Below, piece by piece: positions 1-64,000 of a stretch of DNA of 64,000 bases. The notes beneath the pieces are model-generated. The model was not told where the DNA came from. It did not search any database and saw nothing but the letters and a program-made list of their open reading frames with translations. Within the stretch, counting starts at the first letter, position 1. Every line of letters begins with the position of its first letter. Where the stretch lies: the NCBI RefSeq assembly GCF_003334405.1, contig NZ_QOWM01000018.1; one strand, given 5' to 3'. The position numbers were made by a program, and so were the translations under genes. Source of the DNA: Escherichia coli (lineage in GTDB: Bacteria > Pseudomonadota > Gammaproteobacteria > Enterobacterales > Enterobacteriaceae).

Positions 1-15
1 GTACCGGATTGGCAC
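1..15 (-). repeat. shufflon sfx site, partial (cut by window edge), inverted orientation
   Basis: gtaccggattggcac is the reverse complement of the conserved arm GTGCCAATCCGG plus 3 bp of core seen in the other five sites. Confidence 0.6.
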
Positions 16-23
16 TGGCCTAC

Positions 24-42
24 GTGCCAATCCGGTACCTGG
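24..42 (+). repeat. shufflon sfx 19-bp site (arm GTGCCAATCCGG + core TACCTGG)
   Basis: exact 19-mer gtgccaatccggtacctgg; encodes CQSGTW in the frame that continues into the segment to its right. Confidence 0.75.
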
Positions 43-282
43 AAATCATCATCAGCGTCGATATGGACGAATATAAAAACATTTACGTTATATCCCAAAA
101 ACACACAGGTCTTAGGGAGGTTTAAACTGTGTATTAACACCTATCGTATTGACGGGCGTGAAATGGCAGAAACAGAAGTCGTTCCTATTGACATGCCTGA
201 CTCTAACGGCGAGATGACTTGGCAAGCCAAAAACTACACACAGTATTCGTCCTACTTTATGAAGATTACTTGCTTGAAATAG
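25..282 (+). CDS. pilV: PilV thin-pilus adhesin, alternative C-terminal exon (no own start codon; joined to pilV constant region by inversion)
   Basis: open frame runs from repeat-encoded CQSGTW (24-42) to TAG at 280-282; converges on the opposite-strand exon in the same segment. Confidence 0.5.
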   Translation, partial: CQSGTWKSSSASIWTNIKTFTLYPKNTQVLGRFKLCINTYRIDGREMAETEVVPIDMPDSNGEMTWQAKNYTQYSSYFMKITCLK

Positions 283-283
283 C

Positions 284-547
284 TTATTGGCAAAGGGCAT
301 ATACAGTTATTGAACCATTCTGATCTTCGGTTGTATCGCACGCAGCCGACCATGAGTTATTGGCTGATGGGAATGACCTGGTAAGCCATATGTAACCAGT
401 TCGTGAGGTGCATATTCCGCCGCCACCTGTAACACGTTTTCCAGTTGGACAGGTAGCTGTTGCTCCAGGAAAGCGCCAACCTGTGGCCTGTGCTGTAGCA
501 ATTTGAAGCTCACCAGATCCTACCTTTCTCCAGGTACCGGATTGGCA
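284..547 (-). CDS. pilV: PilV alternative C-terminal exon
   Basis: minus-strand frame from sfx 530-548 (CQSGTW) to stop at 284; Gly/Thr/Cys-rich tail. Confidence 0.5.
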   Translation of the reverse strand, partial: CQSGTWRKVGSGELQIATAQATGWRFPGATATCPTGKRVTGGGGICTSRTGYIWLTRSFPSANNSWSAACDTTEDQNGSITVYALCQ

Positions 548-548
548 C
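530..548 (-). repeat. shufflon sfx 19-bp site (core TACCTGG), inverted orientation
   Basis: ccaggtaccggattggcac = reverse complement of gtgccaatccggtacctgg. Confidence 0.75.
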
Positions 549-576
549 GTAGGCCAGCAGCGCCAGCAATTTAATC

Positions 577-876
577 TCAGTTCTGACACGCGACGACATA
601 ACTACATTTTCCGGTTAAATCAGCTCTAAATGTCCCTTTATGGAAATTGTATTCATCATAAAAACCACATTTAACAATTCGATTTGCATCATAAGTTGCA
701 ACTGATCCTGCAAAGTAATTCGGCTTCCAACCTTGAGGGTTTTCTGCATTGCTCACACTCCATGAGCACTGACTGGCAGAAAATCCTGTTGGCAGCGGTA
801 TTTGCTGACCATTTGCTATACGACCAGTTATCACCGTACTACCAGAATTGCTTTTACGCCAAGTACCGGATTGGCA
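577..876 (-). CDS. pilV: PilV alternative C-terminal exon (single exon in this segment)
   Basis: minus-strand frame from sfx 859-877 (CQSGTW) to stop at 577. Confidence 0.5.
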
Positions 877-877
877 C
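859..877 (-). repeat. shufflon sfx 19-bp site (core TACTTGG), inverted orientation
   Basis: ccaagtaccggattggcac; head-to-head with the site at 886-904, 8-bp spacer gtaggcca. Confidence 0.75.
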
Positions 878-885
878 GTAGGCCA

Positions 886-904
886 GTGCCAATCCGGTAC
901 CTGG
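886..904 (+). repeat. shufflon sfx 19-bp site (core TACCTGG)
   Basis: exact 19-mer gtgccaatccggtacctgg. Confidence 0.75.
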
Positions 905-1150
905 GGCGCACCTAAAATTCAATTCACAACGCAGACCTACAACATAGCTAAAAACACTCGTAATTTAAGGCTCGGGGTCCATGCATATTGCTCATGGACT
1001 TACCTGAATGGCTCACCCTTTGGTGGTTTTCAACAGGTATATTCCGACCAAAACAACGTTTGGTATGTGAGTAATTATGCTTGGGGAAATTATGAGTCTG
1101 GTGGGACCATATCAGTCACATGCCTCAATCTTCCTGGTGCTGGAGCTTAA
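887..1150 (+). CDS. pilV: PilV alternative C-terminal exon
   Basis: plus-strand frame from sfx 886-904 (CQSGTW) to stop at 1148-1150. Confidence 0.5.
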
Positions 1151-1377
1151 TTAAAGGGGCAACAGTAGGCATCGACATGTTCCTCATCAACACCATCACC
1201 AATACCGTACATGCGTGTTCCAGTCATAATGTATCCAGTCGGACATTGAATCGGCTTGTAATAGATCGAACCACCACTCTTACCGCCGATAAAGTGATTC
1301 ATTGCTACGGATGATTTGTACCAATTACATGCTGAGTAATTAATTTTATTACCCCCTGACCACCGACCGGATTGGCA
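1147..1377 (-). CDS. pilV: PilV alternative C-terminal exon
   Basis: minus-strand frame from sfx 1360-1378 (CQSGRW) to stop at 1147; converges on the 887-1150 exon. Confidence 0.5.
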
Positions 1378-1378
1378 C
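1360..1378 (-). repeat. shufflon sfx 19-bp site (core TCGGTGG), inverted orientation, adjacent to rci
   Basis: ccaccgaccggattggcac = reverse complement of gtgccaatccggtcggtgg. Confidence 0.7.
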
Positions 1379-1429
1379 GCTTGCAGAGAATGGTTGTTGG
1401 CATTATTTTTTGCCTCTTTTGAGGTTAGC

Positions 1430-2584
1430 ATGCCGTCTCCACGCATCCGTAAAATGTCCCTGTCGCGCGCACTGGATAAGTACCTGAAAACAGTTTCTGT
1501 TCACAAGAAAGGGCATCAACAGGAGTTTTACCGGAGCAATGTTATCAAGCGATATCCCATTGCCCTTCGGAATATGGACGAAATAACAACCGTTGATATT
1601 GCTACATACAGAGACGTTCGTTTAGCAGAAATCAACCCCCGAACGGGTAAAGCCATTACAGGTAATACTGTACGTCTTGAACTCGCCCTTCTGTCATCTC
1701 TGTTCAATATTGCTCGTGTTGAATGGGGAACCTGTCGTACTAACCCGGTTGAACTGGTTCGCAAGCCGAAAGTATCCTCCGGACGAGATCGCCGGCTAAC
1801 GTCTTCAGAAGAACGTCGCCTTTCTCGCTATTTCCGCGAAAAAAATCTGATGTTGTATGTCATTTTCCATCTTGCCCTTGAAACAGCCATGCGGCAGGGC
1901 GAAATACTGGCTTTACGTTGGGAGCACATTGATTTGCGTCACGGTGTGGCTCATTTACCTGAAACCAAAAACGGTCACTCACGGGATGTTCCTCTGTCCA
2001 GACGTGCCCGTAACTTTCTTCAGATGATGCCCGTTAATCTCCACGGCAATGTTTTTGATTACACCGCATCCGGCTTTAAAAATGCCTGGAGAATAGCCAC
2101 ACAACGACTTCGCATCGAGGACCTGCATTTTCACGATCTACGGCATGAAGCAATAAGCCGCTTCTTCGAACTGGGTAGCCTGAATGTAATGGAGATTGCT
2201 GCAATATCAGGACATCGTTCCATGAATATGCTGAAACGGTATACTCATCTTCGTGCATGGCAACTGGTCAGTAAGCTTGATGCCCGCCGGCGGCAGACAC
2301 AAAAAGTGGCAGCATGGTTTGTGCCGTATCCTGCCCATATCACGACCATCGATGAAGAAAATGGGCAGAAAGCGCATCGTATTGAGATCGGTGATTTTGA
2401 TAACCTTCACGTCACTGCCACAACGAAAGAGGAAGCAGTTCACCGCGCCAGTGAGGTTTTGTTGCGTACACTGGCCATTGCAGCACAGAAAGGCGAACGT
2501 GTCCCATCTCCCGGAGCGTTACCTGTTAACGACCCTGACTACATTATGATTTGCCCTCTGAACCCGGGCAGCGCCCCGCTGTAA
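1430..2584 (+). CDS. rci: shufflon-specific tyrosine recombinase Rci
   Basis: N-terminus [13 protein letters not shown], tyrosine-recombinase motifs ([17 protein letters not shown]), starts 52 bp after last sfx site; ATG 1430 (384 aa) preferred over upstream ATG 1394. Confidence 0.85.
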
Positions 2585-2734
2585 ACATCATTCAAAACAC
2601 ATACAGAAAGGCGAGTTGCAACAACTCGCCAAACACATTCGATCTGCATGATCGAAATTATTCGTTTCACCAGAAAAAACACCGAAGATACAATAACCAC
2701 ATGAGCTGAAAAGACTTTTTCAGTCGGAGGAACA

Positions 2735-3559
2735 ATGAGACTGAATACGACCGGTATTGCGGCCCGAATGATGCTCTCGCTGGACAAAAAAGCAATCGGC
2801 GAAAAACTCATCAACGGTCGTCAGATAAACCCGACACCACTGCAGGTCCGTTACCCACAAGGGGTAAGAGAAGTTCTGGGGATAATGAGCGAACAATTAG
2901 CCATATCCACCGCTGATTTAACCCGAATCCTGCTTGAGGATGCTCTTCATAATATGTTTATGCCTGCGGATAACACCACAGGAAACATAATAAGCAGAAT
3001 TGAATACATCATGCTGTCGCATGATATAAATGCGCCATTACTGGCAACATTGCTGTCGCCATGGAATATCCGCTCCACGGTTATACAGGACCCGGCCAGA
3101 CTTGCAGACTATCTTTCAGCTGACGCTCTCGAACATCTTGCTGAATGTTTTAATCTCAATCCGGACTGGCTGAATGGCCATGAAAACTATCCGATAGCGT
3201 TGTCCGGTGAATGGCCAGATACTGCTGATAATTTCAGAATGCTTATTAATGATAGCAGCAACACTGAAGTTATTTTCTGGCATAGTTTCCCCTTCGCAGG
3301 AAACACGAAAAGAGAATATTGCGGGGTAATATTGAGACAGAAAAAAGAAATAAATGGCTCTGTAATATATCCAGCACTATCATTATCACCAACACTTCTG
3401 AACGATGAAAAAAGAAAATGGTTAACTGAATATACAACCAGGCAGAATACAACAATGTCTTTGCGACGTGTTACGTTGAGACCTGGCCTTGCCGGGAACC
3501 TTATTACAGGGCAAATACTACCTGTTAGCTTATTTAATACGTCTTTATTACCCTGGTAA
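2735..3559 (+). CDS. traE: conjugal transfer protein (first gene of tra operon)
   Basis: 274-aa ORF, GGAGG RBS 5 nt upstream; name from position relative to rci/sog (synteny inference). Confidence 0.6.
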   Translation: MRLNTTGIAARMMLSLDKKAIGEKLINGRQINPTPLQVRYPQGVREVLGIMSEQLAISTADLTRILLEDALHNMFMPADNTTGNIISRIEYIMLSHDINAPLLATLLSPWNIRSTVIQDPARLADYLSADALEHLAECFNLNPDWLNGHENYPIALSGEWPDTADNFRMLINDSSNTEVIFWHSFPFAGNTKREYCGVILRQKKEINGSVIYPALSLSPTLLNDEKRKWLTEYTTRQNTTMSLRRVTLRPGLAGNLITGQILPVSLFNTSLLPW

Positions 3560-3644
3560 ATACCAGATAGTACCAAAGTAAAAATTTACGGCACATCCGT
3601 GTCATAGCGTTGTTTTGTCTAAATTCTGATTAACAGGAAATTAA

Positions 3645-4847
3645 ATGATGAAGAAAAATCATATTACCCGCACCATCATTGCATCTGCTGTATTATTTTC
3701 CTTTAACGCTGCAGCAGCGACGTCATATTTTGAAGCACGTAACGATGCAATGGGTGGCACCGGAGTAGCATCTTCCCATTATGGTGTGGCACCTCTGGCA
3801 AACCCGGCTTTACTGACAAAGCACAACAGCAATGATGATTTCAGCCTTCTTCTGCCGTCTGTTGGGGCACAAGTTGCTGATCCTGATGATGTATCAAATA
3901 AAGCTGATGATGTTAAAGATGACTGGGATTTGTTTGATAGTGCTGTAGATAACCAGCATGGCGTACAACAGGCAGCAGCAAATCTTAAACATCGTCTGCA
4001 GGAATTCCGCAATATCAATGCAGATGCTCAGGTAGGTGTATCAGCTGTAGCAGCCATGGCAAATGACACTCTGCCGTTTGCCCTTATGGTCAAGTCTTAC
4101 GGAACTGTCAGCGTAAACGGAAAAGTAAACGATGCAGACCTGGATTATCTGGACAAAGTTGCCAATGGAACAATTACCGACGTCGATAAGAATGCCCTGA
4201 CCTCACGCGCATTCGGGCGTGCAGCTGTAATTACCGACGTCGGAATTTCATTTGCCAAAGAACTGGAAACGGCCGGACAAAAATGGTCTCTTGGCGTCAC
4301 ACCAAAATATCAGCGTGTGGACCTGTTTAACTACAACGTAACGGTTCGTGATTACGACAAAGACGATTTTGACGGTGACAAGTACCACAACACGAAAAAC
4401 GGATTCAACGCCGATATTGGTGCTTATACAGACCTGAATGACAACTGGACTGTCGGTCTTGTTGCCCAGAACATCATTCCACGCAGTATTGATACAAAAG
4501 TCGTCAATGGCTTTAAAGAAACCTTCAAAGTTCGTCCACAGGCAACCGCCGGTGTATCCTGGCATAATGACCTGTTTACCACTGCTCTTGACGTTGATCT
4601 GACTCCTGCCAGTGGCTTCACTTCTGACAGCAAACGTCAGTTTGCAAGTGTTGGTGCTGAATTTAACGCATGGAAATGGGCGCAATTGCGTGCCGGTTAT
4701 CGTCAGAACATGGCATCAAACTCCGGAAGCGCCTTCACCGCTGGCGTTGGTATCTCTCCATTTGACGTCGTACATATCGATGTTTCCGGCCTGGTAGGAA
4801 CTGACCACGATTACGGTGCAATGGCACAACTTCAGTTCACTTTCTGA
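3645..4847 (+). CDS. traF: conjugal transfer outer-membrane protein
   Basis: signal peptide, C-terminal aromatic terminus QLQFTF typical of beta-barrel OMPs; name by position. Confidence 0.6.
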   Translation: MMKKNHITRTIIASAVLFSFNAAAATSYFEARNDAMGGTGVASSHYGVAPLANPALLTKHNSNDDFSLLLPSVGAQVADPDDVSNKADDVKDDWDLFDSAVDNQHGVQQAAANLKHRLQEFRNINADAQVGVSAVAAMANDTLPFALMVKSYGTVSVNGKVNDADLDYLDKVANGTITDVDKNALTSRAFGRAAVITDVGISFAKELETAGQKWSLGVTPKYQRVDLFNYNVTVRDYDKDDFDGDKYHNTKNGFNADIGAYTDLNDNWTVGLVAQNIIPRSIDTKVVNGFKETFKVRPQATAGVSWHNDLFTTALDVDLTPASGFTSDSKRQFASVGAEFNAWKWAQLRAGYRQNMASNSGSAFTAGVGISPFDVVHIDVSGLVGTDHDYGAMAQLQFTF

Positions 4848-4854
4848 TTACTGT

Positions 4855-4889
4855 CCCCGCCCCCGGCACTAAACCCGGGGGTATTTTTA
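4855..4889 (+). terminator. rho-independent terminator-like hairpin after traF
   Basis: CCCCCGG-loop-CCGGGGG stem followed by TATTTTTA. Confidence 0.5.
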
Positions 4890-4906
4890 TATTCAGTTTA
4901 AATAAC

Positions 4907-5491
4907 ATGATGAAACCACGTTCCTCTTATTCAAAGACAGCATTCATTCTTTTATTTTCTGTTTTCCTGGTAGCTGCAGTGACAAAAGCAAAAAGCTCGC
5001 TTCCCGATATCACCCTGGAACAGGCAAAAGAAATTAATGCTGATAACACCGTTATTTTCCTTTTCCGCCATGGAGAACGTTGCGACCGTTCAGATATGCC
5101 CTGCTATTCGGATAAGAGCGGAATCACTATTACCGGTACAGAGAAAGCACAGCAGGAAGGTATTAAGTTCGCAACAATCTTCAGTAAATATGATATTTAC
5201 TCCAGCAATGCAGTAAGAACCATACAAACTGCAAAATTCTTCTCCGGTAAAGAACCCGTCGTTATGGACAGTTTATCAGACTGCAATAATGATCTTTATA
5301 AGACGCTTGAATCAATCGCAAGAGAATCTCATAAAAGGAACATAGTAATAATGACACATAATCATTGTTTATCATTTCTGGCCAGAGACAGGCTCGGCAA
5401 GAAATTCAAACCGGCGTACCTTGATGCCCTGATCATGCATTACGATGGTACCCGGCTCATACTTGACGGAAAATACAACAAAGAGGCATAG
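4907..5491 (+). CDS. traG: secreted histidine-phosphatase-superfamily protein in tra operon
   Basis: signal peptide; RHG catalytic motif FLFRHGER; name by position. Confidence 0.55.
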   Translation: MMKPRSSYSKTAFILLFSVFLVAAVTKAKSSLPDITLEQAKEINADNTVIFLFRHGERCDRSDMPCYSDKSGITITGTEKAQQEGIKFATIFSKYDIYSSNAVRTIQTAKFFSGKEPVVMDSLSDCNNDLYKTLESIARESHKRNIVIMTHNHCLSFLARDRLGKKFKPAYLDALIMHYDGTRLILDGKYNKEA

Positions 5492-5885
5492 AGGATATTT
5501 GAATTTACATAAATTCTGATATACTCAGTAAGATACAAGAGTGTACGGGCACATGTGCCTGTCTGAATTGCAGGTTATCCGGACGAGGGCCGGGAACTGT
5601 TTCAGGGACAAGCGCCGGTACATTCGATTCATAAATCGTCGAGTCATCCATCATGGATCGATTCGGCGCGGAGCGTTAAAGATTACGCTCATATTCGTTT
5701 TATGTCTGACGACACATCAACCAGCCAGTATCAGGAATAATCACCTTCAGTAAACTATGAGGCTATTTACCTGGCCACACTGGCATTTATTTCCGGTAAC
5801 GCAAGTATAGCCGGAAACAAACATCATCCTGTCTGTACCGGAGCACCGGTATATCCCATTCTGATTTAACTGCTCAGGAATTATT

Positions 5886-6344
5886 ATGAACCGTATTATA
5901 CCTGCGGGGTGTCTTGCCGCCCTTTTTCTGGCTGGCTGCAACTCCCCTTCTCAGCATACTCCTGTTCCGCGTAACTACGGTGCTGCCTCTGATGTGGCGG
6001 TTACCCGGCACACTCAGTACACATTATGGGACAAAGGTGTGTTTTCCGGTCAACTTCCGGTTTCAACGGGGTCTCATCTTCTGACAGCTAACAGCGATCG
6101 CCTTTCCTTTGACTGGGAAGGTGATGCGATTGAATTACTGAACGAACTGGCCAGAGTCAGGGGGATGCAGTTTAACTACAATGGTGTCCGCCTGCCGTTA
6201 CCAGTCAACCTTCACGTCCGGGATATGACGTTTTCCAATACGTTGAGACTTATTGAAGCCCAGACAGCCTGGAGAGCAACAATCCATCAATATCCGGGCC
6301 TGTTACAGGTCAGCTTCATGCAGCCGGAGAACCGGAAAAAATGA
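5886..6344 (+). CDS. traH: conjugal transfer lipoprotein
   Basis: lipobox LAGC after signal peptide; name by position. Confidence 0.6.
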   Translation: MNRIIPAGCLAALFLAGCNSPSQHTPVPRNYGAASDVAVTRHTQYTLWDKGVFSGQLPVSTGSHLLTANSDRLSFDWEGDAIELLNELARVRGMQFNYNGVRLPLPVNLHVRDMTFSNTLRLIEAQTAWRATIHQYPGLLQVSFMQPENRKK

Positions 6345-7159
6345 AAGCACTCACCTCTCTCATTTTGCCAGTAATACTGCTTACTGGTTGTTCTTCTTCC
6401 CCCACCATCTCGCCAGGTGGTGTCAATACGCCACCACCTGACATTAATGCATGGCTTAAACCACGAAGTGAAAAGCCGGATAGTCTGTCAGAAACCCGCT
6501 GGAAAATGCTGACCGACGCGGGTAAAACGCTTGGATTTCGTGGTGGCAAGGCTCAGCGTTCATGGGAGCTGATTCAGGCACTCAACGCCCGGGAAAGCAC
6601 ACTTAATGCCTTATACGATTTCCGGCCACTGATTAGCCCGGAAGGCTGGCTACCACCGGTTATTGATGAAGCACAGGACGTTGCTCATATCACGCCAGAT
6701 CAAATCCGGACCTCTTCCCGGGTCTGGACCATCATTCGCCCTGAACGCTTTGTCAGCAATCCACCGGGCTGGCGTGACTGGCTTCTCCGGGGGCTTTCAA
6801 CAACAGCCACTCCGGGTACAGAAGGCAGCGTCGTTCCAGAAGACAGCGTGCAACGAAAAGTGTGGGAAACCGCATTACGGCAGGGATGGCAGGAAGGAAG
6901 ACAAAACGCCGACCTGACGCTTGAAGCCAACCAGAAAACCCTCACCCGTGATTACCGGGGCATGATGCTGTACTCACTTCTCTGGCGTCAGGGCATGATC
7001 ACCCGTCCGGATGTTTCTGATCAAATGCAAACCGTTACAGGTGACGGGAAAAAACTGGTCACTGGAGATCGTGTTCGTCGCCTTAAAAATCATGCGGAAT
7101 TCAATCTTCAGAAATCTCACTGGCGTCCGCTTATAGGCACTGAAGGAGGCTCCCGATGA
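6341..7159 (+). CDS. traI: conjugal transfer lipoprotein (DotC-like position)
   Basis: lipobox LTGC; overlaps traH stop; name by position. Confidence 0.6.
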   Translation: MKALTSLILPVILLTGCSSSPTISPGGVNTPPPDINAWLKPRSEKPDSLSETRWKMLTDAGKTLGFRGGKAQRSWELIQALNARESTLNALYDFRPLISPEGWLPPVIDEAQDVAHITPDQIRTSSRVWTIIRPERFVSNPPGWRDWLLRGLSTTATPGTEGSVVPEDSVQRKVWETALRQGWQEGRQNADLTLEANQKTLTRDYRGMMLYSLLWRQGMITRPDVSDQMQTVTGDGKKLVTGDRVRRLKNHAEFNLQKSHWRPLIGTEGGSR

Positions 7160-8304
7160 ATACTCCTGATGAGTTTGGTCTTTTTCCGTTTCAGCGTTTC
7201 ACTGCAGATGAACTACGGCATTTCTTTGTCTGGTGTGCCGCACATAAAGTCAGTGATGTGGATCTGACCGGTGGGTCGCCCGTATCTGTCAGTCGCTTTG
7301 GCCGACGGGTGCGTTGTTCCAGTGCAACGTTACCAACCACACTCATGTCCTCCCTGATTGATGAACTGTTCGGTCGGGAAGTCATTCCCCGCGTTCTGGC
7401 AGGCAATCCGGTTGACAGGACGATACAGATTAACGGGGATGCATCCGGGCGCTATGGTCTTAAACGCGGAGAACGCATCCGGTTACGCTCTCACCTCATT
7501 CAGGGCACATCTGGTGCGGAGGAGAAAGCAATCTCAATAACCATGCGTGTCATCCCGACAGAAATACCGGACATTCTCTCCATGAATATTGAACCAGACC
7601 TGCTTGAAGCAATGGTCTGCAAAAGCGGTCTGGGATTTGTATGTGGTGAAACCGGGTCAGGAAAATCAACGCTGTGTTCAGCACTGTACCGTTACATTAT
7701 GGACAATTTCCCCGACGCCAAAATCGTGACATATGAAGACCCGGTGGAATATATCCTGGGAAATGAAAACGATCTGCTCCCACCGCATCAGGCAGAAATC
7801 GGGCGTGATGTGGTCAGTTTTGCTGCCGGACTGCGTTCTGCTGTACGACGTAATCCCGAAATTATCGGTGTTGGTGAGATCAGGGATAACGAAACCGCCG
7901 ACGCAGCGGTACAGGCAGGCAACACCGGGCATTACTGCCTGAGCACCATGCATACGAAATCTCCTGGTGAAACGCTGGCACGTCTTCTTGGGCTGTTTCC
8001 CCCTGTCATCAGGGATTCGATGGCCTGGGCTGTCCTGTCACTGTTGCAGTTCATTCTGGTTCAGGTTCTGGTCAGAACAAATGACGGTGGTCGTAAAGCC
8101 GTCCGGGAATATATCGTCATTAACGATGAGCTTCGCGACAATCTTTCCGGAATGCCACATGCAGAGTGGGGGCATCACATTGATGCCATAATCCGGCAGG
8201 AGAAGCGCCGTATCCGGGACCAGATTCTGGAAATGTATATCCGGAATGAAGTTGACCGAAGAGAAGCGATTCTTTTTATCCCACCAGGGGAGTTACGGTC
8301 ATGA
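7156..8304 (+). CDS. traJ: type IV secretion ATPase (PilT/DotB-like)
   Basis: Walker A GETGSGKST; overlapping start with traI. Confidence 0.7.
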   Translation: MNTPDEFGLFPFQRFTADELRHFFVWCAAHKVSDVDLTGGSPVSVSRFGRRVRCSSATLPTTLMSSLIDELFGREVIPRVLAGNPVDRTIQINGDASGRYGLKRGERIRLRSHLIQGTSGAEEKAISITMRVIPTEIPDILSMNIEPDLLEAMVCKSGLGFVCGETGSGKSTLCSALYRYIMDNFPDAKIVTYEDPVEYILGNENDLLPPHQAEIGRDVVSFAAGLRSAVRRNPEIIGVGEIRDNETADAAVQAGNTGHYCLSTMHTKSPGETLARLLGLFPPVIRDSMAWAVLSLLQFILVQVLVRTNDGGRKAVREYIVINDELRDNLSGMPHAEWGHHIDAIIRQEKRRIRDQILEMYIRNEVDRREAILFIPPGELRS

Positions 8305-8591
8305 AAAGAGAAGGTTTCTGGCGATATGCAACACCGCCAGTCAACATCCAGGGCGTACCTCTGCCGTTCACCATGATTTATCTGTTTATATGCCCCTTTC
8401 CCTCCAAAACAACCTTCTGGATTTGCACCGGCATCATTTTATTTTTCGTTATTCTCGACCGTTCAGGCTGGACTGTCAGGACTATCTGTACACGCATTTT
8501 CAGCATTCTGAGAGGGGCCATCGCCTCCGGTCGTCCATGGTGGTATCGCCACCATACGGAATCACCACGAGACTGGACTGGCCTCGATTAA
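8301..8591 (+). CDS. traK: small integral membrane transfer protein (IcmT-like size)
   Basis: 96 aa, two hydrophobic helices; name by position. Confidence 0.55.
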   Translation: MKREGFWRYATPPVNIQGVPLPFTMIYLFICPFPSKTTFWICTGIILFFVILDRSGWTVRTICTRIFSILRGAIASGRPWWYRHHTESPRDWTGLD

Positions 8592-8605
8592 ATTCTGGAG
8601 TCTTT

Positions 8606-9157
8606 ATGTCAGGTAAAAAAACTATCGTTACTCTGCTCCGGGTATCGCTACTGGCATGCCCGTTACTGTTCACGACACCATCGTTTGCAATGATCGACAC
8701 GCCATCCGTGAAGGTCGGCTTTTCTCCTGAAGGAAGCGCATCCGCTCTGGTGCTTGACACAATCAACAGTGCGGAAAGCTCCATCAGGATGATGGCATAT
8801 TCCTTCACCGACCCGGATGTAATGCATGCGCTGGCAAAAGCGAAAAAACGCGGAGTGGACGTCCGTATTGTTGTTGATGACAAGGGGAATACGAACCGGG
8901 CAAGTCAGGAAGCGATGAAATATATCAACCTGCTGGACATTCCTCTGCGGACTGTAGATGCCTTCCCCATCCATCACGACAAAGTCATCATTGTTGACGG
9001 AAACACGGTTGAAACCGGCTCCTATAACTTCTCTCGTGCTGCTGCACGCAAGAATTCAGAGAATGTCGTTGTGCTCAAGAATATGCCGGATGTAGCCGCA
9101 CAATATCTTGAACACTGGCAGGATCGCTGGAATAAGGGTACAGACTGGAGACCCTGA
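8606..9157 (+). CDS. nuc: periplasmic endonuclease, phospholipase D/Nuc family
   Basis: signal peptide plus HxK(x)4D motif HHDKVIIVDGNTVETGSYN; RBS before ATG 8606. Confidence 0.75.
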   Translation: MSGKKTIVTLLRVSLLACPLLFTTPSFAMIDTPSVKVGFSPEGSASALVLDTINSAESSIRMMAYSFTDPDVMHALAKAKKRGVDVRIVVDDKGNTNRASQEAMKYINLLDIPLRTVDAFPIHHDKVIIVDGNTVETGSYNFSRAAARKNSENVVVLKNMPDVAAQYLEHWQDRWNKGTDWRP

Positions 9158-9191
9158 CAAACATTTCTCCCCCGGTTTTCTATCCCCCCAG

Positions 9192-9221
9192 CCACCCCCG
9201 GCTTCCGGCGGTGGTTTTTTT
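9192..9221 (+). terminator. rho-independent terminator after nuc
   Basis: CCACC..CCGG..CCGG..GGTGG hairpin followed by TTTTTTT. Confidence 0.55.
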
Positions 9222-9246
9222 CCGTCTTTTTTCAGGAGAAGCACTC

Positions 9247-12200
9247 ATGCCGTCTGTATCCCGCTACCGCACCTGGCTTGCCGTGCCTGCAGATGAAATA
9301 GAAGATCTCAAAAAAGCACATCCCCCGATGAACGGGCACACGCCCGTCATCTGGGACAAGGAGCACAAACTCTGGTTCGCCCGCCCGGGGGCAGACCTGT
9401 CCAGGCTGGACCGCTGGCTGCCCCGGCCACAGGACGTCTCCATGAACGGCAGTGATCCGGTCACCGAGTTTGCCCAGGTTCTGGAGAATGCCGGACTGGT
9501 TCTGAAAGAACTGCCGGTCATGGACGGGAAAATCCACCGTGTCCCGACCGCCGATGACAAAAAAGGACAAAAAAGTGGCGCATATCGCGGCTTCCTGGAC
9601 GGCAGACCTGCCGGCTGGTACAGGGATTATCGCAGCGCGGATGATTCGCCGATCACCTGGACCTTCTCCGGCGGAGAACAGACAGATCCCCGCGCAAGAC
9701 TCCACCTGAAAGCGCATTCAATGCAACGCAGGGAGGACGCGGAGCGGGAACTGAAAGCACAGTACAACCGACAGGCCGCGTATGCCCGCCGCTATGTCAA
9801 CAAATGGCCGCAGGCCACAGCACATGAATACCTGACCCGGAAAGGCATTCAGGCTGCACCGGGGGTGCGGGTAAACAACAAAAATGAACTGGTTATTCCC
9901 TTCAGTAACCGTAACGGCGCGATACGCTCTTACCAGCGTATTCCGGTCACCGGGGGGAAAGATGCCCGCATCCTGATAGATTCGGAGAAAACCGGTAACT
10001 GGTTTGCGCTGGGCACACCGCGCAACGGTCAGCCGGTACTGTTTGCCGAGGGCTATGCCACTGCGGCCTCCCTGCACGAAGCCACGGGCCTTCCGGTACT
10101 GATGACGGTGGATGGAGGCAACATGATTGCCGTTGCCGAAAATGCCCGGCAAAAGTGGACGCAAAGCCCCTTTATCTTCTGTGCCGACAACGATCATGCA
10201 ATCCGGGTTAACAAAGGTATCGTCAGTGCAACAAAAGCCGCAGAACTGACAGGAGGAACGGTCATCTTTCCTGCGTTCACCGATGCCGAAAAAGCGCAGG
10301 GACTGACCGATTTCAATGACCTGGACGCCAGCCGGGGACGGGCCGCTTTTCAGCATGTCATCAACGCCCAGTTAGAACATATCGGGGTTTCCACCCCCAA
10401 CAGTAACACCCCGGAAATCCGGGAGGCACTGGTGATCGGCAACCTCGTTTTTACACCGGTCCACACTGAGGAAAAAACCATGACTCCGACAGAATATCCT
10501 GAAACATCACCCGATACAGGGCACAGCCATGACCAGGGACCTTCTCTGCCGTCCGCCACGCAGCAGGAACAACCAGCTGCTTCCAGCAGTAACATTGCTG
10601 ATGAAACACAGTCATTTACCAGTCACGCCACTGAAAATAACGGCAAAGATGAGCGGCACGCTGATAACGTTCAGGCGCAAACGGAAAGCTCTGTAGTTCA
10701 GGACTCCCCTGCAGAATCACCGGCGTCCCCGGAAAGTACAACGGCGTCTGCCCCTGATGAACCCGCTCATCCGGCGGAACCTCCGGAAAAAGTTGTCTCG
10801 GTGGCCACAGATAAAGACTGGCGTGAATTTGAAGCCGAACTGTCACAACCGGAAAAAAACGAGTCACAACAGGAATCCGGCACTTCACCTGAAATACCGG
10901 CCCCTGCTGCCGCCCCCGCATCCCCTGAAGACAGTCCCTCATCTGAAACCATGAATGAATCAGCCGAGCCATCACCTTCCCCTGATGCAGTCAAAGAGGA
11001 AATGACCGTGATGACGGAGCCTGATGACAAACAAAGCACCGGAATATCCCCGGATACTCCCCGGGAAGAGGCGGTCAGCCATGTAACTGAAGACATTCCC
11101 CTTCAGCCAGAACCGTTCCTTCCTGAGTCAGATGGCCCTGAAGAATACGAAGACTACAGCGCATATCAGGAGCTGATGAACAATGAAAATCCTGAGCATC
11201 TGCAGGAAAACAGTGATATGCCGTCGCAACCGGACACAGGCCACGTTCAGGCAGATGAGTCAGAACTTCAGACCACAACAGATACTGCAGAACCGGCTGT
11301 CCGGGATGAACCCACTCCGCAGCAACCTGTTCAGAGCACATCACCTTCTGATAATACTTCTTCGTTTCTCGACAAAGCGCGTGGCCTTTTTACGCGTAAA
11401 AAAACGGATTCACAGGCGCATGAGAACAGTGATCCCACGCCCTCACAGGAAACCACGACGACCACACCGACACCTGACAGTATTGTCTACGCCCCGGAAC
11501 GTTCTGATGCACAGATATCGCTCAACATAGACGAAATTCTTAAAGAGCTTGACTGGGAAAAACGAGCAGACAGAACCGTCCTGTACAAACTGGATGGCAA
11601 ACCTGCCTTCATTGACCGGGTAAACCGGCTGGAAATGGTCAACGGTGCCAGCAATGACGATCGCAGCGTTCTGGCCGCACTTGCTGTGGCCACCAAATTT
11701 TATGGGGGCGTCATAGAGCTGACGGGCAGTGATGCCTTTAAGCAAAAAGCAATGCAGTTGATTATCGAGCACAACATCGATGTCCGGATGAAATTGCCAG
11801 ATCAACGGGCTGAACTAGAAAAATTACGCAAGGAAATGGCTGTCAGTAAGGATGCTGTTGTCACCCATCAGCCAACACCGGAACTTAACCGGAATATCCC
11901 TGAACAACCGGCTGTCCCTGACCCCGTTCAGGAAAAAGAAGCCACACAATCCCCGGCGTCCCCTGCTGCCCCTGAAGCATCAACCGTCAGCACCGCTCCT
12001 GCATCATCACCGGCTGAACCAGGCAAAACGGCAGATGCAGCACCAGGTGAAGAACCTCCAGGAAAACTTCGCCCGGGAGAGAGCGTGACTGCCGTACTGC
12101 ACAATTTTGGTCGTGCTGAATATGCACCCGGCAAAGGAGAAAGTTTCTTTGTTGAGCTTAAAAACCGCAGTGGCAGCAAACTCTACTGGGGGGAACAACT

Positions 12201-13014
12201 GGAAAGTCTGGTCAAAAACCATCAGAAAGGTGACGTGGTGACACTGACACTTCAGAACCGCGAACAATTCATCCTCCCGGGAGAGCAAAAAGCACGTTTC
12301 CGGAATAAGTGGTCCATGGAGTCAGTTACCAACGGGATCTCGGTATCACATGATAATCCGGATAAAGGTCAGCGTATTCAGGCGATTCCGGTCGAAACCT
12401 TTATGAAAGTGGCTGCGCAAATCAGCCAGGGATGGCCGGAAGAGATGAAAGCGTTACGTATGCCAGAAAACGTCGGCTCACATCTGTTTATCGGTGAAGA
12501 CCGACATCCGGTCTCCGCGCCACAGAACGCGAATCAGGTAACAGAAATAACCAGTGCAGCCCCTGACAAGCTGACACCTGTTCTGGGATCAGTGGATAAG
12601 GATACGCGTGAACTCAACCTGTTACTTGTCCAGAGTGCCGATGAACATCTGCAGGGTGTGGTCCGGCTGAACGGCACATTGTATCCGGCACTGGCCACCC
12701 CATCGGCCGACAACAGTCAGCTGGTTATCAATGCGCTGACCGACAAAGGTTTACGCTTTGCAGGTTATGGTGAAGCGGTAAACCACGATGCTGACAGCAC
12801 GAATCGCCCCGCACCGGAGCTTATGCAGTTTCATCTGAAAACCCGGGAAGAACCGCTTTTTGCTGCTGTCTACACGCCGGAAAAACAACCTGATGCGTTG
12901 TACCGGAACCTGGGCTTCGAGCAGACATGGCAGCAGTGGTCCAACAGCCAAAAGCCGGAGGACAGGCAGGAAAAAACTCTGCATCAGGATCTCTCCCACA
13001 GCCCCGGCCGATGA
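9247..13014 (+). CDS. sog: Sog DNA primase (large form)
   Basis: 1255 aa, N-terminus MPSVSRYRTWLAV, primase-like N-domain, ~550-aa acidic Pro/Glu/Ser/Thr-rich linker, AGGAG RBS. Confidence 0.8.
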   Translation: MPSVSRYRTWLAVPADEIEDLKKAHPPMNGHTPVIWDKEHKLWFARPGADLSRLDRWLPRPQDVSMNGSDPVTEFAQVLENAGLVLKELPVMDGKIHRVPTADDKKGQKSGAYRGFLDGRPAGWYRDYRSADDSPITWTFSGGEQTDPRARLHLKAHSMQRREDAERELKAQYNRQAAYARRYVNKWPQATAHEYLTRKGIQAAPGVRVNNKNELVIPFSNRNGAIRSYQRIPVTGGKDARILIDSEKTGNWFALGTPRNGQPVLFAEGYATAASLHEATGLPVLMTVDGGNMIAVAENARQKWTQSPFIFCADNDHAIRVNKGIVSATKAAELTGGTVIFPAFTDAEKAQGLTDFNDLDASRGRAAFQHVINAQLEHIGVSTPNSNTPEIREALVIGNLVFTPVHTEEKTMTPTEYPETSPDTGHSHDQGPSLPSATQQEQPAASSSNIADETQSFTSHATENNGKDERHADNVQAQTESSVVQDSPAESPASPESTTASAPDEPAHPAEPPEKVVSVATDKDWREFEAELSQPEKNESQQESGTSPEIPAPAAAPASPEDSPSSETMNESAEPSPSPDAVKEEMTVMTEPDDKQSTGISPDTPREEAVSHVTEDIPLQPEPFLPESDGPEEYEDYSAYQELMNNENPEHLQENSDMPSQPDTGHVQADESELQTTTDTAEPAVRDEPTPQQPVQSTSPSDNTSSFLDKARGLFTRKKTDSQAHENSDPTPSQETTTTTPTPDSIVYAPERSDAQISLNIDEILKELDWEKRADRTVLYKLDGKPAFIDRVNRLEMVNGASNDDRSVLAALAVATKFYGGVIELTGSDAFKQKAMQLIIEHNIDVRMKLPDQRAELEKLRKEMAVSKDAVVTHQPTPELNRNIPEQPAVPDPVQEKEATQSPASPAAPEASTVSTAPASSPAEPGKTADAAPGEEPPGKLRPGESVTAVLHNFGRAEYAPGKGESFFVELKNRSGSKLYWGEQLESLVKNHQKGDVVTLTLQNREQFILPGEQKARFRNKWSMESVTNGISVSHDNPDKGQRIQAIPVETFMKVAAQISQGWPEEMKALRMPENVGSHLFIGEDRHPVSAPQNANQVTEITSAAPDKLTPVLGSVDKDTRELNLLLVQSADEHLQGVVRLNGTLYPALATPSADNSQLVINALTDKGLRFAGYGEAVNHDADSTNRPAPELMQFHLKTREEPLFAAVYTPEKQPDALYRNLGFEQTWQQWSNSQKPEDRQEKTLHQDLSHSPGR

Positions 13015-13031
13015 GCCGGTAAGGAAGCCAT

Positions 13032-13379
13032 ATGAACATGCATAAGTCTCTGGTTGCCGTGCTCGGCCTTATCCTGATTTCATCCACGGCAAGTGCTGCA
13101 ACCTGTCGTGCGGGTAGCGCGGCACAGGCCGGTAGTAATACAGGATATGAGCGAGCACGTGCAGCTGCGGATGCATGGTCACAACGTGAAAACGATGTTT
13201 CCTCATCCCTGCAGTCCTGTCTGTCACGAATCAAAAAAATCAGCATAAACCTCCCCCAGTTCCCCAGCCTTGACGACATTCTGTCGCAGCTGGAAAACCA
13301 GGTCTGCGACGCGGTCGTGGACAAGGTGAATGAAAAGCTGCCGGGGAATATTGATCCCTGGAAGGACTACAACCTATGA
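13032..13379 (+). CDS. traL: conjugal transfer protein, secreted
   Basis: signal peptide; name by position after sog. Confidence 0.55.
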   Translation: MNMHKSLVAVLGLILISSTASAATCRAGSAAQAGSNTGYERARAAADAWSQRENDVSSSLQSCLSRIKKISINLPQFPSLDDILSQLENQVCDAVVDKVNEKLPGNIDPWKDYNL

Positions 13380-14068
13380 CCGAAAATACCGAGCCATCCT
13401 CGCCATCACATCCGGCACCTGACCCGGAAATACTGAAGAGCACAATCAGGGCTATGAAGCAGTCAGAACAGCGGGCAAATAATGTCCCTGCGCTGATAAA
13501 AGCGCTTTTATGTACGGGCACATGTCTTCTTGTCAGTATTACTGGTAACGCCATTCAGTACTGGCACTCAACGAATGTGGAGCGCGAATATTTCGCTACA
13601 GACAATGGTCGTCTGGTCAGGCTGGCACCAACAAGTCAGCCAGCATGGAGTCAGAATGATGCAATGGCCTTTGGCAGCCAGGCACTGGCGACCGCATTCA
13701 ACCTGGATTTTGTGCACTATCGTTCACAGATCTCCTCCCTGTCTCCGCGTTTTTCTGACGAAGGTTTTGTCGGATATGTGAATGCATTACAGGCATCTAA
13801 CATTCTGGAGACGATCAAGAAAGAGAAGATGAATCTGACCGCCACGACAGGTGCTGGCGTTCTGGTACGACAGGGACAAATGTCCGACGGCGTATGGTTC
13901 TGGACATTCCAGTATCCTGTCCGTATGCGTCTGGTCGGCCAGACAACCAGCAAGCCAGAACAGTCTTTTGTTTTCGAAATCACCATCCAGCGTGTTGACC
14001 CCAGACTGAAACCATCCGGTATGGAAATCCGGCAGATGATCTCCCGTAACGCCGGACCGAACTCCTGA
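13376..14068 (+). CDS. traM: conjugal transfer protein
   Basis: 230 aa, overlapping start with traL; name by position. Confidence 0.55.
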   Translation: MTENTEPSSPSHPAPDPEILKSTIRAMKQSEQRANNVPALIKALLCTGTCLLVSITGNAIQYWHSTNVEREYFATDNGRLVRLAPTSQPAWSQNDAMAFGSQALATAFNLDFVHYRSQISSLSPRFSDEGFVGYVNALQASNILETIKKEKMNLTATTGAGVLVRQGQMSDGVWFWTFQYPVRMRLVGQTTSKPEQSFVFEITIQRVDPRLKPSGMEIRQMISRNAGPNS

Positions 14069-14078
14069 GATAAGTAAT

Positions 14079-15062
14079 ATGCAATCACGTTATTTACTGA
14101 GCACACTGCTCCTGGTGTGCAGCGCCGCCACGTCTGCAGATAACGCAGGATGGCAGAACGCACGCACACCACAAACGACAAATTCTGCCAGCGATCACGT
14201 TCAGAACGCCTCCCAAAACACCGGAGGTGTTCCGGCTACACTGGTAAAAGGTGAGCTGCCTGCCCCCGGGCAGGCCAGCCCGCTGGTACAGGATGCGGCA
14301 AGGCTTGATTCTGAGCTCTCCGCCGATGAGATTCGCTCACTACGCAGTCTCATGGCGGATAACGAGCGGGCCATCAATGCGCCCATCACCAGTGTTGTAC
14401 CCCGTATCAGCTCTCTGACAGTTAATCTGTCCCCCGGTGCCAGCCTTCCTCTTGTTCGCACAGCCATGAACAACCTGAGCGTGGTGACATTTACCGATAT
14501 CAACGGTTCACCATGGCCACAATCCGATCCTCCTTATAACGCGGCACCAAAACTCTTTGATGTGCAGTACAACGAGAACATGGTGACAATCACACCATTG
14601 CGGCCATGGGCATCCGGAAACATTTCTGTCTACCTGAAAGGTCTGTCGGTACCGGTCATCCTGAACGTAACCAGTGGCGAAACAGATACGCCGTCATCCA
14701 GTCAGGAAATGGACAGTCGTCTGGATCTGCGAATACCACGGCAGGGACCAACCAGCCCGGTTGTCTCCATCCCGACGGATAAGATCGCCCTGCATGATGC
14801 AACATTACAGGCATTTCTGGATGGTATTCCTCCCCGGGACCCTTCAGTTAAGAGGCTGAAATTCACAGGTAATGTCCCGGATACAACGATCTGGCAACAC
14901 GGCGATGACCTTCTGGTTCGTTCCCGGGCGATATTGCGCGATGAATTTGAACAGACCTTGTCCTCTGCCGACGGAACTCATCTCTGGAAGCTTCCCGTCA
15001 CCCCACTACTGACTTTCTCTGTGAATGGCCAGTCCGTTCACGTGACACCAGAACTGGAGTAA
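14079..15062 (+). CDS. traN: conjugal transfer protein, secreted (DotH-like position)
   Basis: signal peptide MQSRYLLSTLLLVCSAATSA; name by position. Confidence 0.55.
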   Translation: MQSRYLLSTLLLVCSAATSADNAGWQNARTPQTTNSASDHVQNASQNTGGVPATLVKGELPAPGQASPLVQDAARLDSELSADEIRSLRSLMADNERAINAPITSVVPRISSLTVNLSPGASLPLVRTAMNNLSVVTFTDINGSPWPQSDPPYNAAPKLFDVQYNENMVTITPLRPWASGNISVYLKGLSVPVILNVTSGETDTPSSSQEMDSRLDLRIPRQGPTSPVVSIPTDKIALHDATLQAFLDGIPPRDPSVKRLKFTGNVPDTTIWQHGDDLLVRSRAILRDEFEQTLSSADGTHLWKLPVTPLLTFSVNGQSVHVTPELE

Positions 15063-15064
15063 TC

Positions 15065-16354
15065 ATGAGTGCTGAACAGGATGCCGGTAAATCCGGAAAG
15101 AAACTGGCTGCCCTGCTTGGACTGGGCAGCATCATCTTATTTGGCGGCGGCTATATCGCGTTTTCCAAACTATCAGGGAGTAACAGCGATATGCAGTCAG
15201 CCGTGAACATTAACAGTGCAGCAAGCGGCGGAACGCGCAGCGTTACCGAAACGCCTCACTATCGTGAACTGTTAAGAGCGGATAATGAACGAGGGGCCGC
15301 AGCTGCAGCCCGCAATAATCAGACGTTCATTGCCAGTCTTCCACAGGGGCTTGATATTCCGGACACTCCGGAAAAGCAACAACAGCCTGCAGCAAAACCG
15401 GAAAACTATGCTCATCGCCAGGCTTCCGGCACACCCCAGGAGGATCGAGCAGCCAGTGAAAAACGTATGGAGCGGCTGCAAAAGCTGATTGTAAGAATAA
15501 AAGATCAGCATCCTGCCGGTAGTACACCAACCATAGCAACGACTATGTGGAATAAATCTCCGGCAGAAACAACAGGGCAGAATGGTACGCAGCAATTCGC
15601 ATTACAGAATGCCAGCCTGTCCACGCCTGTAGCAGAAAAAGGGATACAACTGATACCTGCTCTGACCCGTATACCGGCATATATTGATACTGCAGTGGAT
15701 TCTGATAACCCGTCATCCAAGGTTATCGCAACCATTCCCGCTGGCCCCTGGGCAGGGGCAACGCTGTTCAGTCCGGGAGTCAAACTGGTGGGTAACGGCG
15801 TGGAGATCCATTTCGACCGGATGAGCTGGAACGGCATGGACCTTAAGGTCAATGCATATGCTCAACGGGAAGACAACCTGATGTCATCCGTGGCCAGCAA
15901 TGTGAATACACGCTGGTTTAAACATATCATTCTACCGTCAGTGTTAGGAGGTGTGGGCAGTATTGGCACACTTTATAAAGATGCCAACACGCAGGTTATT
16001 CAGGGTAACTATGGCACGGTTACCGGACGCGTGGGAATGCCCAGTGGTGAAGCTGTTGCGGGCGTTATTGCCGGTGGTATGGCGGAAAGAGGAAGTCAGA
16101 TATTAACCCGCCAGGCAGAAAGTGAGCCCTATAAACAGGTAGAAGTGTATCAGCATGAAGTCGTATCAATTCTGTTTGTTGACCCGGTAATGACAAACGA
16201 CGCCAGGTCATCTTCCCTTTCCAGTGGCATTTCCCCTTCAGTTAATCGTACATCACAGGCGGAACAACGCTCGCAGGCACGAATGCAGACAGCCATGGAG
16301 CAAAGAAAAGCTGTGATGCAACGTCGGTATGATGAACAACCGGAGACACCATAA
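15065..16354 (+). CDS. traO: conjugal transfer membrane protein (DotG-like position)
   Basis: N-terminal TM helix, 429 aa; name by position. Confidence 0.55.
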   Translation: MSAEQDAGKSGKKLAALLGLGSIILFGGGYIAFSKLSGSNSDMQSAVNINSAASGGTRSVTETPHYRELLRADNERGAAAAARNNQTFIASLPQGLDIPDTPEKQQQPAAKPENYAHRQASGTPQEDRAASEKRMERLQKLIVRIKDQHPAGSTPTIATTMWNKSPAETTGQNGTQQFALQNASLSTPVAEKGIQLIPALTRIPAYIDTAVDSDNPSSKVIATIPAGPWAGATLFSPGVKLVGNGVEIHFDRMSWNGMDLKVNAYAQREDNLMSSVASNVNTRWFKHIILPSVLGGVGSIGTLYKDANTQVIQGNYGTVTGRVGMPSGEAVAGVIAGGMAERGSQILTRQAESEPYKQVEVYQHEVVSILFVDPVMTNDARSSSLSSGISPSVNRTSQAEQRSQARMQTAMEQRKAVMQRRYDEQPETP

Positions 16355-17058
16355 TGAAACCTGAAACAGAAATAGATGAAACCGGCAGCTTCGGTGAACC
16401 CGAAGAGAAACCCGCCCCCTTCTGGAAACGTTCCGTCTGGGGGATATCTGTAGCAACATGGGGGCTATGTGCAGTCGTGTTGCTCGCAGCCATATGGTAT
16501 CTGTTCCTGAGAGCGCCATCGGAAACAGGCATGCCTCCGTTTAATGATGCGGATGCTGGCGTACAGACCTGGCAAACCACACAAGAATCATCACCTTCCG
16601 TTCAGTCCACTGAGACCATGACTGTCCGGACAGGAGAAGATATGAGCCAGCTTGCCCGGGATGTAAAAACAGAGCTGGATAACCGCGATGAAAAAATTCA
16701 GGCAACACTGAATATGCTTCACGACAGCATTAACAAGCTGGGCGAAGCTATAAAAAAGGATGAAGAATACGCACAGGAAACACGCCGTCAGCTGGATGAT
16801 ATCCGGAGCCGCCTGAACGGAATAATGACACAGAAAAGCGTCACTGAATCCTCTTCCACACCGCATCCAGCAAAGAAAAAAACGTCGTCTGTACTTAACG
16901 GAATGAAAATCATGTCGATGGAAACTGGTATGGCCTGGATTCGCTGGCAGGGTAGTACCTGGGCTGTCAGAGAAGGTCAGACGCTGGGCAATGTGGTGAT
17001 CCAGCGGATTGATCCGACTACCCGGACCATCATCACCAGTGCAGGGACGTTACGCTGA
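16354..17058 (+). CDS. traP: conjugal transfer membrane protein
   Basis: single TM helix then charged coiled-coil-like region; name by position. Confidence 0.55.
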   Translation: MKPETEIDETGSFGEPEEKPAPFWKRSVWGISVATWGLCAVVLLAAIWYLFLRAPSETGMPPFNDADAGVQTWQTTQESSPSVQSTETMTVRTGEDMSQLARDVKTELDNRDEKIQATLNMLHDSINKLGEAIKKDEEYAQETRRQLDDIRSRLNGIMTQKSVTESSSTPHPAKKKTSSVLNGMKIMSMETGMAWIRWQGSTWAVREGQTLGNVVIQRIDPTTRTIITSAGTLR

Positions 17059-17585
17059 TGAACATGGATGCCCTGACCGCCATTGAGAACTTTGCCAGCA
17101 GTATTTTCAGTGCCGGAATGGATTTCCTGTTTACCTGGGGAGAATTCATCGGGGTGATCAGCATGATTACCCTGTTTGCCCGCGCCCGTTCAGCCGGTCC
17201 GGTAAAAATGTCTCCCGGAAAATTTATTGCGGGGATGTTAACCAGCTGCATGCTCGTATCACTCCCGGCAATGATTAACGCCGGAGGCGTACAAATGGGA
17301 TTCAGGGCTGACTCATTTGGCCCGATTGCATATGTACAACCTCAGACGTTTGGCGCTGCTGCTGGCGCAGCAAATGCAGTTCTGTCGCTGGCCAAGCTGG
17401 CCGGTGTTGGATTTGTAATGAACGGGATATCCATCTGGCGCAAGGCCGGACTCGATGGACATACCGCACTGAGTGCCAGTGAATCCGTCAGTAAGGGAAA
17501 CGTCAAATTTATTGCCGGCGTCCTGCTGGTCTTTATCGATCGTGTCCTCAATGCCCTGCTGGCAAGCATTGGAATCGTCTTCTGA
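17058..17585 (+). CDS. traQ: conjugal transfer polytopic membrane protein
   Basis: 175 aa, several hydrophobic helices; name by position. Confidence 0.55.
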   Translation: MNMDALTAIENFASSIFSAGMDFLFTWGEFIGVISMITLFARARSAGPVKMSPGKFIAGMLTSCMLVSLPAMINAGGVQMGFRADSFGPIAYVQPQTFGAAAGAANAVLSLAKLAGVGFVMNGISIWRKAGLDGHTALSASESVSKGNVKFIAGVLLVFIDRVLNALLASIGIVF

Positions 17586-17635
17586 TTTTTTTCACCTTCA
17601 TATAAACCACTGATATATCCATTTAAGGAGAAACT

Positions 17636-18040
17636 ATGTCACGTATTCGTGTCGTAGCGGCCCGTCTGTACGCCGCATTTATCCACGCACAACTGTTTGT
17701 AATGTCATGCCGGAGCAAACTGACTAAGTTCCTGCTGCTCATTCCCATGATGTTGCTGCCCAAAGCCGTTCTTGCCGATGGAGATCTTGCCGATATGGTT
17801 CGCAATGTCGAACAAGGTGCCAAAACAGCACAGTCATCATCACTGACTATTGCGCAGTTCATCGGCGTAATTCTGTTTCTCGGGGGCCTGATTGGCCTGA
17901 AAAAAGTTGGGAAACAAGGGGGGATGGGACTGGCTAGTTGCATTGTATCTATCGTCATTGGGGCGGTACTTGTCGCCGGACCTGAAATGATGAGTCGCAG
18001 CCAGAAACAGTTGGGGATTTCCTCAATTTCCATTGGCTAA
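17636..18040 (+). CDS. traR: conjugal transfer membrane protein
   Basis: 134 aa, hydrophobic; name by position. Confidence 0.55.
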   Translation: MSRIRVVAARLYAAFIHAQLFVMSCRSKLTKFLLLIPMMLLPKAVLADGDLADMVRNVEQGAKTAQSSSLTIAQFIGVILFLGGLIGLKKVGKQGGMGLASCIVSIVIGAVLVAGPEMMSRSQKQLGISSISIG

Positions 18041-18103
18041 TCTTGTCCAGGGCACTGGCATTTATCCGGTGCCCTTCCTATTCGGCAATACAAGGAGGCA
18101 CAT

Positions 18104-18292
18104 ATGTCTGCCTGGAGCCCGGAGCACATAACGTTACGACGAACAGAAAACGGCAATGTGATTGCCCACGACAGTCGGGACAATCAGGAATTCATTTTTG
18201 CAGAATGCTGTTCCGATGAAATCGCAAACATCATTCTGGAAGCCGTGAAACGTTACACCAGTACGGAGCCTGCTCATGCAACACAGCATTAA
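18104..18292 (+). CDS. traS: small conjugal transfer protein
   Basis: 62 aa, strong RBS AAGGAGG; name by position. Confidence 0.45.
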   Translation: MSAWSPEHITLRRTENGNVIAHDSRDNQEFIFAECCSDEIANIILEAVKRYTSTEPAHATQH

Positions 18293-19076
18293 AGACTTGT
18301 GGTTGTATCCCTTTCCAGAAATTGATGTGGTTCATACACAGGAGCCACTGTTACCGGAACCGGAATTAACAACGCCCGGTCGATGTATCTGCTGCCGGCA
18401 AAACGTCAGGCACCGTTTCAGACTGGATGACTCATGGCCACTCAGACAGCTTACCGACACAATCAGTGACACACGAGTTCGTCTTAATAAGGCCACAGAA
18501 CATCTGGATAAGTTAAAAAAGCGTGGTGAACCAGTCGCAACCGGCGAAAAGGAAAAGTACAACACGGCAGTAAAAGCCGCTGAACGGGCGCTTGAGCAGG
18601 CCCGTCTGTCTGCCAGACGTCTTTCACTCCGCCATGTACAGAAAGCTGAAATCACCAGTACAGAGCCGTTGTCAGAGAAAGAGCAGGAACTGTTTCATGA
18701 AGACGGCCCGCCTTACAGCTTATGTGCTTTCTGCCACGCCTGGCATTCACTGAATGGTTATGCCGCAGCACAGGGCGTTATGGTATGGCTACCCGACCTT
18801 CATCCATCCACGGTCGTGGCCCTTAACCGTCGTTCATTACAGGAAGTTTTCAGTAATGATAAGTTCCGGGTCCGGCGGGGACGAGAAGCGCTCTCTGCAC
18901 TGATGCAAAACAGACTGGCGGTTGAGGATAAATTCCGCAGTTTCCGCCCGGCCGATTTCGCTGACGTTTTTCGTCGCTATCCACCTTCCGGTCGTTCGCC
19001 CCTGCGTGAAAAAATGAACGGGATTGCCCTGATTCTGACACCAGATTCATTCATCAAAAAAGAATTCGTTGATTGA
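18276..19076 (+). CDS. traT: conjugal transfer protein
   Basis: 266 aa, Cys-rich; name by position. Confidence 0.55.
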   Translation: MQHSIKDLWLYPFPEIDVVHTQEPLLPEPELTTPGRCICCRQNVRHRFRLDDSWPLRQLTDTISDTRVRLNKATEHLDKLKKRGEPVATGEKEKYNTAVKAAERALEQARLSARRLSLRHVQKAEITSTEPLSEKEQELFHEDGPPYSLCAFCHAWHSLNGYAAAQGVMVWLPDLHPSTVVALNRRSLQEVFSNDKFRVRRGREALSALMQNRLAVEDKFRSFRPADFADVFRRYPPSGRSPLREKMNGIALILTPDSFIKKEFVD

Positions 19077-19165
19077 TTTTTCTTCATGCCACTCCAGCGC
19101 GGGGTGGCATTAAAAAAATCAAACTGCACAAACCTCCCTCCTGTAAGTCCGGAGTTCCCTCACCT

Positions 19166-22100
19166 ATGAACATAAACCGTTTAATCTTCACTATCGAAGA
19201 CTGTCTGAACACGCTATCCCGTTTCTCTGTCGCAAGCAGTTTTGTTGAGTATTGCGATTTGCGTACTGTAATTGGTCTGGACAGACAGGATCGTGAACGT
19301 CGCCCATGGCTGAATTCGCCCTATATTGCAGCCACAAAGCGTGGAGAATATCTCTCTGTCTTTGAAGTCAGCGGTGCTTTCAGGGAAATGGATGAAGCAT
19401 CCGACCAGGCTGGCCCAGGTTCACTGGAATCGCTGATCACCAGCATGAGTGACAGCCTGAATACGGCATATAAAAACAGCGGTCATAAAATCAGCTGCGT
19501 TTTCGAGCGTGACCCTGAAATGGGGAAAGAGGAAATCGAAGACATGGTCGCCCCACAAAAACGCTCACTGGCTAATACAGGTATCCAGTTACAGGATGTG
19601 GTCGATGAGAAAGTCACAACACTGTCCCCATGGCTGGTCCGGGAGCGTTGCTGGCTGGCGATCTGGAGTGGACCCGACCTTATCAGCAACAGCGATCGCA
19701 CCGCCCATGATGAGCTTGTCAGAAGACTGGCTGAACGGGTACCGAAAGCACGCTTTGCCCAGTCCCCCTGGCAGTGGACCTTATCTGCACTGAAAATCCG
19801 CCACGAAGCTTTTCTTGATAATGTGGAACAGGCACTGAGACATTCATCTGATGGCCTGATTCTCCGGCTTCTGGATATACACGAAGTCGGGCGTGAAATA
19901 CGTCGTCAGACAGAACGGTACAGCACACCGCGTAACTGGCAACCCCACCTGCCTGAAGATGCCCAGCCAGCAGGATATCGCTGGACTGACGATGAATCCG
20001 TACTACATGCTCCTTCATTGCATTTGCAGTTATTCAACACGCAGGTGACCACACAGGGCAACCTGGTTCAGGCGGGCGGACTCTGGCACGGAATGGTATC
20101 GATTACTTTACCTCCGCAAAATCTGCAGACGTTTAACGAACTGGTCCGTGCCGTCCCCCGCGCAGTCCCCTGGCGCATCAGAATGGATCTGATGCCCGGC
20201 GGGATGAAGGCTCTTAATCTGAAGAAAACGCTTCTGACTTACAGCAGCTTCATTTCTGCCGTTCGTCCAATGTATGAATCCGTTATGACCCTGGCGGCAA
20301 CGGATGAAAAAGAACCTGTCTGCATAATGACCATCATGGCCTCCACGTGGGGAAAAACACGTGAAATATGCGCACGAAACCAGGCCATTCTGAAATCGGC
20401 CATTGAAGGCTGGGGCGTATGTGGCACCACAACAACATTTGGCGATCCCCGACGCGCCTGGGTGAATACCATTCTCGCGGCATCCGGAGGCTCCGGCCCG
20501 GTTCCCCTGTATCCCCCGTTGTCACATGCCATCTCGCTTTTCCCGCTTAACAGGGCAGGCTCTGTCTGGCGAGGCAAAGGGAATCTGATGTTACATACAG
20601 AAGACGGTTCCGCATTTGAGGTTGGTCTGGCGTCATCCCAACAAAATAAACATACAGAACTGGCACCAGGCGATCCGGGGCTGGGTAAATCAGTTCTGAT
20701 TAATACGTTGTCGGAAATACAGATATCATCTGCTCAGAAAAACCTGCCCTTCATTGCCTATATCGATAAAGGATACAGTGCTCAGGGACTGGTTCAGCTT
20801 ATTCGCGACAGTCTTCCTCCGGAAAGAAAAGACGAAGCTGTCGGTATTATTCTGAGCAATGATCCGGAATACACCCGTAACCTTTTTGACGTGATGTACG
20901 GCGCTAAAAAGCCTATTACGCCGGAAAAGAATTTCATGTCATCGGTGCTGTGTGCTCTCTGTGTCGATACCGGTACCGGTCAACCCTGTAACCCCGGAGA
21001 CACCCGACAAATTATCAACCAGCTTATCGAGCTGGCTTTTAAAGAGTACGGTGAAAATAATCCGCGACTTTATCGCGCCTCAACGGAAGAACTGGTGGAT
21101 TCAGCACTGCAGGACTCGGGACTGTATGAAAAACATGATGCAGCCTGGTGGGCCAGATCAACCTGGTTTGAAGTCCGGGATATGCTCCACAATGCCGGGT
21201 ATATCATGGCAGCTCAGCGGGCACATTATCAGGCAATGCCCCAGCTTCCCGAAGTGTCCTCGATGCTGGGCCATACCAGTCTCAGGGATGTTTTCGGTAC
21301 TGTTCAGCGTGATGGTTCAAACGAGCTTCTGCTGGACTACATCCGCCGCGCCCTGGAGCAGGGACATAACGACTACCCCATGATATCCGGGTATACCCGG
21401 TTTATGATCAACCCGGAAACCCGGGTCATCGCTGTCGATCTGAATAATGTTGCCGGTGACAAAACGCCTGCAGGCAGGCTTAAAACCGGCATCATGTACC
21501 TGCTTGCAGGTCAGATCGCCGGTGGTGACTTCACCCTGCCACAATACAGGGATGAAGTGTTAAAGCAGCTTCCACGGGAATACCATGAAATCGCTCTTAA
21601 ACGTATTAACCAACTTGATCAGGAGGTTAAGACAAAAGTTTATGATGAACTGCATAACGCCCGGGGCATTGACTTCATCTGGGAAAATCTGGATACCCAG
21701 GAGCGTGAGCAACGCAAGTTTGCTATCCGCACGGTTCTGAGTACGCAGTATCTGAGGGACTACCCGGAAAGCGTTCTTAAGTCAGCAAATACTCTCTGGT
21801 TACTGCGCTACAAACCCGAAGATATCCCCGTACTGAGGGATAACTTCAACGTTCCTGAATTTATGCTGAAACGCTTCCTGAAAATGCCGGAAGGCCCGGC
21901 ACCAGATGGTAGTGGTGTTCCTGTTCTGGGAGTATTCAGGGTAAAAAGTGGCACACTTGCGAGAATACTCAAATTTACCGTCGGTCCACTGGAGCTATGG
22001 GCGCTGAACTCATCGCCAAAAGACAGTGCCCTGCGTAAAACACTGACAAATAAGTTAGGTTCAGTTCGGGCACGTAAGATTCTGGCCGAAAACTTCCCCA

Positions 22101-22210
22101 GAGGTTCTGCAACGTCATTAATTGAGCACCGGGCGGGCCAACATAACAGTGACAATGTTATTGAAGATCTGGCCTCGGAGCTCATCCGAAAACAGGGATA
22201 CAATCTCTGA
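19166..22210 (+). CDS. traU: type IVB secretion ATPase (DotO/IcmB-like)
   Basis: 1014 aa from ATG 19166 (track ORF starts at a TTG 19073); Walker A GDPGLGKS. Confidence 0.7.
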   Translation: MNINRLIFTIEDCLNTLSRFSVASSFVEYCDLRTVIGLDRQDRERRPWLNSPYIAATKRGEYLSVFEVSGAFREMDEASDQAGPGSLESLITSMSDSLNTAYKNSGHKISCVFERDPEMGKEEIEDMVAPQKRSLANTGIQLQDVVDEKVTTLSPWLVRERCWLAIWSGPDLISNSDRTAHDELVRRLAERVPKARFAQSPWQWTLSALKIRHEAFLDNVEQALRHSSDGLILRLLDIHEVGREIRRQTERYSTPRNWQPHLPEDAQPAGYRWTDDESVLHAPSLHLQLFNTQVTTQGNLVQAGGLWHGMVSITLPPQNLQTFNELVRAVPRAVPWRIRMDLMPGGMKALNLKKTLLTYSSFISAVRPMYESVMTLAATDEKEPVCIMTIMASTWGKTREICARNQAILKSAIEGWGVCGTTTTFGDPRRAWVNTILAASGGSGPVPLYPPLSHAISLFPLNRAGSVWRGKGNLMLHTEDGSAFEVGLASSQQNKHTELAPGDPGLGKSVLINTLSEIQISSAQKNLPFIAYIDKGYSAQGLVQLIRDSLPPERKDEAVGIILSNDPEYTRNLFDVMYGAKKPITPEKNFMSSVLCALCVDTGTGQPCNPGDTRQIINQLIELAFKEYGENNPRLYRASTEELVDSALQDSGLYEKHDAAWWARSTWFEVRDMLHNAGYIMAAQRAHYQAMPQLPEVSSMLGHTSLRDVFGTVQRDGSNELLLDYIRRALEQGHNDYPMISGYTRFMINPETRVIAVDLNNVAGDKTPAGRLKTGIMYLLAGQIAGGDFTLPQYRDEVLKQLPREYHEIALKRINQLDQEVKTKVYDELHNARGIDFIWENLDTQEREQRKFAIRTVLSTQYLRDYPESVLKSANTLWLLRYKPEDIPVLRDNFNVPEFMLKRFLKMPEGPAPDGSGVPVLGVFRVKSGTLARILKFTVGPLELWALNSSPKDSALRKTLTNKLGSVRARKILAENFPRGSATSLIEHRAGQHNSDNVIEDLASELIRKQGYNL

Positions 22211-22824
22211 TGTGTACAATTCATATCACCCCACGCTGCCGGAGACCTGCCAGAGGGCAGGTATTTCTTAAAAAACTTGAGGTAAAAGGTGACAGTTTCT
22301 CATTCACTCTGCCGTCACGTGTCTTCAGGTTACATCCGGCCCCCAATCCCAGAGTGATATACGCCTCAGATGCCAGAACACAGGGAAAGGTTACAGGCAT
22401 GCGGCTGTTGTTGCCGTCCAGCACAGATGAGCTGATAACAACGGCAATATGGCAGGTTTCTGTCCCGGATGAAGCACCATTCGACGTTCAGCATGTCATC
22501 CAGTGGATACTCCCTTCACCGCTGGCTTCGCTGATGTCCGATGATACCTGGTTATGGCCATCCGTTCCCGGAACGCCGGCACTGAGTGCCGGTGACTGGC
22601 CTGTCATGGATACTGACCCGTCCACCTTACGGCGCGTCAGACGTCGTTCTTTCAGCATCATCGATAACCGGAACAGGAAAGGTTATATCACCAGGCGATA
22701 TCAGTGTTTCCCACTGGCCCCACTACCTGAAGACAGAAAATACGACAGCCTTCCTGACCTTGTGCTCCACCCCGAGCAGGAGACAATAAAATGCAAAGAA
22801 AAACATTACTCGCAGCCCTTATAG
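22210..22824 (+). CDS. traV: conjugal transfer protein
   Basis: 204 aa, start overlaps traU stop; name by position. Confidence 0.5.
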   Translation: MCTIHITPRCRRPARGQVFLKKLEVKGDSFSFTLPSRVFRLHPAPNPRVIYASDARTQGKVTGMRLLLPSSTDELITTAIWQVSVPDEAPFDVQHVIQWILPSPLASLMSDDTWLWPSVPGTPALSAGDWPVMDTDPSTLRRVRRRSFSIIDNRNRKGYITRRYQCFPLAPLPEDRKYDSLPDLVLHPEQETIKCKEKHYSQPL

Positions 22825-23993
22825 CCATCCTGAGTGGAACGGCATGCCAGGCTCATGCTTATTCAGTCACCGTCGTCGCCAGCCGCCCCGTTGAACAGCA
22901 GGTCGTCCCCAGAATGGAGGCCATCAAAGGTGTGCTGAGTGACATACTGAGTACCCAGACAGCCACGGGTACCGCTATCAATCAGAACTCTGAAAAGCTG
23001 GCAAGTGTCATTGCCCAGAACGGACAGGCGACACGTCAGCAGATGATTTTCAGTAATGAAACTCAGCGCCTCGAGGAGGCACGGAAAAGCTTCACCGTGC
23101 CAGACTCCATCTGCAGTGAATCCGCATCAGGGATTGCAACAGAAAGCAAAAGTGCCTCAGCATCCGCAGCCTCAAAACTCAGTAAAGGTGGCGGTGTGAG
23201 CAACCGTAACATCCGCGACCGTCTGGCCAGCGCAGCAAACTCTCCCGTGCGGGAAGCTTATGATGGCGCGGCCATACACGCCAGTTACTGTACAGAAGCA
23301 GAATATGCACGTTTTGGAGGAACCGCCGTTTGTCCTTCTGTGGGCGAAATACCAGGTGGAGACAGTCAGGTACGCTCGATTTATCACGGCGCAGGTACAG
23401 CGGACACACCTGCGGCACTGACATGGGATCAGAAGCAAATAGATGCAGCGACGGCTTACATGAAAAACACTTCCCGCCCCTCTGCCGGTCGTGCTCTGGG
23501 TAAAGGAGAAGTGAATACCCAGAGTGGGCGAACCTACGTCGGACTCCAGAACGAATACAACGGCATCATTGATTCTGCGTCGAATCCCCAACTGACGCTG
23601 ATTGCTGACAGCACGCCTAATGAAACCACACGTAAAGCACTGGCTGAAACACTGCAGTCAGACTCAGCGGCCGCTTACTTCGACCAGGTGGCTTCACCAG
23701 AAGCAAAAGCACGGGGATATATGAGTACCCGTGAGTTTGAAGCTTTTGAGGCTGGCCGGCGCTACGCCAACACAGCATACCTGGTGGATTTACAGGAAAT
23801 GCAGGGAGATAACCTGCTCCGTGAACTGGTAAGAATCACTGCGCAAATGAACTGGCAGCTGAACGACCTGAAAGAACAGATCCGCCAGGGTAATGTCATC
23901 TCTGGACAGCAACTGGCTCTGACCGCCCGCCAGTATTATGAAAAACAACTCGGTAGCCTTGAGAAAACAATCAATCAGGCAAACGCACGTTGA
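22791..23993 (+). CDS. traW: conjugal transfer protein, secreted/lipoprotein-like
   Basis: signal peptide MQRKTLLAALIAILSGTAC; name by position. Confidence 0.55.
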   Translation: MQRKTLLAALIAILSGTACQAHAYSVTVVASRPVEQQVVPRMEAIKGVLSDILSTQTATGTAINQNSEKLASVIAQNGQATRQQMIFSNETQRLEEARKSFTVPDSICSESASGIATESKSASASAASKLSKGGGVSNRNIRDRLASAANSPVREAYDGAAIHASYCTEAEYARFGGTAVCPSVGEIPGGDSQVRSIYHGAGTADTPAALTWDQKQIDAATAYMKNTSRPSAGRALGKGEVNTQSGRTYVGLQNEYNGIIDSASNPQLTLIADSTPNETTRKALAETLQSDSAAAYFDQVASPEAKARGYMSTREFEAFEAGRRYANTAYLVDLQEMQGDNLLRELVRITAQMNWQLNDLKEQIRQGNVISGQQLALTARQYYEKQLGSLEKTINQANAR

Positions 23994-24021
23994 AAGCTGA
24001 CGTCAGAACAGGACTGAAGAA

Positions 24022-24606
24022 ATGAATAAGTTACCGGAAAATTCAGACCAGACGAAAAACGTCAAAAAATCACCATCCATAACCCGCATAGCCACCCGGG
24101 GAATTATTAACATTTTTGTTCCTCTGATGGAGACTCGCCTGATAACGAATTCTGTACAGCATATGCTGGAACAACAAAGACGCAGGCTGGACAGATTTCG
24201 TCAGGTAAATAATAAAAAGGCGCAACTCCACCTCACGTGGGAAGAAGCTCTGCAGGCCAGCCATATGTCAGTAGACGATCTGGATCGTCGTTTCCGCCGG
24301 CGCAGAACAGTATGGCGATTCTGTTGCTGGAGTCTGCTGGCCATCGCTTTGTTTCTCAGTGGTATGCTCTTTGCCGCCTCTTCATTACCTCTTACGACTC
24401 TGGTACGCGCCATCAGCACTCTTGTGTTGATACTGTCAGGCGTCGCTCTTTGTGCTTCCAGAGCACTGATTGTTACATACCGCCTCTGGCAGTTGCATGA
24501 ACGAAAAGTCAGCGAACCCGAGCAGGGGACTTTCCGTGATTTTCTGAACGACCGCAATGGCTGGCGCAATGCCACATTAATTGCCGTAACCAGTAAACAA
24601 TACTGA
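24022..24606 (+). CDS. traX: conjugal transfer membrane protein
   Basis: 194 aa, TM helices; name by position. Confidence 0.55.
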   Translation: MNKLPENSDQTKNVKKSPSITRIATRGIINIFVPLMETRLITNSVQHMLEQQRRRLDRFRQVNNKKAQLHLTWEEALQASHMSVDDLDRRFRRRRTVWRFCCWSLLAIALFLSGMLFAASSLPLTTLVRAISTLVLILSGVALCASRALIVTYRLWQLHERKVSEPEQGTFRDFLNDRNGWRNATLIAVTSKQY

Positions 24607-24633
24607 TCACGTCCAGATGCCAGTACCACTGGC

Positions 24634-26871
24634 ATGTCGCCATCCCCCTTAATTAAATCCTGTGTGGCCTTTGCCCATACGCAATTCTATTCCGGAGTTA
24701 CTGTGAAAATTTTACTTCGCGCACTCTGTGCAGGCCTTGCTATATCCTCACTGCCGGCAATGGCTTCAGTGACCTATCAGGATATTGTGTCTGCCGCAAC
24801 CAATCCTGACGATCTGTCCCGTCAGGCGCTGGTCACGATATTCGGTGATGTGGTCACCAATCCACTGTCAACCAGCGCCCCCACCCTAATCGGAAGCATG
24901 TTCGGGGCGTTCAACAGTATCATCGCCGTACTTGCCGTTGTCTGGTTTATGTTCATTGGTATCCGTCATGTTGTGCGTTCGGGGCATCAGGGACAGGTAT
25001 TCAGCACCGGACGCGATATCGTCGGCACACTGAGTGTCGTTGCAGGTTTTCTGATGATCGTTCCAACCGGAAATGGCTGGAGTCTCGCTCAGCTCATTAT
25101 GTTATGGGGCGCATCGATAATGGGGGTTGGGTCCGCCAATGTAATGGTGCAACTTGCCGCTGATAATATCGCAAATGGTTATTCAATGACTGTACAGCCA
25201 GTTCAGGCATCCACACGAACAGCAGCGCGTGGCATTTTTGAAATGGAACTGTGTAAGTATGCGGTTAACGCAGGACTAAATGATTTTAATCAGACGGCCA
25301 AATCCTCGACTTCACTGATGACAGAATCAGCTAAAACCGCCAGTGGTAATTACACTGTCACAGTATCCAATGGCAGCGGTATCTGTGGTACAGCCAGCCT
25401 GTCAGTAGAAGGAAACGGAACAACAGATCAATCGACGATTGGAAAATTCTTTAATCCCTTCAGTAAAAACGAATACAGCGGTGTTATCTCAGCACAACGT
25501 GCAGCCATGGATAATATGATTAGCGACATGGACAACGCTGCCAGTGAGTTTGTGACAACATTTCTGGAAAAAAGAAATTCTGGCAACGGAACATTGCCGG
25601 ATATCGAGACACGGATTCAGAGAGCAGCCGACGAGTATGAGCGTGCTGTACAAAAATCGCTACCTATTGATAACGGAGAACAATCCAGGAAAGAAGCTCT
25701 CAAGTCTTATCTCACAACCTATGGATGGGTAACGCTTGGCGCGTGGTATCAGACCTTTGCCACTGCTAACCAGCGTCTGGCAGAGCTGGCTGACAGAGCT
25801 CCAGCTGTAACTTCAATGTCATCACTTGGGGAAGTTGGCGATACTGATTTATTTAGTGCTGTTATGGGGGCATACAAGACTCAATTACAGAACTCCACAT
25901 ATACTCCAACGATAGGAACGATAACAACTCAAGATGAAAGTAATGCAGCTAATAGCACAGACCCACAAAGTGTGGTCATGAAAAGTATAGCGCCAACCAT
26001 ATTAAAATGGACAAACCAAGCTGCTACTGAATGGTCAGGAACAGGAACAACCAGCAACCAAGTTAACCCATTAATTAAGATGAAAAACATCGGCGATTAT
26101 ACATTGGGTACAACAGAAATTCTCTGGACAGGATATACAACTGTCAGAGTTCTCGCGACAATGGGTGATAATTCTATTTTCGGAAAGGCTGTTAATTTGT
26201 TCTCTGGATTACCTAAAGGATTTGTTGCTCTGCTGGATGCTGCAGCTCCCCCAATATATTTCTTGTTGTTCCTGTTGTTTTGTGCGGGTTTTTCCTTATC
26301 AATTTACCTACCATTTATACCATTCATTTTCTGGATGACAGGCATTGGGAACTGGATAGTAAGCGTATTAATAGGATGCACCGCCGGGCCTCTGTGGGCA
26401 GCAACACATCTAGGAACATCAGAGGACAGAGGAAGTCGAGCAGCTTACGGATATATATACTTAATTGACAGCATGATAAGACCACCTCTCATGGTATTCG
26501 GTTTCTTTTTTGCCTCTGTCGCCATCATTGCCGTCGGCACAATATTAAACTCACTGTTTGGCGCAGCACTAGTTAACGTACAGGTAAAATCATTAACAGG
26601 GATATTCAGCCTTGCCGGGTTCCTGCTAATTTACGCCCGTATGTGTACAACGTCTGTAGCTGCAATATTTGCTTTACAAGCATATCTTCCTGACCATGTT
26701 ATCAATTTCTTGGGTGGTAGAGATGGTGTAAATACTCTTGGCAACCTCACCTCATCAGTAAAAGATATTTTTGCAGGTTCTAATAGAAATATTAGGCACA
26801 GCCCAGGAGTTAGAGAGGACAGACTAAAAAATGTCACAAAGGATGATAATAAAGATGGAATAAAAGGATAA
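24634..26871 (+). CDS. traY: large polytopic inner-membrane transfer protein (DotA-like position)
   Basis: 745-aa ORF with many TM helices; alternative GTG start at 24703 has a GGAG RBS and is followed directly by a signal peptide. Confidence 0.65.
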   Translation: MSPSPLIKSCVAFAHTQFYSGVTVKILLRALCAGLAISSLPAMASVTYQDIVSAATNPDDLSRQALVTIFGDVVTNPLSTSAPTLIGSMFGAFNSIIAVLAVVWFMFIGIRHVVRSGHQGQVFSTGRDIVGTLSVVAGFLMIVPTGNGWSLAQLIMLWGASIMGVGSANVMVQLAADNIANGYSMTVQPVQASTRTAARGIFEMELCKYAVNAGLNDFNQTAKSSTSLMTESAKTASGNYTVTVSNGSGICGTASLSVEGNGTTDQSTIGKFFNPFSKNEYSGVISAQRAAMDNMISDMDNAASEFVTTFLEKRNSGNGTLPDIETRIQRAADEYERAVQKSLPIDNGEQSRKEALKSYLTTYGWVTLGAWYQTFATANQRLAELADRAPAVTSMSSLGEVGDTDLFSAVMGAYKTQLQNSTYTPTIGTITTQDESNAANSTDPQSVVMKSIAPTILKWTNQAATEWSGTGTTSNQVNPLIKMKNIGDYTLGTTEILWTGYTTVRVLATMGDNSIFGKAVNLFSGLPKGFVALLDAAAPPIYFLLFLLFCAGFSLSIYLPFIPFIFWMTGIGNWIVSVLIGCTAGPLWAATHLGTSEDRGSRAAYGYIYLIDSMIRPPLMVFGFFFASVAIIAVGTILNSLFGAALVNVQVKSLTGIFSLAGFLLIYARMCTTSVAAIFALQAYLPDHVINFLGGRDGVNTLGNLTSSVKDIFAGSNRNIRHSPGVREDRLKNVTKDDNKDGIKG

Positions 26872-26920
26872 TTTCAATAAAACAACCTTGCCATAAACAC
26901 TCAATCGCATTAAAATATCG

Positions 26921-27595
26921 ATGAGTGTTTATGGAGGGTTTATTATGCAAATGGTAAAAACAATCAATAGATATCCTGCTTGGTGGACATTATATTACGC
27001 CCTTAGATTTATATATTTCATAAGCATACCAGTGTTATCCATTTTTATTCTTTTCGGAGTGCTCTCCATTACATCTTCAAGATATGTGACGCAAGAAGAT
27101 TATATTTATACTTGCGTCTGTCTGTTTTTACTAATTGCTCCTGCAATATTGATGTATTCCCGAGCAAGCTCAAGAAAAGACAAAATAAAAAAAATTGTCG
27201 CGGAGATAAAAAACACCGGTTTTTATTCACCTGACAAAGAATATGAGGGACTGTCTTTTACTCAGGGCGTCTATTTTGGCGTGGATACCAAAAAAGGCAC
27301 TATGCTGTATGCTCGTGCTTACCCTGGAAATATAATGGATATTATCGGCTTTGACATTGACAACTTCACACGCACTGTGACCGACGCCAAGACACTAGAT
27401 ATTTATACAAAATACATAAATATACCAATGGTCTCAATTCCGTCAGGATGCATCCATCCCAAAATGATGGCGGATACAATGCATGCAATGGCAGAAAGAG
27501 GATATGATTACCCTGTCGACTTTCCTCGCCTAATTCAGGAGAAGCGTAAGGAGTGGGAGCAGATTGCAGGCATGCCTGTAGCCGAAGTATTTTAA
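26921..27595 (+). CDS. excA: entry (surface) exclusion protein
   Basis: membrane protein directly after traY; alternative ATG at 26945 has a better RBS; name by position. Confidence 0.55.
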
Positions 27596-27614
27596 GATAA
27601 GCTCCCTCCATAAC

Positions 27615-27643
27615 AGCCGGTTCAAATGAGCCGGCTTTTGTTC
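27615..27643 (+). terminator. rho-independent terminator after excA
   Basis: AGCCGG-loop-CCGGCT hairpin followed by TTTTGTT. Confidence 0.55.
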
Positions 27644-27666
27644 ATTACAACAGATAACTTATGCCG

Positions 27667-27882
27667 TTACCGATAAATTCGACCAAGTGCTTTAATCGCA
27701 GCAATTTTTATTTCCATATCATCACTTTGACTCAATCTATGTAATTCACGCGTAATGTTCTCCGCCTGACATCGGCCTTCACCTAATGCATAGATCACAG
27801 CAAGTGTAACGTCTTTTGATTTACTCTTCATCATTTCAAACAAGAAAGTATTAGCTATCGCAGGAGGCATGCTCATAATCAA
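27667..27882 (-). CDS. hypothetical small protein
   Basis: 71-aa ORF in AT-rich spacer; no recognisable motif. Confidence 0.3.
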   Translation of the reverse strand: MIMSMPPAIANTFLFEMMKSKSKDVTLAVIYALGEGRCQAENITRELHRLSQSDDMEIKIAAIKALGRIYR

Positions 27883-28207
27883 TCCTCTTCATGAAATAAA
27901 CAATGGCACTCACTTACAAACAGGAGTCCACTATCGCAAGCGACTCAACTTAGTAATATCTCTCAATTTGAATGAAAAAACCAGATGGCATGTGACAGGG
28001 AACCGTCCGCATGATGTCCGTGACTATTTAACCCCATAAGCTGATAAAACATGAATACCGGTATCTCAATGCGAAGAAATAATCTCCGTAGAATCCCCCA
28101 TGAGAAAAATATCATATGGGAGAAAATCGCAATTATCACAGCCAGTGCATTCATTATTTTCGCTGTGCTCTGGCATTAATTATTTTCAACACAAAAAGGA
28201 AAAAACA

Positions 28208-28384
28208 ATGAATCTGGTAGACGCCTTTGTCAAAAAAGTAATATCCGGGCCGTATGAAGAATATGGAAAATGGTGGATAGATGTCGAATACATTTCATGG
28301 GGTGTTCCCGGGAAAACAAGACTGATGTTTGACTCAAAGGAGCAGGCACTGGAAGTTAAGGAAGGGTACAAATTTTTAACGTGA
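28208..28384 (+). CDS. hypothetical small protein
   Basis: 58-aa ORF from ATG 28208 with GGAAAAA RBS, followed by hairpin 28401-28430. Confidence 0.35.
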   Translation: MNLVDAFVKKVISGPYEEYGKWWIDVEYISWGVPGKTRLMFDSKEQALEVKEGYKFLT

Positions 28385-28448
28385 GATCTCTTTTTGTTAA
28401 AGGGCAGGAAGCGGTCACCTCCTGCCCTTAGTTACGTTTCCAGGCTTA

Positions 28449-28544
28449 TCAGTCGATAAGTTCCCGGATCAGTTCCAGAACAGCAATCAGCGCGTTTGCA
28501 ACGGCAACTACTGCCCTGAGAACGATGATTAACAGATTAATCAT
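28449..28544 (-). CDS. candidate small hydrophobic peptide (type I toxin-like), 31 aa MINLLIIVLRAVVAVANALIAVLELIRELID
   Basis: ATG 28544 with GGAG 6 nt upstream; single predicted helix; complementary sRNA-like element nearby (see findings). Confidence 0.3.
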   Translation of the reverse strand: MINLLIIVLRAVVAVANALIAVLELIRELID

Positions 28545-28802
28545 CCGCTTCTCCATCACTGGAGGAAATCACCGTTGCTTACTCTTACATTGCCTGTCAC
28601 AACGGCACTTTCAGTGTTAGTTGAAAAGAGACTTCCTCCTGCCAGAGCACTGAACACAGCACCACCTGTTTGTTCAGCCAGGACTTAAAATCTTGCATCC
28701 ATAGTCCCGATGGATATCACGGCAGAAGTGTCGCCAGACAGAGCTAACCTGCGGATTATAAGGATGGTTGCTATCAAATGAACAGCTCGCTATTATAAGA
28801 AC

Positions 28803-28889
28803 GTTAGTTGAAAAGAGATTACCTCCGGTCAGGGCCACCAACTCTGTAACGGAACAGTAAAAAAACCGACCTCACCAGTCGGTTTTTTT
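28803..28889 (+). ncRNA. candidate ~87-nt sRNA (promoter -35 TTGCTA 28768-28773, -10 TATTAT 28791-28796; intrinsic terminator 28859-28889)
   Basis: sigma70-like promoter with 17-bp spacing, perfect terminator hairpin CCGAC..GTCGG + T7; 5' end 16/16 identical to 28616-28631. Confidence 0.35.
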
Positions 28890-29042
28890 ACATCTGTTGT
28901 TTCTCAAAATCCGCCCGACATGCCCGTCACACCGGGGAAACTCATGCTCTGAATCAGAACCAACCATCTCAACTTTGCCGTCTCCTGAAAAAACTGGCAC
29001 ATTCAGTTCGATAACTACCCATAAATACAGAGAGAAAATCCG

Positions 29043-29294
29043 ATGTCAGAAAAGTGGAGTAAAGAATTCGACTCTTGCTTTCAGGTGGGGAGCATAGAAG
29101 AAATTGCCGATGCTCTCGAGAAACGCAGCGGAAGCGAGGAAAATGCGTTAGCCATGCTGGCAATGACAGCCTTCACACTCATGACCCGACGTGGTATCTG
29201 CGAAATGCAGAACGTGGCCCCCGATGGCAAAGGCATTCGGCTGGAGCTAATGGGCTTCAGGGAAAATGAAACAATACCGGATACGCTTCATTGA
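29043..29294 (+). CDS. hypothetical protein
   Basis: 83-aa ORF convergent with pndA. Confidence 0.35.
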   Translation: MSEKWSKEFDSCFQVGSIEEIADALEKRSGSEENALAMLAMTAFTLMTRRGICEMQNVAPDGKGIRLELMGFRENETIPDTLH

Positions 29295-29365
29295 AGAAGA
29301 AAGGGCGCAATGAGGTCAGCCTTCGCAACAAAGCGGCGGCAGAAAACCTGCCGCCGTGTTGCCCG

Positions 29366-29521
29366 TTAACGTTTAACTTCGTAGGCTAACGTTGCCACAA
29401 GCACTGTGTTTCCCTGCTGGAGCCGGAGTCCGCAAAGCGAATCCCTCACCATCCAAACAAAACACAGAATCGTCACACAGATGACGATTAACATCATTAA
29501 AAACGTTCGCTGTGGCATCAT
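29366..29521 (-). CDS. pndA: Hok/Gef-family type I toxin PndA
   Basis: translated by hand: MMPQRTFLMMLIVICVTILCFVWMVRDSLCGLRLQQGNTVLVATLAYEVKR, GGAGG RBS; not in ORF track (under 60 aa); overlapped by longer pndC/mok-like frame 29373-29657. Confidence 0.8.
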   Translation of the reverse strand: MMPQRTFLMMLIVICVTILCFVWMVRDSLCGLRLQQGNTVLVATLAYEVKR

Positions 29522-29809
29522 AGCCCCTCCATTGCCTTACGGCGGTTATCGGGCTACTATAATGTTGTCTAGGCATTACAGTAGAGCCCTTGGTTGATTG
29601 ATAAAAAAATCTCCAGGGGCTTTCTGCTGTATACCGTCCACAAAACGCTTTCGGCATACAGCCTCAAGCGCCCGCAGCTATTCTAACGACTTTCGTATCT
29701 GCAACAATCCTTTTATCGCACGGCTAATTCCTCTGGTTAGCTCTTATCGCCTGCAAATAAATTTTTAACCTTTCCGTTTGATTTAAATTCCAGAAATGGA
29801 GACTTTGTC

Positions 29810-31018
29810 ATGTCTTACAATCGACAGCCTGTCGCAGAAGATCCTATGCAGATATGGGGCGCTGTTGGTGTCCTTCTTATCCTGCTGCTATTCGTCATAT
29901 GGTTATTCTTGCCGGAAGTGGTTTACGCCAGCTGCCTGATTCTTCATACCTTATGGGGACTGGTAGACTGGGGACCATTTCATAACTATGCAGCACCACG
30001 ATACAACCTGCTTGCCATGACCGGTAACAACGCCGCCCACATAAGCTATAGCCAGTGGGTTAACGTCATGGAGCAGACCATAGGTATTCTGTGGATGTAC
30101 CTCTTACCTGTGACACTCTGGTGTTTGTGGGAGTGGTATCAACATCCGGGACAAAGCCGTTTCACCCGCAGACCAGTAGATATTACCCGACTGCCACACA
30201 TCTTTGCTTCGTTGTCCCCTGCTATCGCCCCTGTACTGGCAGATGGTGATCCGGAAAAACTCTTTCATGGTGGCAAACGACCTGAACGGCGGGTTGCTCT
30301 CACCCCGGAAGCATTTGTCGAACAGCATACTCTCATCACCAATATGCAGCTCGATGTTGCAGCTGCAAGACGATGTTTCATGGCTCAGTTGGGTAAACCT
30401 TTAACGTCCTGGAAAGACATGGCACCACATGAAAAAGCGCTCTTTGCCATATTTGGCCTTCAGTATTTCCTGGATGATCGTAAGGCAGCATTAAAGCTCA
30501 TGGATACACTGAACCTCTCATGCAGAATTAAAAGCAAACGAGACAGCGGGAAATTCTGTACCCCTGTTTATTCACTGGCCAAATCAGCTTTCCAGAGAGT
30601 GATTAAAAGCAACGGAGCACAGCAATGGCTGAAACAACATCGCTACGTCCGCAGTGGGCTGGTCTGGCTGTATGCACATGACCTGCGGCTTACGCCACCC
30701 AACTGGATTTGGCTGAAAGGCGTGGACAGAACGCTGTTTTATGCATTACACCGCGCCAATACCACGAAAGGATTTATTGAAGGCGCTGGCGTGGTGGCCG
30801 TTGCACGTGCAGAGGCCGAAGCCATGCGTTTTGGCCTTCCCTGCCCTGAACCCTGTGTTGATGAAGCGGTGGAAGGCTTACGGCGGGATATGCTCAGTCT
30901 CGGTCTTATCTGGGATGAACCACAACCAGATCGCGACCGGAAACGCCGCATCCTGACCAACTGGTCCCTCACCGACGACATCCTGCCCCGTACACCTGCT
31001 ACAGACAACGAATTCTGA
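29810..31018 (+). CDS. trbA: conjugal transfer membrane protein (DotM-like position)
   Basis: 402 aa with N-terminal TM helices; first gene of trbABC; name by position. Confidence 0.6.
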   Translation: MSYNRQPVAEDPMQIWGAVGVLLILLLFVIWLFLPEVVYASCLILHTLWGLVDWGPFHNYAAPRYNLLAMTGNNAAHISYSQWVNVMEQTIGILWMYLLPVTLWCLWEWYQHPGQSRFTRRPVDITRLPHIFASLSPAIAPVLADGDPEKLFHGGKRPERRVALTPEAFVEQHTLITNMQLDVAAARRCFMAQLGKPLTSWKDMAPHEKALFAIFGLQYFLDDRKAALKLMDTLNLSCRIKSKRDSGKFCTPVYSLAKSAFQRVIKSNGAQQWLKQHRYVRSGLVWLYAHDLRLTPPNWIWLKGVDRTLFYALHRANTTKGFIEGAGVVAVARAEAEAMRFGLPCPEPCVDEAVEGLRRDMLSLGLIWDEPQPDRDRKRRILTNWSLTDDILPRTPATDNEF

Positions 31019-31036
31019 TTATCCGGAGAACTGAAA

Positions 31037-32107
31037 ATGACAATCGAGTACTTTGCAACACGCATTGCAAAACATATTTCCGTGCAGGCAATCTGGCCGG
31101 ATGGCAGGACAGAAATTATTGCCGTCCTTCCACGGGATGCCCTGTCAGGGCTGGTAACACGAAATAATCAACTGATTCATATAGCCTTTGACGCCATGGG
31201 CACCCGTAACAGAGAAACCGTCCTGATTGATAAACAGGAGCATAACGCTGACCAGATACTTACAGCTATTGATTCCTGCCTGCGTCTTGAATACCTGATG
31301 GAACGCCGCTTCAGCAGAACACCTTTGTTCCGTGGCATAATCGCCAGCGTTGTGCTGTTCGTAATGGCAACGATTGGCTTCTCTCTGTTCCGCTATGTTG
31401 ATCGTGTATTCTGGGATGATACAACGCCTGAAGCAGTACAGACAGCAGCTGAGCCACGACTGCTTCCCCCTCACCTGAATCACACTGTGCCATTAAATGA
31501 AGGCATTCAACTCCCGGTTCCCCCGAAAAAAGACGTCCAGGTACCGGAGAAAACAATCACAAGCAAAAATCCGGAAGCCGCAGCTGCGCGACATAATCTG
31601 GCTACTGTTCTGAAGCGGAACGCCGATCGGGGCATGTTTACCATCAACCTGTCATCCGGTCATGAACGAACCCTGTACGCATTTCTCGATCCTGCCTGTC
31701 CTAACTGCAGACTTCTGGAGCCGGCCTTAAAACGCCTGGCCAGCGACTTCAATGTCGTTATCTACCCGGTTTCAGTTATTGGTGGAGAGGAATCCACCGA
31801 CCGTGTGGCACCACTGCTGTGTGAAAAAGATGCTCAGAAACGTGCTGCCGGCTGGCACCGACTGTATTCCGCAGATAACGGAATGATGACGCCATCAGAA
31901 GAAACAACGCCTGCAGATGAAACATGCCTGAAAGCGGCCAGAGCTGCAATTGATGTAAACAATGTCGCCTTCCGTAAGTTCGGATTTGCCGGTACCCCAT
32001 GGGTGCTGTCCGACACCGGCTGGCATCTGCCTACAGGAATTCTGCAGGAAACTGGCACGCTTAATTTATTCCTGAAAACCACCGACAGCGAGTCTGGCCA
32101 TGAGTGA
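31037..32107 (+). CDS. trbB: thioredoxin-fold protein (disulfide isomerase-like) of transfer system
   Basis: TM anchor plus CxxC motif DPACPNCRLL. Confidence 0.65.
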   Translation: MTIEYFATRIAKHISVQAIWPDGRTEIIAVLPRDALSGLVTRNNQLIHIAFDAMGTRNRETVLIDKQEHNADQILTAIDSCLRLEYLMERRFSRTPLFRGIIASVVLFVMATIGFSLFRYVDRVFWDDTTPEAVQTAAEPRLLPPHLNHTVPLNEGIQLPVPPKKDVQVPEKTITSKNPEAAAARHNLATVLKRNADRGMFTINLSSGHERTLYAFLDPACPNCRLLEPALKRLASDFNVVIYPVSVIGGEESTDRVAPLLCEKDAQKRAAGWHRLYSADNGMMTPSEETTPADETCLKAARAAIDVNNVAFRKFGFAGTPWVLSDTGWHLPTGILQETGTLNLFLKTTDSESGHE

Positions 32108-34391
32108 ACATCGCGTTAACCCCGAGCTTTTACACCGTACAGCCTGGGGAAATCCTGTCTGGAATGCACTCCAGAGTCTCAATATCTATGGCTTTTGCCT
32201 GGTGGCAAGTCTTGTGGCCAGTTTTATCTGGCCACTTGCATTACCGGCATGTCTGTTGTTCACACTGATAACAATGCTGGTATTTAGTCTGCAGCGATGG
32301 CGCTGCCCTCTTCGTATGCCCATGACGCTGGAATGTGCTGATCCGTCACAGGACAGAATGATTAAAAGAAGTCTTTTCAGCTTCTGGCCAACCCTGTTCC
32401 AGTATGAGGTCATTCTGGAATCACCGGCCAGCGGCATATTCTATGTTGGTTATCAACGCGTCAGGGATATTGGCAGGGAGTTATGGCTGAGTATGGACGA
32501 TCTGACCCGCCATATAATGTTTTTCGCCACCACCGGTGGCGGTAAAACGGAAACCATCTTTGCCTGGGCGATTAACCCACTTTGCTGGGCAAGAGGATTC
32601 ACCCTTGTCGATGGCAAGGCACAGAATGATACGGCAAGAACGATCTGGTATCTGGCCAGACGCTTTGGACGTGAAGACGATGTGGAAGTCATTAACTTCA
32701 TGAACGGAGGAAAATCCCGCAGTGAAATCATTCTGAGTGGTGAAAAAACGCGTCCTCAGTCAAATACCTGGAATCCCTTCTGTTACAGCACTGAGGCATT
32801 CACAGCGGAGACAATGCAGTCAATGCTGCCCCAGAACGTCCAGGGGGGCGAGTGGCAGTCCCGGGCCATTGCCATGAACAAGGCACTGGTATTTGGTACT
32901 AAATTCTGGTGTGTGCGCGAAGGCAAAACAATGTCGCTGCAGATGCTCCGTGAACATATGACTCTCGAAGGAATGGCCAAACTTTACTGTCGTGGCCTCG
33001 ATGATCAGTGGCCGGAAGAAGCTATCGCACCGTTACGTAACTACCTTCAGGACGTTCCCGGCTTCGACCTGTCGCTGGTCAGGACACCATCAGCCTGGAC
33101 GGAAGAACCCAGAAAACAACATGCTTATCTCTCCGGGCAGTTTTCTGAAACTTTCAGCACATTCACGGAAGCATTCGGAGATATTTTTGCTGAAGATTCC
33201 GGTGATATCGATATCCGTGACAGCATTCACAGCGACAGGATTCTGATGGTAATGATCCCCGCTCTGGATACATCAGCGCATACAACGTCTGCTCTTGGAC
33301 GAATGTTTATCACCCAGAAAAGTATGATTCTCGCCCGTGATTTGGGCTATCGCCTCGAAGGAACTGATTCCGATGCACTGGAAGTCAAAAAATATAAGGG
33401 GCGTTTCCCTTATCTGTGTTTCCTTGATGAAGTGGGGGCATACTATACGGACCGTATTGCTGTGGAAGCCACTCAGGTGCGTTCACTGGATTTTGCTCTG
33501 ATTTTGATGGCACAGGACCAGGAACGTATAGAAGGACAGACAACAGCCACGAATACGGCAACACTGATGCAGAACACGGGGACAAAATTTGCCGGCAGGA
33601 TTGTCAGCGAGGGCAGTACGGCCAGAACGCTGAAAAGCGCCGCCGGTGAAGAAGCCAGGGCGAGGATGAACAACCTGCAGCGTCAGGACGGCATATTTGG
33701 TGAATCATGGATTGACAGCCCACAAATCAGCATCCTGATGGAAAGTAAGATAGATGTTCAGGAGTTGATTGAACTTCATCCTGGCGAGTTCTTTTCTATT
33801 TTCCGGGGAGAAACCGTACCATCAGCATCATTCTTCATCCCTGACAATGAGAAAAGCTGCAGTAGCGATCCCGTTGTTATAAACAGGTATATCAGCGTGG
33901 ATGTACCTCGCCTGGACCGTCTCCGCCGTCTGGTTCCCCGTACAGCTCAACGTCGAATCCCGTCACCGGAAAATGTCAGTGCCATCATTGGCGTCCTGAC
34001 TGCAAAACCCTCCAGAAAAAGACGAAAAATTCGCACAGAGCCGCACACGATCGTGGATACATTCCAGCAACGCATTGCAGGACGTCAGGCGGCTATGGCA
34101 ATGCTGGAAGAGTACGACACGGATATCAACGCACGTGAAAGTGCCTTGTGGGAAACAGCGGTGAATACGCTTAAAACGACCACACGGGAAGAGCGACGAA
34201 TTCGCTATATCACGCTGAACAGGCCAGAACTACCTGAAACAAAAGAGGAAAATCAGATATCAGTGAGAGCAGAAAGAGCAGGTATAAACCTGTTAACGCT
34301 TCCACAGGACAATACCCCCCCGACAGGGCGTCCTGTAAACGGGTTTCATCATAAAAAAACCAACCGTCCGGACTGGGACGGAATGTACTGA
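32100..34391 (+). CDS. trbC: type IV coupling-protein-like ATPase (DotL-like)
   Basis: N-terminal TM helices, Walker A FFATTGGGKTE. Confidence 0.7.
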   Translation: MSEHRVNPELLHRTAWGNPVWNALQSLNIYGFCLVASLVASFIWPLALPACLLFTLITMLVFSLQRWRCPLRMPMTLECADPSQDRMIKRSLFSFWPTLFQYEVILESPASGIFYVGYQRVRDIGRELWLSMDDLTRHIMFFATTGGGKTETIFAWAINPLCWARGFTLVDGKAQNDTARTIWYLARRFGREDDVEVINFMNGGKSRSEIILSGEKTRPQSNTWNPFCYSTEAFTAETMQSMLPQNVQGGEWQSRAIAMNKALVFGTKFWCVREGKTMSLQMLREHMTLEGMAKLYCRGLDDQWPEEAIAPLRNYLQDVPGFDLSLVRTPSAWTEEPRKQHAYLSGQFSETFSTFTEAFGDIFAEDSGDIDIRDSIHSDRILMVMIPALDTSAHTTSALGRMFITQKSMILARDLGYRLEGTDSDALEVKKYKGRFPYLCFLDEVGAYYTDRIAVEATQVRSLDFALILMAQDQERIEGQTTATNTATLMQNTGTKFAGRIVSEGSTARTLKSAAGEEARARMNNLQRQDGIFGESWIDSPQISILMESKIDVQELIELHPGEFFSIFRGETVPSASFFIPDNEKSCSSDPVVINRYISVDVPRLDRLRRLVPRTAQRRIPSPENVSAIIGVLTAKPSRKRRKIRTEPHTIVDTFQQRIAGRQAAMAMLEEYDTDINARESALWETAVNTLKTTTREERRIRYITLNRPELPETKEENQISVRAERAGINLLTLPQDNTPPTGRPVNGFHHKKTNRPDWDGMY

Positions 34392-34396
34392 ACATA

Positions 34397-34429
34397 GGCC
34401 GCGCCGGATTCTGGCGCGGCCTTTTTTTT
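34397..34429. terminator. bidirectional terminator between convergent trbC and nikB
   Basis: AGGCCGCGCC-loop-GGCGCGGCCT hairpin followed by T8. Confidence 0.6.
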
Positions 34430-37127
34430 AACCTGGAGAAGGCGGTTCCCAGCGTTTATCCTGCTCCGGCGGAGGCAGTGATGCGTCATCGTTGCTGTTC
34501 GCCGCGATATAATCGCGGTAGTAGCGTTCACTTCCTTCACGGTGATGATCCACGTCCGGTCGCGTAATCCTGTAGTCTTCGTGACCGGTACGGCCTGTCA
34601 CATTATGCCAGGCAACCATTTCAGCAAAGACCTGGTTAAATTGTTTGTCGTTTCCTTCTGGTTCAAAACCCATGCGTGGATCACGCCCGAATAATACCGG
34701 TGCAATCAAATCCAGTTTATCTGCCAGCGCATTGCGGTCATGGTGATTACGGAAAACAACCCTGTCACCATAATCCGTACAGACAAACTCTCCCGTCCGA
34801 CGGTCACGGAAACGAACACTCCCGTTCTTCTGCAGACGGGCCTCGAGATCACCGGTATTACCGTATACCGGCGTTCCGCCCGGTTCACAAAGCACGACAC
34901 AGCGGTCTGTCGTCGTTGTGCGTGACTTGTCTTTACGGCGATCGCGATAATCCCAGCCTCTCAGCTGCGATACAGCAGCCCTGTCTCCCTGAGCAGCCTG
35001 AATTTCGACCCACTGACGGTAAGAGGGTGGATACCACTTCCCGTCAGCAATAAGTTTCTGTCGCTCATCCCTGATGTCTTCTTTCAGTCTGATCAATGCC
35101 TGCATTCGCTGAACTTCTGCAATGTGATAATGCAGCTTACGTAATGCCGGATCATCGTACTGCGCACGAATGTGTGACTTCCGCAGACGGCATGCCTGAT
35201 GAATTTCCCGACAACGTTCCCCATAACGCAGATCCGGTTTACGCCATTGTTCACGCCATGCCAGATAGCGGGCACGCAGGTCAGCACGGGCCTCAGCCCT
35301 GGCTTCACGTCGCTGCCGGCGCAGCATTGGATCACGTTTACTGCTGACCCCGTACCTGTCACTGACAGCCAGCTCCGGGTTATAGCGATTTTCAGGTTGC
35401 ACCCTGTCAAACAAATCTGCTGGGGCACTCACAAAAGGTCCGGCCTGTGGCTCCGCACGCCCCAGTGTCAGATCAGGATGAATGCTGCTGGCTTTCACCG
35501 GCGTTTGCTCATGATTAAAGGCATCAACGACAACAAGCCCGTGATGTTGTTTCTGTAGCATCAGTCCCTGTTGTGCAAACAGCTCATGACAACGCTGCCA
35601 GGTAAACTCACCCTGTGTGATCATTTCTTCAATCTGAGGGCTACAATGGCTGATGCTGTATCCCCACAGACTTTCTTTGTCAGAAAACAGTTCGCGTTTG
35701 ATAGCCCCCTGCGGCCCCGTACCTGTACGCATACGGTGCCATTCTTTATCGGTCGCAGGACAGCTCTCCATACGACGACCACGGAAGCGTTCTGTTGGCG
35801 TAACCTGGCGAAAAATATCTGTTGGTACAGGCTGCCAGCCACCATCGAGTTGATTCACATTGTCGAGCGTCAGCAGTGACCATACGCTGTCAGCACGAAC
35901 GGGAGTCTGGTTATGATCATAACCGTCACAGATAACCAGGTGACCATGCTGAACACGCATCCATAATCCCGCTTCAGCCAGTGTGCGGTGAATAGCCTGG
36001 CAGTTTTCCAGCCGTCCTTCCCGTGCCATTTCCGGCAGACGTTCTCCAAGATGACGACAGGCATACTGCTGCAGACTTTCTGTTTCAGCGATTTTTTCCG
36101 GGCGAACATCAGCTGCAATGAAGTCCGGATTATAGCGTCCTGGTGCTTCCACCTGGCTGAAAATGTCTTTTGGTACTGGCGTGTAGTCACCCATTTTTTT
36201 CATGAGTTTTTCTGCACACCAGGAAGGGCCAAACGAGTCAAGCTGTACACCTTCCCTGTTGCGATCCCAGCCATCCATCACCAGAAATTTTCCGTCCATC
36301 TGAGACAGGTACAGACCATCTTCAGCAAGACGACGATGCAGGGATAACCAGTCATGTACAGGTTCACTGCGTAAACCAGCTACCGCTGTCTGCGCAACAT
36401 ACTCGCGAAAAGTTTGTTTTCTCCCGCGTGTCCACGCGTTCTGGCGATCACGTTCAACGGCGGTTTTGCGAACGATACGATTTCCCGGTGCATGGACCCA
36501 GCAACCGTTATCCGGAGCAAAACCATGCTTCAGTTCAAGCTCACGGCAGGCACGACTGAGTTTTTCCTGACTCCAGGATAACCGGTTCAGATAACCCGTT
36601 TCAGGGTGTACCCGGTTAACAGCCACATGGGCGTGCAGATTATCTGTATCAGTATGCACGGCAGAGACATACTGATGGTCGGCAAGGCCGAGTGATTTCA
36701 GCGTATGACGTACACTGTCATAAATCTGTTCCGGACGCGGGCTTTCATGTGACTGCCAGGAAAGGATGTAGTGAAAAACAGGATCAGTGTCATCTTTTGC
36801 ATAGTGTGCCTGCCGGGCAATGTACTCCATATCTGCAGCGGCAGTTTCAAGAGAAGTACAGTTATGAAAGCAGGTGACACCATAAAAGTTGACCCATTCG
36901 CAGCCGTCCTTCATGACATCAACCAGCGCCACGAATGACTCATTTCGAAGACGTGTCGCATAATCAACAAGGCGACTGAAACGGCTTCGGTGCGGTTGTT
37001 CAGCCTGCGAAGAAGAAGATAAATCCAGTTCCTCATCGGTCATGTCATCCCGGACAGAGACGTAGGATACCAGGTCTTCGAACGAAGACTTGCCGTCCCT
37101 TCTCTTTTTCGGAATGACTGCATTCAC
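34428..37127 (-). CDS. nikB: oriT relaxase NikB (MOBP family)
   Basis: 899 aa; histidine motif HTDTDNLHAHVAVNRVHPETG; adjacent to nikA and oriT. Confidence 0.85.
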   Translation of the reverse strand: MNAVIPKKRRDGKSSFEDLVSYVSVRDDMTDEELDLSSSSQAEQPHRSRFSRLVDYATRLRNESFVALVDVMKDGCEWVNFYGVTCFHNCTSLETAAADMEYIARQAHYAKDDTDPVFHYILSWQSHESPRPEQIYDSVRHTLKSLGLADHQYVSAVHTDTDNLHAHVAVNRVHPETGYLNRLSWSQEKLSRACRELELKHGFAPDNGCWVHAPGNRIVRKTAVERDRQNAWTRGRKQTFREYVAQTAVAGLRSEPVHDWLSLHRRLAEDGLYLSQMDGKFLVMDGWDRNREGVQLDSFGPSWCAEKLMKKMGDYTPVPKDIFSQVEAPGRYNPDFIAADVRPEKIAETESLQQYACRHLGERLPEMAREGRLENCQAIHRTLAEAGLWMRVQHGHLVICDGYDHNQTPVRADSVWSLLTLDNVNQLDGGWQPVPTDIFRQVTPTERFRGRRMESCPATDKEWHRMRTGTGPQGAIKRELFSDKESLWGYSISHCSPQIEEMITQGEFTWQRCHELFAQQGLMLQKQHHGLVVVDAFNHEQTPVKASSIHPDLTLGRAEPQAGPFVSAPADLFDRVQPENRYNPELAVSDRYGVSSKRDPMLRRQRREARAEARADLRARYLAWREQWRKPDLRYGERCREIHQACRLRKSHIRAQYDDPALRKLHYHIAEVQRMQALIRLKEDIRDERQKLIADGKWYPPSYRQWVEIQAAQGDRAAVSQLRGWDYRDRRKDKSRTTTTDRCVVLCEPGGTPVYGNTGDLEARLQKNGSVRFRDRRTGEFVCTDYGDRVVFRNHHDRNALADKLDLIAPVLFGRDPRMGFEPEGNDKQFNQVFAEMVAWHNVTGRTGHEDYRITRPDVDHHREGSERYYRDYIAANSNDDASLPPPEQDKRWEPPSPG

Positions 37128-37137
37128 CGGAGAATCC

Positions 37138-37470
37138 TCAACCTTCCATTAACTGTTTACGCAATGTATTTGTAAGTTCGGTTATGGCAACAAGCACTTC
37201 TGCGTATTCCTTGTCACCGGTTCTTTTTCCCTGAACAAACAGATGCTTCTGCATCCTTCCCAGTCTCATTAACTCCTTCAGAAAAGCATCATCTGTACGG
37301 GAGTTAATTCGCTTATTCAGTGCTGCATTTCGGATGTAAGCAGATACAGTAAGTCCGGAATCTTCAGCTTTTTTCCTGATGGTTTCATCCTCAACAGGAG
37401 AGAATCTGAGTGTCCTGACAACTGTCTTTTGCCGTACCTCACTTTTCTTTCTTACCGCACTATCACTCAC
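37138..37470 (-). CDS. nikA: relaxosome accessory protein NikA (ribbon-helix-helix)
   Basis: 110 aa from GTG 37470 with AAGGAG RBS; sequence VSDSAVRKKSEVRQKTVVRTLRFSPVEDE. Confidence 0.8.
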   Translation of the reverse strand: MSDSAVRKKSEVRQKTVVRTLRFSPVEDETIRKKAEDSGLTVSAYIRNAALNKRINSRTDDAFLKELMRLGRMQKHLFVQGKRTGDKEYAEVLVAITELTNTLRKQLMEG

Positions 37471-37509
37471 TTCAGGCTCCTTACGGGGTGTCGGGGCGAA
37501 GCCCTGACC

Positions 37510-37570
37510 AGATGGCAATTGTAATAGCGTCGCGTGTGACGGTATTACAATTGCACATCCTGTCCCGTTT
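37510..37570 (+). promoter_or_regulatory. oriT: origin of transfer oriT: inverted repeat 37516-37526/37543-37553 and nick-region motif CACATCCTGT at 37554-37563
   Basis: CAATTGTAATA-N16-TATTACAATTG followed by ATCCTG, directly upstream of nikA. Confidence 0.7.
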
Positions 37571-37703
37571 TTCAGGCCATTATAGCCTGTTATTTTTGTG
37601 CATCATAGTCTTATGCAGACGGCAGAGGCAGGGCGCAGCCCTGCCAGGAGGCAGTTTTTGATGATAAAATCAGACTTCAACATGAAACGGAGAGAAAGTG
37701 CCA

Positions 37704-38039
37704 ATGGCTTCTAAAAAATTTTACTCAGATGATGACATCCAGCTGGCAAAAGCTGCCTTATCGGAATTGCCGGACCTCACCGCTCAACGGAAAACATTGC
37801 GTGATTTTCTTGATGCCATTCGTGATGACATCATTGTCCTGGTAAGGACAAAGGGTTATACACTGGCAGATGTTCGTGACACGCTCAAAAATGCAGGGTA
37901 TGAAGTAGGAGAGAAGGCACTTCGTGACATTATTCGGGAAGCAGAATCGAAAAAACCATCCCGCCGTTCTTCCTCTAAAACAGCACCTAAAAAGACAGAT
38001 TCAGCCAGGAAAGATGGCATCGATATGAACAACAATTGA
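37704..38039 (+). CDS. hypothetical protein with Lys/Arg-rich C-terminus
   Basis: 111 aa from ATG 37704, GGAGAG RBS; palindrome TGTGACAATGTCACA right after stop. Confidence 0.45.
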   Translation: MASKKFYSDDDIQLAKAALSELPDLTAQRKTLRDFLDAIRDDIIVLVRTKGYTLADVRDTLKNAGYEVGEKALRDIIREAESKKPSRRSSSKTAPKKTDSARKDGIDMNNN

Positions 38040-38082
38040 TGTGACAATGTCACATCATGTTCTGAGATTATGATGATTACAG

Positions 38083-38122
38083 AAAAAAAAGCCCCGGTAT
38101 AAATACCAGGGCTTTTCTGTTT
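38083..38122. terminator. bidirectional terminator-like hairpin
   Basis: A8-GCCCCGGTAT-loop-ATACCAGGGC-TTTTCTGTTT. Confidence 0.5.
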
Positions 38123-38124
38123 AA

Positions 38125-38973
38125 TCAGACTCGTGGCGGCAATGAACCAGGATAATGCCGTGCAATAATATCATTCAGTTTTTCAACAAGGTCAGGACGC
38201 TTAAAGACAATGTGTACGGTCCCTTTCTGGTAGCCACGCACCGTAAAATATTCCCCTTCTAACAGCTTACCGACATTGTCGCCGTTCCCGAGAAATTCAC
38301 CATACTGCGCCCCGATGCTGCTCCGGAAGTCAGGAACGTTGCGCCCCTCCAGCAGATAAAACGGACGTACCAGGTCATCCAGTGCCTCTCGTCCGCTGCA
38401 GTCCAGCGTCACACGCCCGTTACTCCAGCGGTACAGCAGGTTTTCAATAATGATTTTCTTGCCCAGACGGCATGGATTGTTGGTTCTGTAATCCCATGAC
38501 AGTTTCCTGTAGACATCAATCAGTCCCTGTTCAAATGTCTGCATCTTACTGGCATTCAGATGGCGAAAAGTTGCCAGCACATTGTCCAGGGTGATTTCAG
38601 GACAGGTGTCGCTCATCAGCTGGCTGTTCCACTCATCACGCTGGCATGAACTCATGAAGGTGTACATCCCCGTATCCGTCATCAGGCGGTCCCAGATTTT
38701 ACGGTCGGCAAGACGGGTGATATTCCTTTTCACTTCTTCCGGTTTATCCATGCACCGAATGGAGTCGGTCACGCAGTCTTCAAAACCGTAAAGAAAAATA
38801 TCACCTGACGCATCAAGCAGAATCCTGCGCGCTGTCGCCAGGCATTCCATCGCCTGCATGAACAGTGCAATACCTTCGTTACGCTGCGCGATGATGCGGT
38901 CGATGGCCACAGACGGAATAACATCTGTCGTGCCGGCAGTATTCAGGTCAGCAGTGGGTAAAGTCTGATTCAT
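38125..38973 (-). CDS. hypothetical leading-region protein (oriT-proximal, first minus-strand gene to enter the recipient)
   Basis: 282 aa from ATG 38973 with GAGGAGA RBS; no motif recognised. Confidence 0.6.
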   Translation of the reverse strand: MNQTLPTADLNTAGTTDVIPSVAIDRIIAQRNEGIALFMQAMECLATARRILLDASGDIFLYGFEDCVTDSIRCMDKPEEVKRNITRLADRKIWDRLMTDTGMYTFMSSCQRDEWNSQLMSDTCPEITLDNVLATFRHLNASKMQTFEQGLIDVYRKLSWDYRTNNPCRLGKKIIIENLLYRWSNGRVTLDCSGREALDDLVRPFYLLEGRNVPDFRSSIGAQYGEFLGNGDNVGKLLEGEYFTVRGYQKGTVHIVFKRPDLVEKLNDIIARHYPGSLPPRV

Positions 38974-39014
38974 CACATTGTCTCCTCATCGTCACGACTG
39001 CCGGGTCAGCCAGG

Positions 39015-39330
39015 TCATCTCCCGGAGGAGCGAAGCTCCTTCTGCCGTCCGGGTCTTCGGGGATTTCCCCGCAGTGGACCTTTCCGACGGGGGACGCTCA
39101 CCACGTCACGGGGCAGTTGTCCGGGGGCAGACGCAAAAGTTTTTGACGCCTGCGGCAAAAAGTTTTGTGGCTGGTACATCTCTCCCCTGGATGACTGAAA
39201 CGGGATGTGGTCGTGTATGTACCCCCGGAAAGTCCGTCTGCGGAGAACGGGCCGCAGGGCGGCGGCAGGCAGGCAGAGAGAACTGCGCCATCAGGCGCAG
39301 TGGCCTTACACACCGTAAGGTGTGCAGGGA
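39015..39330. promoter_or_regulatory. structured repeat family 1, copy A (Frpo/ssi-like single-strand promoter candidate), truncated
   Basis: aligns with 41880-42375 and 48225-48728; lies 5' of the minus-strand gene 38125-38973. Confidence 0.55.
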
Positions 39331-39450
39331 GCGCCGCATCCGGCGCGACCGGAGAAAACCGACGGCACAACAACGGCATGCGGTGGTCACTGGTACACCA
39401 CTCCCGCACAGGTGAAAACAGAGAAAACCGCACGACATCTACAACTAAAA

Positions 39451-39552
39451 AAAGTGAAATTTCTTCACTTTTTTACACTTATTTATTGCGTTGATTTGGT
39501 GATTGTGATGATAAAATAAAGTGAAGTTTTTTCACTTTTTCAAAGGTGTTTT
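39451..39552 (+). promoter_or_regulatory. promoter flanked by two palindromic operators AAAGTGAA-N6-TTCACTTT
   Basis: palindromes at 39451-39471 and 39518-39540; -35 TTGATT 39491-39496. Confidence 0.5.
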
Positions 39553-39804
39553 ATGACCGGCTGGGAACTGCGAATCTGGCGAAAAAGCATGCTCTGGTCA
39601 CGCGAAAAAGCGGCCAGAGAATTTGGCGTGACACAGAGAACATGGCACGCCTGGGAAAATGCGGATCAGGTGGATGTCACCGTCTGGAGGACCACCCAGG
39701 CACTTTCAGTCCGTGACCTGCTGCCTCACATGCAGGGGATGCGCAAGGCAGATATCATCAGGCGTCTGGAAAATGAACTGGGGGAAACGGCAGAGGATGT
39801 GTGA
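39553..39804 (+). CDS. small helix-turn-helix (XRE/Cro-like) DNA-binding protein
   Basis: 83 aa; HTH-like segment WSREKAAREFGVTQRTWHAWENA; only plus-strand gene in the leading region. Confidence 0.55.
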   Translation: MTGWELRIWRKSMLWSREKAAREFGVTQRTWHAWENADQVDVTVWRTTQALSVRDLLPHMQGMRKADIIRRLENELGETAEDV

Positions 39805-39834
39805 GCGTGATTCACAGCCTGGCTGAATGCCAGG

Positions 39835-39993
39835 CTACTGCTCATCAGGAAACAGTTTTTTCAGTTCTTCACCGGAAAGTCCGGTCGCCTCCTGAATCCG
39901 TTCCGGCGGCCAGCCCATATCCCGCAGCCGGCAGGCTATTTCCCGCGCCACTTCAAGAGCGCCTTTTTGAATAAGACGTTCTGCAATCGTCAT
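39835..39993 (-). CDS. free-standing RpnS-like small protein (homolog of Rpn C-terminal tail)
   Basis: 52 aa from ATG 39993: MTIAERLIQKGALEVAREIACRLRDMGWPPERIQEATGLSGEELKKLFPDEQ, parallels the last 61 aa of adjacent Rpn. Confidence 0.45.
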   Translation of the reverse strand: MTIAERLIQKGALEVAREIACRLRDMGWPPERIQEATGLSGEELKKLFPDEQ

Positions 39994-40055
39994 GCTGTTT
40001 GCTCTGCTCCTGCTGGCAAAAAAGCCCGGGATTTTGCCGGGCTTTGCGGTTCTCA

Positions 40056-40970
40056 TTAGTGAGTTATTTTCTTCAGTTCGTCATCGGAAAGTCCGGTAGC
40101 CTGCTTAATCTGCTCCGGCGTCATCCCCATTTTCTGAAGCTGGCACGCAATAGCCAGGGCTTTTTCAAGCGCTCCTTCCATGCGTCCTTCCATCCTGCCT
40201 TCCTGGCGACCTTTTTGCTCAAGACGTTCTGCGATAGTCATCAGTTTATCCTCATGCTGCGGCAGACGCTCAGCCAGCGCCCGCATAAATTCCGGTGATA
40301 CAGAGTCCCCTGCGTTAACGATGTAATGAATCAGAACACGCACCTGCTCGTCTGAAATTTCCACCATGACCTGCGGGAGTTTGTCCAGCAGCTCCATCAT
40401 GTCACGATGGCGGATATGCTTCATCAGCAGCGTCAGTGCGGCCATCCGGCGATGGTTCATGATTTCATTGTCATCAACGACAGTGATATCAACCAGCGGA
40501 AACGGCTTTGTGTATATTTTAGCCGCAAGTGCCGGATTCTCAAAACAGTCCAGCCAGTTCATGCTGTACGGATACGGGCTGCGCTCACCATGATAGAACA
40601 GCACCGGAATCACCAGTGGCAACGTTTTGTGCTGCTCCAGATGTCTCTGCATCGCCGCCACACTGTAACGTAACATGCGGAAAGGCATGTACAGATTTTC
40701 GGTGCTCTGGTGCTCGATGAGCGTATAAACATAGCCATCTTCACCCCCGGTGGTTTTCACGCTCCAGAGGATATCGCTGGCGTACTGATGCAGGTCCGGC
40801 TCAACAAAGGTGGCGGGTTCCAGCTTCAGCGTGGACAGGTCGCACAACTGCCGGTACTCCGCCGGAAGATGCAGTTCCAGAAAATCTCTGGCGACGTCGG
40901 GATTCGCCAGGAACGACCGGAACGCGGCATCGTGCGGCGTGGGCGTTGTGGTGTTTTTCTTCTTACTCAC
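40056..40970 (-). CDS. Rpn-family (YhgA-like, PD-(D/E)xK) recombination-promoting nuclease
   Basis: 304 aa from GTG 40970 with AGGAGG RBS; motifs DGYVYTLIEHQSTEN, in-frame internal Met MTIAERLEQKG 61 aa from the end. Confidence 0.65.
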   Translation of the reverse strand: MSKKKNTTTPTPHDAAFRSFLANPDVARDFLELHLPAEYRQLCDLSTLKLEPATFVEPDLHQYASDILWSVKTTGGEDGYVYTLIEHQSTENLYMPFRMLRYSVAAMQRHLEQHKTLPLVIPVLFYHGERSPYPYSMNWLDCFENPALAAKIYTKPFPLVDITVVDDNEIMNHRRMAALTLLMKHIRHRDMMELLDKLPQVMVEISDEQVRVLIHYIVNAGDSVSPEFMRALAERLPQHEDKLMTIAERLEQKGRQEGRMEGRMEGALEKALAIACQLQKMGMTPEQIKQATGLSDDELKKITH

Positions 40971-41034
40971 GGTTCCTCCTGGTGAGATGTCTGAACGTAT
41001 CCTGCCGCCTGCACAGGCAGACGGCAAGGGTTAA

Positions 41035-41301
41035 TCAGTGGCAGACCCGCTCAATTTCAAGCGCGCGGAGCAGGTGGCCCCATTCGCTGACTTTCATGGC
41101 GGGGATACGCACCCGCTTCTGCTCACTGCAGCGTCTGGCGATATGGCCGCTCATCGCCAGGACGTCCGGGTTAATCTCATCCTGTGCCAGCTCCTGACGT
41201 CTGAAGCGGGTATGGCGGTGCAGGGGTTTATTCTCCCGCAGGCACTCTTCACGCAGACGCTTTACATACTCGGCGGTTGCGAAGATAATTGATGGTCTCA
41301 T
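41035..41301 (-). CDS. hypothetical leading-region protein
   Basis: 88 aa, GGAGA RBS. Confidence 0.5.
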   Translation of the reverse strand: MRPSIIFATAEYVKRLREECLRENKPLHRHTRFRRQELAQDEINPDVLAMSGHIARRCSEQKRVRIPAMKVSEWGHLLRALEIERVCH

Positions 41302-41394
41302 GGCATAATCTCCATAGATAGTGATTGAGATGCCGGACTTCCTGGCGGGGAAGCGCCGGCGGAGAGAGGCAGGGTTTATCGCCCTGCCTCTTTT

Positions 41395-41829
41395 TCATTT
41401 CGGACAGCGACGCAGTGCCAGCGCGAGCGCTTTCATCTTCCAGCCTTCCGGCGTGCGGTACATCACCTTCCAGTAGCCGTCGATGAACACATAATGGAAG
41501 CGCACCTCTTCAGTGCTTTCAGTGGCAATAGCTTCCCTGAAAGAACGGTACTCACGCGCCTCACTGTCCATCCGGAAACCACTGTCACGTCCGTAATAAG
41601 CCGTCACACCGTCCACCGGGTTCTGAAGCGTATGCCCGGCGGGTTTGTCGCAACGGGGACCGAGGCAACGGATATCACCGTGTTCAACCAGGGCTTCGGC
41701 CTGCTGACCGGTGGCATAGTGGGTATGCAGGATGCGACCGTTCCAGGTCGGCTCACCGTGCAGGTGGCAGTAAACGGTACGGAACACCCCGTCGCGGCAA
41801 AAAACGGAAATCGTGCTGCTGACAGTCAT
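41395..41829 (-). CDS. hypothetical leading-region protein
   Basis: 144 aa, AAGGAGA RBS, immediately 3' of repeat copy B. Confidence 0.55.
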   Translation of the reverse strand: MTVSSTISVFCRDGVFRTVYCHLHGEPTWNGRILHTHYATGQQAEALVEHGDIRCLGPRCDKPAGHTLQNPVDGVTAYYGRDSGFRMDSEAREYRSFREAIATESTEEVRFHYVFIDGYWKVMYRTPEGWKMKALALALRRCPK

Positions 41830-41879
41830 GAAAACGTCTCCTTCTGCTGAATCAGGTCGCCGGGCCGACCGGTTGCTCC

Positions 41880-42375
41880 CCGGAGGGGCGAAAGCCCCTT
41901 CTGCCGTCCACTTCTTCGGGGTTTCTCCCCGCAGTGGACCTTTCCGATGGGGCGTCCGTCACCACGTCACGGGGCAGCTGTCCGGGGGCGGACGCAAAAT
42001 TTTTTGCCGGGTTTATGGCTAAAAATTTTGTGGACGGTATATCTTCCCCTGGACTGCTGAAACGGGATGTGGTTACTCCAGCCCCCGGAAAGTCCACAGC
42101 GGGAAACAGGCCGCAGGGGTGGCGGCGGAAGGGTTGACTGCGCCATCAGGCGCAGTTGCCTTACACACCGTCAGGTGTGCAGGGAGCGCCGTTTCCGGCG
42201 CGACAGGGGCGGCGCGACCGGAACGGTCGCTGCAAGCCTGGTTTTTCAGACATCGGACCGTAGCGGCAGCCCGAAACCGCGCCAGCGGGTTCGGCGGAGA
42301 CTGGCGGGTGCGCCAGCAGCTGCCTGTCGGAGTCGGGCCTGACGACCGGATGCCGCCAGGCAGCCGGGAGCCGAA
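41880..42375. promoter_or_regulatory. structured repeat family 1, copy B (Frpo/ssi-like single-strand promoter candidate)
   Basis: ~500 bp, near-identical to 48225-48728; many internal hairpins (CTGCGCCATCAGGCGCAG, CACACCGTCAGGTGTG). Confidence 0.6.
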
Positions 42376-42557
42376 GGTGTCCCCGCCTCCGGAAATCAGA
42401 ACAACAGAAACGACATAACAGAAAAATGCCTCACACCATGACGGGCAGGAAGGGCAGCGCCGCAGGCGCGGCCCTCCTGCATTTCAGGCAGGCGTAAGCC
42501 TGCCAGGGTTTTCCGGCGGCCTGGCAGGCCATACCCCCGCCGGAGCGGGGGAGTAAA

Positions 42558-43058
42558 TCACCGACGGAACACATGACCGTCAATAAAGGTGAAGGAGTCC
42601 AGGAATAAATCCCGCGCATACGCCTCATAGTCAAAATAGAGCGCCACCGTCTCCGGCACGTCAGCCAGCAGGCCGGTATCACTGGCGAACTCAACCGCAA
42701 AAGCCTCCTCACTGTCAGCCTCGCCCCACCAGGCATCGCGGAAGGTGTCAAAATCCGTCTCACCGGTATCATCCACCCAGAGACGATAAGCCTCTTCGCA
42801 GCCTTCATCCCGCGCCTGGCGGAAGCCTTCAACCCAGGCCCAGTTGATATGACATTCAGAGGCCATATTCCCCGGGAATCCCTCATAATCCTGAAACATC
42901 AGTTCAGGATCGGCTTCATCCTGGTGAAGAGCACGGCAGGCGGCGAAAAAGTCGCGCTCATCATCAAACGTGGTCAGGTCAAACCAGCGGCCAGCGATGC
43001 TTCCACAGTTGTATTTGTGCCAGGTTCCAACGTATACAGCAGGGGCAACAACAGACAT
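42558..43058 (-). CDS. ardA: antirestriction protein ArdA (DNA mimic)
   Basis: 166 aa from ATG 43058: [34 protein letters not shown], very acidic. Confidence 0.8.
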
Positions 43059-43085
43059 TCCCGAATCCTCCATAGTCACATGTTC

Positions 43086-43396
43086 TGCGACACCGGGCGG
43101 TGCCGTGCCTCCATAAAAGCCGGGCGATAAGGCGGGGATGCACAGGGCGCAAGGGAAGCCGCAGCCTGACGCACACGGCTGGCGGGAGTTGGAGGGTGAG
43201 ACCGCGAAATCTGAGCGGGTGAACGACCGGAAAATCACGGCAGACGGGAAGGAGGGACCGGGTGACCGCAGCGGCGAAGCGTACCCTTGCATCCCTGCCA
43301 GCCCGGCTAAGATGGAGGCACGGCACAGCCCGCACACGATACGGCGGCCACAGAGCTGAAAACCCACAAGGCCATGCCCCGCATGGCCGGGTAAAA
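43086..43396. repeat. structured repeat family 2, copy 1 (~310 bp, identical to 50040-50349)
   Basis: direct comparison of the two stretches; immediately 5' of ardA. Confidence 0.7.
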
Positions 43397-43520
43397 GCGG
43401 AGCCGCCGGCGACTTCCTTATTCCGGCGAGTGCAGAGGACACGCCGCATGACCTCCAGACCACCCCTGATATGAAACGATCATGATCGGCGTGTCCCTGC
43501 GTAAAATATACATGCCTGGT

Positions 43521-44117
43521 TCACCGGAGAATATCTGTGATATCCACAAGTTTTCTGTCGCGCAGCCAGTCCTGCGCTTCACGCACCACACAACTGTCCG
43601 GTTTCACCGCTTTCAGCGATGATGCCAGTCGCTTGATCAACATCACCAGTTCCCGTGTCTGTATGTCCGGCATTGTCTCCGGCGGAGCAGGGGGACTCTC
43701 ATTTCCGACGCTCATCCCATGCGCTTCCAGTGTGGCACGGACAAACCAGGCGGCATCGACCAGTTGCTGGCGAATCCAGGCCAGATCGGTATTTCTGTCA
43801 CGGGCTGCCATTCGCTCGCCCGACAGCGCCTTGCTGATATGGCTGCGCACCAGATTATCCAGGAGTGCCTGCGCTTCTTCCGGTGAAAAGCCACCTGGTA
43901 TCTCTGTGCGCAACAGCCCTTTCCTGTACAGAAGCTGCAGCAGATCAACCTGCGACCGCACAGCAACTATCAGTACATAACGGACAACATTCGCACTGGC
44001 AGTGGTTTCTGTATCATTCAGCAGTTCTTCCGAATCGTTCCCCCCGGTGTTGCAGAGCAACGGCAACAGAGGTCGCATCCACGCGGGAACCTGGTATTTT
44101 TCGTCTGATTTCATCAT
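43521..44117 (-). CDS. hypothetical leading-region protein
   Basis: 198 aa from ATG 44117, ATGA overlap with psiA stop. Confidence 0.55.
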   Translation of the reverse strand: MMKSDEKYQVPAWMRPLLPLLCNTGGNDSEELLNDTETTASANVVRYVLIVAVRSQVDLLQLLYRKGLLRTEIPGGFSPEEAQALLDNLVRSHISKALSGERMAARDRNTDLAWIRQQLVDAAWFVRATLEAHGMSVGNESPPAPPETMPDIQTRELVMLIKRLASSLKAVKPDSCVVREAQDWLRDRKLVDITDILR

Positions 44118-44833
44118 ATTACGTTCTCCAGCTTGTTCGGGATCATCCACTGCTCAAGTGCACGTACCTGTACCGGTGCACCACGACCGGCCTCACCGGC
44201 TTCAAAAATCAGCCGCCAGAGTGGTTCCTCCTGCCAGAAAAACCGGTCAAATGATGACAGTGATGGAAAACGCCCGCACCACCCCCAGAAAATCGTTTCC
44301 AGATCATGCTCCTCAACAACACCAGACCAGCGGGACAACCAGCTTCCGACCGTGGCGGGAGTATGAAACGCAAGGTCAATCTGCGCCTGAGCAAAACATG
44401 TCTGGTATTCCAGTTCCCGTCGTTCTGCCTCACGTTCCCGCTGGCGGCTGTATTTCTGCTCTGTCAGCGTGGTTTTCTGACGACGACGCTCACCTTCACG
44501 AAAAGGCACGGACGGGAACAGACGGTGCCCCGCATCGGATGGCAGGGGAAGAACACAGACTTCACCAAAACTTTCAATCAGTTTATCCACGGCAGCCAGC
44601 CACAGGAGACGGTTGCCATGAAATTCCTCCTTCGTCAGCGCAGGGGCAAAAAAGCGGAGATCGGTCAGCGAAATCCGGCGACTGCCATTCAGGCAGCGAA
44701 AGAAAGCGGTGGCATAAGGCCATGCTGAAAGTGTGCGTCCCTGACGACGACGTTGTTCTGTGACAGCCACCGCCTGCATGGCGGCCTGTTGTTCTGCGCT
44801 GAGGGGGATCAGTGCCCGTGAACGTGCGCTCAT
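44114..44833 (-). CDS. psiA: plasmid SOS-inhibition protein PsiA
   Basis: 239 aa, [18 protein letters not shown], overlaps psiB stop. Confidence 0.8.
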
Positions 44834-45267
44834 GCCTGACCTCCTTCTGCCATCAGGATATGAATGATGTCGTTAACACTGTATCCCTGCGCATCCAGTG
44901 TCGCGGCAAGCGCCAGCGTGTGACTGATAGCGACAGGCGTGAAGATATGTTGCACCTGAACGACGGCGAAAGGCTGTCCACCACCATTCACCAGAACCAG
45001 CATCCAGAGCTGAGAGACCTCTCCCGGCGAACATAATGCCAGGTGGAAACGTTCGTGGGCTGGCGTGAAACGAACCTGGACGGGGAAAAAGCCCCCGAAC
45101 TCGCTGCCATACTCCCCGTTCATCATCCAGTTAGCCGGTGCGTCCACTTCACGCATCACCTCGTGAGTGAGATTACGGCGCATATCGCTTCCCGCAGCAC
45201 GGATATCTTCATATTCCTGTGCGTTCATGGACTGCAGGGCATTCAGGGTCAGTTCAGTTTTCATCAC
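44830..45267 (-). CDS. psiB: plasmid SOS-inhibition protein PsiB
   Basis: 145 aa, [28 protein letters not shown]. Confidence 0.85.
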
Positions 45268-45318
45268 GGTATCTCCCTTGCTGCCGCCCCGTCTCCGGCG
45301 GGGCGGTGTGGTTGTTCA

Positions 45319-47277
45319 TCAGGCGGCATCAGCCAGGTTAGCGGTGTGTTCAGTGGCATCCGTCTGTGGACGTGGCGCACACATCCAGCCAGGCACCCAG
45401 CGGTTGTCTTTCATATGGAACTCTGCATGTTCAGCCGCATCGCCTTTCTTCATTTTCTCCGCGTCCCGTGCGGCACCGGACAGTCCGGCCTCATTCAGGG
45501 CTGCGATAATCTGCGGCTTTTTCAGGTGTCCGAAGAAGTTTGCTTTTGTCGGCTGCCACCAGTCGCGCATGTGAAAACCGATGGCGCTCTCCAGCGTGTC
45601 CAGCGGGCTGCGTGACGTGTGACCACACTCACGGGTCTGGACACCGTTAAGGCTGCACGCGGTGCAGAAACTGAGCAGGGATAACAGCACCTCCTGACTG
45701 AGTGACAGGAACGTCGTCATGTCCCGTGACCATCCCTCCGGTAACAGGGCCGCAAGACGGGCTTTTTCTGCCATCATCGACAGGAATGCGGCACCTTCCT
45801 TCCCTGACGGCGCATCGCTGGTCAGCGAATAATGTTTACATTCCAGGCTGATTTGTGCTGGTTTACTGTACGCTCCGCTGCCAAACACATTCAGGCAGAG
45901 CGTCCACGCCAGCAGTGCCAGAGATTTGTCCGGTTGCTGCATCAGTGCCGCCTGGACTGCCAGCGTGCGTTCGGAAGACATTTTCGTCAGCAGTGGCAGA
46001 CTGATTTCCTCCACTGATGCTTTCTCCTGCACCTGTTCCGTGCGGTCAGCGTCGTCAGCAGCGTCATCTTCACTGCGCAACTGCACACCACGCTGGACAC
46101 ACACATTACCGTAACGCCAGGACACCACCACACCGCTTCCGGCACGCATCTCCGGCGTCCACGCCCTGACCTTCGCCATGCAGCGCATCAGCTTCATTTC
46201 TGCTTCCAGCAGGTCGGATTCCTCACACTGGTTTTCCAGCGCGTCGTAACGCGTCATCAGTTCGTTCAGGCGTTCTTCTTCCGCCTCCGTCAGCACCGCT
46301 TCCGGCTCCGGCAGACAGCGGTATGTTCCGGCATCCTCACGGCACTCACCGACAGGCTCCATGCGCCCGGCGCACCATTCCCAGCCTTCGGCTTCCCGAA
46401 GGTGTTCAGCGACAGCCTGGAGTTTTTCCAGCAGGGCAGCATCGAGTGCCACGCAGTCCACATAGCCACCCTCGTCGTCGCTGAACAAATCGGTGCGCAG
46501 TTCATCTGGCGAGAAGGCATCAGCCCCCACGAAGCGGAATTTACTGTTCCCTGCCACCGCCACTTCACTTTCGGTCACCAGACGACGAATGGTCTGCACT
46601 TCCGGTTTACCGCCCCATCCCGACTGACAGGCGGCTTCAAACACCTGCACCTGACGCGCGGTGTCGTTCTCCAGCGCCAGCGCTTGACAGTGTTCGGTGG
46701 TGATGCGGTCTTCTGCCAGCGCATCGAGGATGACAGGCGCAAGGTCTGCCAGTTTCAGCATTCGCTGAACGTGGCGGGGTGAATAGCCCAGCAGGTCGCC
46801 AATCTGCGCAGATGTTTTGCCTTCCTGCGCCAATGCGCGGAATCCGGCAATCTGTTCGGCAGGGTGCATATCCCGACGATGACCGTTCTCGGTCATCGAT
46901 GCGGCAGTCGCCAGTTCCTGCGGGATGACCTTCACACGGACAGGCCAGTCAGCCGGAAGGATGTTGCGCTCTGCCAGCATGTTGAGTGCAGCCAGTCGGC
47001 GACCACCTGCGGCGACACCGTAACGGTCACCAGGCAGGGTATGCACGACCAGATTCTGCAACAGGCCAACGCCCTTAATGGACTCAGCCAGTTCGCTGAC
47101 GGACTCCACAGAATACGGCACCGTGCGCACATTCAGCGGTGATTTAATCAGTGAGGCCAGCGGCACGCTCACTTCCTCCGTCTGCGCCAGCAGGGCAGAC
47201 AGGGCAGTTTCCTGCGTTTTTGCAGATTTACGGCTTGCTTTGCGGGTGGTTTCTGGTTCACACTTCGTTACAGGCAT
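45319..47277 (-). CDS. ParB-like nuclease-domain protein of leading region
   Basis: 652 aa from ATG 47277; ParB N-domain motif VAAGGRRLAALNMLAE. Confidence 0.65.
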   Translation of the reverse strand: MPVTKCEPETTRKASRKSAKTQETALSALLAQTEEVSVPLASLIKSPLNVRTVPYSVESVSELAESIKGVGLLQNLVVHTLPGDRYGVAAGGRRLAALNMLAERNILPADWPVRVKVIPQELATAASMTENGHRRDMHPAEQIAGFRALAQEGKTSAQIGDLLGYSPRHVQRMLKLADLAPVILDALAEDRITTEHCQALALENDTARQVQVFEAACQSGWGGKPEVQTIRRLVTESEVAVAGNSKFRFVGADAFSPDELRTDLFSDDEGGYVDCVALDAALLEKLQAVAEHLREAEGWEWCAGRMEPVGECREDAGTYRCLPEPEAVLTEAEEERLNELMTRYDALENQCEESDLLEAEMKLMRCMAKVRAWTPEMRAGSGVVVSWRYGNVCVQRGVQLRSEDDAADDADRTEQVQEKASVEEISLPLLTKMSSERTLAVQAALMQQPDKSLALLAWTLCLNVFGSGAYSKPAQISLECKHYSLTSDAPSGKEGAAFLSMMAEKARLAALLPEGWSRDMTTFLSLSQEVLLSLLSFCTACSLNGVQTRECGHTSRSPLDTLESAIGFHMRDWWQPTKANFFGHLKKPQIIAALNEAGLSGAARDAEKMKKGDAAEHAEFHMKDNRWVPGWMCAPRPQTDATEHTANLADAA

Positions 47278-47335
47278 AATCATCCCCTTATAATTGCTTA
47301 TGTCCTGCCGGACGTTCGCGCGTCCGGCACCTCTC

Positions 47336-47608
<273 letters not shown>

Positions 47609-47626
47609 TTATCACAGTCAGGCCAG

Positions 47627-48157
47627 TCAGAACGGGATATCGTCTGAAAACCCGTAATCGTCACCCTCCGGCGGTTGCGGCTGAGGCTCCGGCTGCGCGG
47701 CCTTTCGTCCACGGCCTTTCGTTTTCGCGCCACCTTTTTTCGTGGCAGCCTCCGGCTGAGGCTGACCGCTGAACTGTGGTGTGCCGTCCGGCTGAGTCTG
47801 AGTTCCTGCGGCACGTCCCAGCATCTGCATGGTGCCCGTGGTTTTAACAAGGATTTCGGTGACGTAGCGGGTGACACCGTTGTTGTCCTCCCAGCTACGG
47901 GTGCGAAGCTGGCCTTCGATGTAGACCTGCGCGCCCTTGCGCAGATATTCACCGGCCACTTCCGCGAGCTTGTCGAACAGCACCACGCGGTGCCATTCCG
48001 TCAGTTCCTTAATTTCTCCCGTCTGTTTGTCGCGCCAGCTTTCTGACGTGGCCACCTGCAGGTTTGCCACTGCGCCCCCGTTGGGGATGTAACGGACTTC
48101 CGGATCATTGCCCAGACGCCCGACGAGGATGACCTTGTTGATACCACGTGCACTCAT
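47627..48157 (-). CDS. ssb: plasmid single-stranded DNA-binding protein
   Basis: 176 aa; OB-fold N-terminus [23 protein letters not shown], Gly/Pro/Gln-rich linker, acidic tail DDIPF. Confidence 0.9.
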
Positions 48158-48224
48158 AAGAACCTCCTGACTGAAAGATGTGAGATAAACCGGATACCGG
48201 CGACGGGACGTTCATGTGCCCCTT

Positions 48225-48728
48225 CAGAGGAGCGAAAGCTCCTCCTGCCGTCCACTTCACAGGGGTTTCTCCCCGCAGTGGACCTTTCCGATGGGGGCCC
48301 GTTTACCGCCTCACGGGACAGCTGTCCGGGGGCGGACGCAAAATTTTTTGCCGGGTTCATGGCTAAAAATTTTGTGGCCGGTGCATCTCACCCTGGACAG
48401 ATGGAACGGGAGGGGGTTACGTCTGCCCCCCGGAAAGGTCCACAGCGGGGAAACAGGCCGCAGAGGTGGCGGCAGGAGGGAAGACTGCTGCGCCATCAGG
48501 CGCAGTTTCCTCACACACCGTCAGGTGTGCAGGGAGCGCAGGTTACGGCGCGACAGAGGCGGCGCGACCGGAACGGTCGCTGCAAGCCCGGGTTTTCACG
48601 CATCGGACCGTAGCGACAGCCCGAAACCGCGCCAGCGGGTTCGGCGGAGACTGGCGGGTGCGCAAGCAGCTGCCTGTCGGAGTCGGGCCTGACGACCGGA
48701 TGCCGCCAGGCAGCCGGGAGCCGAAGTG
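48225..48728. promoter_or_regulatory. structured repeat family 1, copy C (Frpo/ssi-like single-strand promoter candidate) 5' of ssb
   Basis: ~500 bp near-identical to copy B. Confidence 0.6.
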
Positions 48729-48928
48729 GGCGCAATAAAAGACAGCCAGAAACGGTGACAGTGTCACGGAATATCACACCTGTTCCTGGCATACAGTCAT
48801 ACACTACCTTCTGACCGGAAAGCCGGGCCGGCAGCGCCGCAGGCGCTGCACCCCGCGTTTCCGGCAGGCGTCAGCCTGCCAGGGGTTTTCGCGCGGGCTG
48901 ACAGGCGGCCTCCACCGCCTGCCCTGTA

Positions 48929-49120
48929 TCACCTGTTTCTGCTGCCCTGAAGGATATAGTGACCACCGAGGAAAACCGCCTGCTGATTCACCACAAAATC
49001 GCAGATTTCATCAACAATCTGCGCAGTGGTGAGCGGTTTCTGCCCCATTTCACGACGCCGCGCATTAATCACGGCTTTGTAATTGCGCAGAATTTCGCGG
49101 GTTTCTGTGCTGATATTCAT
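48929..49120 (-). CDS. hypothetical small protein
   Basis: 63-aa ORF overlapping stop of upstream gene. Confidence 0.4.
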   Translation of the reverse strand: MNISTETREILRNYKAVINARRREMGQKPLTTAQIVDEICDFVVNQQAVFLGGHYILQGSRNR

Positions 49121-49539
49121 GACATGTGCTCCCCGTCCAGCGCCTGTAACACAACGTCCATCGCTTCGCGTTCTTCCCTGACGAATGCGTCACCGTCGCC
49201 CCCGTTCTCACTCCCGACGGCATACAGGCGCTTCATTTCACTGCCTGCCAGCGCCACCACTTTTTCCAGCATCACCGCCGGGACTGTCACCTGACGGCTG
49301 ACGCGCTTTTCTTCCATCAGTTCACGAACAACGTCGTGAACAACGCTGACATCCGCACCATGCTCAAAGGCATCGTCCAGCCGCTGCATGACGGTTTCCA
49401 GCTCATCGTCTGACAGGTTCCAGTCCTGGGCTATGTGACGCACATCCCCACGGGTCAGCACCACGGCAAAAACGCATTCACTGTCCGGCACGTCTGTATC
49501 CAGCACTTCGCGGATAATTTCTTTAACAGTACAGTACAT
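49117..49539 (-). CDS. hypothetical leading-region protein (paralog of 51256-51705)
   Basis: 140 aa; shares MY.T.EI..E...LSD.E..TV..RL.D and RQV.VP pattern with the 149-aa ORF. Confidence 0.6.
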   Translation of the reverse strand: MYCTVKEIIREVLDTDVPDSECVFAVVLTRGDVRHIAQDWNLSDDELETVMQRLDDAFEHGADVSVVHDVVRELMEEKRVSRQVTVPAVMLEKVVALAGSEMKRLYAVGSENGGDGDAFVREEREAMDVVLQALDGEHMS

Positions 49540-49585
49540 TTTCTCGTCTCCTTTACAGGGGCGGCATTGCCGCCCCGTCCGTTAA

Positions 49586-50011
49586 TCAGTCCAGAGCCGC
49601 GTAAATCGCGTTGCATTCAGGGTGAAATTCGATGTGACGCCACAACTGCGCATCGCGCATCCGGTAAAGCTGGGTCAGTCCTGCATCACCGCTGTCGTGG
49701 TACAGCCACAACTGGCGGTTAATCACAAGGGAAGTCAGAATGATGCCGCAGGCATCAGCACTCACGGTACGGTCAAACCAGTTTGCACCGTTCACTATGT
49801 GGAAACGGTCGCCATCTGGCATCATGTAGCCGCCACCGTCCGGCAGGCGGATGAAGTGCCAGAATCCGCCTTCATATTCCGGCATCATTTGTTTCGCCAG
49901 CGCGTATACAGACGCTTCGGCATACAGAAAATCCTGGCCAAACAGGTAAGGCAGAAAAGACAAACGGTCGCACTCTTCAACGTTCAGAGTGACAGGTTTC
50001 GCATATTGCAT
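49586..50011 (-). CDS. KlcA/ArdB-family antirestriction protein
   Basis: 141 aa; family-like motifs [43 protein letters not shown]. Confidence 0.65.
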
Positions 50012-50039
50012 GATGTTTTCCTCCGTTGTTCACATATTC

Positions 50040-50349
50040 CGCGACACCGGGCGGTGCCGTGCCTCCATAAAAGCCGGGCGATAAGGCGGGGATGCACAGG
50101 GCGCAAGGGAAGCCGCAGCCTGACGCACACGGCTGGCGGGAGTTGGAGGGTGAGACCGCGAAATCTGAGCGGGTGAACGACCGGAAAATCACGGCAGACG
50201 GGAAGGAGGGACCGGGTGACCGCAGCGGCGAAGCGTACCCTTGCATCCCTGCCAGCCCGGCTAAGATGGAGGCACGGCACAGCCCGCACACGATACGGCG
50301 GCCACAGAGCTGAAAACCCACAAGGCCATGCCCCGCATGGCCGGGTAAA
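50040..50349. repeat. structured repeat family 2, copy 2 (~310 bp, identical to 43086-43396)
   Basis: immediately 5' of the KlcA-like gene. Confidence 0.7.
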
Positions 50350-50428
50350 GCGGAGCCGGCGGCGACTTCCTTTGTGCTCTGTCCGGGGACCGGCAGGAAA
50401 AAGGCGGGAATTTACCCCGCCAGTGTCA

Positions 50429-51256
50429 TCATTTCCGGATTTTTGCCAGGGCATCCGCCATGCTGCGGATTTCGGTCCGGGCTTCCCGGACCACCTCCCG
50501 CAGAACACCACGGTCAAACCAGCGGCGGGGCGGTTCATCGGGTATACGCAGCACATCGCAGGCCAGCCCACTGGACAGGATATGCTCAATACAATCGCTG
50601 ACCAGGTACATTTCCACCGACGAAAAACGTGCTCCCCGGTTCACTATGGCATCGAGCACCACGGGCAGGTTTTCGTCATCTTCATCGAGCCAGCAGGGGT
50701 GATCGCTTTCCTTCACGACCAGGCGAAAGCGGCGCGTCTGGCGGGTCAGCAACGTCTGACCGGTGGTGGTCAGCGCCGCACGGATACGCCGCGCATCTTC
50801 TGCCACCTGGTAACAGATGCTTCGTACCGCATCGTGCACCGCATCAAGAACAGCCCTGATTTCGTCTTCGGTCAGCCATTCTCCGGCATACGGGAAAGAC
50901 ACCTGCGTTCCGTCTGCCGGAAGTACCGGCAGCGATTGCCACTGACTGCCGGACAGTACCAGTTCCGCCCCGGTTCCGGTCAGTCTCTGAATGGCGGAGG
51001 CCAGGAGCGGCGGCAGCACGCCGCCGTGACGGTTGATAAGTAAGGTCGCCAGCCGGGGCGCATCCAGCAGAACATAAATGCTGATCCAGCCCGGATACTT
51101 CGGGTTACGCTGGTCAACATCCGTCTCTTCCGGCCAGCCCTGCGCCAGCAGCAGGTTGCGGGCGTGACGACAAATCAGTGCGTTCAGCGTGCTGTTTTCG
51201 TTCATGATTAAGCGTTCTCCCTGTATCGCCGCCCGCAGGGCAGGCGGCGATAACAT
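50429..51256 (-). CDS. hypothetical leading-region protein
   Basis: 275 aa; start overlaps upstream stop (TGATG); alternative ATG 51205 has GGGAGAA RBS. Confidence 0.55.
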
Positions 51257-51705
51257 CAGTTGTTTTCGTGTGTGTTGTTTTTCAGCAGGCTGCGGGCCTG
51301 ATTAACCACCGCCTGACGACGGGTGACGCATTCCGGGACGGTGAGTCCGTTATCACGGGCGGCCCATTCACGCTTCCACAATGCCTGTTCAGCGGTCTGA
51401 ATCAGGGACGCCAGCAGTTCAACAGGGACGGACACCTGGCGGTTTTCGCTCACGTTGCTGATAATCTCCATCGCAGCGGCGGAAGAAATACCGGACTCAA
51501 TCCGCTGGTCTTCCGGGATGTCCTCCAGGCGCGCCAGGACAGTCCTGATTTCATGATCGGACAGGGAAATATCCATTCCGTCAGCGAGGGCCTGAATCTC
51601 TTCCGGGGACCAGACAACCAGCATCAGTGGCGTGTCTGCCGGATACTTTGCTGCCAGCTCCCGGCAGAGTATTTCGCATGTTCCGTACATACTCTCTCCC
51701 CTCAA
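51256..51705 (-). CDS. hypothetical leading-region protein (paralog of 49117-49539)
   Basis: 149 aa, ATGA overlap with upstream gene. Confidence 0.6.
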
Positions 51706-51923
51706 TCTTTGAAGCAGGAATCCAGTTCCAGAATTTCGGTATATGCCTCCATCAGGAGGCGGTTTGCGCGAAACAACGTCTGACGCACCAGACGTTCCGG
51801 CAGGGTGTCAGCATTAAAGCTGTACCGCCGCTCCATCTCATTCATGGTTGTACGCAGGTCGCACATGGCATTGGCCACCTCCGCCACTTCGGCGCGAAGT
51901 TTTTCATGTCCGGCATAGTTCAT
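51702..51923 (-). CDS. hypothetical small protein
   Basis: 73 aa, adjacent to methyltransferase stop. Confidence 0.45.
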   Translation of the reverse strand: MNYAGHEKLRAEVAEVANAMCDLRTTMNEMERRYSFNADTLPERLVRQTLFRANRLLMEAYTEILELDSCFKD

Positions 51924-52607
51924 TTACGCAGCCTCCGGCATAAACCAGTCATCATTTGCGGCCCCCTGCTGCATGGCCCGCTGTACGGCAGCCAGACGTT
52001 GCTGTCCGGCACGGTGATACTGCTCAAGCAGCTCGATACCGATATACCGGCGTCCGGACTGAAGGGCGGCCACGCAGGTTGAGCCGCTGCCTGCAAACGG
52101 GTCCAGCACAATCGCGTTCGGATGTGTGAAGCTCTCAATCAGTGGTTGCAGGCTGGTAACAGGCTTTTCCGTCGGGTGATGACGATTGCCTGAATATTTC
52201 CAGCCCAGCACGTCGGGTAATGGCTTCTGAGGCAGCGCCGGACGGCCTTTTGCCAGAACGTAGGCGCATTCGTGGCGATAACCCACATATGCGGCCTTCG
52301 ATGTGTAGTTTTTGGTGAAGACCAGGTGCCCAACCACACTGAATCCCGCATTTTTCCAGGCGGCCATAAAGCGATCGACGCGGTTCCAGCCGTAGAAGCT
52401 GACCATCAGCGCATCTTTTTTGAGTACGCGATACATTTCATTACAGGCTGGTTGCAGCCATTCATCGGTTTTATCGCCGGCGATGGTACGCCCCTGTCGG
52501 TCACGAAAACCGACGAGGTATGGCGGGTCAGTCAGTATGAAATCAATGCCGTTATCAGGAATACGCGCCATAACATCAATGCAGTTACCGAGGACAAAAC
52601 GGGACAT
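51924..52607 (-). CDS. orphan DNA methyltransferase (N6-adenine/N4-cytosine class, beta-type motif order)
   Basis: motif IV DPPY followed by motif I LDPFAGSGST; AAGGAG RBS; no adjacent restriction gene. Confidence 0.8.
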   Translation of the reverse strand: MSRFVLGNCIDVMARIPDNGIDFILTDPPYLVGFRDRQGRTIAGDKTDEWLQPACNEMYRVLKKDALMVSFYGWNRVDRFMAAWKNAGFSVVGHLVFTKNYTSKAAYVGYRHECAYVLAKGRPALPQKPLPDVLGWKYSGNRHHPTEKPVTSLQPLIESFTHPNAIVLDPFAGSGSTCVAALQSGRRYIGIELLEQYHRAGQQRLAAVQRAMQQGAANDDWFMPEAA

Positions 52608-52991
52608 AACAACACTCCTTCTTTCTCAGAGGGCACCGGGAGGGCACCCCTGTGGTGCCCGTTCCCCGCTGCCTGTGGGCTGTTCACCGCGTCCGGTAAC
52701 GGGTCAGGCCGACCGTGGAATATCGCAGCCGTCGTCTTTTTGACGGCGAGAATATGCCGCGAAAGCGGCTTGAAGGGCGTTCATCAGAAAAGGGCGACAG
52801 GCTGGCGTACACTGTCACCGACGCCAGCCGGGAGCGGTAAAAGCGCCCGTCCCGTGCCCGCCGGACGCGGGACACTGACCACAGGCAGCGTTTATGCCGC
52901 GCCGCATCAGCCGGCGCAGTAAACAGAGGAGCACGGCGACATCCTTTGTCGGAAAAGAAACGGGCGGTTGCCCGCCCGTCTCCGTCATACT

Positions 52992-53918
52992 TCATCCACC
53001 GTAATGCGCCACCTTGTCGACTATCCACGCAGGTCCGGTGACTTCCGGCAGCTCATCGTCATCTGTCGGGGAAGACCATTCCAGTTCCCCCCAGAGCACA
53101 TCAACGAGCTCTCCGCGCTCATACAACTGCCAGCCACAGAAATTGCAGCCCTGTTCGGCGTACCAGTGCTCCAGCGTGCAGCCGAAACGGCGGCTTAATG
53201 CTGCAACAACGTCGCTTTCCGGCTGACACCACGGCGTGTCGAAATCCACCTGAATGCAGTTGTCTCCCTGACTACTGATATTCAGGTCATACCCACAAGG
53301 CCACTTCACGCCATACCGTTCTGTATACCAGTGATATGCAGAAGGAACACCGTTCAGAACACCACCATTAAAGCCATTCACTTCAACATCCAGGCGGGTC
53401 GGCAGAACCGTCAGCAGGTCAAACGGCATGGTTTTTTCCGGCACTACGTTGTCACACAGACGGTTCCACCACACCGATACATCCTCGCTACCCCAGATGT
53501 CACACCAGTCACCTCTTTTTGCGGTGAAATGCACAGTGATGGTTTCCCTGACATCATCCGGTAATCCTTCCCAGCGACGCTGTCCAGTACCGCTCTGCAG
53601 CCAGAGCTCATGCAGCATCAGGCAGTTTTGCTCATCCAGCAGTACACCGTTCTGCAGGTGTGTCAGCCAGCGGGTGAACGCGATATTTTCCGTCGATACA
53701 GCACCACGTCCGGCAGCCGTCACTCCGGGGCACTGTTCAGAGCGGATATTTTCAGTGATCTGCAGAAGTCCGGCACTTCCGGCCAGAAACAGCTGAATAC
53801 CTTCATTTGTGGCGCGGCGATAAAGCGGTGTAACTGCACCGCTGGCCAGTCGTTTAATCTCAGCGATCTGTGCCGGTTCACCAGAAAAATACATACGATT
53901 CGAGCACCAGTTTGGCAT
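52992..53918 (-). CDS. hypothetical Cys/Trp-rich leading-region protein
   Basis: 308 aa from ATG 53918 (MPNWCSNRMYFSG), AGGAGA RBS. Confidence 0.55.
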   Translation of the reverse strand: MPNWCSNRMYFSGEPAQIAEIKRLASGAVTPLYRRATNEGIQLFLAGSAGLLQITENIRSEQCPGVTAAGRGAVSTENIAFTRWLTHLQNGVLLDEQNCLMLHELWLQSGTGQRRWEGLPDDVRETITVHFTAKRGDWCDIWGSEDVSVWWNRLCDNVVPEKTMPFDLLTVLPTRLDVEVNGFNGGVLNGVPSAYHWYTERYGVKWPCGYDLNISSQGDNCIQVDFDTPWCQPESDVVAALSRRFGCTLEHWYAEQGCNFCGWQLYERGELVDVLWGELEWSSPTDDDELPEVTGPAWIVDKVAHYGG

Positions 53919-54242
53919 GGGAATTCTCCTCTCACATGCGGCCTCCATCAGGCCGTGCCGCACCTGTTACCGGGCGACCGCATACGAATGCAGGTGCGGC
54001 CCCGAAGCCGCAGCGCGTGGAGGAGGAACGACGAAACGTGACCGGGTGAGGAGGCCGGCGACAGCGACACACTTGCATCGGATGCAGCCCGGTTAACGTG
54101 CCGGCACGGCCTGGGTAACCAGGTATTTTGTCCACAGAACCGTGCACAAAATGCTGTGGATAAGCTGGACACAGCAGCCCACAGCAGGCATACAGCCACA
54201 CACTCAGAGAATTGAGCGTTTTTTAGTCACAACAATGACATT

Positions 54243-54290
54243 TGACTGTGTGCGGATTCAGTTATTAGAATACTGTATATACATACAGCA
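54243..54290 (+). promoter_or_regulatory. imp promoter (-35 TTGACT, -10 TAGAAT) with LexA/SOS box TACTGTATATACATACAGCA at 54271-54290
   Basis: CTGT-N8-ACAG palindrome 22 bp upstream of impC start. Confidence 0.75.
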
Positions 54291-54311
54291 AAAGAAAAGG
54301 GAGATGAGAAC

Positions 54312-54560
54312 ATGATCCGCATTGAAATTCTTTTCGACCGCCAGAGCACAAAAAACCTCAAATCAGGCACACTTCAGGCGCTACAGAATGAAATCGAACA
54401 ACGTCTGAAACCACACTACCCGGAAATCTGGCTGCGTATAGACCAGGGCAGCGCCCCGTCTGTATCTGTCACAGGAGCCCGCAACGACAAGGATAAAGAA
54501 CGTATCCTGTCTCTGCTGGAAGAAATCTGGCAGGACGACAGCTGGCTGCCTGCAGCATGA
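54312..54560 (+). CDS. impC: DinI-family SOS regulator ImpC
   Basis: 82 aa, MIRIEILFDRQ ... DDSWLP, DinI-like pattern. Confidence 0.75.
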   Translation: MIRIEILFDRQSTKNLKSGTLQALQNEIEQRLKPHYPEIWLRIDQGSAPSVSVTGARNDKDKERILSLLEEIWQDDSWLPAA

Positions 54561-54994
54561 GTACCGTTTATCACCGTCCGGCTGACCCTTCAGGCGATGA
54601 CAGTTACGTGCGACCGTTGTTTGCCGATCGTTGCCAGGCCGGTTTTCCTTCGCCTGCCACTGATTATGCTGAGCAGGAACTGGATCTGAACAGCTATTGC
54701 ATCAGCAGACCTGCAGCCACCTTCTTTCTGCGCGCCAGCGGTGAATCGATGAACCAGGCTGGCGTGCAGAATGGTGATCTGCTGGTAGTGGACAGGGCCG
54801 AAAAACCACAACACGGGGACATCGTTATCGCTGAGATCGACGGTGAGTTCACCGTCAAACGACTGCTGTTGCGCCCACGCCCGGCACTGGAGCCGGTTTC
54901 AGACAGCCCGGAGTTCCGCACACTGTATCCGGAAAACATCTGTATTTTTGGTGTTGTCACTCACGTGATACACAGGACGCGGGAGTTACGCTGA
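54557..54994 (+). CDS. impA: UmuD-like translesion synthesis subunit ImpA
   Basis: 145 aa, LexA/UmuD-type S24 peptidase motifs (ASGESM, GDLLVVDRA). Confidence 0.8.
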   Translation: MSTVYHRPADPSGDDSYVRPLFADRCQAGFPSPATDYAEQELDLNSYCISRPAATFFLRASGESMNQAGVQNGDLLVVDRAEKPQHGDIVIAEIDGEFTVKRLLLRPRPALEPVSDSPEFRTLYPENICIFGVVTHVIHRTRELR

Positions 54995-56268
54995 TGTTTG
55001 CACTGGCTGATATCAACAGTTTCTACGCCTCATGTGAAAAAGTTTTCCGCCCGGACCTTCGCAACGAACCGGTCATCGTACTCAGCAATAACGATGGCTG
55101 TGTGATCGCGCGCAGCCCGGAGGCAAAAGCCCTTGGCATCAGAATGGGGCAGCCCTGGTTTCAGGTGAGACAAATGCGCCTGGAGAAGAAAATACATGTA
55201 TTTTCCAGCAATTATGCGCTGTACCACAGCATGAGCCAACGGGTTATGGCTGTTCTGGAGTCGCTTTCTCCCGCAGTTGAGCCCTACTCAATTGATGAAA
55301 TGTTCATTGATTTGCGGGGGATAAATCATTGCATCTCTCCGGAGTTTTTTGGTCATCAGCTCAGGGAACAGGTAAAGAGCTGGACAGGACTCACCATGGG
55401 GGTGGGCATTGCGCCTACAAAAACGCTGGCTAAAAGTGCACAGTGGGCAACAAAGCAATGGCCACAGTTTTCCGGAGTGGTCGCGCTGACGGCAGAAAAC
55501 CGTAATCGGATCTTGAAGCTACTGGGGCTGCAGCCAGTTGGTGAGGTCTGGGGAGTAGGACGCAGACTGACGGAAAAGCTGAATGCGCTGGGTATTAACA
55601 CAGCACTGCAGCTGGCGCAGGCTAACACGGCATTCATCCGGAAAAACTTCAGCGTCATTCTTGAGCGTACGGTACGCGAACTCAACGGCGAGTCCTGCAT
55701 ATCCCTGGAAGAAGCACCACCGGCAAAACAGCAGATTGTCTGTAGTCGCAGTTTTGGTGAACGAATCACAGACAAAGATGCCATGCACCAGGCTGTTGTT
55801 CAGTATGCAGAGCGGGCCGCAGAGAAACTACGTGGGGAGCGTCAGTATTGCCGGCAGGTGACGACATTTGTACGGACATCACCCTTTGCAGTAAAAGAAC
55901 CCTGTTACAGCAATGCCGCTGTGGAAAAGCTTCCATTGCCCACACAGGACAGCCGGGACATTATTGCCGCCGCATGCAGAGCCTTAAACCATGTCTGGCG
56001 TGAAGGGTACCGCTATATGAAGGCAGGTGTCATGCTGGCTGATTTCACACCATCGGGTATAGCGCAGCCGGGATTATTTGATGAAATCCAGCCCCGTAAA
56101 AACAGTGAAAAGTTAATGAAAACACTCGATGAACTGAACCAGTCGGGAAAAGGGAAAGTGTGGTTTGCGGGGCGAGGAACCGCCCCTGAATGGCAAATGA
56201 AACGGGAAATGTTGAGTCAGTGTTATACAACTAAATGGCGAGATATTCCCCTGGCCAGGCTGGGTTAG
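54994..56268 (+). CDS. impB: UmuC-like Y-family DNA polymerase ImpB
   Basis: 424 aa, MFALADINSFYASCE N-terminus typical of UmuC/DinB. Confidence 0.85.
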   Translation: MFALADINSFYASCEKVFRPDLRNEPVIVLSNNDGCVIARSPEAKALGIRMGQPWFQVRQMRLEKKIHVFSSNYALYHSMSQRVMAVLESLSPAVEPYSIDEMFIDLRGINHCISPEFFGHQLREQVKSWTGLTMGVGIAPTKTLAKSAQWATKQWPQFSGVVALTAENRNRILKLLGLQPVGEVWGVGRRLTEKLNALGINTALQLAQANTAFIRKNFSVILERTVRELNGESCISLEEAPPAKQQIVCSRSFGERITDKDAMHQAVVQYAERAAEKLRGERQYCRQVTTFVRTSPFAVKEPCYSNAAVEKLPLPTQDSRDIIAAACRALNHVWREGYRYMKAGVMLADFTPSGIAQPGLFDEIQPRKNSEKLMKTLDELNQSGKGKVWFAGRGTAPEWQMKREMLSQCYTTKWRDIPLARLG

Positions 56269-56269
56269 T

Positions 56270-56686
56270 TCAGTCATCTCCGAACATATTTTCAGCGTTT
56301 CTTCTGGTCTGGTCTTCACCGTCATTTCTCGACAGACTCTGCTCTGTAAGAGGAGTACTGCAATCCACAGACGTATGGAGACCAGATTGTTTTTCCAGTA
56401 ATTCAAGCAATTTCTTTTCAACCGAAAAAGCACCTGGTATTACGCTGGAAATCACCTTATTAATATCATCCAGAGTCGTATTTTCTGTCAGTAACTCCGA
56501 TATCAGCAAAGGAAGACGTTTATCTATAGCTGCAAACGCCGCACCAGTAACTAACATCGCGCGCATGAAACGTCCCCGCTCCTTCAGTTTTTCATTTGCA
56601 ATGAGCTCATCTGCTATCTTATCTCCTGTCCGTTCATCCGGGAAAAGTTCAAATGAGCAGCGTCTGGATTTATTTTCATCACTCAT
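56270..56686 (-). CDS. partition adaptor (ParR/StbB-like) downstream of actin-like ATPase
   Basis: 138 aa, operon partner of ParM-like gene. Confidence 0.5.
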   Translation of the reverse strand: MSDENKSRRCSFELFPDERTGDKIADELIANEKLKERGRFMRAMLVTGAAFAAIDKRLPLLISELLTENTTLDDINKVISSVIPGAFSVEKKLLELLEKQSGLHTSVDCSTPLTEQSLSRNDGEDQTRRNAENMFGDD

Positions 56687-57659
56687 TAGTCACACCACCT
56701 TTCATTTTTATCATTCCCATGACTAAATCAAACTGCGGGGATGAGCTCAGATAAAAGCGCTCATCAGGAACCTTAGTCAGGTTCTTCACAGCCTCGGCCA
56801 CAATTTCAGCCCCACCACCAACACACATTACATGTGTATAGTCGGTGAAACGGCTGATGACATCATTAACTCGTTTAATAAGCAACTTCTGCCGTTCATT
56901 GATAACATTAATGATAGACTCACGCTGTTCAGCATTATAAATGCGACGGGAAAGGTAGTCAGGTTCATTACGGTGCACAATGATATTGTCAGCCTGGAAT
57001 GAGCTCACTCTTGTATTAGCATGTACAGCCATCTGTTCCTTAACCCCGGATGTAATCAGGGACACGCCGATATTCGGATCACACCAGGTTTTTGTAATCC
57101 CTGTCATTTTGCTACGAACATGCGACACATCAAGAGTTGTACCACCGAGATCTACGATCAAAAGGGATTCATCATCCTCAAGCCCCGCAAGAACACTGAA
57201 ACCAGCGGGAATACTTTCAGGAAGAACGGAAACACTGCGAATAACAAATGCATCACTCCCCTGCACCCGTACTTCACGCATCACATTTTTTTTCTTTCTT
57301 TCAATGTTTTGCTTATTTTTCTGATTGTTGGCGTCAAGGTATTCAGAGATCGGCAATGTGACGATGACATCAACAGGCTGCGCTTTCAGGCCGGTCTGCT
57401 GTAGCGCATGCTGAATGGCCACAACATTCACATCACTGTACTGATAGCGTGTTTCAGTCGTTACGACAGCATCAGCACTTAATGGATCAAATGAAAACTT
57501 CTCGCCGTCGATCTCGTAATTAGCCGGAGCAGCATCATCCAGTAAACTAAAAGACCATTCCGGTTTAAAGCTGTTAGGGCTGATTAACGTTTTCACGTCA
57601 CCATCCTCCAACCAGGCAAGTTTAATGTTGGTAGAACCATCATCAATAAAGATTTTCAT
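56679..57659 (-). CDS. actin-like partition ATPase (ParM/StbA family)
   Basis: 326 aa from ATG 57659 (MKIFIDDGSTNIKLAW), actin-fold phosphate motifs IDLGGTTLD. Confidence 0.75.
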   Translation of the reverse strand: MKIFIDDGSTNIKLAWLEDGDVKTLISPNSFKPEWSFSLLDDAAPANYEIDGEKFSFDPLSADAVVTTETRYQYSDVNVVAIQHALQQTGLKAQPVDVIVTLPISEYLDANNQKNKQNIERKKKNVMREVRVQGSDAFVIRSVSVLPESIPAGFSVLAGLEDDESLLIVDLGGTTLDVSHVRSKMTGITKTWCDPNIGVSLITSGVKEQMAVHANTRVSSFQADNIIVHRNEPDYLSRRIYNAEQRESIINVINERQKLLIKRVNDVISRFTDYTHVMCVGGGAEIVAEAVKNLTKVPDERFYLSSSPQFDLVMGMIKMKGGVTNE

Positions 57660-57754
57660 AACCAGTCTCCGTTGCTCATAAACAAATAGAAAAAACAAAC
57701 ATACTTCATACATGCAATGTATATTCAATTATAATGAAAAAACGGTCTTTCTGA

Positions 57755-57895
57755 AAGGACAAATGCAACATAAAAACACGATAAATTGCATGTACATTGT
57801 ACACACAACTTTAAGACCAGAGGAAATCATAGATACAAAAACATTATGAAGGTTATATGTGATACATAAATGCAATATAAAAACATCGTGAACAT
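57755..57895. promoter_or_regulatory. candidate centromere/operator upstream of parM-like gene (direct repeats AAATGCAAYATAAAAACA)
   Basis: repeats at 57761-57780 and 57868-57888 plus inverted TTGCAT copy at 57786-57791. Confidence 0.45.
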
Positions 57896-58072
57896 CATGG
57901 TTCAGGTTAAGGGAAAAGGAATGAAATGGTGAAACTGAGAGGAAAGGAAAGCGGTGACGAATCATGTCACCATAAACAGAAAGATGTCTAATGGGGACTC
58001 TTTAGGTACGTGAAGAATCCCCATAACGCATTTAAAAGACACACATCAGATACCCTTAAGGTATCCGATAGT

Positions 58073-58381
58073 TTATTGACCTATTGCACCATCACGTTCA
58101 AGCTTCTCTCTTATAGCCTCAATAATATATGAGCTAAAATCCAGAGATGTTTTACTGGTCGCTTTAAGTTCCGCATGAGCTTCAAAATACGACAGCGGTA
58201 TGGCCTTAAGATTCTTAGCCTTCGTCCTGGCAGCCACGGGACGACCTGAAACTTCCTCTGCACCTTCATTTGGCTGAGACGGGGCTGTTGCTGTTACGGC
58301 AGAAGAAGAAGTTTGTAATCTGGCAGAATCCACCAGGTTTTTCAGTTTTTCAGCCTGTGCACTAAATTTCGCTTTGCTCAT
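58073..58381 (-). CDS. small partition/centromere-binding protein (ParG-like)
   Basis: 102 aa, downstream partner of ParA-type ATPase. Confidence 0.5.
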   Translation of the reverse strand: MSKAKFSAQAEKLKNLVDSARLQTSSSAVTATAPSQPNEGAEEVSGRPVAARTKAKNLKAIPLSYFEAHAELKATSKTSLDFSSYIIEAIREKLERDGAIGQ

Positions 58382-58467
58382 GAGATAACCCAGGATGTTT
58401 GTTAGATACTTAAAAGATATCCATTAAAAGCCCAAAGGATACTATATGGATACCCAATAGACACACC

Positions 58468-59112
58468 TTACTGTTTGTTATTTTCAATCAGATGATTGAT
58501 TTCTTCGATCAGGGCAATAACTTCCTTACCTCCTGCCGAATAGCGCCCATGAACAGACTCAGTGATTCCCATCCCAGTCTCAATGACATCCTCAAATTCT
58601 GCACGAGCAGAAATGCGGCTCTTCATCAGCTTCAGATGTTTGAACGATGGCAGGATTGCATCAAGCTTAGGGAATTTCTTCTTGTTAGGATTAACTTTAC
58701 AGAGATACAGGTGAGCAGTTATATCGGTCCCCATGATAGAGCTGATTTCGTCCAGTACTCCATCAAAATGCATCAAACCAATACGTTCAGTCAGGGAGTC
58801 TTTTGAAGGAACAATAACGCAGTCTGCAAAGGCAATCGCAGTACGGGTAAGATCTGAGTCAAATCCCCCACAGTCAATAAGTAACGTCTTATCGCTGTTC
58901 TTGTAGGGAGTCATAATTTCGATTAACTCATCCACTGTTTTGGGTACTTTCACGGAAATTTCTTTTCCTTCAGGTCTCAGCCCCAGAATGATAGAAAGCC
59001 CGGTATGAGTATCCAGATCAACTGTATCAGACTTCATTTCACCAACAATGTTTACGGATGAAGTTGTCTTACCCACACCACCTTTGGGATGCGTATTAGC
59101 AATAACAGGCAT
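58468..59112 (-). CDS. parA: ParA/ParF-type partition ATPase
   Basis: 215 aa from ATG 59112; deviant Walker A KGGVGKTT. Confidence 0.75.
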   Translation of the reverse strand: MPVIANTHPKGGVGKTTSSVNIVGEMKSDTVDLDTHTGLSIILGLRPEGKEISVKVPKTVDELIEIMTPYKNSDKTLLIDCGGFDSDLTRTAIAFADCVIVPSKDSLTERIGLMHFDGVLDEISSIMGTDITAHLYLCKVNPNKKKFPKLDAILPSFKHLKLMKSRISARAEFEDVIETGMGITESVHGRYSAGGKEVIALIEEINHLIENNKQ

Positions 59113-59291
59113 AGTGTATCTCCAGAATCCACATGTAATACCCATAAAGACCCCATAAGACACCTTTCGGATATCCAAGAGGTACTCAATAGATGTTTTT
59201 TTACTCTATACCGGTCCTGCATGTCAACAGAATATGAAATACCGATAATATATCCATGAGATATCCGAAAGGGATTTAAAAAAGTCAGAGC

Positions 59292-60071
59292 TTATGGAAT
59301 TCTTTTGAGCATAGACACCGCATCGGACTCAGGCATCGAAAACTGCACCCGGTGCCGTGCAGCCACATCCAGTGCAAACACCTTCGTGTAGACCTCCGTT
59401 GAGCTGATGGACTTATGCCCCATCAGGCTCTGCAGGACCTTCAGCGGTATACCGGCATACAGCATGTGCATCGCATAGGAATGGCGAAACGTATGTGGCG
59501 TGACCGGAACAGAGAATGTCACACCATCAGCGGCAGCGGCGGCAACCGCTTCCCCAATCCAGGTCCTGACCGTTCTGTCCGTCACTTCCCAGATCCGCGC
59601 TTTCTCTGTCCTGCCTGTTCGTTTATTACGCCGTTCCATGGGGATTTTCAGTGTGGCCACCATCGTCTGCAGCTGGCTGACGTACCAGGCGTCGGAGAGC
59701 GGAACCAGCCGGTGAGTCTGCTGACCGGCGGGCATCCTTCCTGCCGTCCTGGCGGCTTTTTCGGTCCGCTGCTTCAGAGTGGCCAGCTGCACAAACGGAT
59801 ACGGAGGCGTGAGCGAAAAATCCCCCCGCGTCAGCGCCAGTGCTTCATTAATGCGTGCACCGGTGTTCCACAGTGTGGCCAGCAGCATCTTGCGGCGCAG
59901 ATCCGGGACGTAATGGAGCAGGGCGCTCACTTCAGGGGCCAGCAGGTATTTTGGCAGTTCATCATGAACCATCGACATCTGGCGGAGTGCCAGCGCTGCC
60001 GGATAATCGATGGCAACAGGAAGCTGAGCGGCATCCCGGGCATGGTGTATCGGTGCCGGCAGGTGCTGCAT
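59292..60071 (-). CDS. tyrosine site-specific recombinase (multimer resolvase, XerD/ResD-like)
   Basis: 259 aa from ATG 60071; R..HxxR..Y motifs (HTFRHSYAMH, STEVYT). Confidence 0.75.
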   Translation of the reverse strand: MQHLPAPIHHARDAAQLPVAIDYPAALALRQMSMVHDELPKYLLAPEVSALLHYVPDLRRKMLLATLWNTGARINEALALTRGDFSLTPPYPFVQLATLKQRTEKAARTAGRMPAGQQTHRLVPLSDAWYVSQLQTMVATLKIPMERRNKRTGRTEKARIWEVTDRTVRTWIGEAVAAAAADGVTFSVPVTPHTFRHSYAMHMLYAGIPLKVLQSLMGHKSISSTEVYTKVFALDVAARHRVQFSMPESDAVSMLKRIP

Positions 60072-60072
60072 A

Positions 60073-60486
60073 TCAGTGTTCACTCCACGGGGAAACGTCG
60101 GGCAGGTTTTCCACAACACGGTACTTTCCCGGATAACGGAGCTGGTTACCGCCACGCGTCCAGACGGTGACAACAAAACCCCCTCCCTGGTTGTTTTCGG
60201 GGAGCAGGCGATCGCACTGCTCACTCAGCATGTGGATCACGAACGGCGCATCGCTGCCGTCTTCAAATACCAGTTCCAGCGCATCGCGGCCGTGCAGCGT
60301 TCCCTTACTGATGATGACGTACTCAGCTCCCCGCATCTCCCTGAGTAAATGTTTTGCCGCATCCGGGACAAGCAGCCTGGCTGCGCCGGCATTCCAGCTG
60401 AGGTAGACATATCCGGCCTGCGCCTGTACAGACTGCCAGTAATCCGTTCTGGCGACAGCCTGACCTTCATTCTCAATAAAAAACAT
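60073..60486 (-). CDS. hypothetical protein co-transcribed with recombinase
   Basis: 137 aa from ATG 60486 with AAGGAG RBS; stop abuts recombinase start. Confidence 0.5.
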   Translation of the reverse strand: MFFIENEGQAVARTDYWQSVQAQAGYVYLSWNAGAARLLVPDAAKHLLREMRGAEYVIISKGTLHGRDALELVFEDGSDAPFVIHMLSEQCDRLLPENNQGGGFVVTVWTRGGNQLRYPGKYRVVENLPDVSPWSEH

Positions 60487-60569
60487 GGGTGACTCCTTTT
60501 TTCTTTTCCGGGCAGGGACGGTCATGCGATAACGTCATCCATCATCACTGCCCTTACCGTCACGCCGTC

Positions 60570-60591
60570 TGATAACATCATGCCGTTATCA
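60570..60591. promoter_or_regulatory. candidate recombinase core site (TGATAAC-N8-GTTATCA)
   Basis: perfect 7-bp inverted repeat with 8-bp spacer ~45 bp upstream of the recombinase operon. Confidence 0.35.
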
Positions 60592-61053
60592 TCATCACCA
60601 TGATAACAAGCATCCATATAACCACGCCGTTAAATTACCGGAGAACCGTTTCCGTCAGATCCGACTTTCCGGAATATCACAACTTTCCGGAAGTGTACCA
60701 CGCTGAGGAAATAATCATATCGCTGTTTTCCGCCCCTGCGCGGCGCATCACAGGTCAGGGAAACAACACAACATATAGTGTCATAAGCAGCTGAATGTGG
60801 CACTACATGTTGTATTTACAGGAGGTAGCGTTGTGCGGAGATAGAGGAAGATCCGTGACCGCCGGAAACCGGATCTGCGCGGAAGAAAAGACGCAAATGA
60901 TATGATAATAAAAAACACACATAAAATCATATCAGATATGATTTTCATCATTGATGATGAAACCATATCTGATATTATCAGAAATCAGGAGCACACAAAT
61001 CATGCAGGATATTATTTTTACCTGTCAGAACATTATCAGATGGAGCGTGCAGG

Positions 61054-61311
61054 ATGGATGAAGAAAGGGGGTTTTCACTCAGTTATGAACAACTGACCCG
61101 GTTTGCGGAAAAACGCATCCGGGAATGCAATCTGGACAGCCAGGGCGCGATTTATCTCTGCGAGTCAGCCAAAGCCGGAGCCGTGCTGATCTTCTGGCAT
61201 GAACTGGCCATAAATGGCTATGCCTCAATGAATGCCATAAAGAGACAAGAGATCATTGACGCCGACTTTCAGCGCCTCAGAAACCTCATCTGGCCGGAGG
61301 ATGACAGGTAA
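61054..61311 (+). CDS. hypothetical protein
   Basis: 85 aa, preceded by overlapping 19-codon uORF 61002-61061. Confidence 0.45.
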   Translation: MDEERGFSLSYEQLTRFAEKRIRECNLDSQGAIYLCESAKAGAVLIFWHELAINGYASMNAIKRQEIIDADFQRLRNLIWPEDDR

Positions 61312-61901
61312 TGACCCAGAGCCGCCGACCGTCGCCACTGCAGCGGAGAGTGCTGATTGTGCTGGCTGCCCTTGATGAAAAACGGCCGGGCCCCGTGCTG
61401 ACGCGGGACCTGGAACGGGTGCTGGAGCGAAGCGGGGAAGCCCCGGTCTACGGGCCAAACCTGCGCGCCTCCTGCCGTCGTCTGGAGGATGCCGGCTGGC
61501 TGCGTACCCTGCGCGCCCCGAACCTGCAGCTGGCAGTGGAGCTGACGGACGCCGGCCGGGCCGTGGCACAGCCTCTGCTGCTGGCAGAACAGGACCGCAT
61601 CCGGGCAGAACAGCGTGCGGCAGAAGTCGTCGTACTGCCGCTGGTCCCGGCAGCAGGTCTGCCCGCAGGCGGCACTTCTGCCACTGATCTGGCGGTGGAG
61701 CTGAACGGCATGACGTATCAGGCCTGCCGTGGGGATTTTGTGGTGCGTCTCGACGGCAGCACCTGTCTGCAGTTATGGAATAAAGAAGGCAGAGTGGTAC
61801 GCCTGGAGGGCGATCCGCTGGAAGTGGCGCAGTGGCTGCAGGCCTGTCACGATGCCGGAATGGAGGTTCGTGTACAGGTTAATGAAAGCGTCACCCCGTA
61901 A
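61311..61901 (+). CDS. hypothetical winged-helix-like protein in GC-rich island
   Basis: 196 aa, TAATG overlap with upstream ORF; much higher GC than flanks. Confidence 0.5.
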   Translation: MTQSRRPSPLQRRVLIVLAALDEKRPGPVLTRDLERVLERSGEAPVYGPNLRASCRRLEDAGWLRTLRAPNLQLAVELTDAGRAVAQPLLLAEQDRIRAEQRAAEVVVLPLVPAAGLPAGGTSATDLAVELNGMTYQACRGDFVVRLDGSTCLQLWNKEGRVVRLEGDPLEVAQWLQACHDAGMEVRVQVNESVTP

Positions 61902-61966
61902 AAACATGCCAGCACGGTTTACACGTTATCCCATGGTGGCAGCCGGTTAACTTTCCTGCGCCACCA

Positions 61967-62284
61967 GTGGAAAGAGGCCATGCACAGTTAAGTCTTGATG
62001 TTAATCTGCGGCTGTTTTTTGCAATGGCAATCATTGTCTGTGGTTACGGCTATGTAATTATTTATATTTTTATAAAAAATACGCTCGTCTATATTTTAAC
62101 GTTGCCTGGGCTTACATGTCTCAGTTCTTTATTTTCTTTCATGGCATTTAAAGATAACAATATGTGGGTTGATTCTCCTGATTTGACGTTATCAGTAATA
62201 ACAGGCTCTTTTGCGGCTACAGTTATCTTTTATATGTTCTATTTTTTGAGTTATTCCTTTTATCGGATGGGGACGGATGAATAG
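61967..62284 (+). CDS. hypothetical small membrane protein
   Basis: 105 aa, hydrophobic, AT-rich. Confidence 0.35.
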   Translation: MERGHAQLSLDVNLRLFFAMAIIVCGYGYVIIYIFIKNTLVYILTLPGLTCLSSLFSFMAFKDNNMWVDSPDLTLSVITGSFAATVIFYMFYFLSYSFYRMGTDE

Positions 62285-62505
62285 AAAGGCCGATGACCTG
62301 CATTTAAGTAAGCGGCTAACCGTATTGATATTTACTGAGAGCTCAGTTCAACTCTCCAGCGATAACAGATCGCGTTCCCTTCCATGCCGCGCCAGCAGCA
62401 TGGAAGGCGGCATATTATCAACCATGAAAAATCACCTGGCGGAAAATTTACTAATTTATGGATTGTGATATTATTAAAGAGTAGAACAAGCCAGCTGAGG
62501 TATTT

Positions 62506-63099
62506 ATGGGAAAAAATCAGGAAGAAAGGAAGCCCCCCATCATTGTGGTGAAAAAACGTCGTACTTTTTCGCCACCTTCCTTATCCGAAAAAACAGATAT
62601 TATCGCACCTGCATTTACTGAACAGGCGGCAGAATTCCCCCCCGTCGGAATAAATTCATCTGCCGTCGAAAAACATATCCCCGAAGCACCAGCCCGGAAG
62701 AAGAAAAAGAAAAGACATCGTTTCCCACGTCCCGCCCACTGGACCCGTGAGTATACTCACGAGTGCGTGGAAAAAATAAAGACCCTGTTTCCTCATCTTC
62801 GTGCTGAAGGCGGTGGATTTATTCCCCTGAAAATTGGCATCAGCAATGATATTTCGGCATTTCTGGCAGAAAACCCGGATACAGAACTGTCCATGGACGA
62901 ATGGTTCTGTGCAGTGTCCTGCATCACCTCCCGCCGCGTATATCTGCAGCGGACCTCTGTCGCCGGCGTCCCTCGTTATGGGCTGGATGGTCATCCCGAT
63001 GGGCAGGTCTCAGAAACTGAAGCACAGAGTGCTGTTCAAAGACTGGCGATAATAGAACAACGGTGGCTCAGGATGAAGGAACGGCAGACTGAGCAATAA
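62506..63099 (+). CDS. ProQ/FinO-domain RNA-binding protein (FopA/FinO-like)
   Basis: 197 aa; Lys/Arg-rich N-terminus then FinO-like pattern (TLFPHLRAEGGGFIPLKIGISNDISAFLAEN, RRVYLQRTSVAGVPRYGLDGHPDG). Confidence 0.55.
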   Translation: MGKNQEERKPPIIVVKKRRTFSPPSLSEKTDIIAPAFTEQAAEFPPVGINSSAVEKHIPEAPARKKKKKRHRFPRPAHWTREYTHECVEKIKTLFPHLRAEGGGFIPLKIGISNDISAFLAENPDTELSMDEWFCAVSCITSRRVYLQRTSVAGVPRYGLDGHPDGQVSETEAQSAVQRLAIIEQRWLRMKERQTEQ

Positions 63100-63380
63100 A
63101 CATTTCAGATAACATCATGACATTGTGTATCAGAGTCTGCTTACAGACTCATGGATGCCACCAAAGGCTCATCAGATGTAAGGCAGAAGCGACGTAACTG
63201 CCTTTTGAAAGGAAAAAAGCGACCGCAAGGATGCAATGGATATCTGCCGCATACTGAAATAAAGTAACAAAAAAATCACCACAATCACGGGGGCTTCCTT
63301 CCTGTACTCAGGCCATACCCCCCGCCCGGATAAATTTCTCAATCAACAATACAATAAAACTGTGGATAATATCATCATGA

Positions 63381-63989
63381 TTAACGCATAATTACCCGTG
63401 ATTCTTTCCTGGTAACGTAAGTACAGTTATCCGGAACCTCCTCCATAATAAAAGACATGGCTCCAATTTTTACATTACTGCCTATTTTTACGTTAAGCCC
63501 GATAATACACGTATGGGCACCTACATCGACATTATCACCAATAACGATATAATTCTCTCTGCTGTCAGATTCCTTTTCGCCAATGGTCGTATTCTGCCGT
63601 ATAATCACATTCTCACCGATCTTTACATTACCGTGAATGACGACACCTGAATGGTGGGGCAGCACGAGTCCTTTACCAATCTGCGCCCCCAGGCCAATAT
63701 CACATCCATACTTTGCCATAAGCGCATTTTTTATCTTGATCGCACATTTTCGTTGTTTTTTATTCCCCGATATATACATTTCATTAGCCAGACGCCACCA
63801 CAGAAGAAAACCTCTCTGCCTCTGCATACCGTTCCTGATAAGCCGGTGAAAAACAAACTTATCCCGCATGATAACTTCTGCTTTCCAGTATTCCAGAAGA
63901 TGACGTTTTTTTCCTGATAATAAAAATGTACCAATATGGATATAAGAAATAGGATTTTTTATCAGCATACGCAAATTTTCAGAAAACAA
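63381..63989 (-). CDS. hexapeptide-repeat acyl/acetyltransferase (left-handed beta-helix)
   Basis: repeated [LIV]G.N..IG hexapeptides (VVIHGNVKIGENVII, IVIGDNVDVGAHTCIIGLNVKIGSNVKIG); AT-rich; possible internal start at 63869. Confidence 0.6.
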   Translation of the reverse strand: MFSENLRMLIKNPISYIHIGTFLLSGKKRHLLEYWKAEVIMRDKFVFHRLIRNGMQRQRGFLLWWRLANEMYISGNKKQRKCAIKIKNALMAKYGCDIGLGAQIGKGLVLPHHSGVVIHGNVKIGENVIIRQNTTIGEKESDSRENYIVIGDNVDVGAHTCIIGLNVKIGSNVKIGAMSFIMEEVPDNCTYVTRKESRVIMR

Positions 63990-64000
63990 TGAATACAGAT

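Follow-up and report, generated by a model that had tools for sequence, protein, structure and literature searches.

The 64,000-nucleotide stretch of DNA analyzed here (the window) is, as judged from its nucleotide sequence, an IncI1-type conjugative plasmid, and the inverted repeats and nick motif just upstream of its nikA gene almost certainly make up an R64-type (IncI1, MOBP12) origin of transfer (oriT). The location of this oriT, the predicted position of its nick, and the predicted direction of transfer all match published work, and the biology is already known. Our direct results are the sequence elements themselves, their identity with those of plasmid R64, the conservation and covariation of the site, the gene content and coding strands around it, and a strand asymmetry in folding.

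Sequence elements at the putative oriT and identity with R64

The relaxosome genes and the elements of the site are arranged as follows.

34428..37127, minus strand: nikB, MOBP-family relaxase of 899 amino acids (NCBIfam TraI/MobA(P) relaxase, 412 bits against a cutoff of 250)
37138..37470, minus strand: nikA, ribbon-helix-helix relaxosome accessory protein of 110 amino acids (NCBIfam MobA, 121.7 bits against a cutoff of 80)
37486..37570, plus strand: predicted minimal oriT block, the stretch common to tiny Col-type plasmids without nikA or nikB
37490..37508, no strand: 8-nt inverted repeat GTCGGGGC-GAA-GCCCTGAC, with one G-T position, on the nikA side of the 17-nt repeat
37515..37554, no strand: 17-nt inverted repeat (arms 37515-37531 and 37538-37554), which includes a pair of 11-nt arms
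37554..37565, plus strand: nick region CACATCCTG/TCC, with the predicted nick (slash) between G37562 and T37563
37579..37584, minus strand: candidate -10 element, TATAAT, of a nikAB promoter, proposed from the sequence, on the leading side of the nick

The first-pass annotation had described an inverted repeat upstream of nikA with a 16-bp spacer, and the repeat is present where it was placed: the 11-nt arms CAATTGTAATA (37516-37526) and TATTACAATTG (37543-37553) are exact reverse complements of each other at a spacing of 16 nt. The repeat is longer than first described, with 17-nt arms GCAATTGTAATAGCGTC and GACGGTATTACAATTGC that differ by one mismatch and enclose a 6-nt loop, and it is the putative recognition element of NikA. 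The oriT of R64 contains a 17-bp and an 8-bp set of repeats (PMC3817090), and sites of the R64 type are defined by an imperfect 17-bp repeat and an 8-bp repeat just upstream of nikA (PMC3817090), both of which are found here. Adjacent nikA and nikB genes of the R64 type accompany them, as does the nick sequence TCCTG/TCCCG at 8 nt from the end of the 17-bp repeat at 37554. As single-stranded DNA, the plus strand from 37485 to 37575 is predicted to fold at -27.8 kcal/mol (z = -7.4). A hairpin at 37627-37645 that resembles the 8-nt repeat across the nick was rejected as a functional partner; R64 has a 1-nt deletion within it.

An alignment to R64 (NC_005014) shows that positions 37441-37574 are 100% identical to the oriT of that plasmid. 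The first difference is an A-for-G substitution at 37575, and one further substitution and a 1-nt indel fall between 37575 and 37700; counted from the start of nikA, the identity of the core extends 12 nt beyond the predicted nick, and the closest known system is this oriT with its nikAB operon, as in R64, ColIb-P9, and pESBL-EA11. R64 and the window share the same 17-nt and 8-nt repeats, the same nic 10-mer, and the same gene order, namely, trbABC, nikBA, oriT, yggA, and then the leading region. Many plasmids of E. coli, Salmonella, and Shigella match the 401 bases around the site at 100% identity, and the 25 kb to the right of it are 97 to 98% identical to the nearest IncI1 plasmids in the database, which are typed MOBP/MPF_I; the leading region of the window is thus close to those of its nearest database relatives (∼97 to 98%) but not identical to them.

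The relaxosome proteins are likewise those of R64. NikA is identical to its R64 counterpart at 110 of 110 residues, and its gene has a GTG start at 37470 with AAGGAG just upstream. NikB matches R64 NikB at 893 of 899 residues (99%), and one of the six amino acid changes lies in the histidine motif, which reads HAHV in the window and HVHV in R64 (Ala for Val). The alignment with R64 NikB identifies Tyr22 and the motif HTDTDNLHAHV, so the putative N-terminal catalytic tyrosine and the HxDxD...HxH motif of MOBP relaxases are both in place.

Conservation of the site and orphan copies

A relative of the oriT site is carried by ∼3,800 plasmid records. We aligned 13 diverged oriTs, drawn from IncI1, IncI-gamma/K1, and IncK2/Z plasmids, a Leclercia plasmid, and seven Col-type plasmids of 1.5 to 6.7 kb. 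The sequence CACATCCTGTCC is invariant in all 13, and the block of the 8-nt repeat, GGGTGTCGGG...CCCTGA, hardly varies across them. The arms of the 17-nt repeat vary yet keep their complementarity, with changes on both sides in seven pairs, pairing in 88% of cells (versus 34 to 47% in controls with slid partners), and a covariation score that was reached in none of 500 shuffles. This pattern fits an invariant relaxase target beside a specificity element that would co-evolve with NikA, and such a co-evolving element has been noted previously (PMC3817090).

The orphan copies on small plasmids match only query positions ∼43 to 133 of 37440-37640, and the extent that these plasmids have kept (∼37486-37570) is the natural delimitation of the predicted minimal oriT. 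The orphan R64-like oriTs (pEC156 and the NikA-encoding pCERC7/NTP16 group) have in common with the window a block of ∼85 bp with the invariant nick region and the 8-nt repeat, while the arms of their 17-nt repeats differ in sequence from those of the window and keep their complementarity. These plasmids lack nikB, the sampled copies also lack nikA, the nikAB promoter block, and the leading region, and they are mobilized by IncI1 helper plasmids; for one R64-like orphan oriT, mobilization by R64 was ∼1,000-fold above that of a plasmid without the site (PMC4743918).

The orphan copies also bear on whether the repeat might be a mere operator or attenuator for nikAB transcription, through which NikA would regulate its own synthesis, with no role in transfer. 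The repeat does lie between the candidate -10 element (37579-37584, minus strand) and the start of nikA, and would hence fall within the nikAB leader, and NikA belongs to the repressor-like ribbon-helix-helix fold family. However, small plasmids that have neither nikA nor nikB have kept the repeat together with the nick region and the 8-nt repeat, and an R64-like orphan site confers mobilization by R64 (PMC4743918), which makes a purely regulatory function very improbable. The repeat may nevertheless have a regulatory role alongside its putative role in transfer.

Predicted nick position, cleaved strand, and direction of transfer

Directly after the repeat lies CACATCCTGT (37554-37563), with ATCCTG at 37557-37562, as the first-pass annotation had noted, and CATCCTGT at 37556-37563 fits the MOBP nick consensus 5'-(C/T)ATCCTG(C/T)-3'. 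The nick of RP4 is classically written ATCCTG/C. MOBP relaxases require 5'-(C/T)ATCCTG(C/T)-3', and oligonucleotides carrying this motif are cleaved by them (PMC3772185); because ATCCTG, which is needed on the cleaved strand, lies on the plus strand of the window, the plus strand is the predicted substrate.

The position of the nick was taken from a curated table of nic sites determined by experiment (PMC5789077, Supplementary Table S1, where Furuya et al. 1991 is cited), which gives the R64 nic 10-mer in NC_005014 as CGGGA/CAGGA with the nick at its center. Within the window this 10-mer has a single, minus-strand match, at 37558-37567, the center of which is the bond between 37562 and 37563; it is also single in the stretch of R64 that we examined, where it lies upstream of nikA. 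In this table the 10-mer is written on the complementary strand, and the strand that is cut goes unnamed. Its entry for RP4 is CCGGG/CAGGA (PMC5789077), the complement of ATCCTG/C, and the strand printed there is for this reason the one complementary to the cleaved strand. The predicted plus-strand nick between 37562 and 37563, which had been proposed for this DNA beforehand, therefore coincides with the center of the published R64 nic, with its strand assigned from the MOBP motif. The strand rests on MOBP biochemistry and on the abstract of Furuya and Komano (1991), which reportedly locates the R64 cut 8 bp away from the 17-bp repeat, between a G and a T, and protein on the 5' end.

With the relaxase attached to the 5' end at T37563, the plus strand would be led rightward, and comparisons with two well-studied transfer systems point the same way. 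For RP4, the query was a sequence that we take to be the RP4 oriT, and IncP-1 alpha plasmids matched it at 100% identity. The IncP-1 alpha plasmid pBS228 has traI and traJ, followed by an imperfect repeat of 19 nt, 8 nt with TATCCTG at their end, the nick, and traK-traL-traM; the window has nikB and nikA, followed by the 17-nt repeat, 8 nt with CATCCTG at their end, the predicted nick, and yggA. The two layouts have in common an imperfect repeat (19 nt in RP4/RK2, 17 nt in the window) followed by 8 nt that end in YATCCTG and the nick, so that in the window, as in pBS228, the repeat lies 5' of the nick on the putatively cleaved strand at the same short distance. In both, genes for an accessory protein and a MOBP relaxase read away from oriT on the repeat side, and a divergent gene lies on the nick side. 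Beyond the nick core the two sites share no nucleotide similarity; the loop has 2 nt in RP4 and 6 nt in the window, RP4 has no adjacent 8-nt repeat, and in place of the RP4 leader operon traK-traL-traM the window has a single unrelated small gene, yggA, followed by an F-like leading region.

That leading region provides the second comparison. Positions 44258-54000 are collinear with the leading region of F, in reverse orientation, at 87 to 93% identity (87 to 95% over the gene order as a whole), and in both plasmids the order is methylase, KlcA-like gene, ssb, ParB-like gene, psiB, and psiA, all transcribed towards oriT. In NC_002483 the F nic oligonucleotide is found on the complement strand, between a gene for an SLT-domain transglycosylase and traM; given this and the reverse collinearity, the transferred strand of F is the template of its leading genes and corresponds to the plus strand of the window. 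F differs from the window in its MOBF relaxase and unrelated oriT, and ardA and the second copy of the class-2 repeat have no counterpart at that position in F.

The view that the plus strand leads rightward is thus supported by the RP4 layout, the correspondence to the transferred strand of F, and the plus-strand folding of six hairpin-rich regions to the right of the site (see below), which agree with one another and with the proposal of the first-pass annotation that the right side would enter first. Its further proposal that nikAB would enter last is, by analogy, in line with a published account in which the relaxase enters last and the anti-defense, ssb, and methylase genes of leading regions are oriented for transcription from the transferred strand (PMC11541004). 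Were the nick instead on the minus strand or elsewhere, nikAB would enter first and the ssb/psi/ard region last. The curated table could be read in this way, since it prints the nic 10-mer in the minus orientation and leaves the cut strand unnamed, and the symmetry of the inverted repeat means that the repeat alone does not fix the strand. Several observations nevertheless make this extremely improbable: the ATCCTG motif, a single-stranded substrate of MOBP relaxases, lies in the plus strand and 3' of the repeat, just as in RP4; the invariant, asymmetric block occurs only on the ATCCTG side of the repeat; the F homologues of the leading genes are templated by the F transferred strand, which corresponds to the plus strand of the window; the hairpins fold better in the plus strand; and the leading-region genes of IncI1 plasmids are switched on in the first 15 minutes of mating (PMC12672017).

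The idea that the repeat and ATCCTG are adjacent by chance is refuted by the counts, for although ATCCTG occurs 65 times in the window (both strands) and 24 of these copies fit YATCCTGY, only the copy at 37556 has a long inverted repeat ending 8 nt before the G/Y junction, no 17-nt inverted repeat with one mismatch or none arose in 20 shuffles, and the block is identical to that of R64, kept in ∼3,800 plasmid records, and covarying. In the window itself such 17-nt repeats are found at two loci, the putative oriT and a pair of shufflon recombination sites. Another copy of CATCCTGT, at 5825, was considered as a second oriT and rejected; its repeat is short (11 nt, with a 14-nt loop) and lies 10 nt away, and there is no adjacent relaxase gene.

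Leading-region genes and strand-asymmetric hairpin repeats

To the right of the predicted nick, the window contains the following genes.

37704..38039, plus strand: yggA, predicted first gene into the recipient, divergent from nikA (named from the annotation of relatives)
38125..38976, minus strand: ygfB (DUF4942), first minus-strand gene of the leading region
∼39550-39804, plus strand: small helix-turn-helix gene (named from the annotation of its closest relative)
41395-41829, minus strand: ygcA, with copy 2 of the class-1 hairpin repeat 5' of the gene
42558..43058, minus strand: ardA, anti-restriction (PHROG anti-restriction protein, E = 1.6e-29; annotation of relatives)
44114..45267, minus strand: psiA (44114-44833) and psiB (44830-45267), SOS inhibition (NCBIfam, 376 and 266 bits, both above cutoff)
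45319..47367, minus strand: yfhA, ParB-like leading-region gene
47627..48157, minus strand: ssb, plasmid encoded (NCBIfam PRK13732, 368 bits against a cutoff of 265)
49586..50011, minus strand: yfeB, KlcA-like anti-restriction (PHROG anti-restriction protein, E = 3.3e-18)
51924..52607, minus strand: orphan DNA methyltransferase, in the position of M.EcoGIX (PHROG DNA methyltransferase, E = 6.7e-63)

The ssb, psi, and ard genes had been described as lying all on the minus strand, which is true of these genes; it does not extend to the whole region, in which yggA and the small helix-turn-helix gene are on the plus strand.

Hairpin-forming repeats lie upstream of the minus-strand operons.

39089..39352, plus strand: class-1 (Frpo/ssi-like) hairpin repeat, copy 1, 5' of ygfB (repeat families D4 and D5)
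41883..42376, plus strand: class-1 hairpin repeat, copy 2, 5' of ygcA (plus strand folds 19.1 kcal/mol better)
43076..43375, plus strand: class-2 hairpin repeat, 5' of ardA (99% identical to 50030-50329)
48227..48726, plus strand: class-1 hairpin repeat, copy 3, 5' of ssb (plus strand folds 23.3 kcal/mol better)
50030..50329, plus strand: class-2 hairpin repeat, 5' of the KlcA-like gene
52608..52991, plus strand: structured intergenic region, candidate class-3 single-stranded DNA (ssDNA) promoter, 5' of the methylase gene (minimum free energy of -109.4 kcal/mol over 384 nt)

In each of the six hairpin-rich intergenic regions upstream of leading operons the plus strand has the more stable fold, with an advantage of 2.3 to 23.3 kcal/mol over the minus strand; this advantage is 16.3 kcal/mol for the region 38977-39500 and only 2.3 kcal/mol for the class-3 candidate, and the window-wide control for the fold difference averaged +0.6 ± 5.9 per 500 nt. 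For the long hairpin 5' of ssb, the predicted fold has -167.8 kcal/mol (z = -10.2). The most structured 500-nt segments sampled were all in the leading region, and five of six overlap the hairpin repeats. Similarity to the Frpo region of F, which lies upstream of ssb, was found for 41975-42247 and 48318-48600, which match F 58174-58480 at 80 to 94% identity (81 to 94% for copy 3) and also match a second F copy at 63558-63630; these are partial repeat matches only, in which short stretches of 68 to 83 nt of the class-1 repeats correspond to F at 80 to 94%. The two 300-nt class-2 copies match F upstream of its KlcA-like gene, the copy 5' of ardA at 95% identity; the matching stretch upstream of ardA measures 354 nt and is separate from the collinear segment.

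In the IncI1 plasmid pESBL, the expression of six leading operons rises by as much as 500-fold in the first 15 minutes of mating, and each is preceded by a hairpin, with transcription start sites determined by 5' RACE (PMC12672017). From RNA-seq and 5' RACE, the same study reports that RNA polymerase starts on the single strand at these six ssDNA promoters (PMC12672017). The pESBL hairpins fall into three classes, of which class 1 comprises the Frpo-like ssi1 to ssi3, class 2 the hairpins 5' of ardA and klcA, and class 3 the one 5' of M.EcoGIX (PMC12672017), and the leading regions of the IncI family had been reported to contain three Frpo-like repeats (PMC3817090). The ssDNA-promoter-like repeats that the first-pass annotation placed 5' of the operons are indeed present, form hairpins, and are partly homologous to Frpo, and, like Frpo/ssi elements, they put a long hairpin in the putatively transferred strand 5' of genes that this strand would template; their promoter activity is predicted. 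In the region of the ssb hairpin (48158-48800), a simple consensus scan gave no -35/-10 pair. Rfam has no family for the oriT or for the hairpin repeats; its only matches in the window were sok and AgrB, located elsewhere.

Discussion

The course of initiation is established for R64, and we infer from sequence identity that it applies to the window; nicking, covalent linkage, the roles of the repeats, and ssDNA promoter activity are taken here from the literature and from homology. NikA would bind the nick-proximal arm of the 17-nt repeat and position NikB, which would cut the plus strand at G37562/T37563 in CATCCTG/T and remain joined through Tyr22 to the new 5' end. This end would then pilot the plus strand into the recipient, with the DNA to the right of 37563 entering first, so that the order of entry would be yggA, ygfB, ardA, psiAB, ssb, the KlcA-like gene, and the methylase gene. 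Because these leading genes, from ygfB onwards, are on the minus strand, the incoming plus strand would be their template, and the plus-strand hairpins upstream of each operon may serve as single-strand promoters before the complementary strand is synthesized. Both nikA and nikB and finally the 8-nt and 17-nt repeats would arrive last, and the re-formed hairpin and nick region would let NikB rejoin the ends.

In E. coli and Salmonella, IncI1 plasmids are among the principal vehicles of extended-spectrum beta-lactamase genes. The location of the oriT and the order of entry explain the placement of the anti-restriction, SOS-inhibition, and ssb genes in such a plasmid, and the location of the oriT also explains how small plasmids with copies of the 85-bp site hitchhike on IncI1 plasmids. 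For the window, the value of the analysis is one of annotation only, in that the oriT, nick, transferred strand, and leading region are now fixed; it adds nothing beyond what work on R64, ColIb-P9, and pESBL had established.

We consider it possible, though doubtful, that the nikAB promoter lies on the leading side of the nick and that yggA perhaps encodes a TraK-like accessory factor of the oriT. In its position yggA corresponds to traK of RP4, and its coding sense is that of the transferred strand. YggA had no match to any Pfam, PHROG, or NCBIfam family, and a TraK-like role is for this reason unsupported. A consensus promoter scan reported no minus-strand promoter for nikA and no good -35 element for the TATAAT at 37579-37584, which sits in the loop of a small hairpin (37573-37589). 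The block containing TATAAT is nearly identical in four nikA-bearing plasmids of the I complex, divergent in the Leclercia plasmid, and absent from the plasmids with orphan oriTs. If the nikAB promoter does lie there, the cut between 37562 and 37563 would part nikAB from it, and the relaxosome genes would be expressible in the recipient only after recircularization and double-strand synthesis.

Transfer origins in the window and in small plasmids

An R64-type oriT of ~85 bp is carried, without nikA or nikB, by many tiny plasmids, represented in our alignment by Col-type plasmids of 1.5 to 6.7 kb (L008 to L014) that were compared with positions 37486-37570 of the window. The repeat arms of these origins match differing I-complex subtypes; those of a 1902-bp ST131 plasmid are of the IncK2/Z type, and those of a 1549-bp plasmid are the same as in the O145 plasmid pRM9873, a pattern which suggests that each tiny plasmid may be tuned to a different helper plasmid. 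The NikB relaxase encoded here has only six differences from that of R64, one of which falls inside the conserved histidine motif, where codon 166 (36630-36640) specifies Ala in place of Val (NLHAHVAVN versus NLHVHVAVN).

Two small G+C-rich hairpins lie just beyond the nick on the transferred strand, each with a run of T after it:

37573-37589 (+), hairpin whose loop contains a candidate nikAB -10 hexamer
37627-37654 (+), hairpin resembling the 8-nt oriT repeat; its R64 counterpart is imperfect

A second CATCCTGT occurs at 5825, within an element (5790-5832, plus strand) located in the gap between the open reading frames at 4907-5491 and 5886-6344 (traH). An inverted repeat with one mismatch precedes the motif. 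We rejected this element as an oriT because the repeat is only 11 nt long, has a 14-nt loop, and stands 10 nt away, and because no relaxase gene adjoins it; a terminator or a hairpin formed by chance is the probable explanation.

Repeats and first gene of the leading region

The class-2 hairpin repeats (43076-43375 and 50030-50329) share 99% identity across 300 nt despite the 7 kb between them, while the genes flanking them are just 87 to 95% identical to those of F, and this disparity suggests that recent gene conversion may have acted between the two copies. Recombination between them could readily delete the ardA-psi-ssb block, and deletion between Frpo-like repeats has already been described (PMC3817090).

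Transfer brings yggA (37704-38039, plus strand) into the recipient ahead of any other gene; it had no match in Pfam, PHROG, or NCBIfam. Its relatives in RefSeq are annotated as [quoted passage not shown] a name that was almost certainly transferred by mistake from a mobilization protein named MobC.

Shufflon and antisense RNAs

The left end of the window (1-2584) is a shufflon:

3-15, 24-36, 536-548, 865-877, 886-898, and 1366-1378 (both orientations), the six sfx core sites (GTGCCAATCCGGT)
1394-2584, rci recombinase open reading frame, with sfx copies directly upstream

Two pairs of core copies are arranged head to head with a spacing of only ~8 nt, and the sfx pair at 859-904 forms the only 17-nt inverted repeat in the window besides that of oriT.

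Rfam matches placed two antisense RNAs between excA and trbA:

28804-28891 (+), AgrB antisense RNA, 58.5 bits
29516-29673 (-), sok antitoxin RNA, 134 bits

Related plasmids have annotated type I toxin genes, DinQ-like (dqlB) and Hok/Gef (pnd), to which these RNAs correspond.

What the first reader, a model, noticed from the sequence alone, without database searches (positions are those of the whole stretch)
38125..53918. Leading region is a dense minus-strand island of known anti-defence genes plus about ten unassigned ORFs
Everything between oriT and impCAB except one HTH gene is on the minus strand, i.e. templated by the strand predicted to enter the recipient first. Recognisable genes are all early-establishment or anti-defence functions (ardA, KlcA/ArdB-like, orphan DPPY methyltransferase, psiB/psiA, ssb, ParB-like protein). 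Interleaved ORFs with no motif I can assign (38125-38973, 41035-41301, 41395-41829, 43521-44117, 47336-47575, 48929-49120, 49117-49539, 50429-51256, 51256-51705, 51702-51923, 52992-53918) share the same context, RBS quality and translational coupling. By guilt of association they are candidates for uncharacterised anti-restriction, anti-CRISPR, anti-SOS or other establishment functions.
Basis: partly seen in the sequence, partly recalled or inferred. Interest (0 to 1): 0.65.

Follow-up and report, generated by a model that had tools for sequence, protein, structure and literature searches.

The report
Known IncI plasmid leading-region island
This stretch is the well-studied "leading region" of an IncI-type conjugative plasmid, the first DNA to enter a new host, and its roughly ten unnamed genes are real and conserved but already catalogued elsewhere as early-expressed genes of unknown function.

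Summary
From an R64-type oriT (nick about 37562/37563) to impCAB (54312), every gene in 38125-53918 except one HTH gene lies on the minus strand, so each is templated by the entering T-strand. All 11 unassigned ORFs are conserved under purifying selection.

Nothing here is new. The segment is collinear with pESBL-EA11, with proteins 84-100% identical for the named genes (73% for the small RpnS-like ORF). It matches at least 5000 IncI and IncF plasmid records. The anti-defence island idea is Samuel et al. 2024, and their top-30 leading-region families include at least eight of these ORFs. RNA-seq and 5' RACE on pESBL (NAR 2025) showed six operons driven by single-strand DNA promoters. Their intergenic segments are 94-99.7% identical here.

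What I added:
- A map of seven structured elements. The class-1 hairpin has 30 covarying pairs against F's Frpo copies.
- Two corrected start codons.
- Evidence that the annotated "orf103" is a hairpin rather than a gene.
- A high-confidence YgcA fold with no solved analogue.
- The ParB-like gene is the orthologue of HerB, a host reprogrammer rather than an anti-defence protein.

No function was found for any of the 11 ORFs.

The parts
37513..37571 (+). oriT core of R64 type: 17-nt inverted repeat followed by the nick region ACATCCTG|T (nick about 37562/37563). The + strand is the transferred strand.
   Evidence: The nick position rests on established knowledge of R64/RP4 oriT and was not tested here.
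38125..38973 (-). ygfB/ydiA, DUF4942 protein (282 aa). First T-strand-templated gene after oriT, followed by a hairpin plus T-run terminator at 38083-38119.
39022..39420 (+). Class-1 single-strand DNA promoter element (ssi/Frpo type), copy a, upstream of ygfB.
   Evidence: Three-copy repeat family. DNA fold z=-8.5. 30 of 85 pairs covary against F's Frpo copies. The enclosing intergenic gap 38974-39552 is 96.7% identical to the pESBL gap.
39553..39804 (+). ygeA, an HTH regulator and the only + strand gene in the range. Two 21-nt palindromes AAAGTGAAnnnTTCACTTT at 39451 and 39518 lie just upstream.
   Evidence: Pfam HTH_31 E=1.6e-4. Repeats.
39835..40056 (-). Free-standing RpnS-like small ORF. 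The probable true start is ATG 39993, giving 52 aa.
   Evidence: 59% identical to the C-terminus of the adjacent Rpn. Matches PDB 7TH0 (RpnA_S) over residues 22-66 at E=0.0025. Repeats D6 and D13.
40056..40970 (-). ygdB, an Rpn (YhgA-like) nuclease with a C-terminal RpnS region and GRQE/GRME/GRME four-residue repeats at 40173-40211.
   Evidence: Pfam Transposase_31 E=2.6e-78. 12-, 24- and 21-nt length differences from other plasmids. Repeat coordinates. Function from PMC10400941.
41035..41301 (-). ygdA, an 88-aa basic protein (pI 9.9). This is family 1, the largest family in Samuel et al.'s leading-region table.
   Evidence: dN/dS 0.00-0.03. No hit in any library. Family names. Gene name.
41395..41829 (-). 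ygcA, 144 aa, mislabelled 'PndC' in databases. First gene of the operon behind ssi copy b.
41883..42376 (+). Class-1 single-strand DNA promoter element, copy b, upstream of ygcA.
   Evidence: (z=-12.4). The enclosing gap 41830-42557 is 99.7% identical to the pESBL gap.
42558..43058 (-). ardA, an anti-restriction DNA mimic (166 aa, pI 4.1).
   Evidence: Pfam ArdA E=2.6e-29. Start codon. Charge.
43076..43375 (+). Class-2 single-strand DNA promoter element upstream of ardA. Core CTTGCAT-N15-TAAGAT starts at 43286.
   Evidence: 99% identical to the copy at 50030-50329. Fold z=-6.4. Structure. 97% identical to the F element upstream of klcA.
43521..44117 (-). ygaA, 198 aa, overlapping the psiA stop by 4 nt. 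Found only in IncI-complex plasmids of enterobacteria.
   Evidence: dN/dS 0.33 against the IncK2/Z plasmid.
44114..45264 (-). psiB (44830-45264) and psiA (44114-44833), the SOS inhibition genes.
   Evidence: Pfam PsiB E=9e-57 and PsiA E=1.6e-41.
45319..47277 (-). yfhA, a ParB-like protein of 652 aa. Orthologue of F YfjB, now HerB.
   Evidence: Pfam ParB_N and HTH_ParB. 92.5% aa identity to the F gene over its full length. Function from bioRxiv 2026.07.07.736705.
47336..47575 (-). DUF905 protein (YfjA/YubL/YkfF family), 79 aa.
   Evidence: Pfam DUF905 E=7e-34. PDB 2HJJ (YkfF) E=6e-21. 96% identical to the F protein.
47627..48157 (-). Plasmid ssb.
   Evidence: Pfam SSB E=9e-38.
48227..48726 (+). 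Class-1 single-strand DNA promoter element, copy c, upstream of ssb-DUF905-herB-psiB-psiA-ygaA.
   Evidence: (z=-12.8). At least 5000 plasmid records match it. The enclosing gap 48158-48928 is 97.9% identical to pESBL.
48929..49120 (-). yffA, 63 aa, overlapping the yfeC stop by 4 nt.
   Evidence: dN/dS 0.00-0.12. 98% identical to the F protein.
49117..49539 (-). yfeC, an acidic DUF1380 protein (pI 4.4, net charge -12 per 100 aa).
   Evidence: Annotated as DUF1380 family in related plasmids; Pfam DUF1380 hit one sequence of the set. Paralogue of yfcB, 27% identity, E=9e-9. Charge.
49586..50011 (-). yfeB, KlcA/ArdB-type anti-restriction gene.
   Evidence: Pfam Antirestrict E=1.9e-25.
50030..50329 (+). 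Class-2 single-strand DNA promoter element upstream of klcA. A minus-strand terminator-like hairpin at 50403-50421 closes the upstream operon.
   Evidence: (z=-5.8).
50429..51205 (-). yfdA/ychA family protein, 258 aa, with corrected start.
   Evidence: phrog_8919 E=5e-139, aligned from residue 18 of the long ORF. dN/dS 0.19-0.21. No similarity to ArdA.
51256..51690 (-). yfcB, a DUF1380 paralogue of 144 aa, with corrected start.
   Evidence: phrog_9024 E=1.6e-71, aligned from residue 6..
51702..51923 (-). yfcA, 73 aa. Its start directly abuts the methyltransferase stop codon.
   Evidence: phrog_4830 E=5e-34. dN/dS 0.23-0.25 at about 80% nt identity. Junction.
51924..52607 (-). yfbB, an orphan DPPY methyltransferase. 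94% aa identical to the sole DNA methylase gene in the pESBL leading region, taken here to be M.EcoGIX (single-strand-specific m6A at SAY).
   Evidence: Pfam N6_N4_Mtase E=4e-39. Identity. Function from PMC7736820.
52640..52930 (+). Large structured element directly 5' of the methyltransferase gene. Candidate for the published 'class 3' single-strand DNA promoter. It overlaps the database ORF 'orf103'/YubC (52684-52995), which is probably not a gene.
   Evidence: Fold z=-6.8. Detected in the hairpin scan. 27-pair helix essentially invariant in 5 plasmids (26 of 27 pairs never vary), with a 1-nt indel in a loop. The indel frameshifts the ORF in two plasmids and in F. Product pI 11.7.
52992..53918 (-). 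DUF1281 (YubB/Api92 family) protein, 308 aa, acidic (pI 4.6).
   Evidence: Pfam DUF1281 E=1e-45 and DUF1281_C. PDB 2IJR E=1e-46. dN/dS 0.31-0.37. Only residues 1-162 align in F.
53945..54125 (+). Seventh hairpin, upstream of DUF1281. It shares the stem base and the core CTTGCAT..GCAGCCCGGyTAAsrTG (starting at 54072) with the class-2 elements. Its activity is unknown.
   Evidence: (z=-6.6). 98% identical in F.
54312..56268 (+). impCAB (DinI-like, UmuD-like, Y-family polymerase), the far boundary of the island, in the opposite orientation. A LexA box lies at 54271-54288.
   Evidence: Annotation of the 97.7% identical plasmid..

Best explanation
This is the leading region of an IncI-complex conjugative plasmid of the ColIb-P9 / R64 / pESBL type. 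It works as a zygotic-induction regulon.

Mechanism:
1. NikB nicks the + strand at oriT (about 37562/37563). That strand enters the recipient 5' end first, so 37.6 to 54.3 kb arrives first and is single-stranded.
2. Large hairpins extrude from the single strand. There are three class-1 ssi/Frpo elements, two class-2 elements, one element directly 5' of the methyltransferase gene, and possibly a seventh upstream of DUF1281.
3. The hairpins mimic duplex promoters. Host RNA polymerase then transcribes the entering strand into six or seven minus-sense operons before the complementary strand is made.
4. Complementary-strand synthesis melts the hairpins and switches the burst off.

Known products:
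- ArdA and KlcA block restriction.
- The M.EcoGIX-type methyltransferase methylates the incoming single strand.
- PsiB and PsiA damp the SOS response.
- SSB coats the single strand.
- The HerB orthologue reprograms host transcription.

The 11 unassigned ORFs are genuine, long-catalogued members of these operons: YgfB, YgdA, YgcA, YgaA, DUF905, YffA, YfeC, YfdA, YfcB, YfcA and DUF1281. They are therefore made in the same early burst.

Their biochemical functions are unknown. I consider a mixture most likely: some direct defence inhibitors, some partners of the adjacent known proteins, and some host-manipulating establishment factors.

Shown here: the anatomy, conservation, hairpin covariation and identity to pESBL. 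Taken from the literature: single-strand transcription and early induction. Inferred: that each ORF here is induced, and what it does.
For: - Plasmid identity. At least 5000 PLSDB records match. The best hit is 97.7% identical over 16 kb and carries NikA/NikB and MPF_I. The region is collinear with pESBL, with proteins 84-100% identical for the named genes, and 11 of the ORFs tested are 88% or more identical to F proteins.
- oriT and strand polarity.
- Repeat families place the hairpin elements exactly upstream of each operon.
- Single-strand DNA folds have z-scores of -5.8 to -12.8. An energy scan of the whole region picks out these seven sites plus one borderline window inside the ParB-like gene.
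- The class-1 hairpin keeps 85 pairs across the three copies and F's two Frpo copies. 30 of those pairs show compensatory changes.
- No good conventional minus-strand sigma-70 promoter lies upstream of the operons.
- Literature. Six single-strand DNA promoters with 5' RACE start sites and up to about 500-fold induction at 15 min in pESBL. M.EcoGIX protection depends on oriT orientation. Leading-region islands bounded by oriT and umuCD homologues.
- The ORFs are real: dN/dS of 0.47 or below and no frameshifts.
Against: - No expression data exist for this plasmid itself.
[quoted passage not shown] Its per-gene table is not held. So induction of individual ORFs is inferred, not shown. DUF1281, the genes downstream of ygcA and rpn are the least certain.
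- I found seven structured elements where six promoters were published. I could not decide from the text whether 'class 3' is the element at 52.6-52.9 kb or the one at 53.9-54.1 kb.
- I could not assign convincing -35/-10 hexamers to the class-1 elements.
- Covariation cannot separate a DNA hairpin from an RNA hairpin in the transcript.
- No function was found for any of the 11 ORFs.
Confidence: 0.85

Rival explanations
1. One reading: most of the 11 ORFs are direct inhibitors of recipient defence systems, such as new anti-restriction, anti-CRISPR or anti-SOS proteins.
For: - They are co-transcribed with ArdA, KlcA, the methyltransferase and PsiB.
- Most of these families rank among the most enriched leading-region families.
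- YfeC and DUF1281 are acidic, as DNA mimics are.
- Four ORFs are of anti-CRISPR size, 63-88 aa.
- YgcA homologues lie beside ArdC genes and in phage early small-ORF arrays.
Against: - No match to any anti-defence or defence family.
- YfdA shows no similarity to ArdA.
- The YgfB and YgcA models resemble no known inhibitor.
- HerB and Rpn show that this island also holds non-anti-defence genes.
- The F and IncI copies are 92-98% identical (yfcA 75%), with low dN/dS. That is unlike the rapid diversification typical of arms-race inhibitors.
Confidence: 0.3
2. Several ORFs are accessory partners or regulators of the neighbouring known proteins rather than independent effectors. Candidate pairs are the two DUF1380 paralogues with KlcA and with the methyltransferase, YfcA with the methyltransferase, YgaA with PsiA/PsiB, and DUF905 with SSB or HerB.
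For: - One DUF1380 paralogue sits in each of the two adjacent anti-restriction operons.
- The yfcA start abuts the methyltransferase stop. ygaA overlaps psiA by 4 nt and yffA overlaps yfeC by 4 nt.
- These pairings are kept in both IncI and F.
- M.EcoGIX lost activity on purification, which suggests a missing partner.
Against: - The evidence is purely positional.
- The M.EcoGIX authors attribute the instability to a PolI interaction.
- ygaA is absent from F, although psiA is present there.
Confidence: 0.3
3. The ORFs are host-manipulation or plasmid-cost-mitigation factors. They would act on recipient physiology or on strand conversion, as HerB does, and not on immunity.
For: - HerB, in the same operon, acts this way.
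- Strong conservation across IncI and IncF fits a conserved host target.
- Single-strand DNA promoters also control conversion timing.
Against: - There is no direct evidence for any of the 11.
- The basic YgdA and the YgcA family occur in phages of very different hosts. That argues against a single enterobacterial target for those two.
Confidence: 0.25
4. The ORFs are spurious or decaying reading frames in a GC-rich, stop-poor region.
For: This is true for some annotated ORFs here. 'orf103' and the ORFs inside the ssi elements show frameshifts or dN/dS near or above 1.
Against: All 11 listed ORFs have dN/dS of 0.47 or below, no indels, ribosome-binding sites and PHROG or Pfam family membership.
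Confidence: 0.03

Closest known systems
Leading region of IncI1 plasmid pESBL-EA11 (NC_018659), and by extension ColIb-P9 and R64
   Same: Same gene order from nikAB/oriT to impCAB. Proteins are 84-100% identical for the named genes (73% for the small RpnS-like ORF), and the six promoter-bearing intergenic segments are 94-99.7% identical. pESBL has experimentally mapped single-strand DNA promoters and early induction.
   Different: The two class-2 copies are 99% identical here but about 93% identical in pESBL. DUF905, ssb and yfcB are the most diverged genes, at 84-88%. pESBL has one extra small annotated ORF before rpn. The best overall match is typed IncI-gamma/K1, not IncI1.
F plasmid leading region (Frpo1/Frpo2; the yub genes; YfjA, YfjB/HerB)
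   Same: The block from the 54-kb hairpin through the methyltransferase, yfcA/B, yfdA, klcA, yfeC, yffA, ssb and DUF905 to herB and psiB is shared. Proteins are 84-98% identical except yfcA at 75%. The class-2 element and both methyltransferase-side hairpins are 97-98% identical. The class-1 hairpin is structurally conserved with covariation.
   Different: F lacks ygfB, rpn, ygdA, ygcA, ardA and ygaA. Near oriT it carries hok/sok, DUF932 and gene X instead. F has one class-2 copy rather than two. DUF1281 aligns only over residues 1-162 in F, and psiA is only 64% identical.
Plasmid 'anti-defence islands' of Samuel et al., Nature 2024
   Same: The island is bounded by oriT and opposite-facing umuCD homologues. 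It contains anti-restriction, anti-SOS, orphan methyltransferase and SSB genes, all on the T-strand-templated orientation, and it has Frpo-type promoters. The unassigned ORFs belong to their top-ranked uncharacterised families.
   Different: No anti-CRISPR gene and no toxin-antitoxin pair of the types they highlight was recognised. Instead the island carries an Rpn L/S defence module and a HerB-type host reprogrammer.
Rpn L/S toxin-antitoxin antiphage systems (Zhong et al., PNAS 2023)
   Same: Transposase_31 nuclease domain. C-terminal RpnS-like helical region with variable four-residue repeats. An extra small RpnS homologue downstream, as described for some rpn genes.
   Different: It is located in a leading region behind a single-strand DNA promoter. 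Whether it defends, addicts, or neutralises recipient Rpn toxins is unknown.

Membership tests
Plasmid leading-region anti-defence island (Samuel et al. 2024) | Lies next to oriT on the side that enters the recipient first | tested here: met
   R64-type oriT at 37513-37571 with nick-region polarity on the + strand. The island starts within 600 nt of it.
Plasmid leading-region anti-defence island (Samuel et al. 2024) | Genes oriented so that the transferred strand is their template | tested here: met
   All genes in 38125-53918 except the HTH gene are on the minus strand.
Plasmid leading-region anti-defence island (Samuel et al. 2024) | Contains recognised anti-defence genes, an orphan methyltransferase and SSB | tested here: met
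   Pfam hits for ArdA, Antirestrict, PsiA, PsiB, N6_N4_Mtase and SSB.
Plasmid leading-region anti-defence island (Samuel et al. 2024) | Far boundary formed by umuCD homologues in the opposite orientation | tested here: met
   impCAB at 54312-56268 on the + strand.
IncI1-type leading region (ColIb-P9 / R64 / pESBL) | Collinear gene order and high identity to a reference IncI1 plasmid, with the NikA/NikB relaxosome | tested here: met
Class-1 single-strand DNA promoter (Frpo/ssi) | Long imperfect hairpin on the transferred strand, conserved in structure | tested here: met
   z-scores of -8.5 to -12.8. 30 of 85 pairs compensatory across 5 copies including F.
Class-1 single-strand DNA promoter (Frpo/ssi) | Sequence homology to the F Frpo loci | tested here: met
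   Partial blastn matches of 74-94% to two F sites, one directly upstream of ssb.
Class-1 single-strand DNA promoter (Frpo/ssi) | -35 and -10 boxes reconstituted in the stem | tested here: inconclusive
   No convincing hexamer pair was found in the class-1 stems. The class-2 and 54-kb elements carry TTGCAT-N15-TAAGAT or TAACGT.
Class-1 single-strand DNA promoter (Frpo/ssi) | Transcription initiates on single-stranded DNA and stops after duplex conversion | not testable with these tools
   Shown for the 94-99.7% identical pESBL segments by RNA-seq and 5' RACE.
Known anti-defence protein families (ArdA, ArdB/KlcA, ArdC, Acr, PsiB and others), as applied to the 11 ORFs | Significant sequence or fold similarity to a characterised inhibitor | tested here: not met
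DNA methyltransferase, the database label often given to DUF4942/YgfB | Rossmann-type SAM-binding fold with motif I (GxGxG) and motif IV (D/NPPY) | tested here: not met
   No such motifs in the sequence. The model is a helical bundle plus a small alpha/beta domain with no methyltransferase match. The PHROG match is to the non-catalytic half of a 548-residue methyltransferase profile.
Rpn L/S toxin-antitoxin defence system | Transposase_31 (PD-(D/E)XK) nuclease domain plus a C-terminal RpnS region with variable four-residue repeats | tested here: met
Rpn L/S toxin-antitoxin defence system | RpnS translated separately from an internal start and neutralising RpnL | not testable with these tools
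   An internal Met precedes TIAERL in Rpn, and the downstream small ORF begins with the same motif.
HerB (ParB-like host expression reprogrammer) | Full-length orthology to F YfjB, with ParB_N (CTP-binding) and HTH domains | tested here: met
   92.5% identity over 652 aa. Pfam ParB_N and HTH_ParB. The reprogramming activity itself was not tested.

The most novel reading that the evidence does not exclude
At least one of the unassigned ORFs is a new class of early-acting effector. The strongest candidate is YgcA (41395-41829).

YgcA belongs to a family of about 2000 sequence clusters with no Pfam entry. Its predicted fold is very confident and has no solved analogue. His22, His66, Arg81 and Asp82 are invariant or nearly so. 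The family occurs both in plasmid leading regions and in phage early small-ORF arrays. That would fit a small enzyme or binder that removes a host immune signal or target.

Two secondary novelties:
- The island may have a seventh single-strand DNA promoter, at 53945-54125, related to class 2.
- The widely annotated 'hypothetical protein' between DUF1281 and the methyltransferase is a promoter hairpin, not a gene.
Probability: 0.25. Interest if true: 0.55.

Novelty: already known. Interest (0 to 1): 0.2.

Why it matters
Leading regions decide whether a resistance plasmid survives its first minutes in a new host, so their unknown genes are legitimate targets. That case has already been made in print, for these same gene families, on nearly identical plasmids.

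The practical value of this window is as a clean annotated example:
- It gives exact coordinates for the oriT polarity, the seven hairpin elements and the operon membership of each unknown ORF.
- It corrects two gene starts.
- It flags one probable non-gene that is propagated in RefSeq annotation.
- It picks out YgcA as the unknown most worth testing first.

Tried and rejected
- Rfam at gathering thresholds found nothing inside the region.
- NCBIfam and PADLOC gave no meaningful hits for the ORFs. PHROGs gave only unknown-function families. The one exception was a match of YgfB to the non-catalytic half of a methyltransferase profile.
- PDB sequence searches were empty or insignificant for YgfB, YgcA, YfdA, YfeC, YgdA and YgaA.
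- Samuel et al.'s table links family 10 (YchA/YfdA) to ArdA. I tested YfdA against ArdA and found no similarity.
- I suspected that the old 'DUF1472' label came from ORFs inside the ssi hairpins. Current Pfam matched none of those ORFs, so I dropped the idea.
- I tried to assign -35/-10 boxes in the class-1 hairpins in both possible geometries. Nothing convincing emerged.
- Covariation on the 52.6-52.9 kb hairpin was uninformative because the five sequences are 95.5-100% identical to the window.
- The word-index homology search returned only close relatives for YgcA and YgaA.
- A literature search on the DUF names returned noise.
- The supplement of the pESBL transcriptome paper and the 2025 Plasmid review are not held. 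Per-gene induction values and exact start sites could not be checked.

Full report
**What is there**

A megablast of 38000-54000 against PLSDB hit the 5000-record ceiling, and 1423 records cover at least 80% of the query. The best record is a Salmonella IncI-gamma/K1 conjugative plasmid, 97.7% identical, with the NikA/NikB relaxosome and MPF_I. The region is the leading region of an IncI-complex plasmid.

Pfam confirms the recognisable genes: ArdA, Antirestrict (KlcA/ArdB), N6_N4_Mtase, PsiA, PsiB, SSB, and ParB_N plus HTH_ParB.

**Strand logic**

At 37513-37571 the + strand carries the R64-type oriT core. This is a 17-nt inverted repeat (37515-37531 and 37538-37554) followed 8 nt later by ACATCCTG|T. 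By established knowledge of R64 and RP4 oriT, the strand bearing this sequence is nicked and enters 5' first.

The + strand therefore enters toward rising coordinates and is the template for minus-strand genes. The far boundary is impCAB on the + strand from 54312, with a LexA box at 54271. This is the oriT-to-umuCD island layout described by Samuel et al..

**Are the 11 ORFs real?**

Yes. Against four to five related plasmids (IncI-gamma/K1, IncK2/Z and IncF), each ORF aligns without frameshifts and has dN/dS between 0.00 and 0.47. Three control ORFs inside the repeat elements give 0.6 or more, or only non-synonymous changes. All 11 carry GGAG-type ribosome-binding sites.

Two starts need correcting:
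- yfcB begins at ATG 51690. The PHROG alignment starts at residue 6 of the longer frame.
- yfdA begins at ATG 51205, behind an AAGGAG site. The PHROG alignment starts at residue 18, and the pESBL annotation is 777 nt.

True 4-nt overlaps remain at psiB/psiA, psiA/ygaA and yfeC/yffA. The methyltransferase stop abuts the yfcA start.

Five of the 11 are not motif-free:
- DUF4942, DUF905, DUF1380 and DUF1281 are Pfam families.
- DUF905 matches the YkfF structure 2HJJ, and DUF1281 matches Api92 2IJR. Both structures have unknown function.
- The ORF at 51256-51690 is a paralogue of the DUF1380 gene at 49117-49539 (27% identity, E=9e-9).

About 24% of the stated range is non-coding, so 'dense' is an overstatement.

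**What the non-coding quarter is**

Direct-repeat analysis finds a three-copy family at about 39.0-39.4, 41.9-42.4 and 48.2-48.7 kb. It also finds a two-copy 300-nt family at 43076-43375 and 50030-50329, 99% identical.

Each repeat sits immediately upstream of an operon. Folded as single-stranded DNA on the + strand, all give long hairpins with z-scores of -5.8 to -12.8.

A sliding energy scan of 37.4-54.6 kb picks out these five sites and two more: 52.6-52.97 kb and 53.95-54.2 kb. One borderline window inside the ParB-like gene also passes.

I aligned the three class-1 copies with the two homologous sites in F. One of those F sites lies directly upstream of F ssb. The consensus hairpin has 85 pairs, and 30 of them show compensatory double changes. 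This is strong independent support for a conserved structure.

The conventional promoter scan finds no good minus-strand sigma-70 promoter ahead of the operons.

**Match to published work**

Yamaichi, Lesterlin and colleagues (NAR 2025, PMC12672017) profiled pESBL transcripts in recipients after killing the donors. They report the following:
- Six operons in the leading region are induced up to about 500-fold at 15 min, then decline.
- Each operon is preceded by a large hairpin. ssi1-3 form class 1, the elements 5' of ardA and klcA form class 2, and one element 5' of M.EcoGIX forms class 3.
- 5' RACE start sites match the predictions.
- Not all leading-region genes are induced.

I fetched pESBL-EA11. 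It is collinear with the window, the six intergenic segments are 94-99.7% identical, and the named proteins are 84-100% identical.

The window's methyltransferase is 94% identical to the single DNA methylase gene in the pESBL leading region, which I take to be M.EcoGIX. M.EcoGIX methylates single-stranded DNA at SAY. Its protection against recipient restriction is lost when oriT is inverted (PMC7736820).

Samuel et al. (Nature 2024) had already framed leading regions as anti-defence islands. They argued that the abundant uncharacterised families probably have anti-defence roles. Their table of top families lists:
- YgdA (family 1)
- DUF905 (family 2)
- YffA (family 6)
- DUF1380 (families 7 and 14)
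- YchA/YfdA (family 10)
- YfcA (family 11)
- DUF4942 (family 24)
- DUF1281 (family 27)
- RpnB and RpnE (families 18 and 20)

**Operon membership of the unknowns**

This follows from the anatomy and is an inference for this plasmid:
- ssi copy a drives ygfB.
- ssi copy b drives ygcA and ygdA, and perhaps rpn and the small RpnS-like ORF.
- The first class-2 element drives ardA alone.
- ssi copy c drives ssb, DUF905, herB, psiB, psiA and ygaA.
- The second class-2 element drives klcA, yfeC and yffA.
- The methyltransferase-side element drives the methyltransferase, yfcA, yfcB and yfdA. A terminator-like hairpin at 50403-50421 closes this operon.

**A discrepancy worth noting**

There are seven structured sites here but six published promoters.

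The site at 52640-52930 lies directly 5' of the methyltransferase gene. It coincides with 'orf103' (52684-52995), annotated as a hypothetical protein in RefSeq plasmids. Several observations argue that this is a structured element read as a gene:
- The ORF's product has pI 11.7.
- A 1-nt indel near 52860 shifts the frame in pHU493 and an IncF plasmid, so their N-terminal halves are unrelated. In F only residues 47-103 align.
- The indel falls in an internal loop of a hairpin whose 27-pair helix is essentially invariant in five plasmids.

The other site, 53945-54125, lies upstream of DUF1281. It shares its stem base and the core CTTGCAT...GCAGCCCGGyTAAsrTG with the class-2 elements.

The paper calls class 3 'different from all other hairpins' and '5' of M.EcoGIX'. 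For that reason I think the 52.6-kb element is class 3, and the 54-kb hairpin is an unreported class-2 relative. I could not verify this because the paper's supplement is not held.

**Attempts to assign function**

NCBIfam, PADLOC and Pfam gave nothing functional. PHROGs gave unknown-function families.

*YgcA.* Databases mislabel it 'PndC'. The real pnd/sok locus is at 29.5 kb. What the searches showed:
- An exhaustive HMMER scan finds 1981 cluster representatives, and no Pfam family covers them.
- His22, His66, Arg81, Asp82 and several aromatic residues are invariant or nearly so.
- Homologues lie beside two ArdC genes on one contig. Others lie within long arrays of small co-directional ORFs on a metagenomic contig and on a 235-kb phage-like contig.

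This makes YgcA the best candidate for a new early effector, but no mechanism can be read from it.

*Others.*
- YgaA is confined to enterobacterial IncI-type plasmids.
- YfdA shows no similarity to ArdA.
- YfeC (pI 4.4) and DUF1281 (pI 4.6) are acidic, which is compatible with DNA mimicry but does not show it.

**Two neighbours that temper guilt by association**

The ParB-like protein is 92.5% identical over its full length to F YfjB. A July 2026 preprint renames YfjB as HerB. It shows that the protein binds the host chromosome, reprograms transcription and offsets the cost of acquisition.

The Rpn gene has the hallmarks of an RpnL/RpnS toxin-antitoxin antiphage system. It carries four-residue repeats (GRQE/GRME/GRME at 40173-40211) whose number differs between plasmids. 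A free-standing RpnS-like ORF downstream matches the RpnA_S crystal structure. Both arrangements are described by Zhong et al. 2023.

**Verdict**

The system is already known in concept, in mechanism and at near-sequence identity. The incremental findings here are annotation-level.

Noticed in passing
window 52640-52995: The ORF annotated as 'hypothetical protein' between DUF1281 and the methyltransferase in many RefSeq plasmids (YubC-like) is frameshifted by a 1-nt indel in some plasmids and in F. It overlaps a large conserved hairpin, so it is probably a single-strand DNA promoter element and not a gene.
   Followed up: yes
window 53945-54125: A seventh hairpin lies upstream of DUF1281. It shares its stem base and a TTGCAT-N15-TAACGT core with the two class-2 promoter elements. 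The published pESBL work lists only six promoters.
   Followed up: partly
window 43076-43375 and 50030-50329: The two class-2 elements are 99% identical to each other here but only about 93% identical in pESBL. This suggests recent gene conversion between the copies in this lineage.
   Followed up: partly
window 42476-42515 and 48852-48891: A 40-nt GC-rich repeat (85% identical) follows the last gene of both class-2-driven operons (ardA and yffA) and precedes a class-1 element. It looks like a duplicated module boundary or terminator.
   Followed up: no
window 39835-40970: An Rpn nuclease carries variable four-residue repeats (40173-40211), and a free-standing RpnS-like small ORF follows it. 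This defence-type toxin-antitoxin module sits inside the leading region. Repeat number differs between related plasmids.
   Followed up: partly
window 39451-39471 and 39518-39538: Two 21-nt palindromes, AAAGTGAAnnnTTCACTTT, lie just upstream of the + strand HTH gene ygeA. They are likely its operator sites, and they face the ssi element and ygfB.
   Followed up: no
window 41395-41829: YgcA is widely named 'post-segregation killing protein PndC' in public databases. It has no relation to the hok/sok-type pnd locus, which lies at about 29.5 kb in this window. The name appears to be a propagated misannotation.
   Followed up: partly
window 28804-28891 and 29516-29673: Rfam finds an AgrB antisense RNA and a sok antitoxin RNA. 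These are two type I toxin-antitoxin loci in the transfer-region side of the plasmid, outside the finding.
   Followed up: no
window 54242-54288: The impC promoter TTGACT-18-TAGAAT overlaps a consensus LexA box, TACTGTATATACATACAG. The boundary operon is therefore SOS-controlled, while the island next to it encodes SOS inhibitors.
   Followed up: no
window 42431-42886, 42979-43449, 48154-48360: Arg-rich ORFs of 68-156 aa run through the hairpin elements. They show dN/dS of 0.6 or more, or only non-synonymous changes. Similar ORFs are annotated as hypothetical proteins in several public records.
   Followed up: yes

Follow-up and report, generated by a model that had tools for sequence, protein, structure and literature searches.

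The window, the whole 64-kb stretch of DNA that was analysed, is part of one IncI1/B/O-type conjugative plasmid. The nikB (34428–37127) and nikA (37138–37518) genes are both on the minus strand; they are followed by one conserved 113-aa open reading frame (ORF) beside oriT (37698–38039, plus strand) and by the DUF4942 gene (38125–38976, minus strand). The putative HTH repressor gene is located at 39553–39804 on the plus strand. It starts with ATG and encodes an 83-aa protein; the assignment is based on the ORF list, Pfam, an AF2 model and dN/dS analysis. We take this gene to be the IncI 'ygeA' gene, of the WP_000148279 type. Convergent with it is the RpnS-like gene (39835–40056, minus strand), which is followed by the Rpn gene (40056–41027, minus strand). 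The 30-nt gap between the HTH and RpnS-like genes contains one G+C-rich hairpin (39816–39836), found by folding, with the sequence AGCCTGGC-TGAAT-GCCAGGCT; the hairpin has no U-tract in either direction and no terminator was called there. Beyond Rpn, the order is a pair of small ORFs, another copy of the structured element described below, and ArdA, with psiAB, parB and ssb farther on. One 600-bp region of the locus is present at ≥95% identity in ∼2,000 PLSDB plasmids.

The HTH gene had been described as the only plus-strand gene of the leading region. Between 38.1 and 54.0 kb all other real genes are indeed on the minus strand; outside these limits the description fails, as the 113-aa ORF (37698–38039) and umuDC, which starts from 54.6 kb, are also on the plus strand. 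With the leading genes encoded by the minus strand, the plus strand of the window is the transferred T-strand, which serves as their template. For the HTH gene the T-strand is the coding strand and not the template, so the gene should be transcribable only after synthesis of the complementary strand. Samuel et al. 2024 stated the same rule in general: genes opposite the T-strand are not transcribable from the entering ssDNA. That expression of the HTH gene would need a double-stranded plasmid, as originally predicted, follows from this orientation. It is a mildly interesting feature of the first-transferred DNA that the small gene runs backward relative to its neighbours.

The DUF4942 gene and the HTH gene are separated by one GC-rich structured element (39008–39432, plus strand), which abuts the distal operator O1 described below; it belongs to the surroundings of the HTH cassette and is not one of its parts. 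Judged by its fold, the element is predicted to be an ssi/Frpo-like single-strand promoter serving the divergent DUF4942 gene. The z-score of its ssDNA fold is −6.6 on the T (plus) strand and −5.8 on the minus strand; equivalent elements occupy the same place in the related loci L003 (z = −6.2) and L004 (z = −5.2). In these three lineages, the space from the operators to the divergent oriT-proximal unit is thus taken up by a structured ssDNA element. By these predicted properties the element matches the class of ssi/Frpo ssDNA promoters, which were described for the IncI1 plasmid pESBL (PMC12672017) and for F (PMC9849209). The second copy is located at 41950–42207, upstream of the Rpn operon; it shares 87–93% repeats with the 39008–39432 element. 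The 'ssi3 operon' of PMC10104558 was also considered; it is the ssb-psiB unit and not the HTH locus.

The HTH protein and its upstream region

Pfam HTH_31 matches residues 3–40 of the window protein with an E-value of 1.6e-4, and HTH_3 matches as well. Among 11 family members, HTH_31 is found at E≤0.001 in eight and HTH_3 in six. Compared with the syntenic Salmonella alleles, which are 81–84% identical, the HTH gene is under purifying selection, with dN/dS of ∼0.10 at dS of ∼0.93–1.1; on this ground we judged the gene to be real. The N-terminus, MTG(W/Y/F)EL(R/K)(L/I)WR, is kept in relatives down to 30% identity. The AF2 model of the protein (pLDDT 85.5) contains helices at residues 3–12, 17–24, 28–35, 42–60 and 65–81. 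In the model, helices 3–12, 17–24 and 28–35 make up the N-terminal XRE-type HTH, and 42–60 and 65–81 are predicted to be two longer C-terminal helices.

Foldseek search of the PDB gave HigA2, HipB, Aca1/2 and SinR as the best neighbours, with probabilities of 0.8–0.99 and E-values above 0.1; all of the PDB neighbours are generic XRE proteins, none at E≤0.001. Among solved proteins, the N-terminal HTH of Aca2 is nearest in sequence (E=9e-4 with the protein, 1.1e-4 with the profile), with HipB next; the similarity to Aca2 is confined to the N-terminal residues 1–61. The NCBIfam search returned nothing meaningful (MqsA and HipB matches of 13 bits versus cut-offs of 62 and 79), nor did the defence-system models of PADLOC on the locus. 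By sequence, the 83-aa protein is best described as a generic XRE-type HTH protein of the Cro/C1 kind. Its earlier assignment as an XRE/Cro-like HTH protein of 83 residues is borne out by the HTH_31 match and by the XRE-type fold of the model.

Upstream of the gene lie two palindromes, which are both putative operators. The distal palindrome O1 (39451–39471) is AAAGTGAAATTTCTTCACTTT, that is AAAGTGAA-ATTTC-TTCACTTT; the proximal palindrome O2 (39518–39538) is AAAGTGAAGTTTTTTCACTTT, that is AAAGTGAA-GTTTT-TTCACTTT. Both are exact 21-bp palindromes of the form AAAGTGAA-N5-TTCACTTT, with perfect 8-bp arms and one 5-bp spacer. The dyad of O1 extends further, to 11-bp arms (39448–39474), and its centre precedes the predicted transcription start by ∼63 bp. 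The original prediction of two near-identical palindromes was right in that both are present and exact; the end that it gave for the second one, 39540, adds two T, and the true end is 39538. The GTGAA-N6-TTCAC motif that came with it matches nothing with its N6 spacer, as the real spacer is N5.

O1 and O2 are the sole matches in the 64-kb window, even when three mismatches are allowed (0.30 expected). They are again the sole sites, at ≤3/16 mismatches, in one complete 84,986-bp sister plasmid that encodes the identical protein. Elsewhere, the AAGTG-N9-CACTT core is present at chance level only. One candidate third site at the stop codon (39801–39815, one mismatch) is not conserved in the Salmonella variants L040 or L042, and it was therefore rejected as a chance match.

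The promoter was expected between the palindromes, with TTGATT as its −35 element. TTGATT is present at 39491–39496 on the plus strand; it is weak as a −35 element, with 4/6 matches and one 15-nt spacer to the −10 element. Our promoter scan demands a spacer of 16–18 nt and did not call it, and the hexamer is missing from L040 and L042, which are 81–84% identical. What is conserved instead is one TG-extended −10 element, TGaTAAAAT (39509–39517, plus strand; TG at 39509–39510 and TAAAAT at 39512–39517), which is 100% identical in L040 and L042. The promoter is better described as a predicted extended −10 type, and its start would be at ∼39523–39525, inside O2. The Shine-Dalgarno sequence AAGGTG is located at 39543–39548 on the plus strand, and the stretch from it to the ATG is 100% conserved in L040. 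For a divergent promoter, the scan found only GTGAAA-16-TATCAT on the minus strand; such matches occur at chance frequency, and by eye it is not conserved in L003/L004, so that this candidate was dropped.

Recurrence of the cassette and its operators in the HTH family

Homologues of the HTH protein are present in ∼3,700 plasmids, ∼2,000 of them of the IncI complex, with relatives in ∼1,700 more. Profile search of 1.84 billion representative proteins returned ∼110 clusters at E≤1e-10, which are mostly 55–140 aa in size. In the table of Samuel et al. 2024, family 22 is enriched in leading regions and is opposite to the T-strand; its median position is 2 from oriT, its strand is −1 and it has 2,333 members. 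Its neighbours in the same table are family 24 (DUF4942, position 1), family 20 (RpnE-like, position 3) and family 18 (RpnB, position 4). The order in the window, DUF4942 (minus), HTH (plus), RpnS-like (minus) and Rpn (minus), is that of families 24, 22, 20 and 18 at positions 1–4; by gene order and strand, the window gene is family 22. In that work family 22 is one table entry, with no operators, mechanism or main-text discussion, and our literature search found no experimental work on the 83-aa protein. The ygeA of the F plasmid (Couturier 2023) is a name collision; it is an unrelated, 95-aa, Frpo1-driven ORF on the T-strand, and the F plasmid has neither a homologue of the HTH protein nor the operator.

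In at least 17 loci, which belong to Escherichia, Salmonella, Citrobacter, Erwinia, Yersinia, Buttiauxella, Enterobacter, Pluralibacter, Rahnella and Hafnia, the HTH gene is 1.3–4 kb away from a NikA/MobA-type oriT and always runs opposite to its neighbours. The oriT side has genes for DUF932, DUF4942 and DUF5983, and the far side antirestriction, N6-methylase, Hok and PsiA/PsiB genes. In ∼26 of 33 loci the HTH gene and the next gene downstream are convergent, often at a distance of 0–80 nt or with a 4-nt overlap; in 19 of 20 loci, the 250 nt after the HTH stop codon contain no canonical plus-strand intrinsic terminator.

The family is also found in other settings. In Erwinia and Klebsiella podophages, one lone antisense HTH gene is inserted between terS and terL; in the Klebsiella phage, two imperfect GTG(A/C)A-N5-T(T/G)CAC sites flank a TATAAT. 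In the IncL/M pCTX-M3/pOXA-48-type subgroup and its relatives, the HTH gene is at the head of or inside a co-directional operon with one xer-like recombinase gene and parM, and the palindromes are different. Because it recurs in oriT-side, phage and co-directional operon settings, the family looks, by its sequence contexts, like a portable local repressor module.

To compare the upstream regions we used 35 loci, consisting of PLSDB matches, phage matches and 27 loci from one-genome-per-species contigs, with proteins that are 30–98% identical. The motif counted was GTGNN-N5-NNCAC with at most one mismatched inner pair, and the upstream zone was the 150 nt before the HTH start codon. The upstream zones contain 37 motifs in 5.25 kb (7.05 per kb), whereas the remaining 302 kb of the 35 loci contain 28 (0.093 per kb; calculated chance ∼0.107 per kb), an enrichment of ∼76-fold over the flanks. 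At least one site is present in 27 of the 35 loci and two sites in 10, with a degenerate distal copy in further loci. In the other eight loci the GTG...CAC motif is absent upstream; some of these have other palindromes and some have none.

The position of the proximal site is also constrained. For most family loci, the left edge of its core falls between −29 and −33 relative to the ATG, and in nearly all of the 25 non-redundant loci a −10-like hexamer (TAAAAT, TAGAAT, TATAAT or TACAAT) ends 2–3 nt 5′ of the core. Since the −10 element ends just before the operator core, the proximal operator would cover the transcription start. The half-sites differ between family members together with the recognition helix: GVTQRTWHAW, the window type (TQRTWHAW), goes with GTGAA, the (C/S)LR(S/T)YKxY types with GTGCA, SLRTYKRY with GTGAC and SLATYKRY with GTGTC. 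The inner two bases of the half-site thus appear to covary with the recognition helix; this covariation spans about four specificity classes and is confounded by phylogeny.

Comparison with the 84% identical allele gave the same picture at the level of single elements. O1 is 82% conserved, the TG-extended −10 element 100%, O2 87% and the Shine-Dalgarno sequence 100%, whereas identity is only 33–40% in the DNA that precedes O1, in the stretch from O1 to the −10 element and 3′ of the gene. As an alignment pattern, this is what one would expect of a textbook phylogenetic footprint. The distance between O1 and O2 is 67 bp in the window and 43, 55–57, 64 or 67 bp across the family; as the spacing varies with no constant helical phase, we do not claim cooperative looping.

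Taken together, operator position, the abutting −10 element, the covariation of half-site and helix and the footprint give strong comparative support to the original prediction of an autoregulated repressor with two palindromic operators. Very probably, the cassette is a self-contained, negatively autoregulated repressor of the XRE family with two dyad operators, which would be expressed only from duplex DNA. We infer with high confidence that the protein dimerises, occupies both O2 and O1 and thereby represses transcription from its own promoter, and that the gene stays silent up to complementary-strand synthesis. One dimer of the 83-aa protein would bind each of the two AAAGTGAA-N5-TTCACTTT dyads, in which the half-site centres are one helical turn apart. 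Occupancy of O2, directly after the −10 element and over the transcription start, would block initiation; O1, which is upstream of the −35 region, would probably add cooperativity or block upstream contacts. Following synthesis of the complementary strand in the recipient, the promoter would fire unrepressed and then shut itself down.

Possible targets of the repressor

Leading regions are now seen as the early anti-defence programme of the plasmid, driven by ssDNA promoters, and how this programme is bounded after conversion to double-stranded DNA has barely been studied. The HTH gene is the one conserved leading-region gene here that should be expressible only after this conversion. With no other operator on the plasmid and the family flanks at chance level, direct control seems to be confined to its own promoter; any effect on the neighbours would thus be exerted through convergent transcription, a roadblock or off-plasmid targets. 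A repressor with its own promoter as the sole target serves no obvious purpose, so that a target we do not see is likely. With low confidence, we rank a local cis effect first among the other roles, trans targets off the plasmid second and homeostasis of a protein with another activity third.

Our best, speculative guess beyond homeostasis is that, on double-stranded DNA, the cassette serves as a local boundary that separates two leading transcription units. The boundary could be formed by the bound repressor together with the promoter complex, or by unterminated convergent transcription into rpnS/rpn. Put more generally, antisense transcripts into the convergent genes, or a repressor roadblock to leftward read-through into the oriT-proximal unit, or both, would contribute to the shut-off or insulation of early expression. 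The arrangement of the genes is consistent with such control. The convergent neighbours are very close to or overlap the HTH gene by 4 nt, with 19 of 20 loci being free of an intrinsic terminator; the cassette always lies where two co-directional leading units meet, with the ssDNA promoter at its back; and the phages have the same antisense insertion between terS and terL. However, all of these arguments are positional. Autorepression would keep antisense transcription low at steady state, and Rho would be expected to end the untranslated antisense RNA, perhaps early, which counts against a boundary or antisense role. In addition, ssDNA promoters were reported to switch off on double-strand conversion unaided (PMC12672017). 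Indirect control in cis is a tentative proposal, and we think it much more likely to be wrong than right.

Alternatively, the protein could be a regulator in trans, with O1 and O2 serving for homeostasis. Its main targets would then be off the plasmid, either among the genes of the host or on mobile elements that are co-resident or incoming. The plasmid itself has no other target, and the cassette is autonomous in that its neighbours vary. Furthermore, operator specificity appears to have diversified into at least four classes, as would be expected if cross-talk between related elements matters. Against this, no external site was found when 2.9 million viral/MGE contigs were scanned with the exact operator. 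The scan returned 61 contigs, mostly with single sites in AT-rich DNA (median GC 0.38), as chance sites would be. Only four of the 61 carry a family homologue; in L069, L070 and L086 the operator is just upstream of the gene, and in L056 it is ∼2.4 kb away from the homologue match. The one GC-rich contig with paired sites, L067, was rejected, because its sites belong to an unrelated and longer palindrome. Regulation of off-plasmid targets is possible but doubtful, to about the same degree as the local cis effect.

The two ideas can be combined. The duplex-only cassette, with an ssDNA promoter behind it, might act as a conserved sensor of the transition from single- to double-stranded DNA, in which a brief pulse of antisense RNA and repressor, right after the complementary strand has been synthesised, ends or insulates the early anti-defence programme, or reprogrammes genes of the host or of competitors in trans; the diversified operators would keep co-resident plasmids orthogonal. 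We consider this combined scheme unlikely, a little more so than either of its components.

The HTH protein had further been predicted to gate the Rpn/RpnS block, and direct repression of the Rpn/RpnS genes and of the operon behind the second repeat copy, through operators located there, would be the simplest form of such gating once the plasmid is double-stranded. The HTH gene is convergent with the block, and its protein should be producible only after conversion. However, neither the window nor the complete 85-kb sister plasmid has a further operator at ≤3/16 mismatches, so that the search of the rest of the plasmid that was proposed with the prediction came back empty; AAGTG-N9-CACTT elsewhere, and the motif in the 302 kb of family flanks, occur at chance rate. 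Moreover, the convergent partner varies by lineage, being Rpn, DUF957/antirestriction/methylase, Hok or terS, which argues against a specific partnership with Rpn. Direct repression of the block is therefore not supported, and we regard it as extremely improbable.

Equally hard to credit is that the palindromes insulate the two leading units as bidirectional intrinsic terminators, or are ssDNA hairpins of the neighbouring ssi element: each is flanked by A- and T-runs, giving a hairpin followed by a U-rich stretch on both strands (−6.3 to −12 kcal/mol), and O1 is 19 nt from the ssi structure, but no terminator was called at these weak stems of just two G·C pairs, the palindromes keep a fixed distance to the start codon and −10 element of the HTH gene and not to the neighbouring genes, their half-sites covary with the recognition helix, they fold independently of the ssi element, and the GTGNN-N5-NNCAC type of motif is also present in relatives that are not beside an ssi element (phage L009 and plasmid L007).

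If self-repression is all that the protein does, it is just another small XRE regulator. The family has already been catalogued and its kind is ordinary; its placement on the opposite strand beside an ssDNA promoter is modestly interesting and testable. The operators, the predicted start and the specificity classes offer an experimental handle, as a reporter of the transition from single- to double-stranded DNA, in a test of shut-off after establishment, and as orthogonal repressor/operator pairs.

Relation to known regulators

Several known regulators resemble the HTH protein. Its N-terminal HTH has that of Aca2 as its best sequence match among solved structures (E=9e-4 and 1.1e-4), and Samuel et al. 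2024 labelled family 22 'anti-CRISPR-associated gene 6'. As in Aca2 (phage ZF40, O. smirnovii), two inverted repeats are present at the promoter/5′ region (PMC6765145), and the setting is an anti-defence-rich part of a mobile element. The protein could thus regulate an anti-defence operon in the manner of Aca2 or Aca6. However, DUF1870 (PF08965), the domain of Aca2, matches 0 of 11 family members. The protein has 83 residues, compared to ∼120–125 in Aca2, and it has no C-terminal dimerisation domain of the Aca2 type. The operator core is GTGAA-N5-TTCAC, different from the TTCG-N6/8-CGAA of Aca2 (PMC6765145). HipB and HigA2 match about as well as Aca2, and in the data of Samuel et al. 2024 the Aca6 model is matched by only 3 of the 2,333 family members.

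The gene organisation is also different. Aca genes share an operon with the acr genes that precede them, whereas no gene is co-transcribed with the HTH gene here; the promoter immediately precedes the HTH gene, and each neighbour is either convergent with it or divergent from it. On these grounds membership in Aca2 was rejected, and we consider an Aca2- or Aca6-type role very unlikely. What may be shared with Aca2 is a burst of expression on entry into the cell that is then shut off (PMC6765145); different from Aca2, the HTH gene here is on the strand that should not be expressible early.

HipB, HigA2 and generic XRE autorepressors share with the protein the small helical HTH, the HTH_31/HTH_3 match and palindromic operators over the own promoter. 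Unlike the type II antitoxins HipB, HigA and MqsA, the HTH gene is monocistronic with no adjacent toxin gene on the same strand, and the protein is predicted to have two extra C-terminal helices.

[quoted passage not shown] ArdK controls several operons through repeated operators. Like these proteins, the HTH protein would be a plasmid repressor in the establishment or leading region, and with its negative feedback, a transient burst would be expected in a naive recipient. Unlike in ArdK/ArdR, the operators here are at the own promoter only and the gene is opposite to the early genes; the likeness is one of architecture.

Restriction-modification (R-M) controller (C) proteins are HTH proteins of ∼80 aa whose own genes are preceded by paired palindromic operators, and expression is delayed in time after entry into a new host. 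Their C-boxes are adjacent, within ∼35 bp. The size of the protein and the paired palindromes upstream of its own gene are features the HTH protein shares with them, but no R-M genes are present on the plus strand of the window and the operators are 67 bp apart (43–67 bp in the family). By analogy, the HTH protein may work like the Aca, R-M controller and ArdK-type repressors; it is not a demonstrated member of any of these groups. Among its relatives, one homologue only, that of pCTX-M3 (30% identity), is followed by a gene annotated as 'restriction endonuclease'.

Alleles and relatives of the HTH module

In gene order around the HTH gene, the window is identical to two Salmonella IncI variants (L040 and L042). 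The HTH allele and its promoter (window 39553-39804 against 3001-3252 in both variants) are sharply different, with dS of about 1; the non-functional intergenic DNA of the window and the variants is about 33% identical. Such sharp divergence of the HTH module within an identical gene order suggests either allelic replacement or old divergence. The operators of the variants are hybrid GTGAA/GTGTA dyads.

One subgroup of HTH relatives, at 30–38% identity, includes the gene of pCTX-M3 (L002 6001-6249) and those of L006, L026, L029, L031 and L037. In this subgroup the HTH gene lies inside or heads a co-directional operon, together with a xer-like recombinase gene and parM, and the palindromes, AAAATGTTCAAATATGAACATTTT and TGCAGAnTCTGCA, differ from the window type. 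The pCTX-M3 type shares its subtype with the ∼63.6-kb Klebsiella plasmids; the gene following the pCTX-M3 HTH is annotated as 'restriction endonuclease'.

Phage relatives were found in Erwinia phage PEp14 (L008 4001-4222) and Klebsiella phage SopranoGao (L009 4001-4219). Both are single opposite-strand genes located between terS and terL, and both overlap the 3' end of terS by 4 nt. In SopranoGao, a TATAAT is flanked by two imperfect copies of the window-type operator. L067, a viral contig of 60% GC, has three intergenic copies (6960-7135) of the palindrome AGTGAAAC(N1-3)GTTTCACT; this palindrome is unrelated, its match to the operator search pattern is coincidental, and the set presumably represents operators of a different regulator.

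Structured single-strand elements

The window carries two copies of a GC-rich element with strong ssDNA folding (z about −6), at 39008-39432 and about 41850-42300, each upstream of one minus-strand leading unit. Two blocks are common to both copies (39089-39148 and 41950-42009; 39282-39352 and 42137-42207), being 87–93% identical, and both copies correspond to ssDNA promoters of the ssi/Frpo class. Two plus-strand ORFs (39322-39519 and 38978-39415) are located within the structured ssi element; in RefSeq relatives such ORFs are labelled 'hypothetical protein', for example the 65-aa WP_072135275.1. This 65-aa ORF, which extends over the HTH promoter as well as O1, the distal operator, is probably spurious.

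Neighbouring genes and a shared name

The 73-aa RpnS-like gene (39835-40056, minus strand) lies downstream of the Rpn gene (40056-41027, minus strand). Segment 39856-39965 of the former and segment 40068-40177 of the latter share 75% DNA identity; the 73-aa gene duplicates, in diverged form, the C-terminal region of Rpn. Relatives give a weak Pfam HTH_Rpn_C match, and the gene looks like an RpnS-type partner with a separate gene of its own, instead of being internally encoded.

The 113-aa ORF adjoining oriT (37698-38039, plus strand) is a second conserved gene encoded opposite the T-strand. It is conserved in many genera at 35–60% identity, beside NikA/MobA-type oriTs, and is occasionally annotated as 'MobC'.

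The 95-aa 'ygeA' of the F plasmid (L044 10033-10320) is driven by Frpo1, expressed early and important for conjugation (Couturier et al. 2023). It is unrelated to the IncI 'ygeA' HTH; the names collide, and both annotations and literature could easily be confused.

Follow-up and report, generated by a model that had tools for sequence, protein, structure and literature searches.

A free-standing RpnS-like mini-gene behind the rpn nuclease gene in the leading region of IncI-complex plasmids

Background

Rpn nucleases form a recently recognised toxin-antitoxin and antiphage system in which the antitoxin is encoded inside the toxin gene, and toxin and antitoxin are therefore forced to co-evolve.

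Free-standing RpnS genes located downstream of rpn genes, on chromosomes as well as on plasmids, and their fusions have been described by Zhong et al. (PNAS 2023; PMC10400941). Among them, the RpnESs are translated, and both fusions and deletions occur. According to the same study, E. coli rpn genes contain internal promoters (legend of Fig. 1), and a DUF4351 domain (PF14261) is present on RpnS 'in some species', which is not given as a universal feature. When the pairing was tested in RpnC, the one Rpn from which the repeat-mismatch rule comes, a single extra repeat abolished the inhibition of RpnL by RpnS. For the plasmid-encoded RpnP2, RpnP2S was found to be a very abundant protein, and a construct named RpnP2LS was non-toxic and protected against T-even phages (PMC10400941). 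Two further lines of work concern the leading regions of conjugative plasmids. Class-1 ssi promoters drive zygotic induction in the IncI1 plasmid pESBL, where their operons are strongly induced (PMC12672017), and leading regions are enriched in orphan antitoxins, for which a role against the toxin-antitoxin defences of the host has been proposed (PMC11541004). The latter study (Samuel et al., Nature 2024) makes no mention of Rpn genes.

Results

The window, which is the whole 64-kb stretch of E. coli DNA that was analysed, contains an rpn gene and, immediately behind it, a small ORF referred to here as the mini-gene (Table 1). No further rpn or RpnS-like sequence was found across the 64 kb. 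The rpn ORF codes for 304 amino acids, with a GTG start preceded at 7 nt by AGGAGG. Its product matches the Pfam family PF04754 (Transposase_31/YhgA-like) over residues 11-207 (E=2.2e-78) and the NCBIfam model TIGR01784 ('Rpn family') with 181.9 bits for a cut-off of 52.1, as expected from the Rpn nuclease announced in the earlier note, and the catalytic residues D14, D66, E86 and Q88 are all kept. The codons of these four residues are those mutated in the published RpnP2LS+M gBlock, and the published RpnP2 gBlock shares its upstream and 5' coding sequence with the window gene (gBlock sequences from the bioRxiv supplement of Zhong et al.). By these sequence criteria the gene is the same as RpnP2 LS of the ECOR13 plasmid, and its product is the ortholog of RpnP2 (Zhong et al. 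2023), a predicted full-length RpnL nuclease of the PD-(D/E)xK type. Accession numbers of the RpnP2-ortholog and mini-gene proteins are absent from Dataset S1 of the bioRxiv version.

Table 1. Features of the rpn locus, in positions of the window
Feature	Position	Strand	Basis or remark
rpn nuclease gene, named ygdB in R64	40056..40970	-	ORF and RBS, Pfam/TIGR matches, catalytic residues
Intragenic RpnS, 'type A' tail, 61 aa	40056..40241	-	internal ATG at 40241, putative start
Three 12-nt (4-aa) repeats, RQEG RMEG RMEG, in helix 1 of the type A tail	40173..40208	-	
Sigma-70 promoter-like site within rpn, TTGAGA-16-TAAAAT	40516..40543	-	consensus scan alone; candidate promoter of the RpnS transcript
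Terminator-like hairpin AAAGCCCGG-caaaatc-CCGGGCTTT with T run, between rpn stop and mini-gene	40018..40045	-	RNA fold
SD-like sequence of the mini-gene, AGGAG at -18..-14 and GAG at -11..-9	40002..40011	-	
Mini-gene, free-standing RpnS paralog, 'type B' cassette, 52 aa, no 4-aa repeat here	39835..39993	-	
Hairpin AGCCTGGC-attca-GCCAGGCT, 3' end of the mini-gene, no T run	39816..39836	-	paralogous to the spacer hairpin
ssi/Frpo-like single-stranded-DNA promoter element	41879..42207	+	repeat copies, ssDNA fold

Within rpn, Met244 opens the sequence MTIAERLEQKG and is preceded by a SD-like GAGG at -12..-9 (about 40250-40253), which agrees with the reading of the last 61 codons as a putative intragenic RpnS. 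The mini-gene lies on the same strand as rpn and begins 62 nt past its stop codon. That this separate ORF is homologous to the Rpn tail is borne out by BLASTP (54% identity, E=2e-15), and at the DNA level the two form a 110-nt direct repeat of 75% identity. The protein alignment contains a single gap of 12 residues, which corresponds exactly to the three 4-aa repeats of the tail; outside the repeats, the mini-protein (type B) and the adjacent type A tail are 65% identical. Type B, although free of repeats, might still make contacts with helix 1 outside the repeats.

A profile search matched the mini-protein colinearly to RpnA-S (7TH0; E=4.7e-11). An AF2 model of the mini-protein (pLDDT 76.9) has helices at residues 3-25, 30-37 and 41-47, and its best match in the PDB was again 7TH0 (probability 1.00, TM 0.76/0.85, rmsd 1.1 A over 44 columns). 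The two proteins would thus share a three-helix bundle; RpnA-S comes from a different Rpn paralog, and for the mini-protein we infer dimerisation and partner specificity. Pfam gave no significant family for the 52-aa or the 64-aa version and no DUF4351 match, and PADLOC contains no model for Rpn or for the mini-protein. Some database copies bear PF27070, and the newer RefSeq name is 'RpnC/YadD family protein'. Judged by homology, the 52 codons constitute a genuine RpnS paralog with an ORF of its own, of the rpnSs class of Zhong et al. 2023, so that its kind is already known and the present locus is another instance of it.

The PGAP model of the mini-gene is longer, with 73 codons and an ATG that overlaps the rpn stop. 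The extension reads through the hairpin and spacer, and its frame is open in no more than about half of the related loci, being lost, or deprived of its ATG, by changes in the length of the T run or by a TGAGTAA variant. Of the two models, it is accordingly the 52-codon one that is conserved. The 73-aa PGAP protein was rejected as the conserved product on account of the out-of-frame and ATG-less loci, in all of which the 52-codon core is intact.

The hairpin between rpn and the mini-gene is kept in 22/22 loci, with a compensatory A-U to G-C change in three of them (L012, L013 and L020). It was not listed by the promoter/terminator scan, probably because its stem runs into the T run, but is seen in the RNA fold. 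The hairpin at the 3' end of the mini-gene differs from it by a compensatory C-G to T-A change. No Rfam family matched in the locus. The putative start signals of the mini-gene, an ATG with SD-like AGGAG/GAG, are conserved in all 22 free-standing loci, and the SD region has a homologous counterpart within rpn, immediately ahead of the internal start. The homology of the duplicated unit thus spans the SD region, the ORF and the 3' hairpin. The spacing of the SD is weak, and the ORF is preceded by the terminator-like hairpin.

As the earlier note had supposed, the locus belongs to a plasmid leading region, here of the IncI complex, with the gene order nikB-nikA-oriT-yggA-ygfB-ygeA-[mini]-rpn(ygdB)-ygdA-ygcA...psiA-psiB-ssb. 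Directly upstream of ygcA-ygdA-rpn-mini, in the sense of the minus strand, is one of the three window copies of a ssi/Frpo-like element, whose ssDNA fold has an energy of -102.8 kcal/mol (z=-10.1). Both rpn and the mini-gene are oriented like zygotically induced genes, downstream of this ssDNA promoter-like element, and by analogy with pESBL (PMC12672017) their operon is probably induced during plasmid entry into a new cell. Expression of the mini-gene itself is probably low and would depend on transcripts that read through the hairpin ahead of it.

The number of 4-aa repeats varies in both genes. It ranges from 1 to 5 in the RpnL tail of related plasmids, and in the mini-gene from 0 to 5 among the loci and from 0 to 6 among 120 protein clusters. 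In the window the mini-gene (type B) has none, whereas the adjacent tail (type A) has three. The two numbers were equal in none of the 16 distinct combinations (Spearman -0.04), a lack of equality that is not significant by itself (P=0.10). Between plasmids that are 99% identical, the repeat number shifts in one gene at a time, through single gaps of 12 or 24 nt.

The type B mini-gene is found behind three types of RpnL tail (A, C and D), and the type A tail also exists as a separate free-standing ORF in the IncK2/Z plasmids L003 and L004. Three cassettes follow each other in IncK2/Z plasmids, with a single type of spacer between all of them (L003). The architectures observed are N-C|A|B, N-A|B, N-D|B, N-C|B and N-B, and all cassettes have in common a 21-nt box that codes for MTIAERL. 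In R621a and 15 other records the nuclease domain is fused to B, with the junction inside this box. The junction is identical in all 16 fusion records, which may go back to a single event. Full-length Rpn with a type-B tail was found only in about 1% of the sister plasmids, and none was found on a chromosome among the representatives of the library.

The earlier note had proposed a survey of how often such a mini-gene accompanies plasmid rpn genes; it was present in 2001 of the 2040 PLSDB records that carry this rpn (~98%). It is also carried by 1339/5426 complete E. coli genomes, or about a quarter. A search of 1.84 billion representatives returned mostly fragments and frameshift products of the cassette together with a few other free-standing RpnS-like proteins, but no full-length Rpn of chromosomal origin that ends in a type-B tail.

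The mini-gene is intact in 23/23 loci read, which come from related plasmids and do not count as independent events. Divergence among these plasmids is low overall (pS 0.05-0.10). The variants of the mini-gene comprise 13 synonymous and 12 non-synonymous changes, a significant synonymous excess (P=0.003), and its pN/pS of 0.24 compares with 0.20 for the type A tail. As measured by pN/pS, the constraint on the mini-gene equals that on the genuine tail. The mini-gene is still retained in L011, where rpn is broken; rare frameshifted versions exist among the protein clusters.

A dead duplication remnant, which the earlier note had considered, is ruled out by the 23/23 intact frames, the pN/pS of 0.24 with its P of 0.003, and the mini-gene's own SD and ATG, which are kept.

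Discussion

The closest described relatives of the mini-gene are RpnESs (YpaA) and RpnCSs of E. coli. Like it, they are small ORFs directly downstream of an rpn gene (rpnE and rpnC) and homologous to its RpnS tail, they appear to originate from local duplication, they vary between strains by 4-aa repeats, and they can be lost by deletion or by fusion to the nuclease domain. Unlike them, the mini-gene lies behind the plasmid-borne RpnP2, in a conjugative leading region and downstream of a ssDNA promoter-like element; it is of a distinct sequence type that stays constant behind three tail types, and its repeat number never matches that of its neighbour. Its cassettes are also parted by a conserved hairpin/SD spacer and occur up to three in series. 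With the orphan antitoxins of leading regions (PMC11541004) the mini-gene shares its small size, antitoxin-like sequence, T-strand orientation and nearness to ssDNA promoters, but it differs from them in adjoining a toxin gene of the cognate family, and an anti-defence role for it is hypothetical. The IncI shufflon (PilV) and silent pilin cassettes likewise provide alternative C-termini downstream of a constant N-terminal part, joined at a short shared sequence. The rpn cassettes, however, have no dedicated recombinase and no sfx-type sites, possess their own start and SD, and undergo deletions and fusions instead of reversible inversions. They are not members of those families.

We favour, with modest confidence, the view that the mini-gene is an orphan alternative type-B cassette derived from a tandem-duplicated RpnS unit, and not the working antitoxin of its neighbour. 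The duplication would have involved the whole intragenic antitoxin unit of rpnP2, from the roughly 20 nt that hold the SD, through the ORF, to the 3' hairpin. The product would be small and built of three helices, the first of which is long and may form the dimerisation surface, with the choice of partner on helix 1 set by the sequence type and the number of 4-aa repeats. Since the mini-protein and the adjacent tail differ in both, type B without repeats against type A with three, the former is probably not a working antitoxin of the neighbouring RpnL, also because the intragenic RpnS would do that job. The mini-protein would more likely associate with itself and pair only with type-B C-terminal domains. 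Recombination in the MTIAERL box may fuse a cassette lying downstream to the nuclease domain and would thereby change the toxin-antitoxin pairing specificity; here the architectures are observed and the mechanism is what we infer.

The extra antitoxin dose suggested in the earlier note is disfavoured. According to this alternative, which we regard as unlikely, the mini-protein would bind the adjacent RpnL despite the repeat mismatch and add to the intragenic RpnS, for instance during plasmid entry. Such a role is consistent with the fact that the mini-gene directly follows rpn and shares with it a strand and a putative operon, with its presence next to rpn in ~98% of the plasmids, with the 65% non-repeat identity to the tail and with the fact that RpnS proteins are antitoxins (PMC10400941). 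However, the repeat numbers are unmatched in 16/16 combinations and do not co-vary, a mismatch of one repeat abolished inhibition in the published RpnC test, and one and the same B type is found behind three different tail types. Moreover, the RpnP2LS construct holds only 101 bp past the rpn stop and ends at about codon 13-14 of the mini-gene, which was therefore never in the tested system; the construct was nevertheless non-toxic without an intact mini-gene, and RpnP2S is already very abundant.

A more doubtful proposal, to which we attach a small probability, is that of an anti-defence decoy, considered in the earlier note as an inhibitor of Rpn-type nucleases in the recipient. Expressed from the ssDNA promoter soon after transfer, it would neutralise the Rpn nucleases that the recipient or competing plasmids encode, with a repeat number that tracks its targets. 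The leading-region location, the orientation typical of zygotic induction and the ssi/Frpo-like element upstream of ygcA-ygdA-rpn-mini would suit this proposal, as would the strong induction of class-1 ssi operons in pESBL (PMC12672017) and the over-representation of orphan antitoxins in leading regions (PMC11541004). A target type also exists, namely the RpnL of R621a-like plasmids, which ends in a type-B tail. It was, however, found only in the ~1% of sister plasmids mentioned above and was not seen on chromosomes among the library representatives, pairing is so specific that one fixed protein would cover few targets, and a terminator-like hairpin separates rpn from the mini-gene.

We consider it very unlikely that the mini-gene is a non-functional by-product, in other words that it was recently duplicated in tandem, is merely carried along with rpn and varies only because 12-nt slippage stays in frame. 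In-frame repeat changes need no selection, the divergence of the plasmids is low, rare frameshifted versions occur among the protein clusters, and the mini-gene was dispensable in the published RpnP2LS construct. Against these points stand the significant synonymous excess and a pN/pS on a par with the functional tail, a start codon and SD kept in every free-standing locus, the retention of the mini-gene next to a broken rpn in L011, and the persistence of B, at 65% identity to type A, in an intact form in ~2000 plasmids.

Finally, it is hardly credible that the true product would be the 73-aa PGAP protein, whose translation would be coupled to that of rpn where stop and start overlap (TAATG). 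Its frame is open in the window and its ATG overlaps the stop, but the extension is encoded by hairpin and spacer, varies at many residues and is out of frame or without ATG in about half of the loci, unlike the 52-codon core, which is always intact.

Conclusions

The orphan type-B cassette that we favour is an unusually tractable object, as it adjoins RpnP2, the one plasmid Rpn shown to defend against phages. Among its natural variants are loci whose repeat numbers match or differ, arrays of three cassettes and fusions, and the position of the mini-gene in an operon that is probably induced at plasmid entry makes the idea of a leading-region orphan antitoxin directly testable. A free-standing copy of RpnS escapes the constraint of co-evolution that is imposed on toxin and antitoxin by their shared gene. 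Going further, one may speculate, as a long shot that is still worth stating, that the rpnP2 cassettes form a working tail-switching array, in which recombination in the MTIAERL box, possibly promoted by Rpn itself, would exchange the tails, and the cassette left free, transcribed from the ssDNA promoter soon after conjugation, would act as an orphan antitoxin against Rpn nucleases with the same tail type on rival plasmids already resident in the cell. If this is true, the swap of a cassette would reset the pairing of toxin and antitoxin, and perhaps the target specificity as well.

The rpn gene and its downstream mini-gene

The rpn ORF of the window consists of 304 codons, starts with GTG behind the ribosome-binding site AGGAGG, and codes for a product that matches the Pfam family PF04754 (YhgA-like, E=2.2e-78) and, well over the cut-off, the NCBIfam family TIGR01784 ('Rpn family'), with D14, D66, E86 and Q88 all intact. 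Rpn genes code both for a toxic nuclease, RpnL, and for an antitoxin nested within the gene, RpnS, and RpnS variation consists of 4-aa repeats within the dimerising helix, inhibition being lost with one extra repeat (Zhong et al., PNAS 2023, PMC10400941). An in-frame Met is found at residue 244 (MTIAERLEQKG...), preceded by GAGG at -12 to -9 and followed by three such repeats (RQEG, RMEG and RMEG). This gene is RpnP2, the plasmid system of the same study, the RpnP2 gBlock AO591 being identical to the window in its upstream and 5' sequence.

A second ORF of 52 codons, the mini-gene, lies 62 nt past the rpn stop and opens with MTIAERLIQKG. Its product is 54% identical to the Rpn tail (E=2e-15), the sole gap being the three repeats. 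An Rpn nuclease with an internal-Met tail and a homologous 52-codon ORF downstream had been described in an earlier note; that description and its coordinates are correct. No further rpn or RpnS-like sequence was found anywhere in the 64-kb window. The single mini-protein sequence matches the 49-aa RpnA-S chain of 7TH0 colinearly (E=1e-3), as does a 13-sequence profile (E=4.7e-11). Its AlphaFold2 model (pLDDT 76.9; helices 3-25, 30-37 and 41-47) has 7TH0 as its top PDB match (probability 1.00, TM 0.76/0.85, rmsd 1.1 A), followed by helix-turn-helix domains.

The duplication extends beyond the coding sequence. Homology between the tail and mini-gene units starts ~20 nt 5' of the ATG (CCGCAGCATGAGGATAAACTG versus AGCAGGAGCAGAGCAAACAGC) and continues past the stop region into a 3' hairpin (AGCCCGG...CCGGGCT versus AGCCTGG...CCAGGCT) with a compensatory C-G to T-A change, and the additional C-terminal PDEQ of the mini-protein arose from a 1-nt frame change across the old stop. 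The hairpin 3' of rpn looks like an intrinsic terminator and is kept in all loci compared, with one compensatory A-U to G-C change. The mini-gene is well supported as a member of the rpnSs class, an RpnS expression unit that was duplicated, has diverged and is under selection. Free-standing RpnS genes have been published, for example rpnESs (ypaA, protein detected) and rpnCSs (Zhong et al. 2023, PMC10400941).

Features of the window and of related plasmid loci (L numbers)
Feature	Sequence	Coordinates	Remark
rpn (RpnP2)	window	40056-40970 (-)
mini-gene	window	39993-39835 (-)
Extension of the 73-aa model	window	39994-40056
ygeA	window	39553-39804 (+)	83-aa helix-turn-helix protein
ssi/Frpo-like copy	window	39021-39352	precedes ygfB in - sense
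ssi/Frpo-like copy (middle)	window	41879-42207	directly upstream, in - sense, of ygcA-ygdA-rpn-mini
ssi/Frpo-like copy	window	48227-48650	precedes ssb in - sense
sok antitoxin RNA	window	29516-29673 (-)	134 bits
AgrB antisense RNA	window	28804-28891 (+)	58.5 bits
Three-cassette array	L003	2752-3450
Three-cassette array	L004	2752-3486
N-B fusion	L022	1801-2724	R621a, NC_015965.1
Disrupted rpn, intact mini-gene	L011	about 1181-2290	Klebsiella michiganensis pPIMR, CP029771.1
WP_000833767.1 gene	L005	3013-3402
WP_000833767.1 gene	L006	2968-3357
WP_000833767.1 gene	L021	2103-2492
WP_000833767.1 gene	L022	2721-3110

Cassette arrays, mosaic tails and fusions

The window was compared with 22 further loci taken from PLSDB and RefSeq, which are related plasmids and not independent of each other. 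Four sequence types (A to D) of RpnS tail or cassette occur in them. The RpnL tails of the family are mosaic (types A, C and D), and the downstream cassette is invariably type B, as is the mini-gene. In two IncK2/Z loci (L003 and L004) a single nuclease domain (N) is followed by a run of three units: the RpnL tail, of type C with 6 or 9 IQ(K/Q)G repeats, a free type-A and then a free type-B cassette, with the same 62-nt hairpin/SD spacer between each. The middle cassette is of the type that serves as RpnL tail in the window. In R621a and 15 other PLSDB records, which may represent a single event, the nuclease domain is fused straight to B, with the junction within the common 21-nt MTIAERL-coding box and no free-standing copy. 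With these arrays, mosaic tails and fusion, the architectures observed comprise N-C|A|B, N-A|B, N-C|B, N-D|B and N-B. Nearly all records (~97-98%) have a free-standing B, and few (~1%) the N-B fusion.

Two further variants concern rpn itself. In pPIMR its frame from the N-terminal motif stops after ~174 aa, the locus is ~150 nt longer and the annotation contains no Rpn CDS. In some IncI1/B/O and IncI-gamma plasmids an extra gene for a 129-aa hypothetical protein (WP_000833767.1) shares 4 nt with the start of rpn; the window does not have it.

Relation of the mini-gene to the neighbouring RpnL

The earlier note had suggested that the mini-gene could supply an extra dose of antitoxin. According to the published repeat-mismatch rule, which was tested for RpnC only, B, having 0 repeats, would not be expected to pair with the 3-repeat RpnL of the window. 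Repeat numbers of RpnL tail and B are uncorrelated in the 21 loci with intact rpn and free-standing B (Spearman -0.04), coincide in none of 16 distinct combinations (chance expectation ~2, P=0.10), and shift singly between plasmids otherwise 98-99% identical. Outside the repeats B shares 65% of its residues with type A, 55% with D and 46% with C, and the hydrophobic repeat residue is F in B, M in A, and either I or V in types C and D.

The published construct also bears on this question. The gBlock AO591 carried '101 downstream' bases (Zhong et al. 2023, PMC10400941). The window lacks the annealing segment of the reverse primer AO619, which sits within the mini-ORF of repeat-bearing relatives; in one of them (L005) it ends exactly 101 nt past the rpn stop, at codon 14 of the mini-ORF, so that the RpnP2LS construct tested lacked an intact mini-gene. 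As this construct was non-toxic and protected against T-even phages (PMC10400941), the mini-gene is not required, under the conditions used, for the neutralisation of RpnP2L. Together with the mismatch rule and the very high RpnP2S level reported (PMC10400941), this argues against the extra dose, and a true additional antitoxin is unlikely.

Plasmid context

Matches to the segment were found in 2042 PLSDB plasmids, nearly all conjugative and of the IncI1/B/O, IncI-gamma/K1 or IncK2/Z types. The genes here, which form the leading region of the plasmid, are arranged as nikB-nikA-oriT-yggA-ygfB(DUF4942)-ygeA(HTH, opposite strand)-mini-rpn(ygdB)-ygdA-ygcA...psiA-psiB-ssb. The promoters and terminator discussed here are predictions. 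An ssi/Frpo-like element of ~330 nt occurs three times in the window (mutual identity 79-88%), the + strand of the middle copy folding as ssDNA at -102.8 kcal/mol (z=-10.1). Three ssi elements of the IncI1 plasmid pESBL are reported as class-1 ssDNA promoters, with their operons described as strongly induced 15 min post-transfer (PMC12672017); by homology, ygcA-ygdA-rpn-mini would be one of the ssi-induced operons of this type.

The mini-gene might be read as an anti-defence decoy that reaches the recipient at an early stage of conjugation, for which 'orphan antitoxins' in leading regions are a precedent (PMC11541004), but the only type-B targets found belong to rare sister plasmids, and this role appears improbable.

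The gene ygeA converges on the mini-gene, with stop codons 30 nt apart; it is highly conserved (pN/pS 0.08) and, alone among the genes here, lies on the strand for which the incoming single strand offers no template for transcription. Two Rfam matches, sok and AgrB, exceeded the gathering score and point to a hok/sok-type (pnd) locus at another site of the plasmid.

Distribution, selection and start codon

The B-type ORF is intact in 22/22 further loci. PLSDB records with the nuclease domain number 2040, and those with the mini-gene core 2001. Of 5426 complete E. coli genomes, 1339 contain the core, which is plasmid-borne in 1419 of 1434 places. B repeats follow the pattern F(D/E/K)(E/K/Q)G and number 0-5 among the loci and 0-6 among 120 protein clusters. 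Since repeat changes are 12-nt slippage, in frame by nature, they are no evidence of selection, which was judged from substitutions in the non-repeat 156 nt only (pS=0.106, pN=0.026, ratio 0.24). Segregating variants comprise 13 synonymous and 12 non-synonymous changes, synonymous sites being 24% (P=0.003). The ratio is 0.20 for the type-A tail and about 0.08 for the nuclease domain and for ygeA. With these values, a neutral by-product is very unlikely.

Repeat-bearing versions appear in newer RefSeq records as 'RpnC/YadD family protein'. The PGAP/RefSeq model WP_001604501.1 has 73 aa; its ATG and the rpn stop overlap (TAATG), and its extension crosses the hairpin. That the product is this coupled protein is hardly credible: the 21-codon extension is out of frame or without ATG in about half of the loci. 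The ATG and SD-like sequence of the mini-gene are retained in 22/22 free-standing loci.

Proposed role and novelty

We infer that the mini-protein most likely self-associates and would pair only with type-B C-terminal domains, which would make the mini-gene an orphan, alternative cassette. Recombination could fuse this cassette to a nuclease domain, and its expression would probably be low, through read-through of the upstream hairpin.

Free-standing RpnS genes as a kind, their occurrence on plasmids, their loss by fusion and the neighbouring RpnP2 are already published. The B cassette itself, its constant type behind mosaic tails, the unmatched repeat numbers, the SD-ORF-hairpin unit, the three-cassette arrays, the omission of the mini-gene from the tested construct and its position behind an ssDNA promoter appear to be undescribed in the texts consulted. 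These features make the role of free-standing RpnS genes readily testable.
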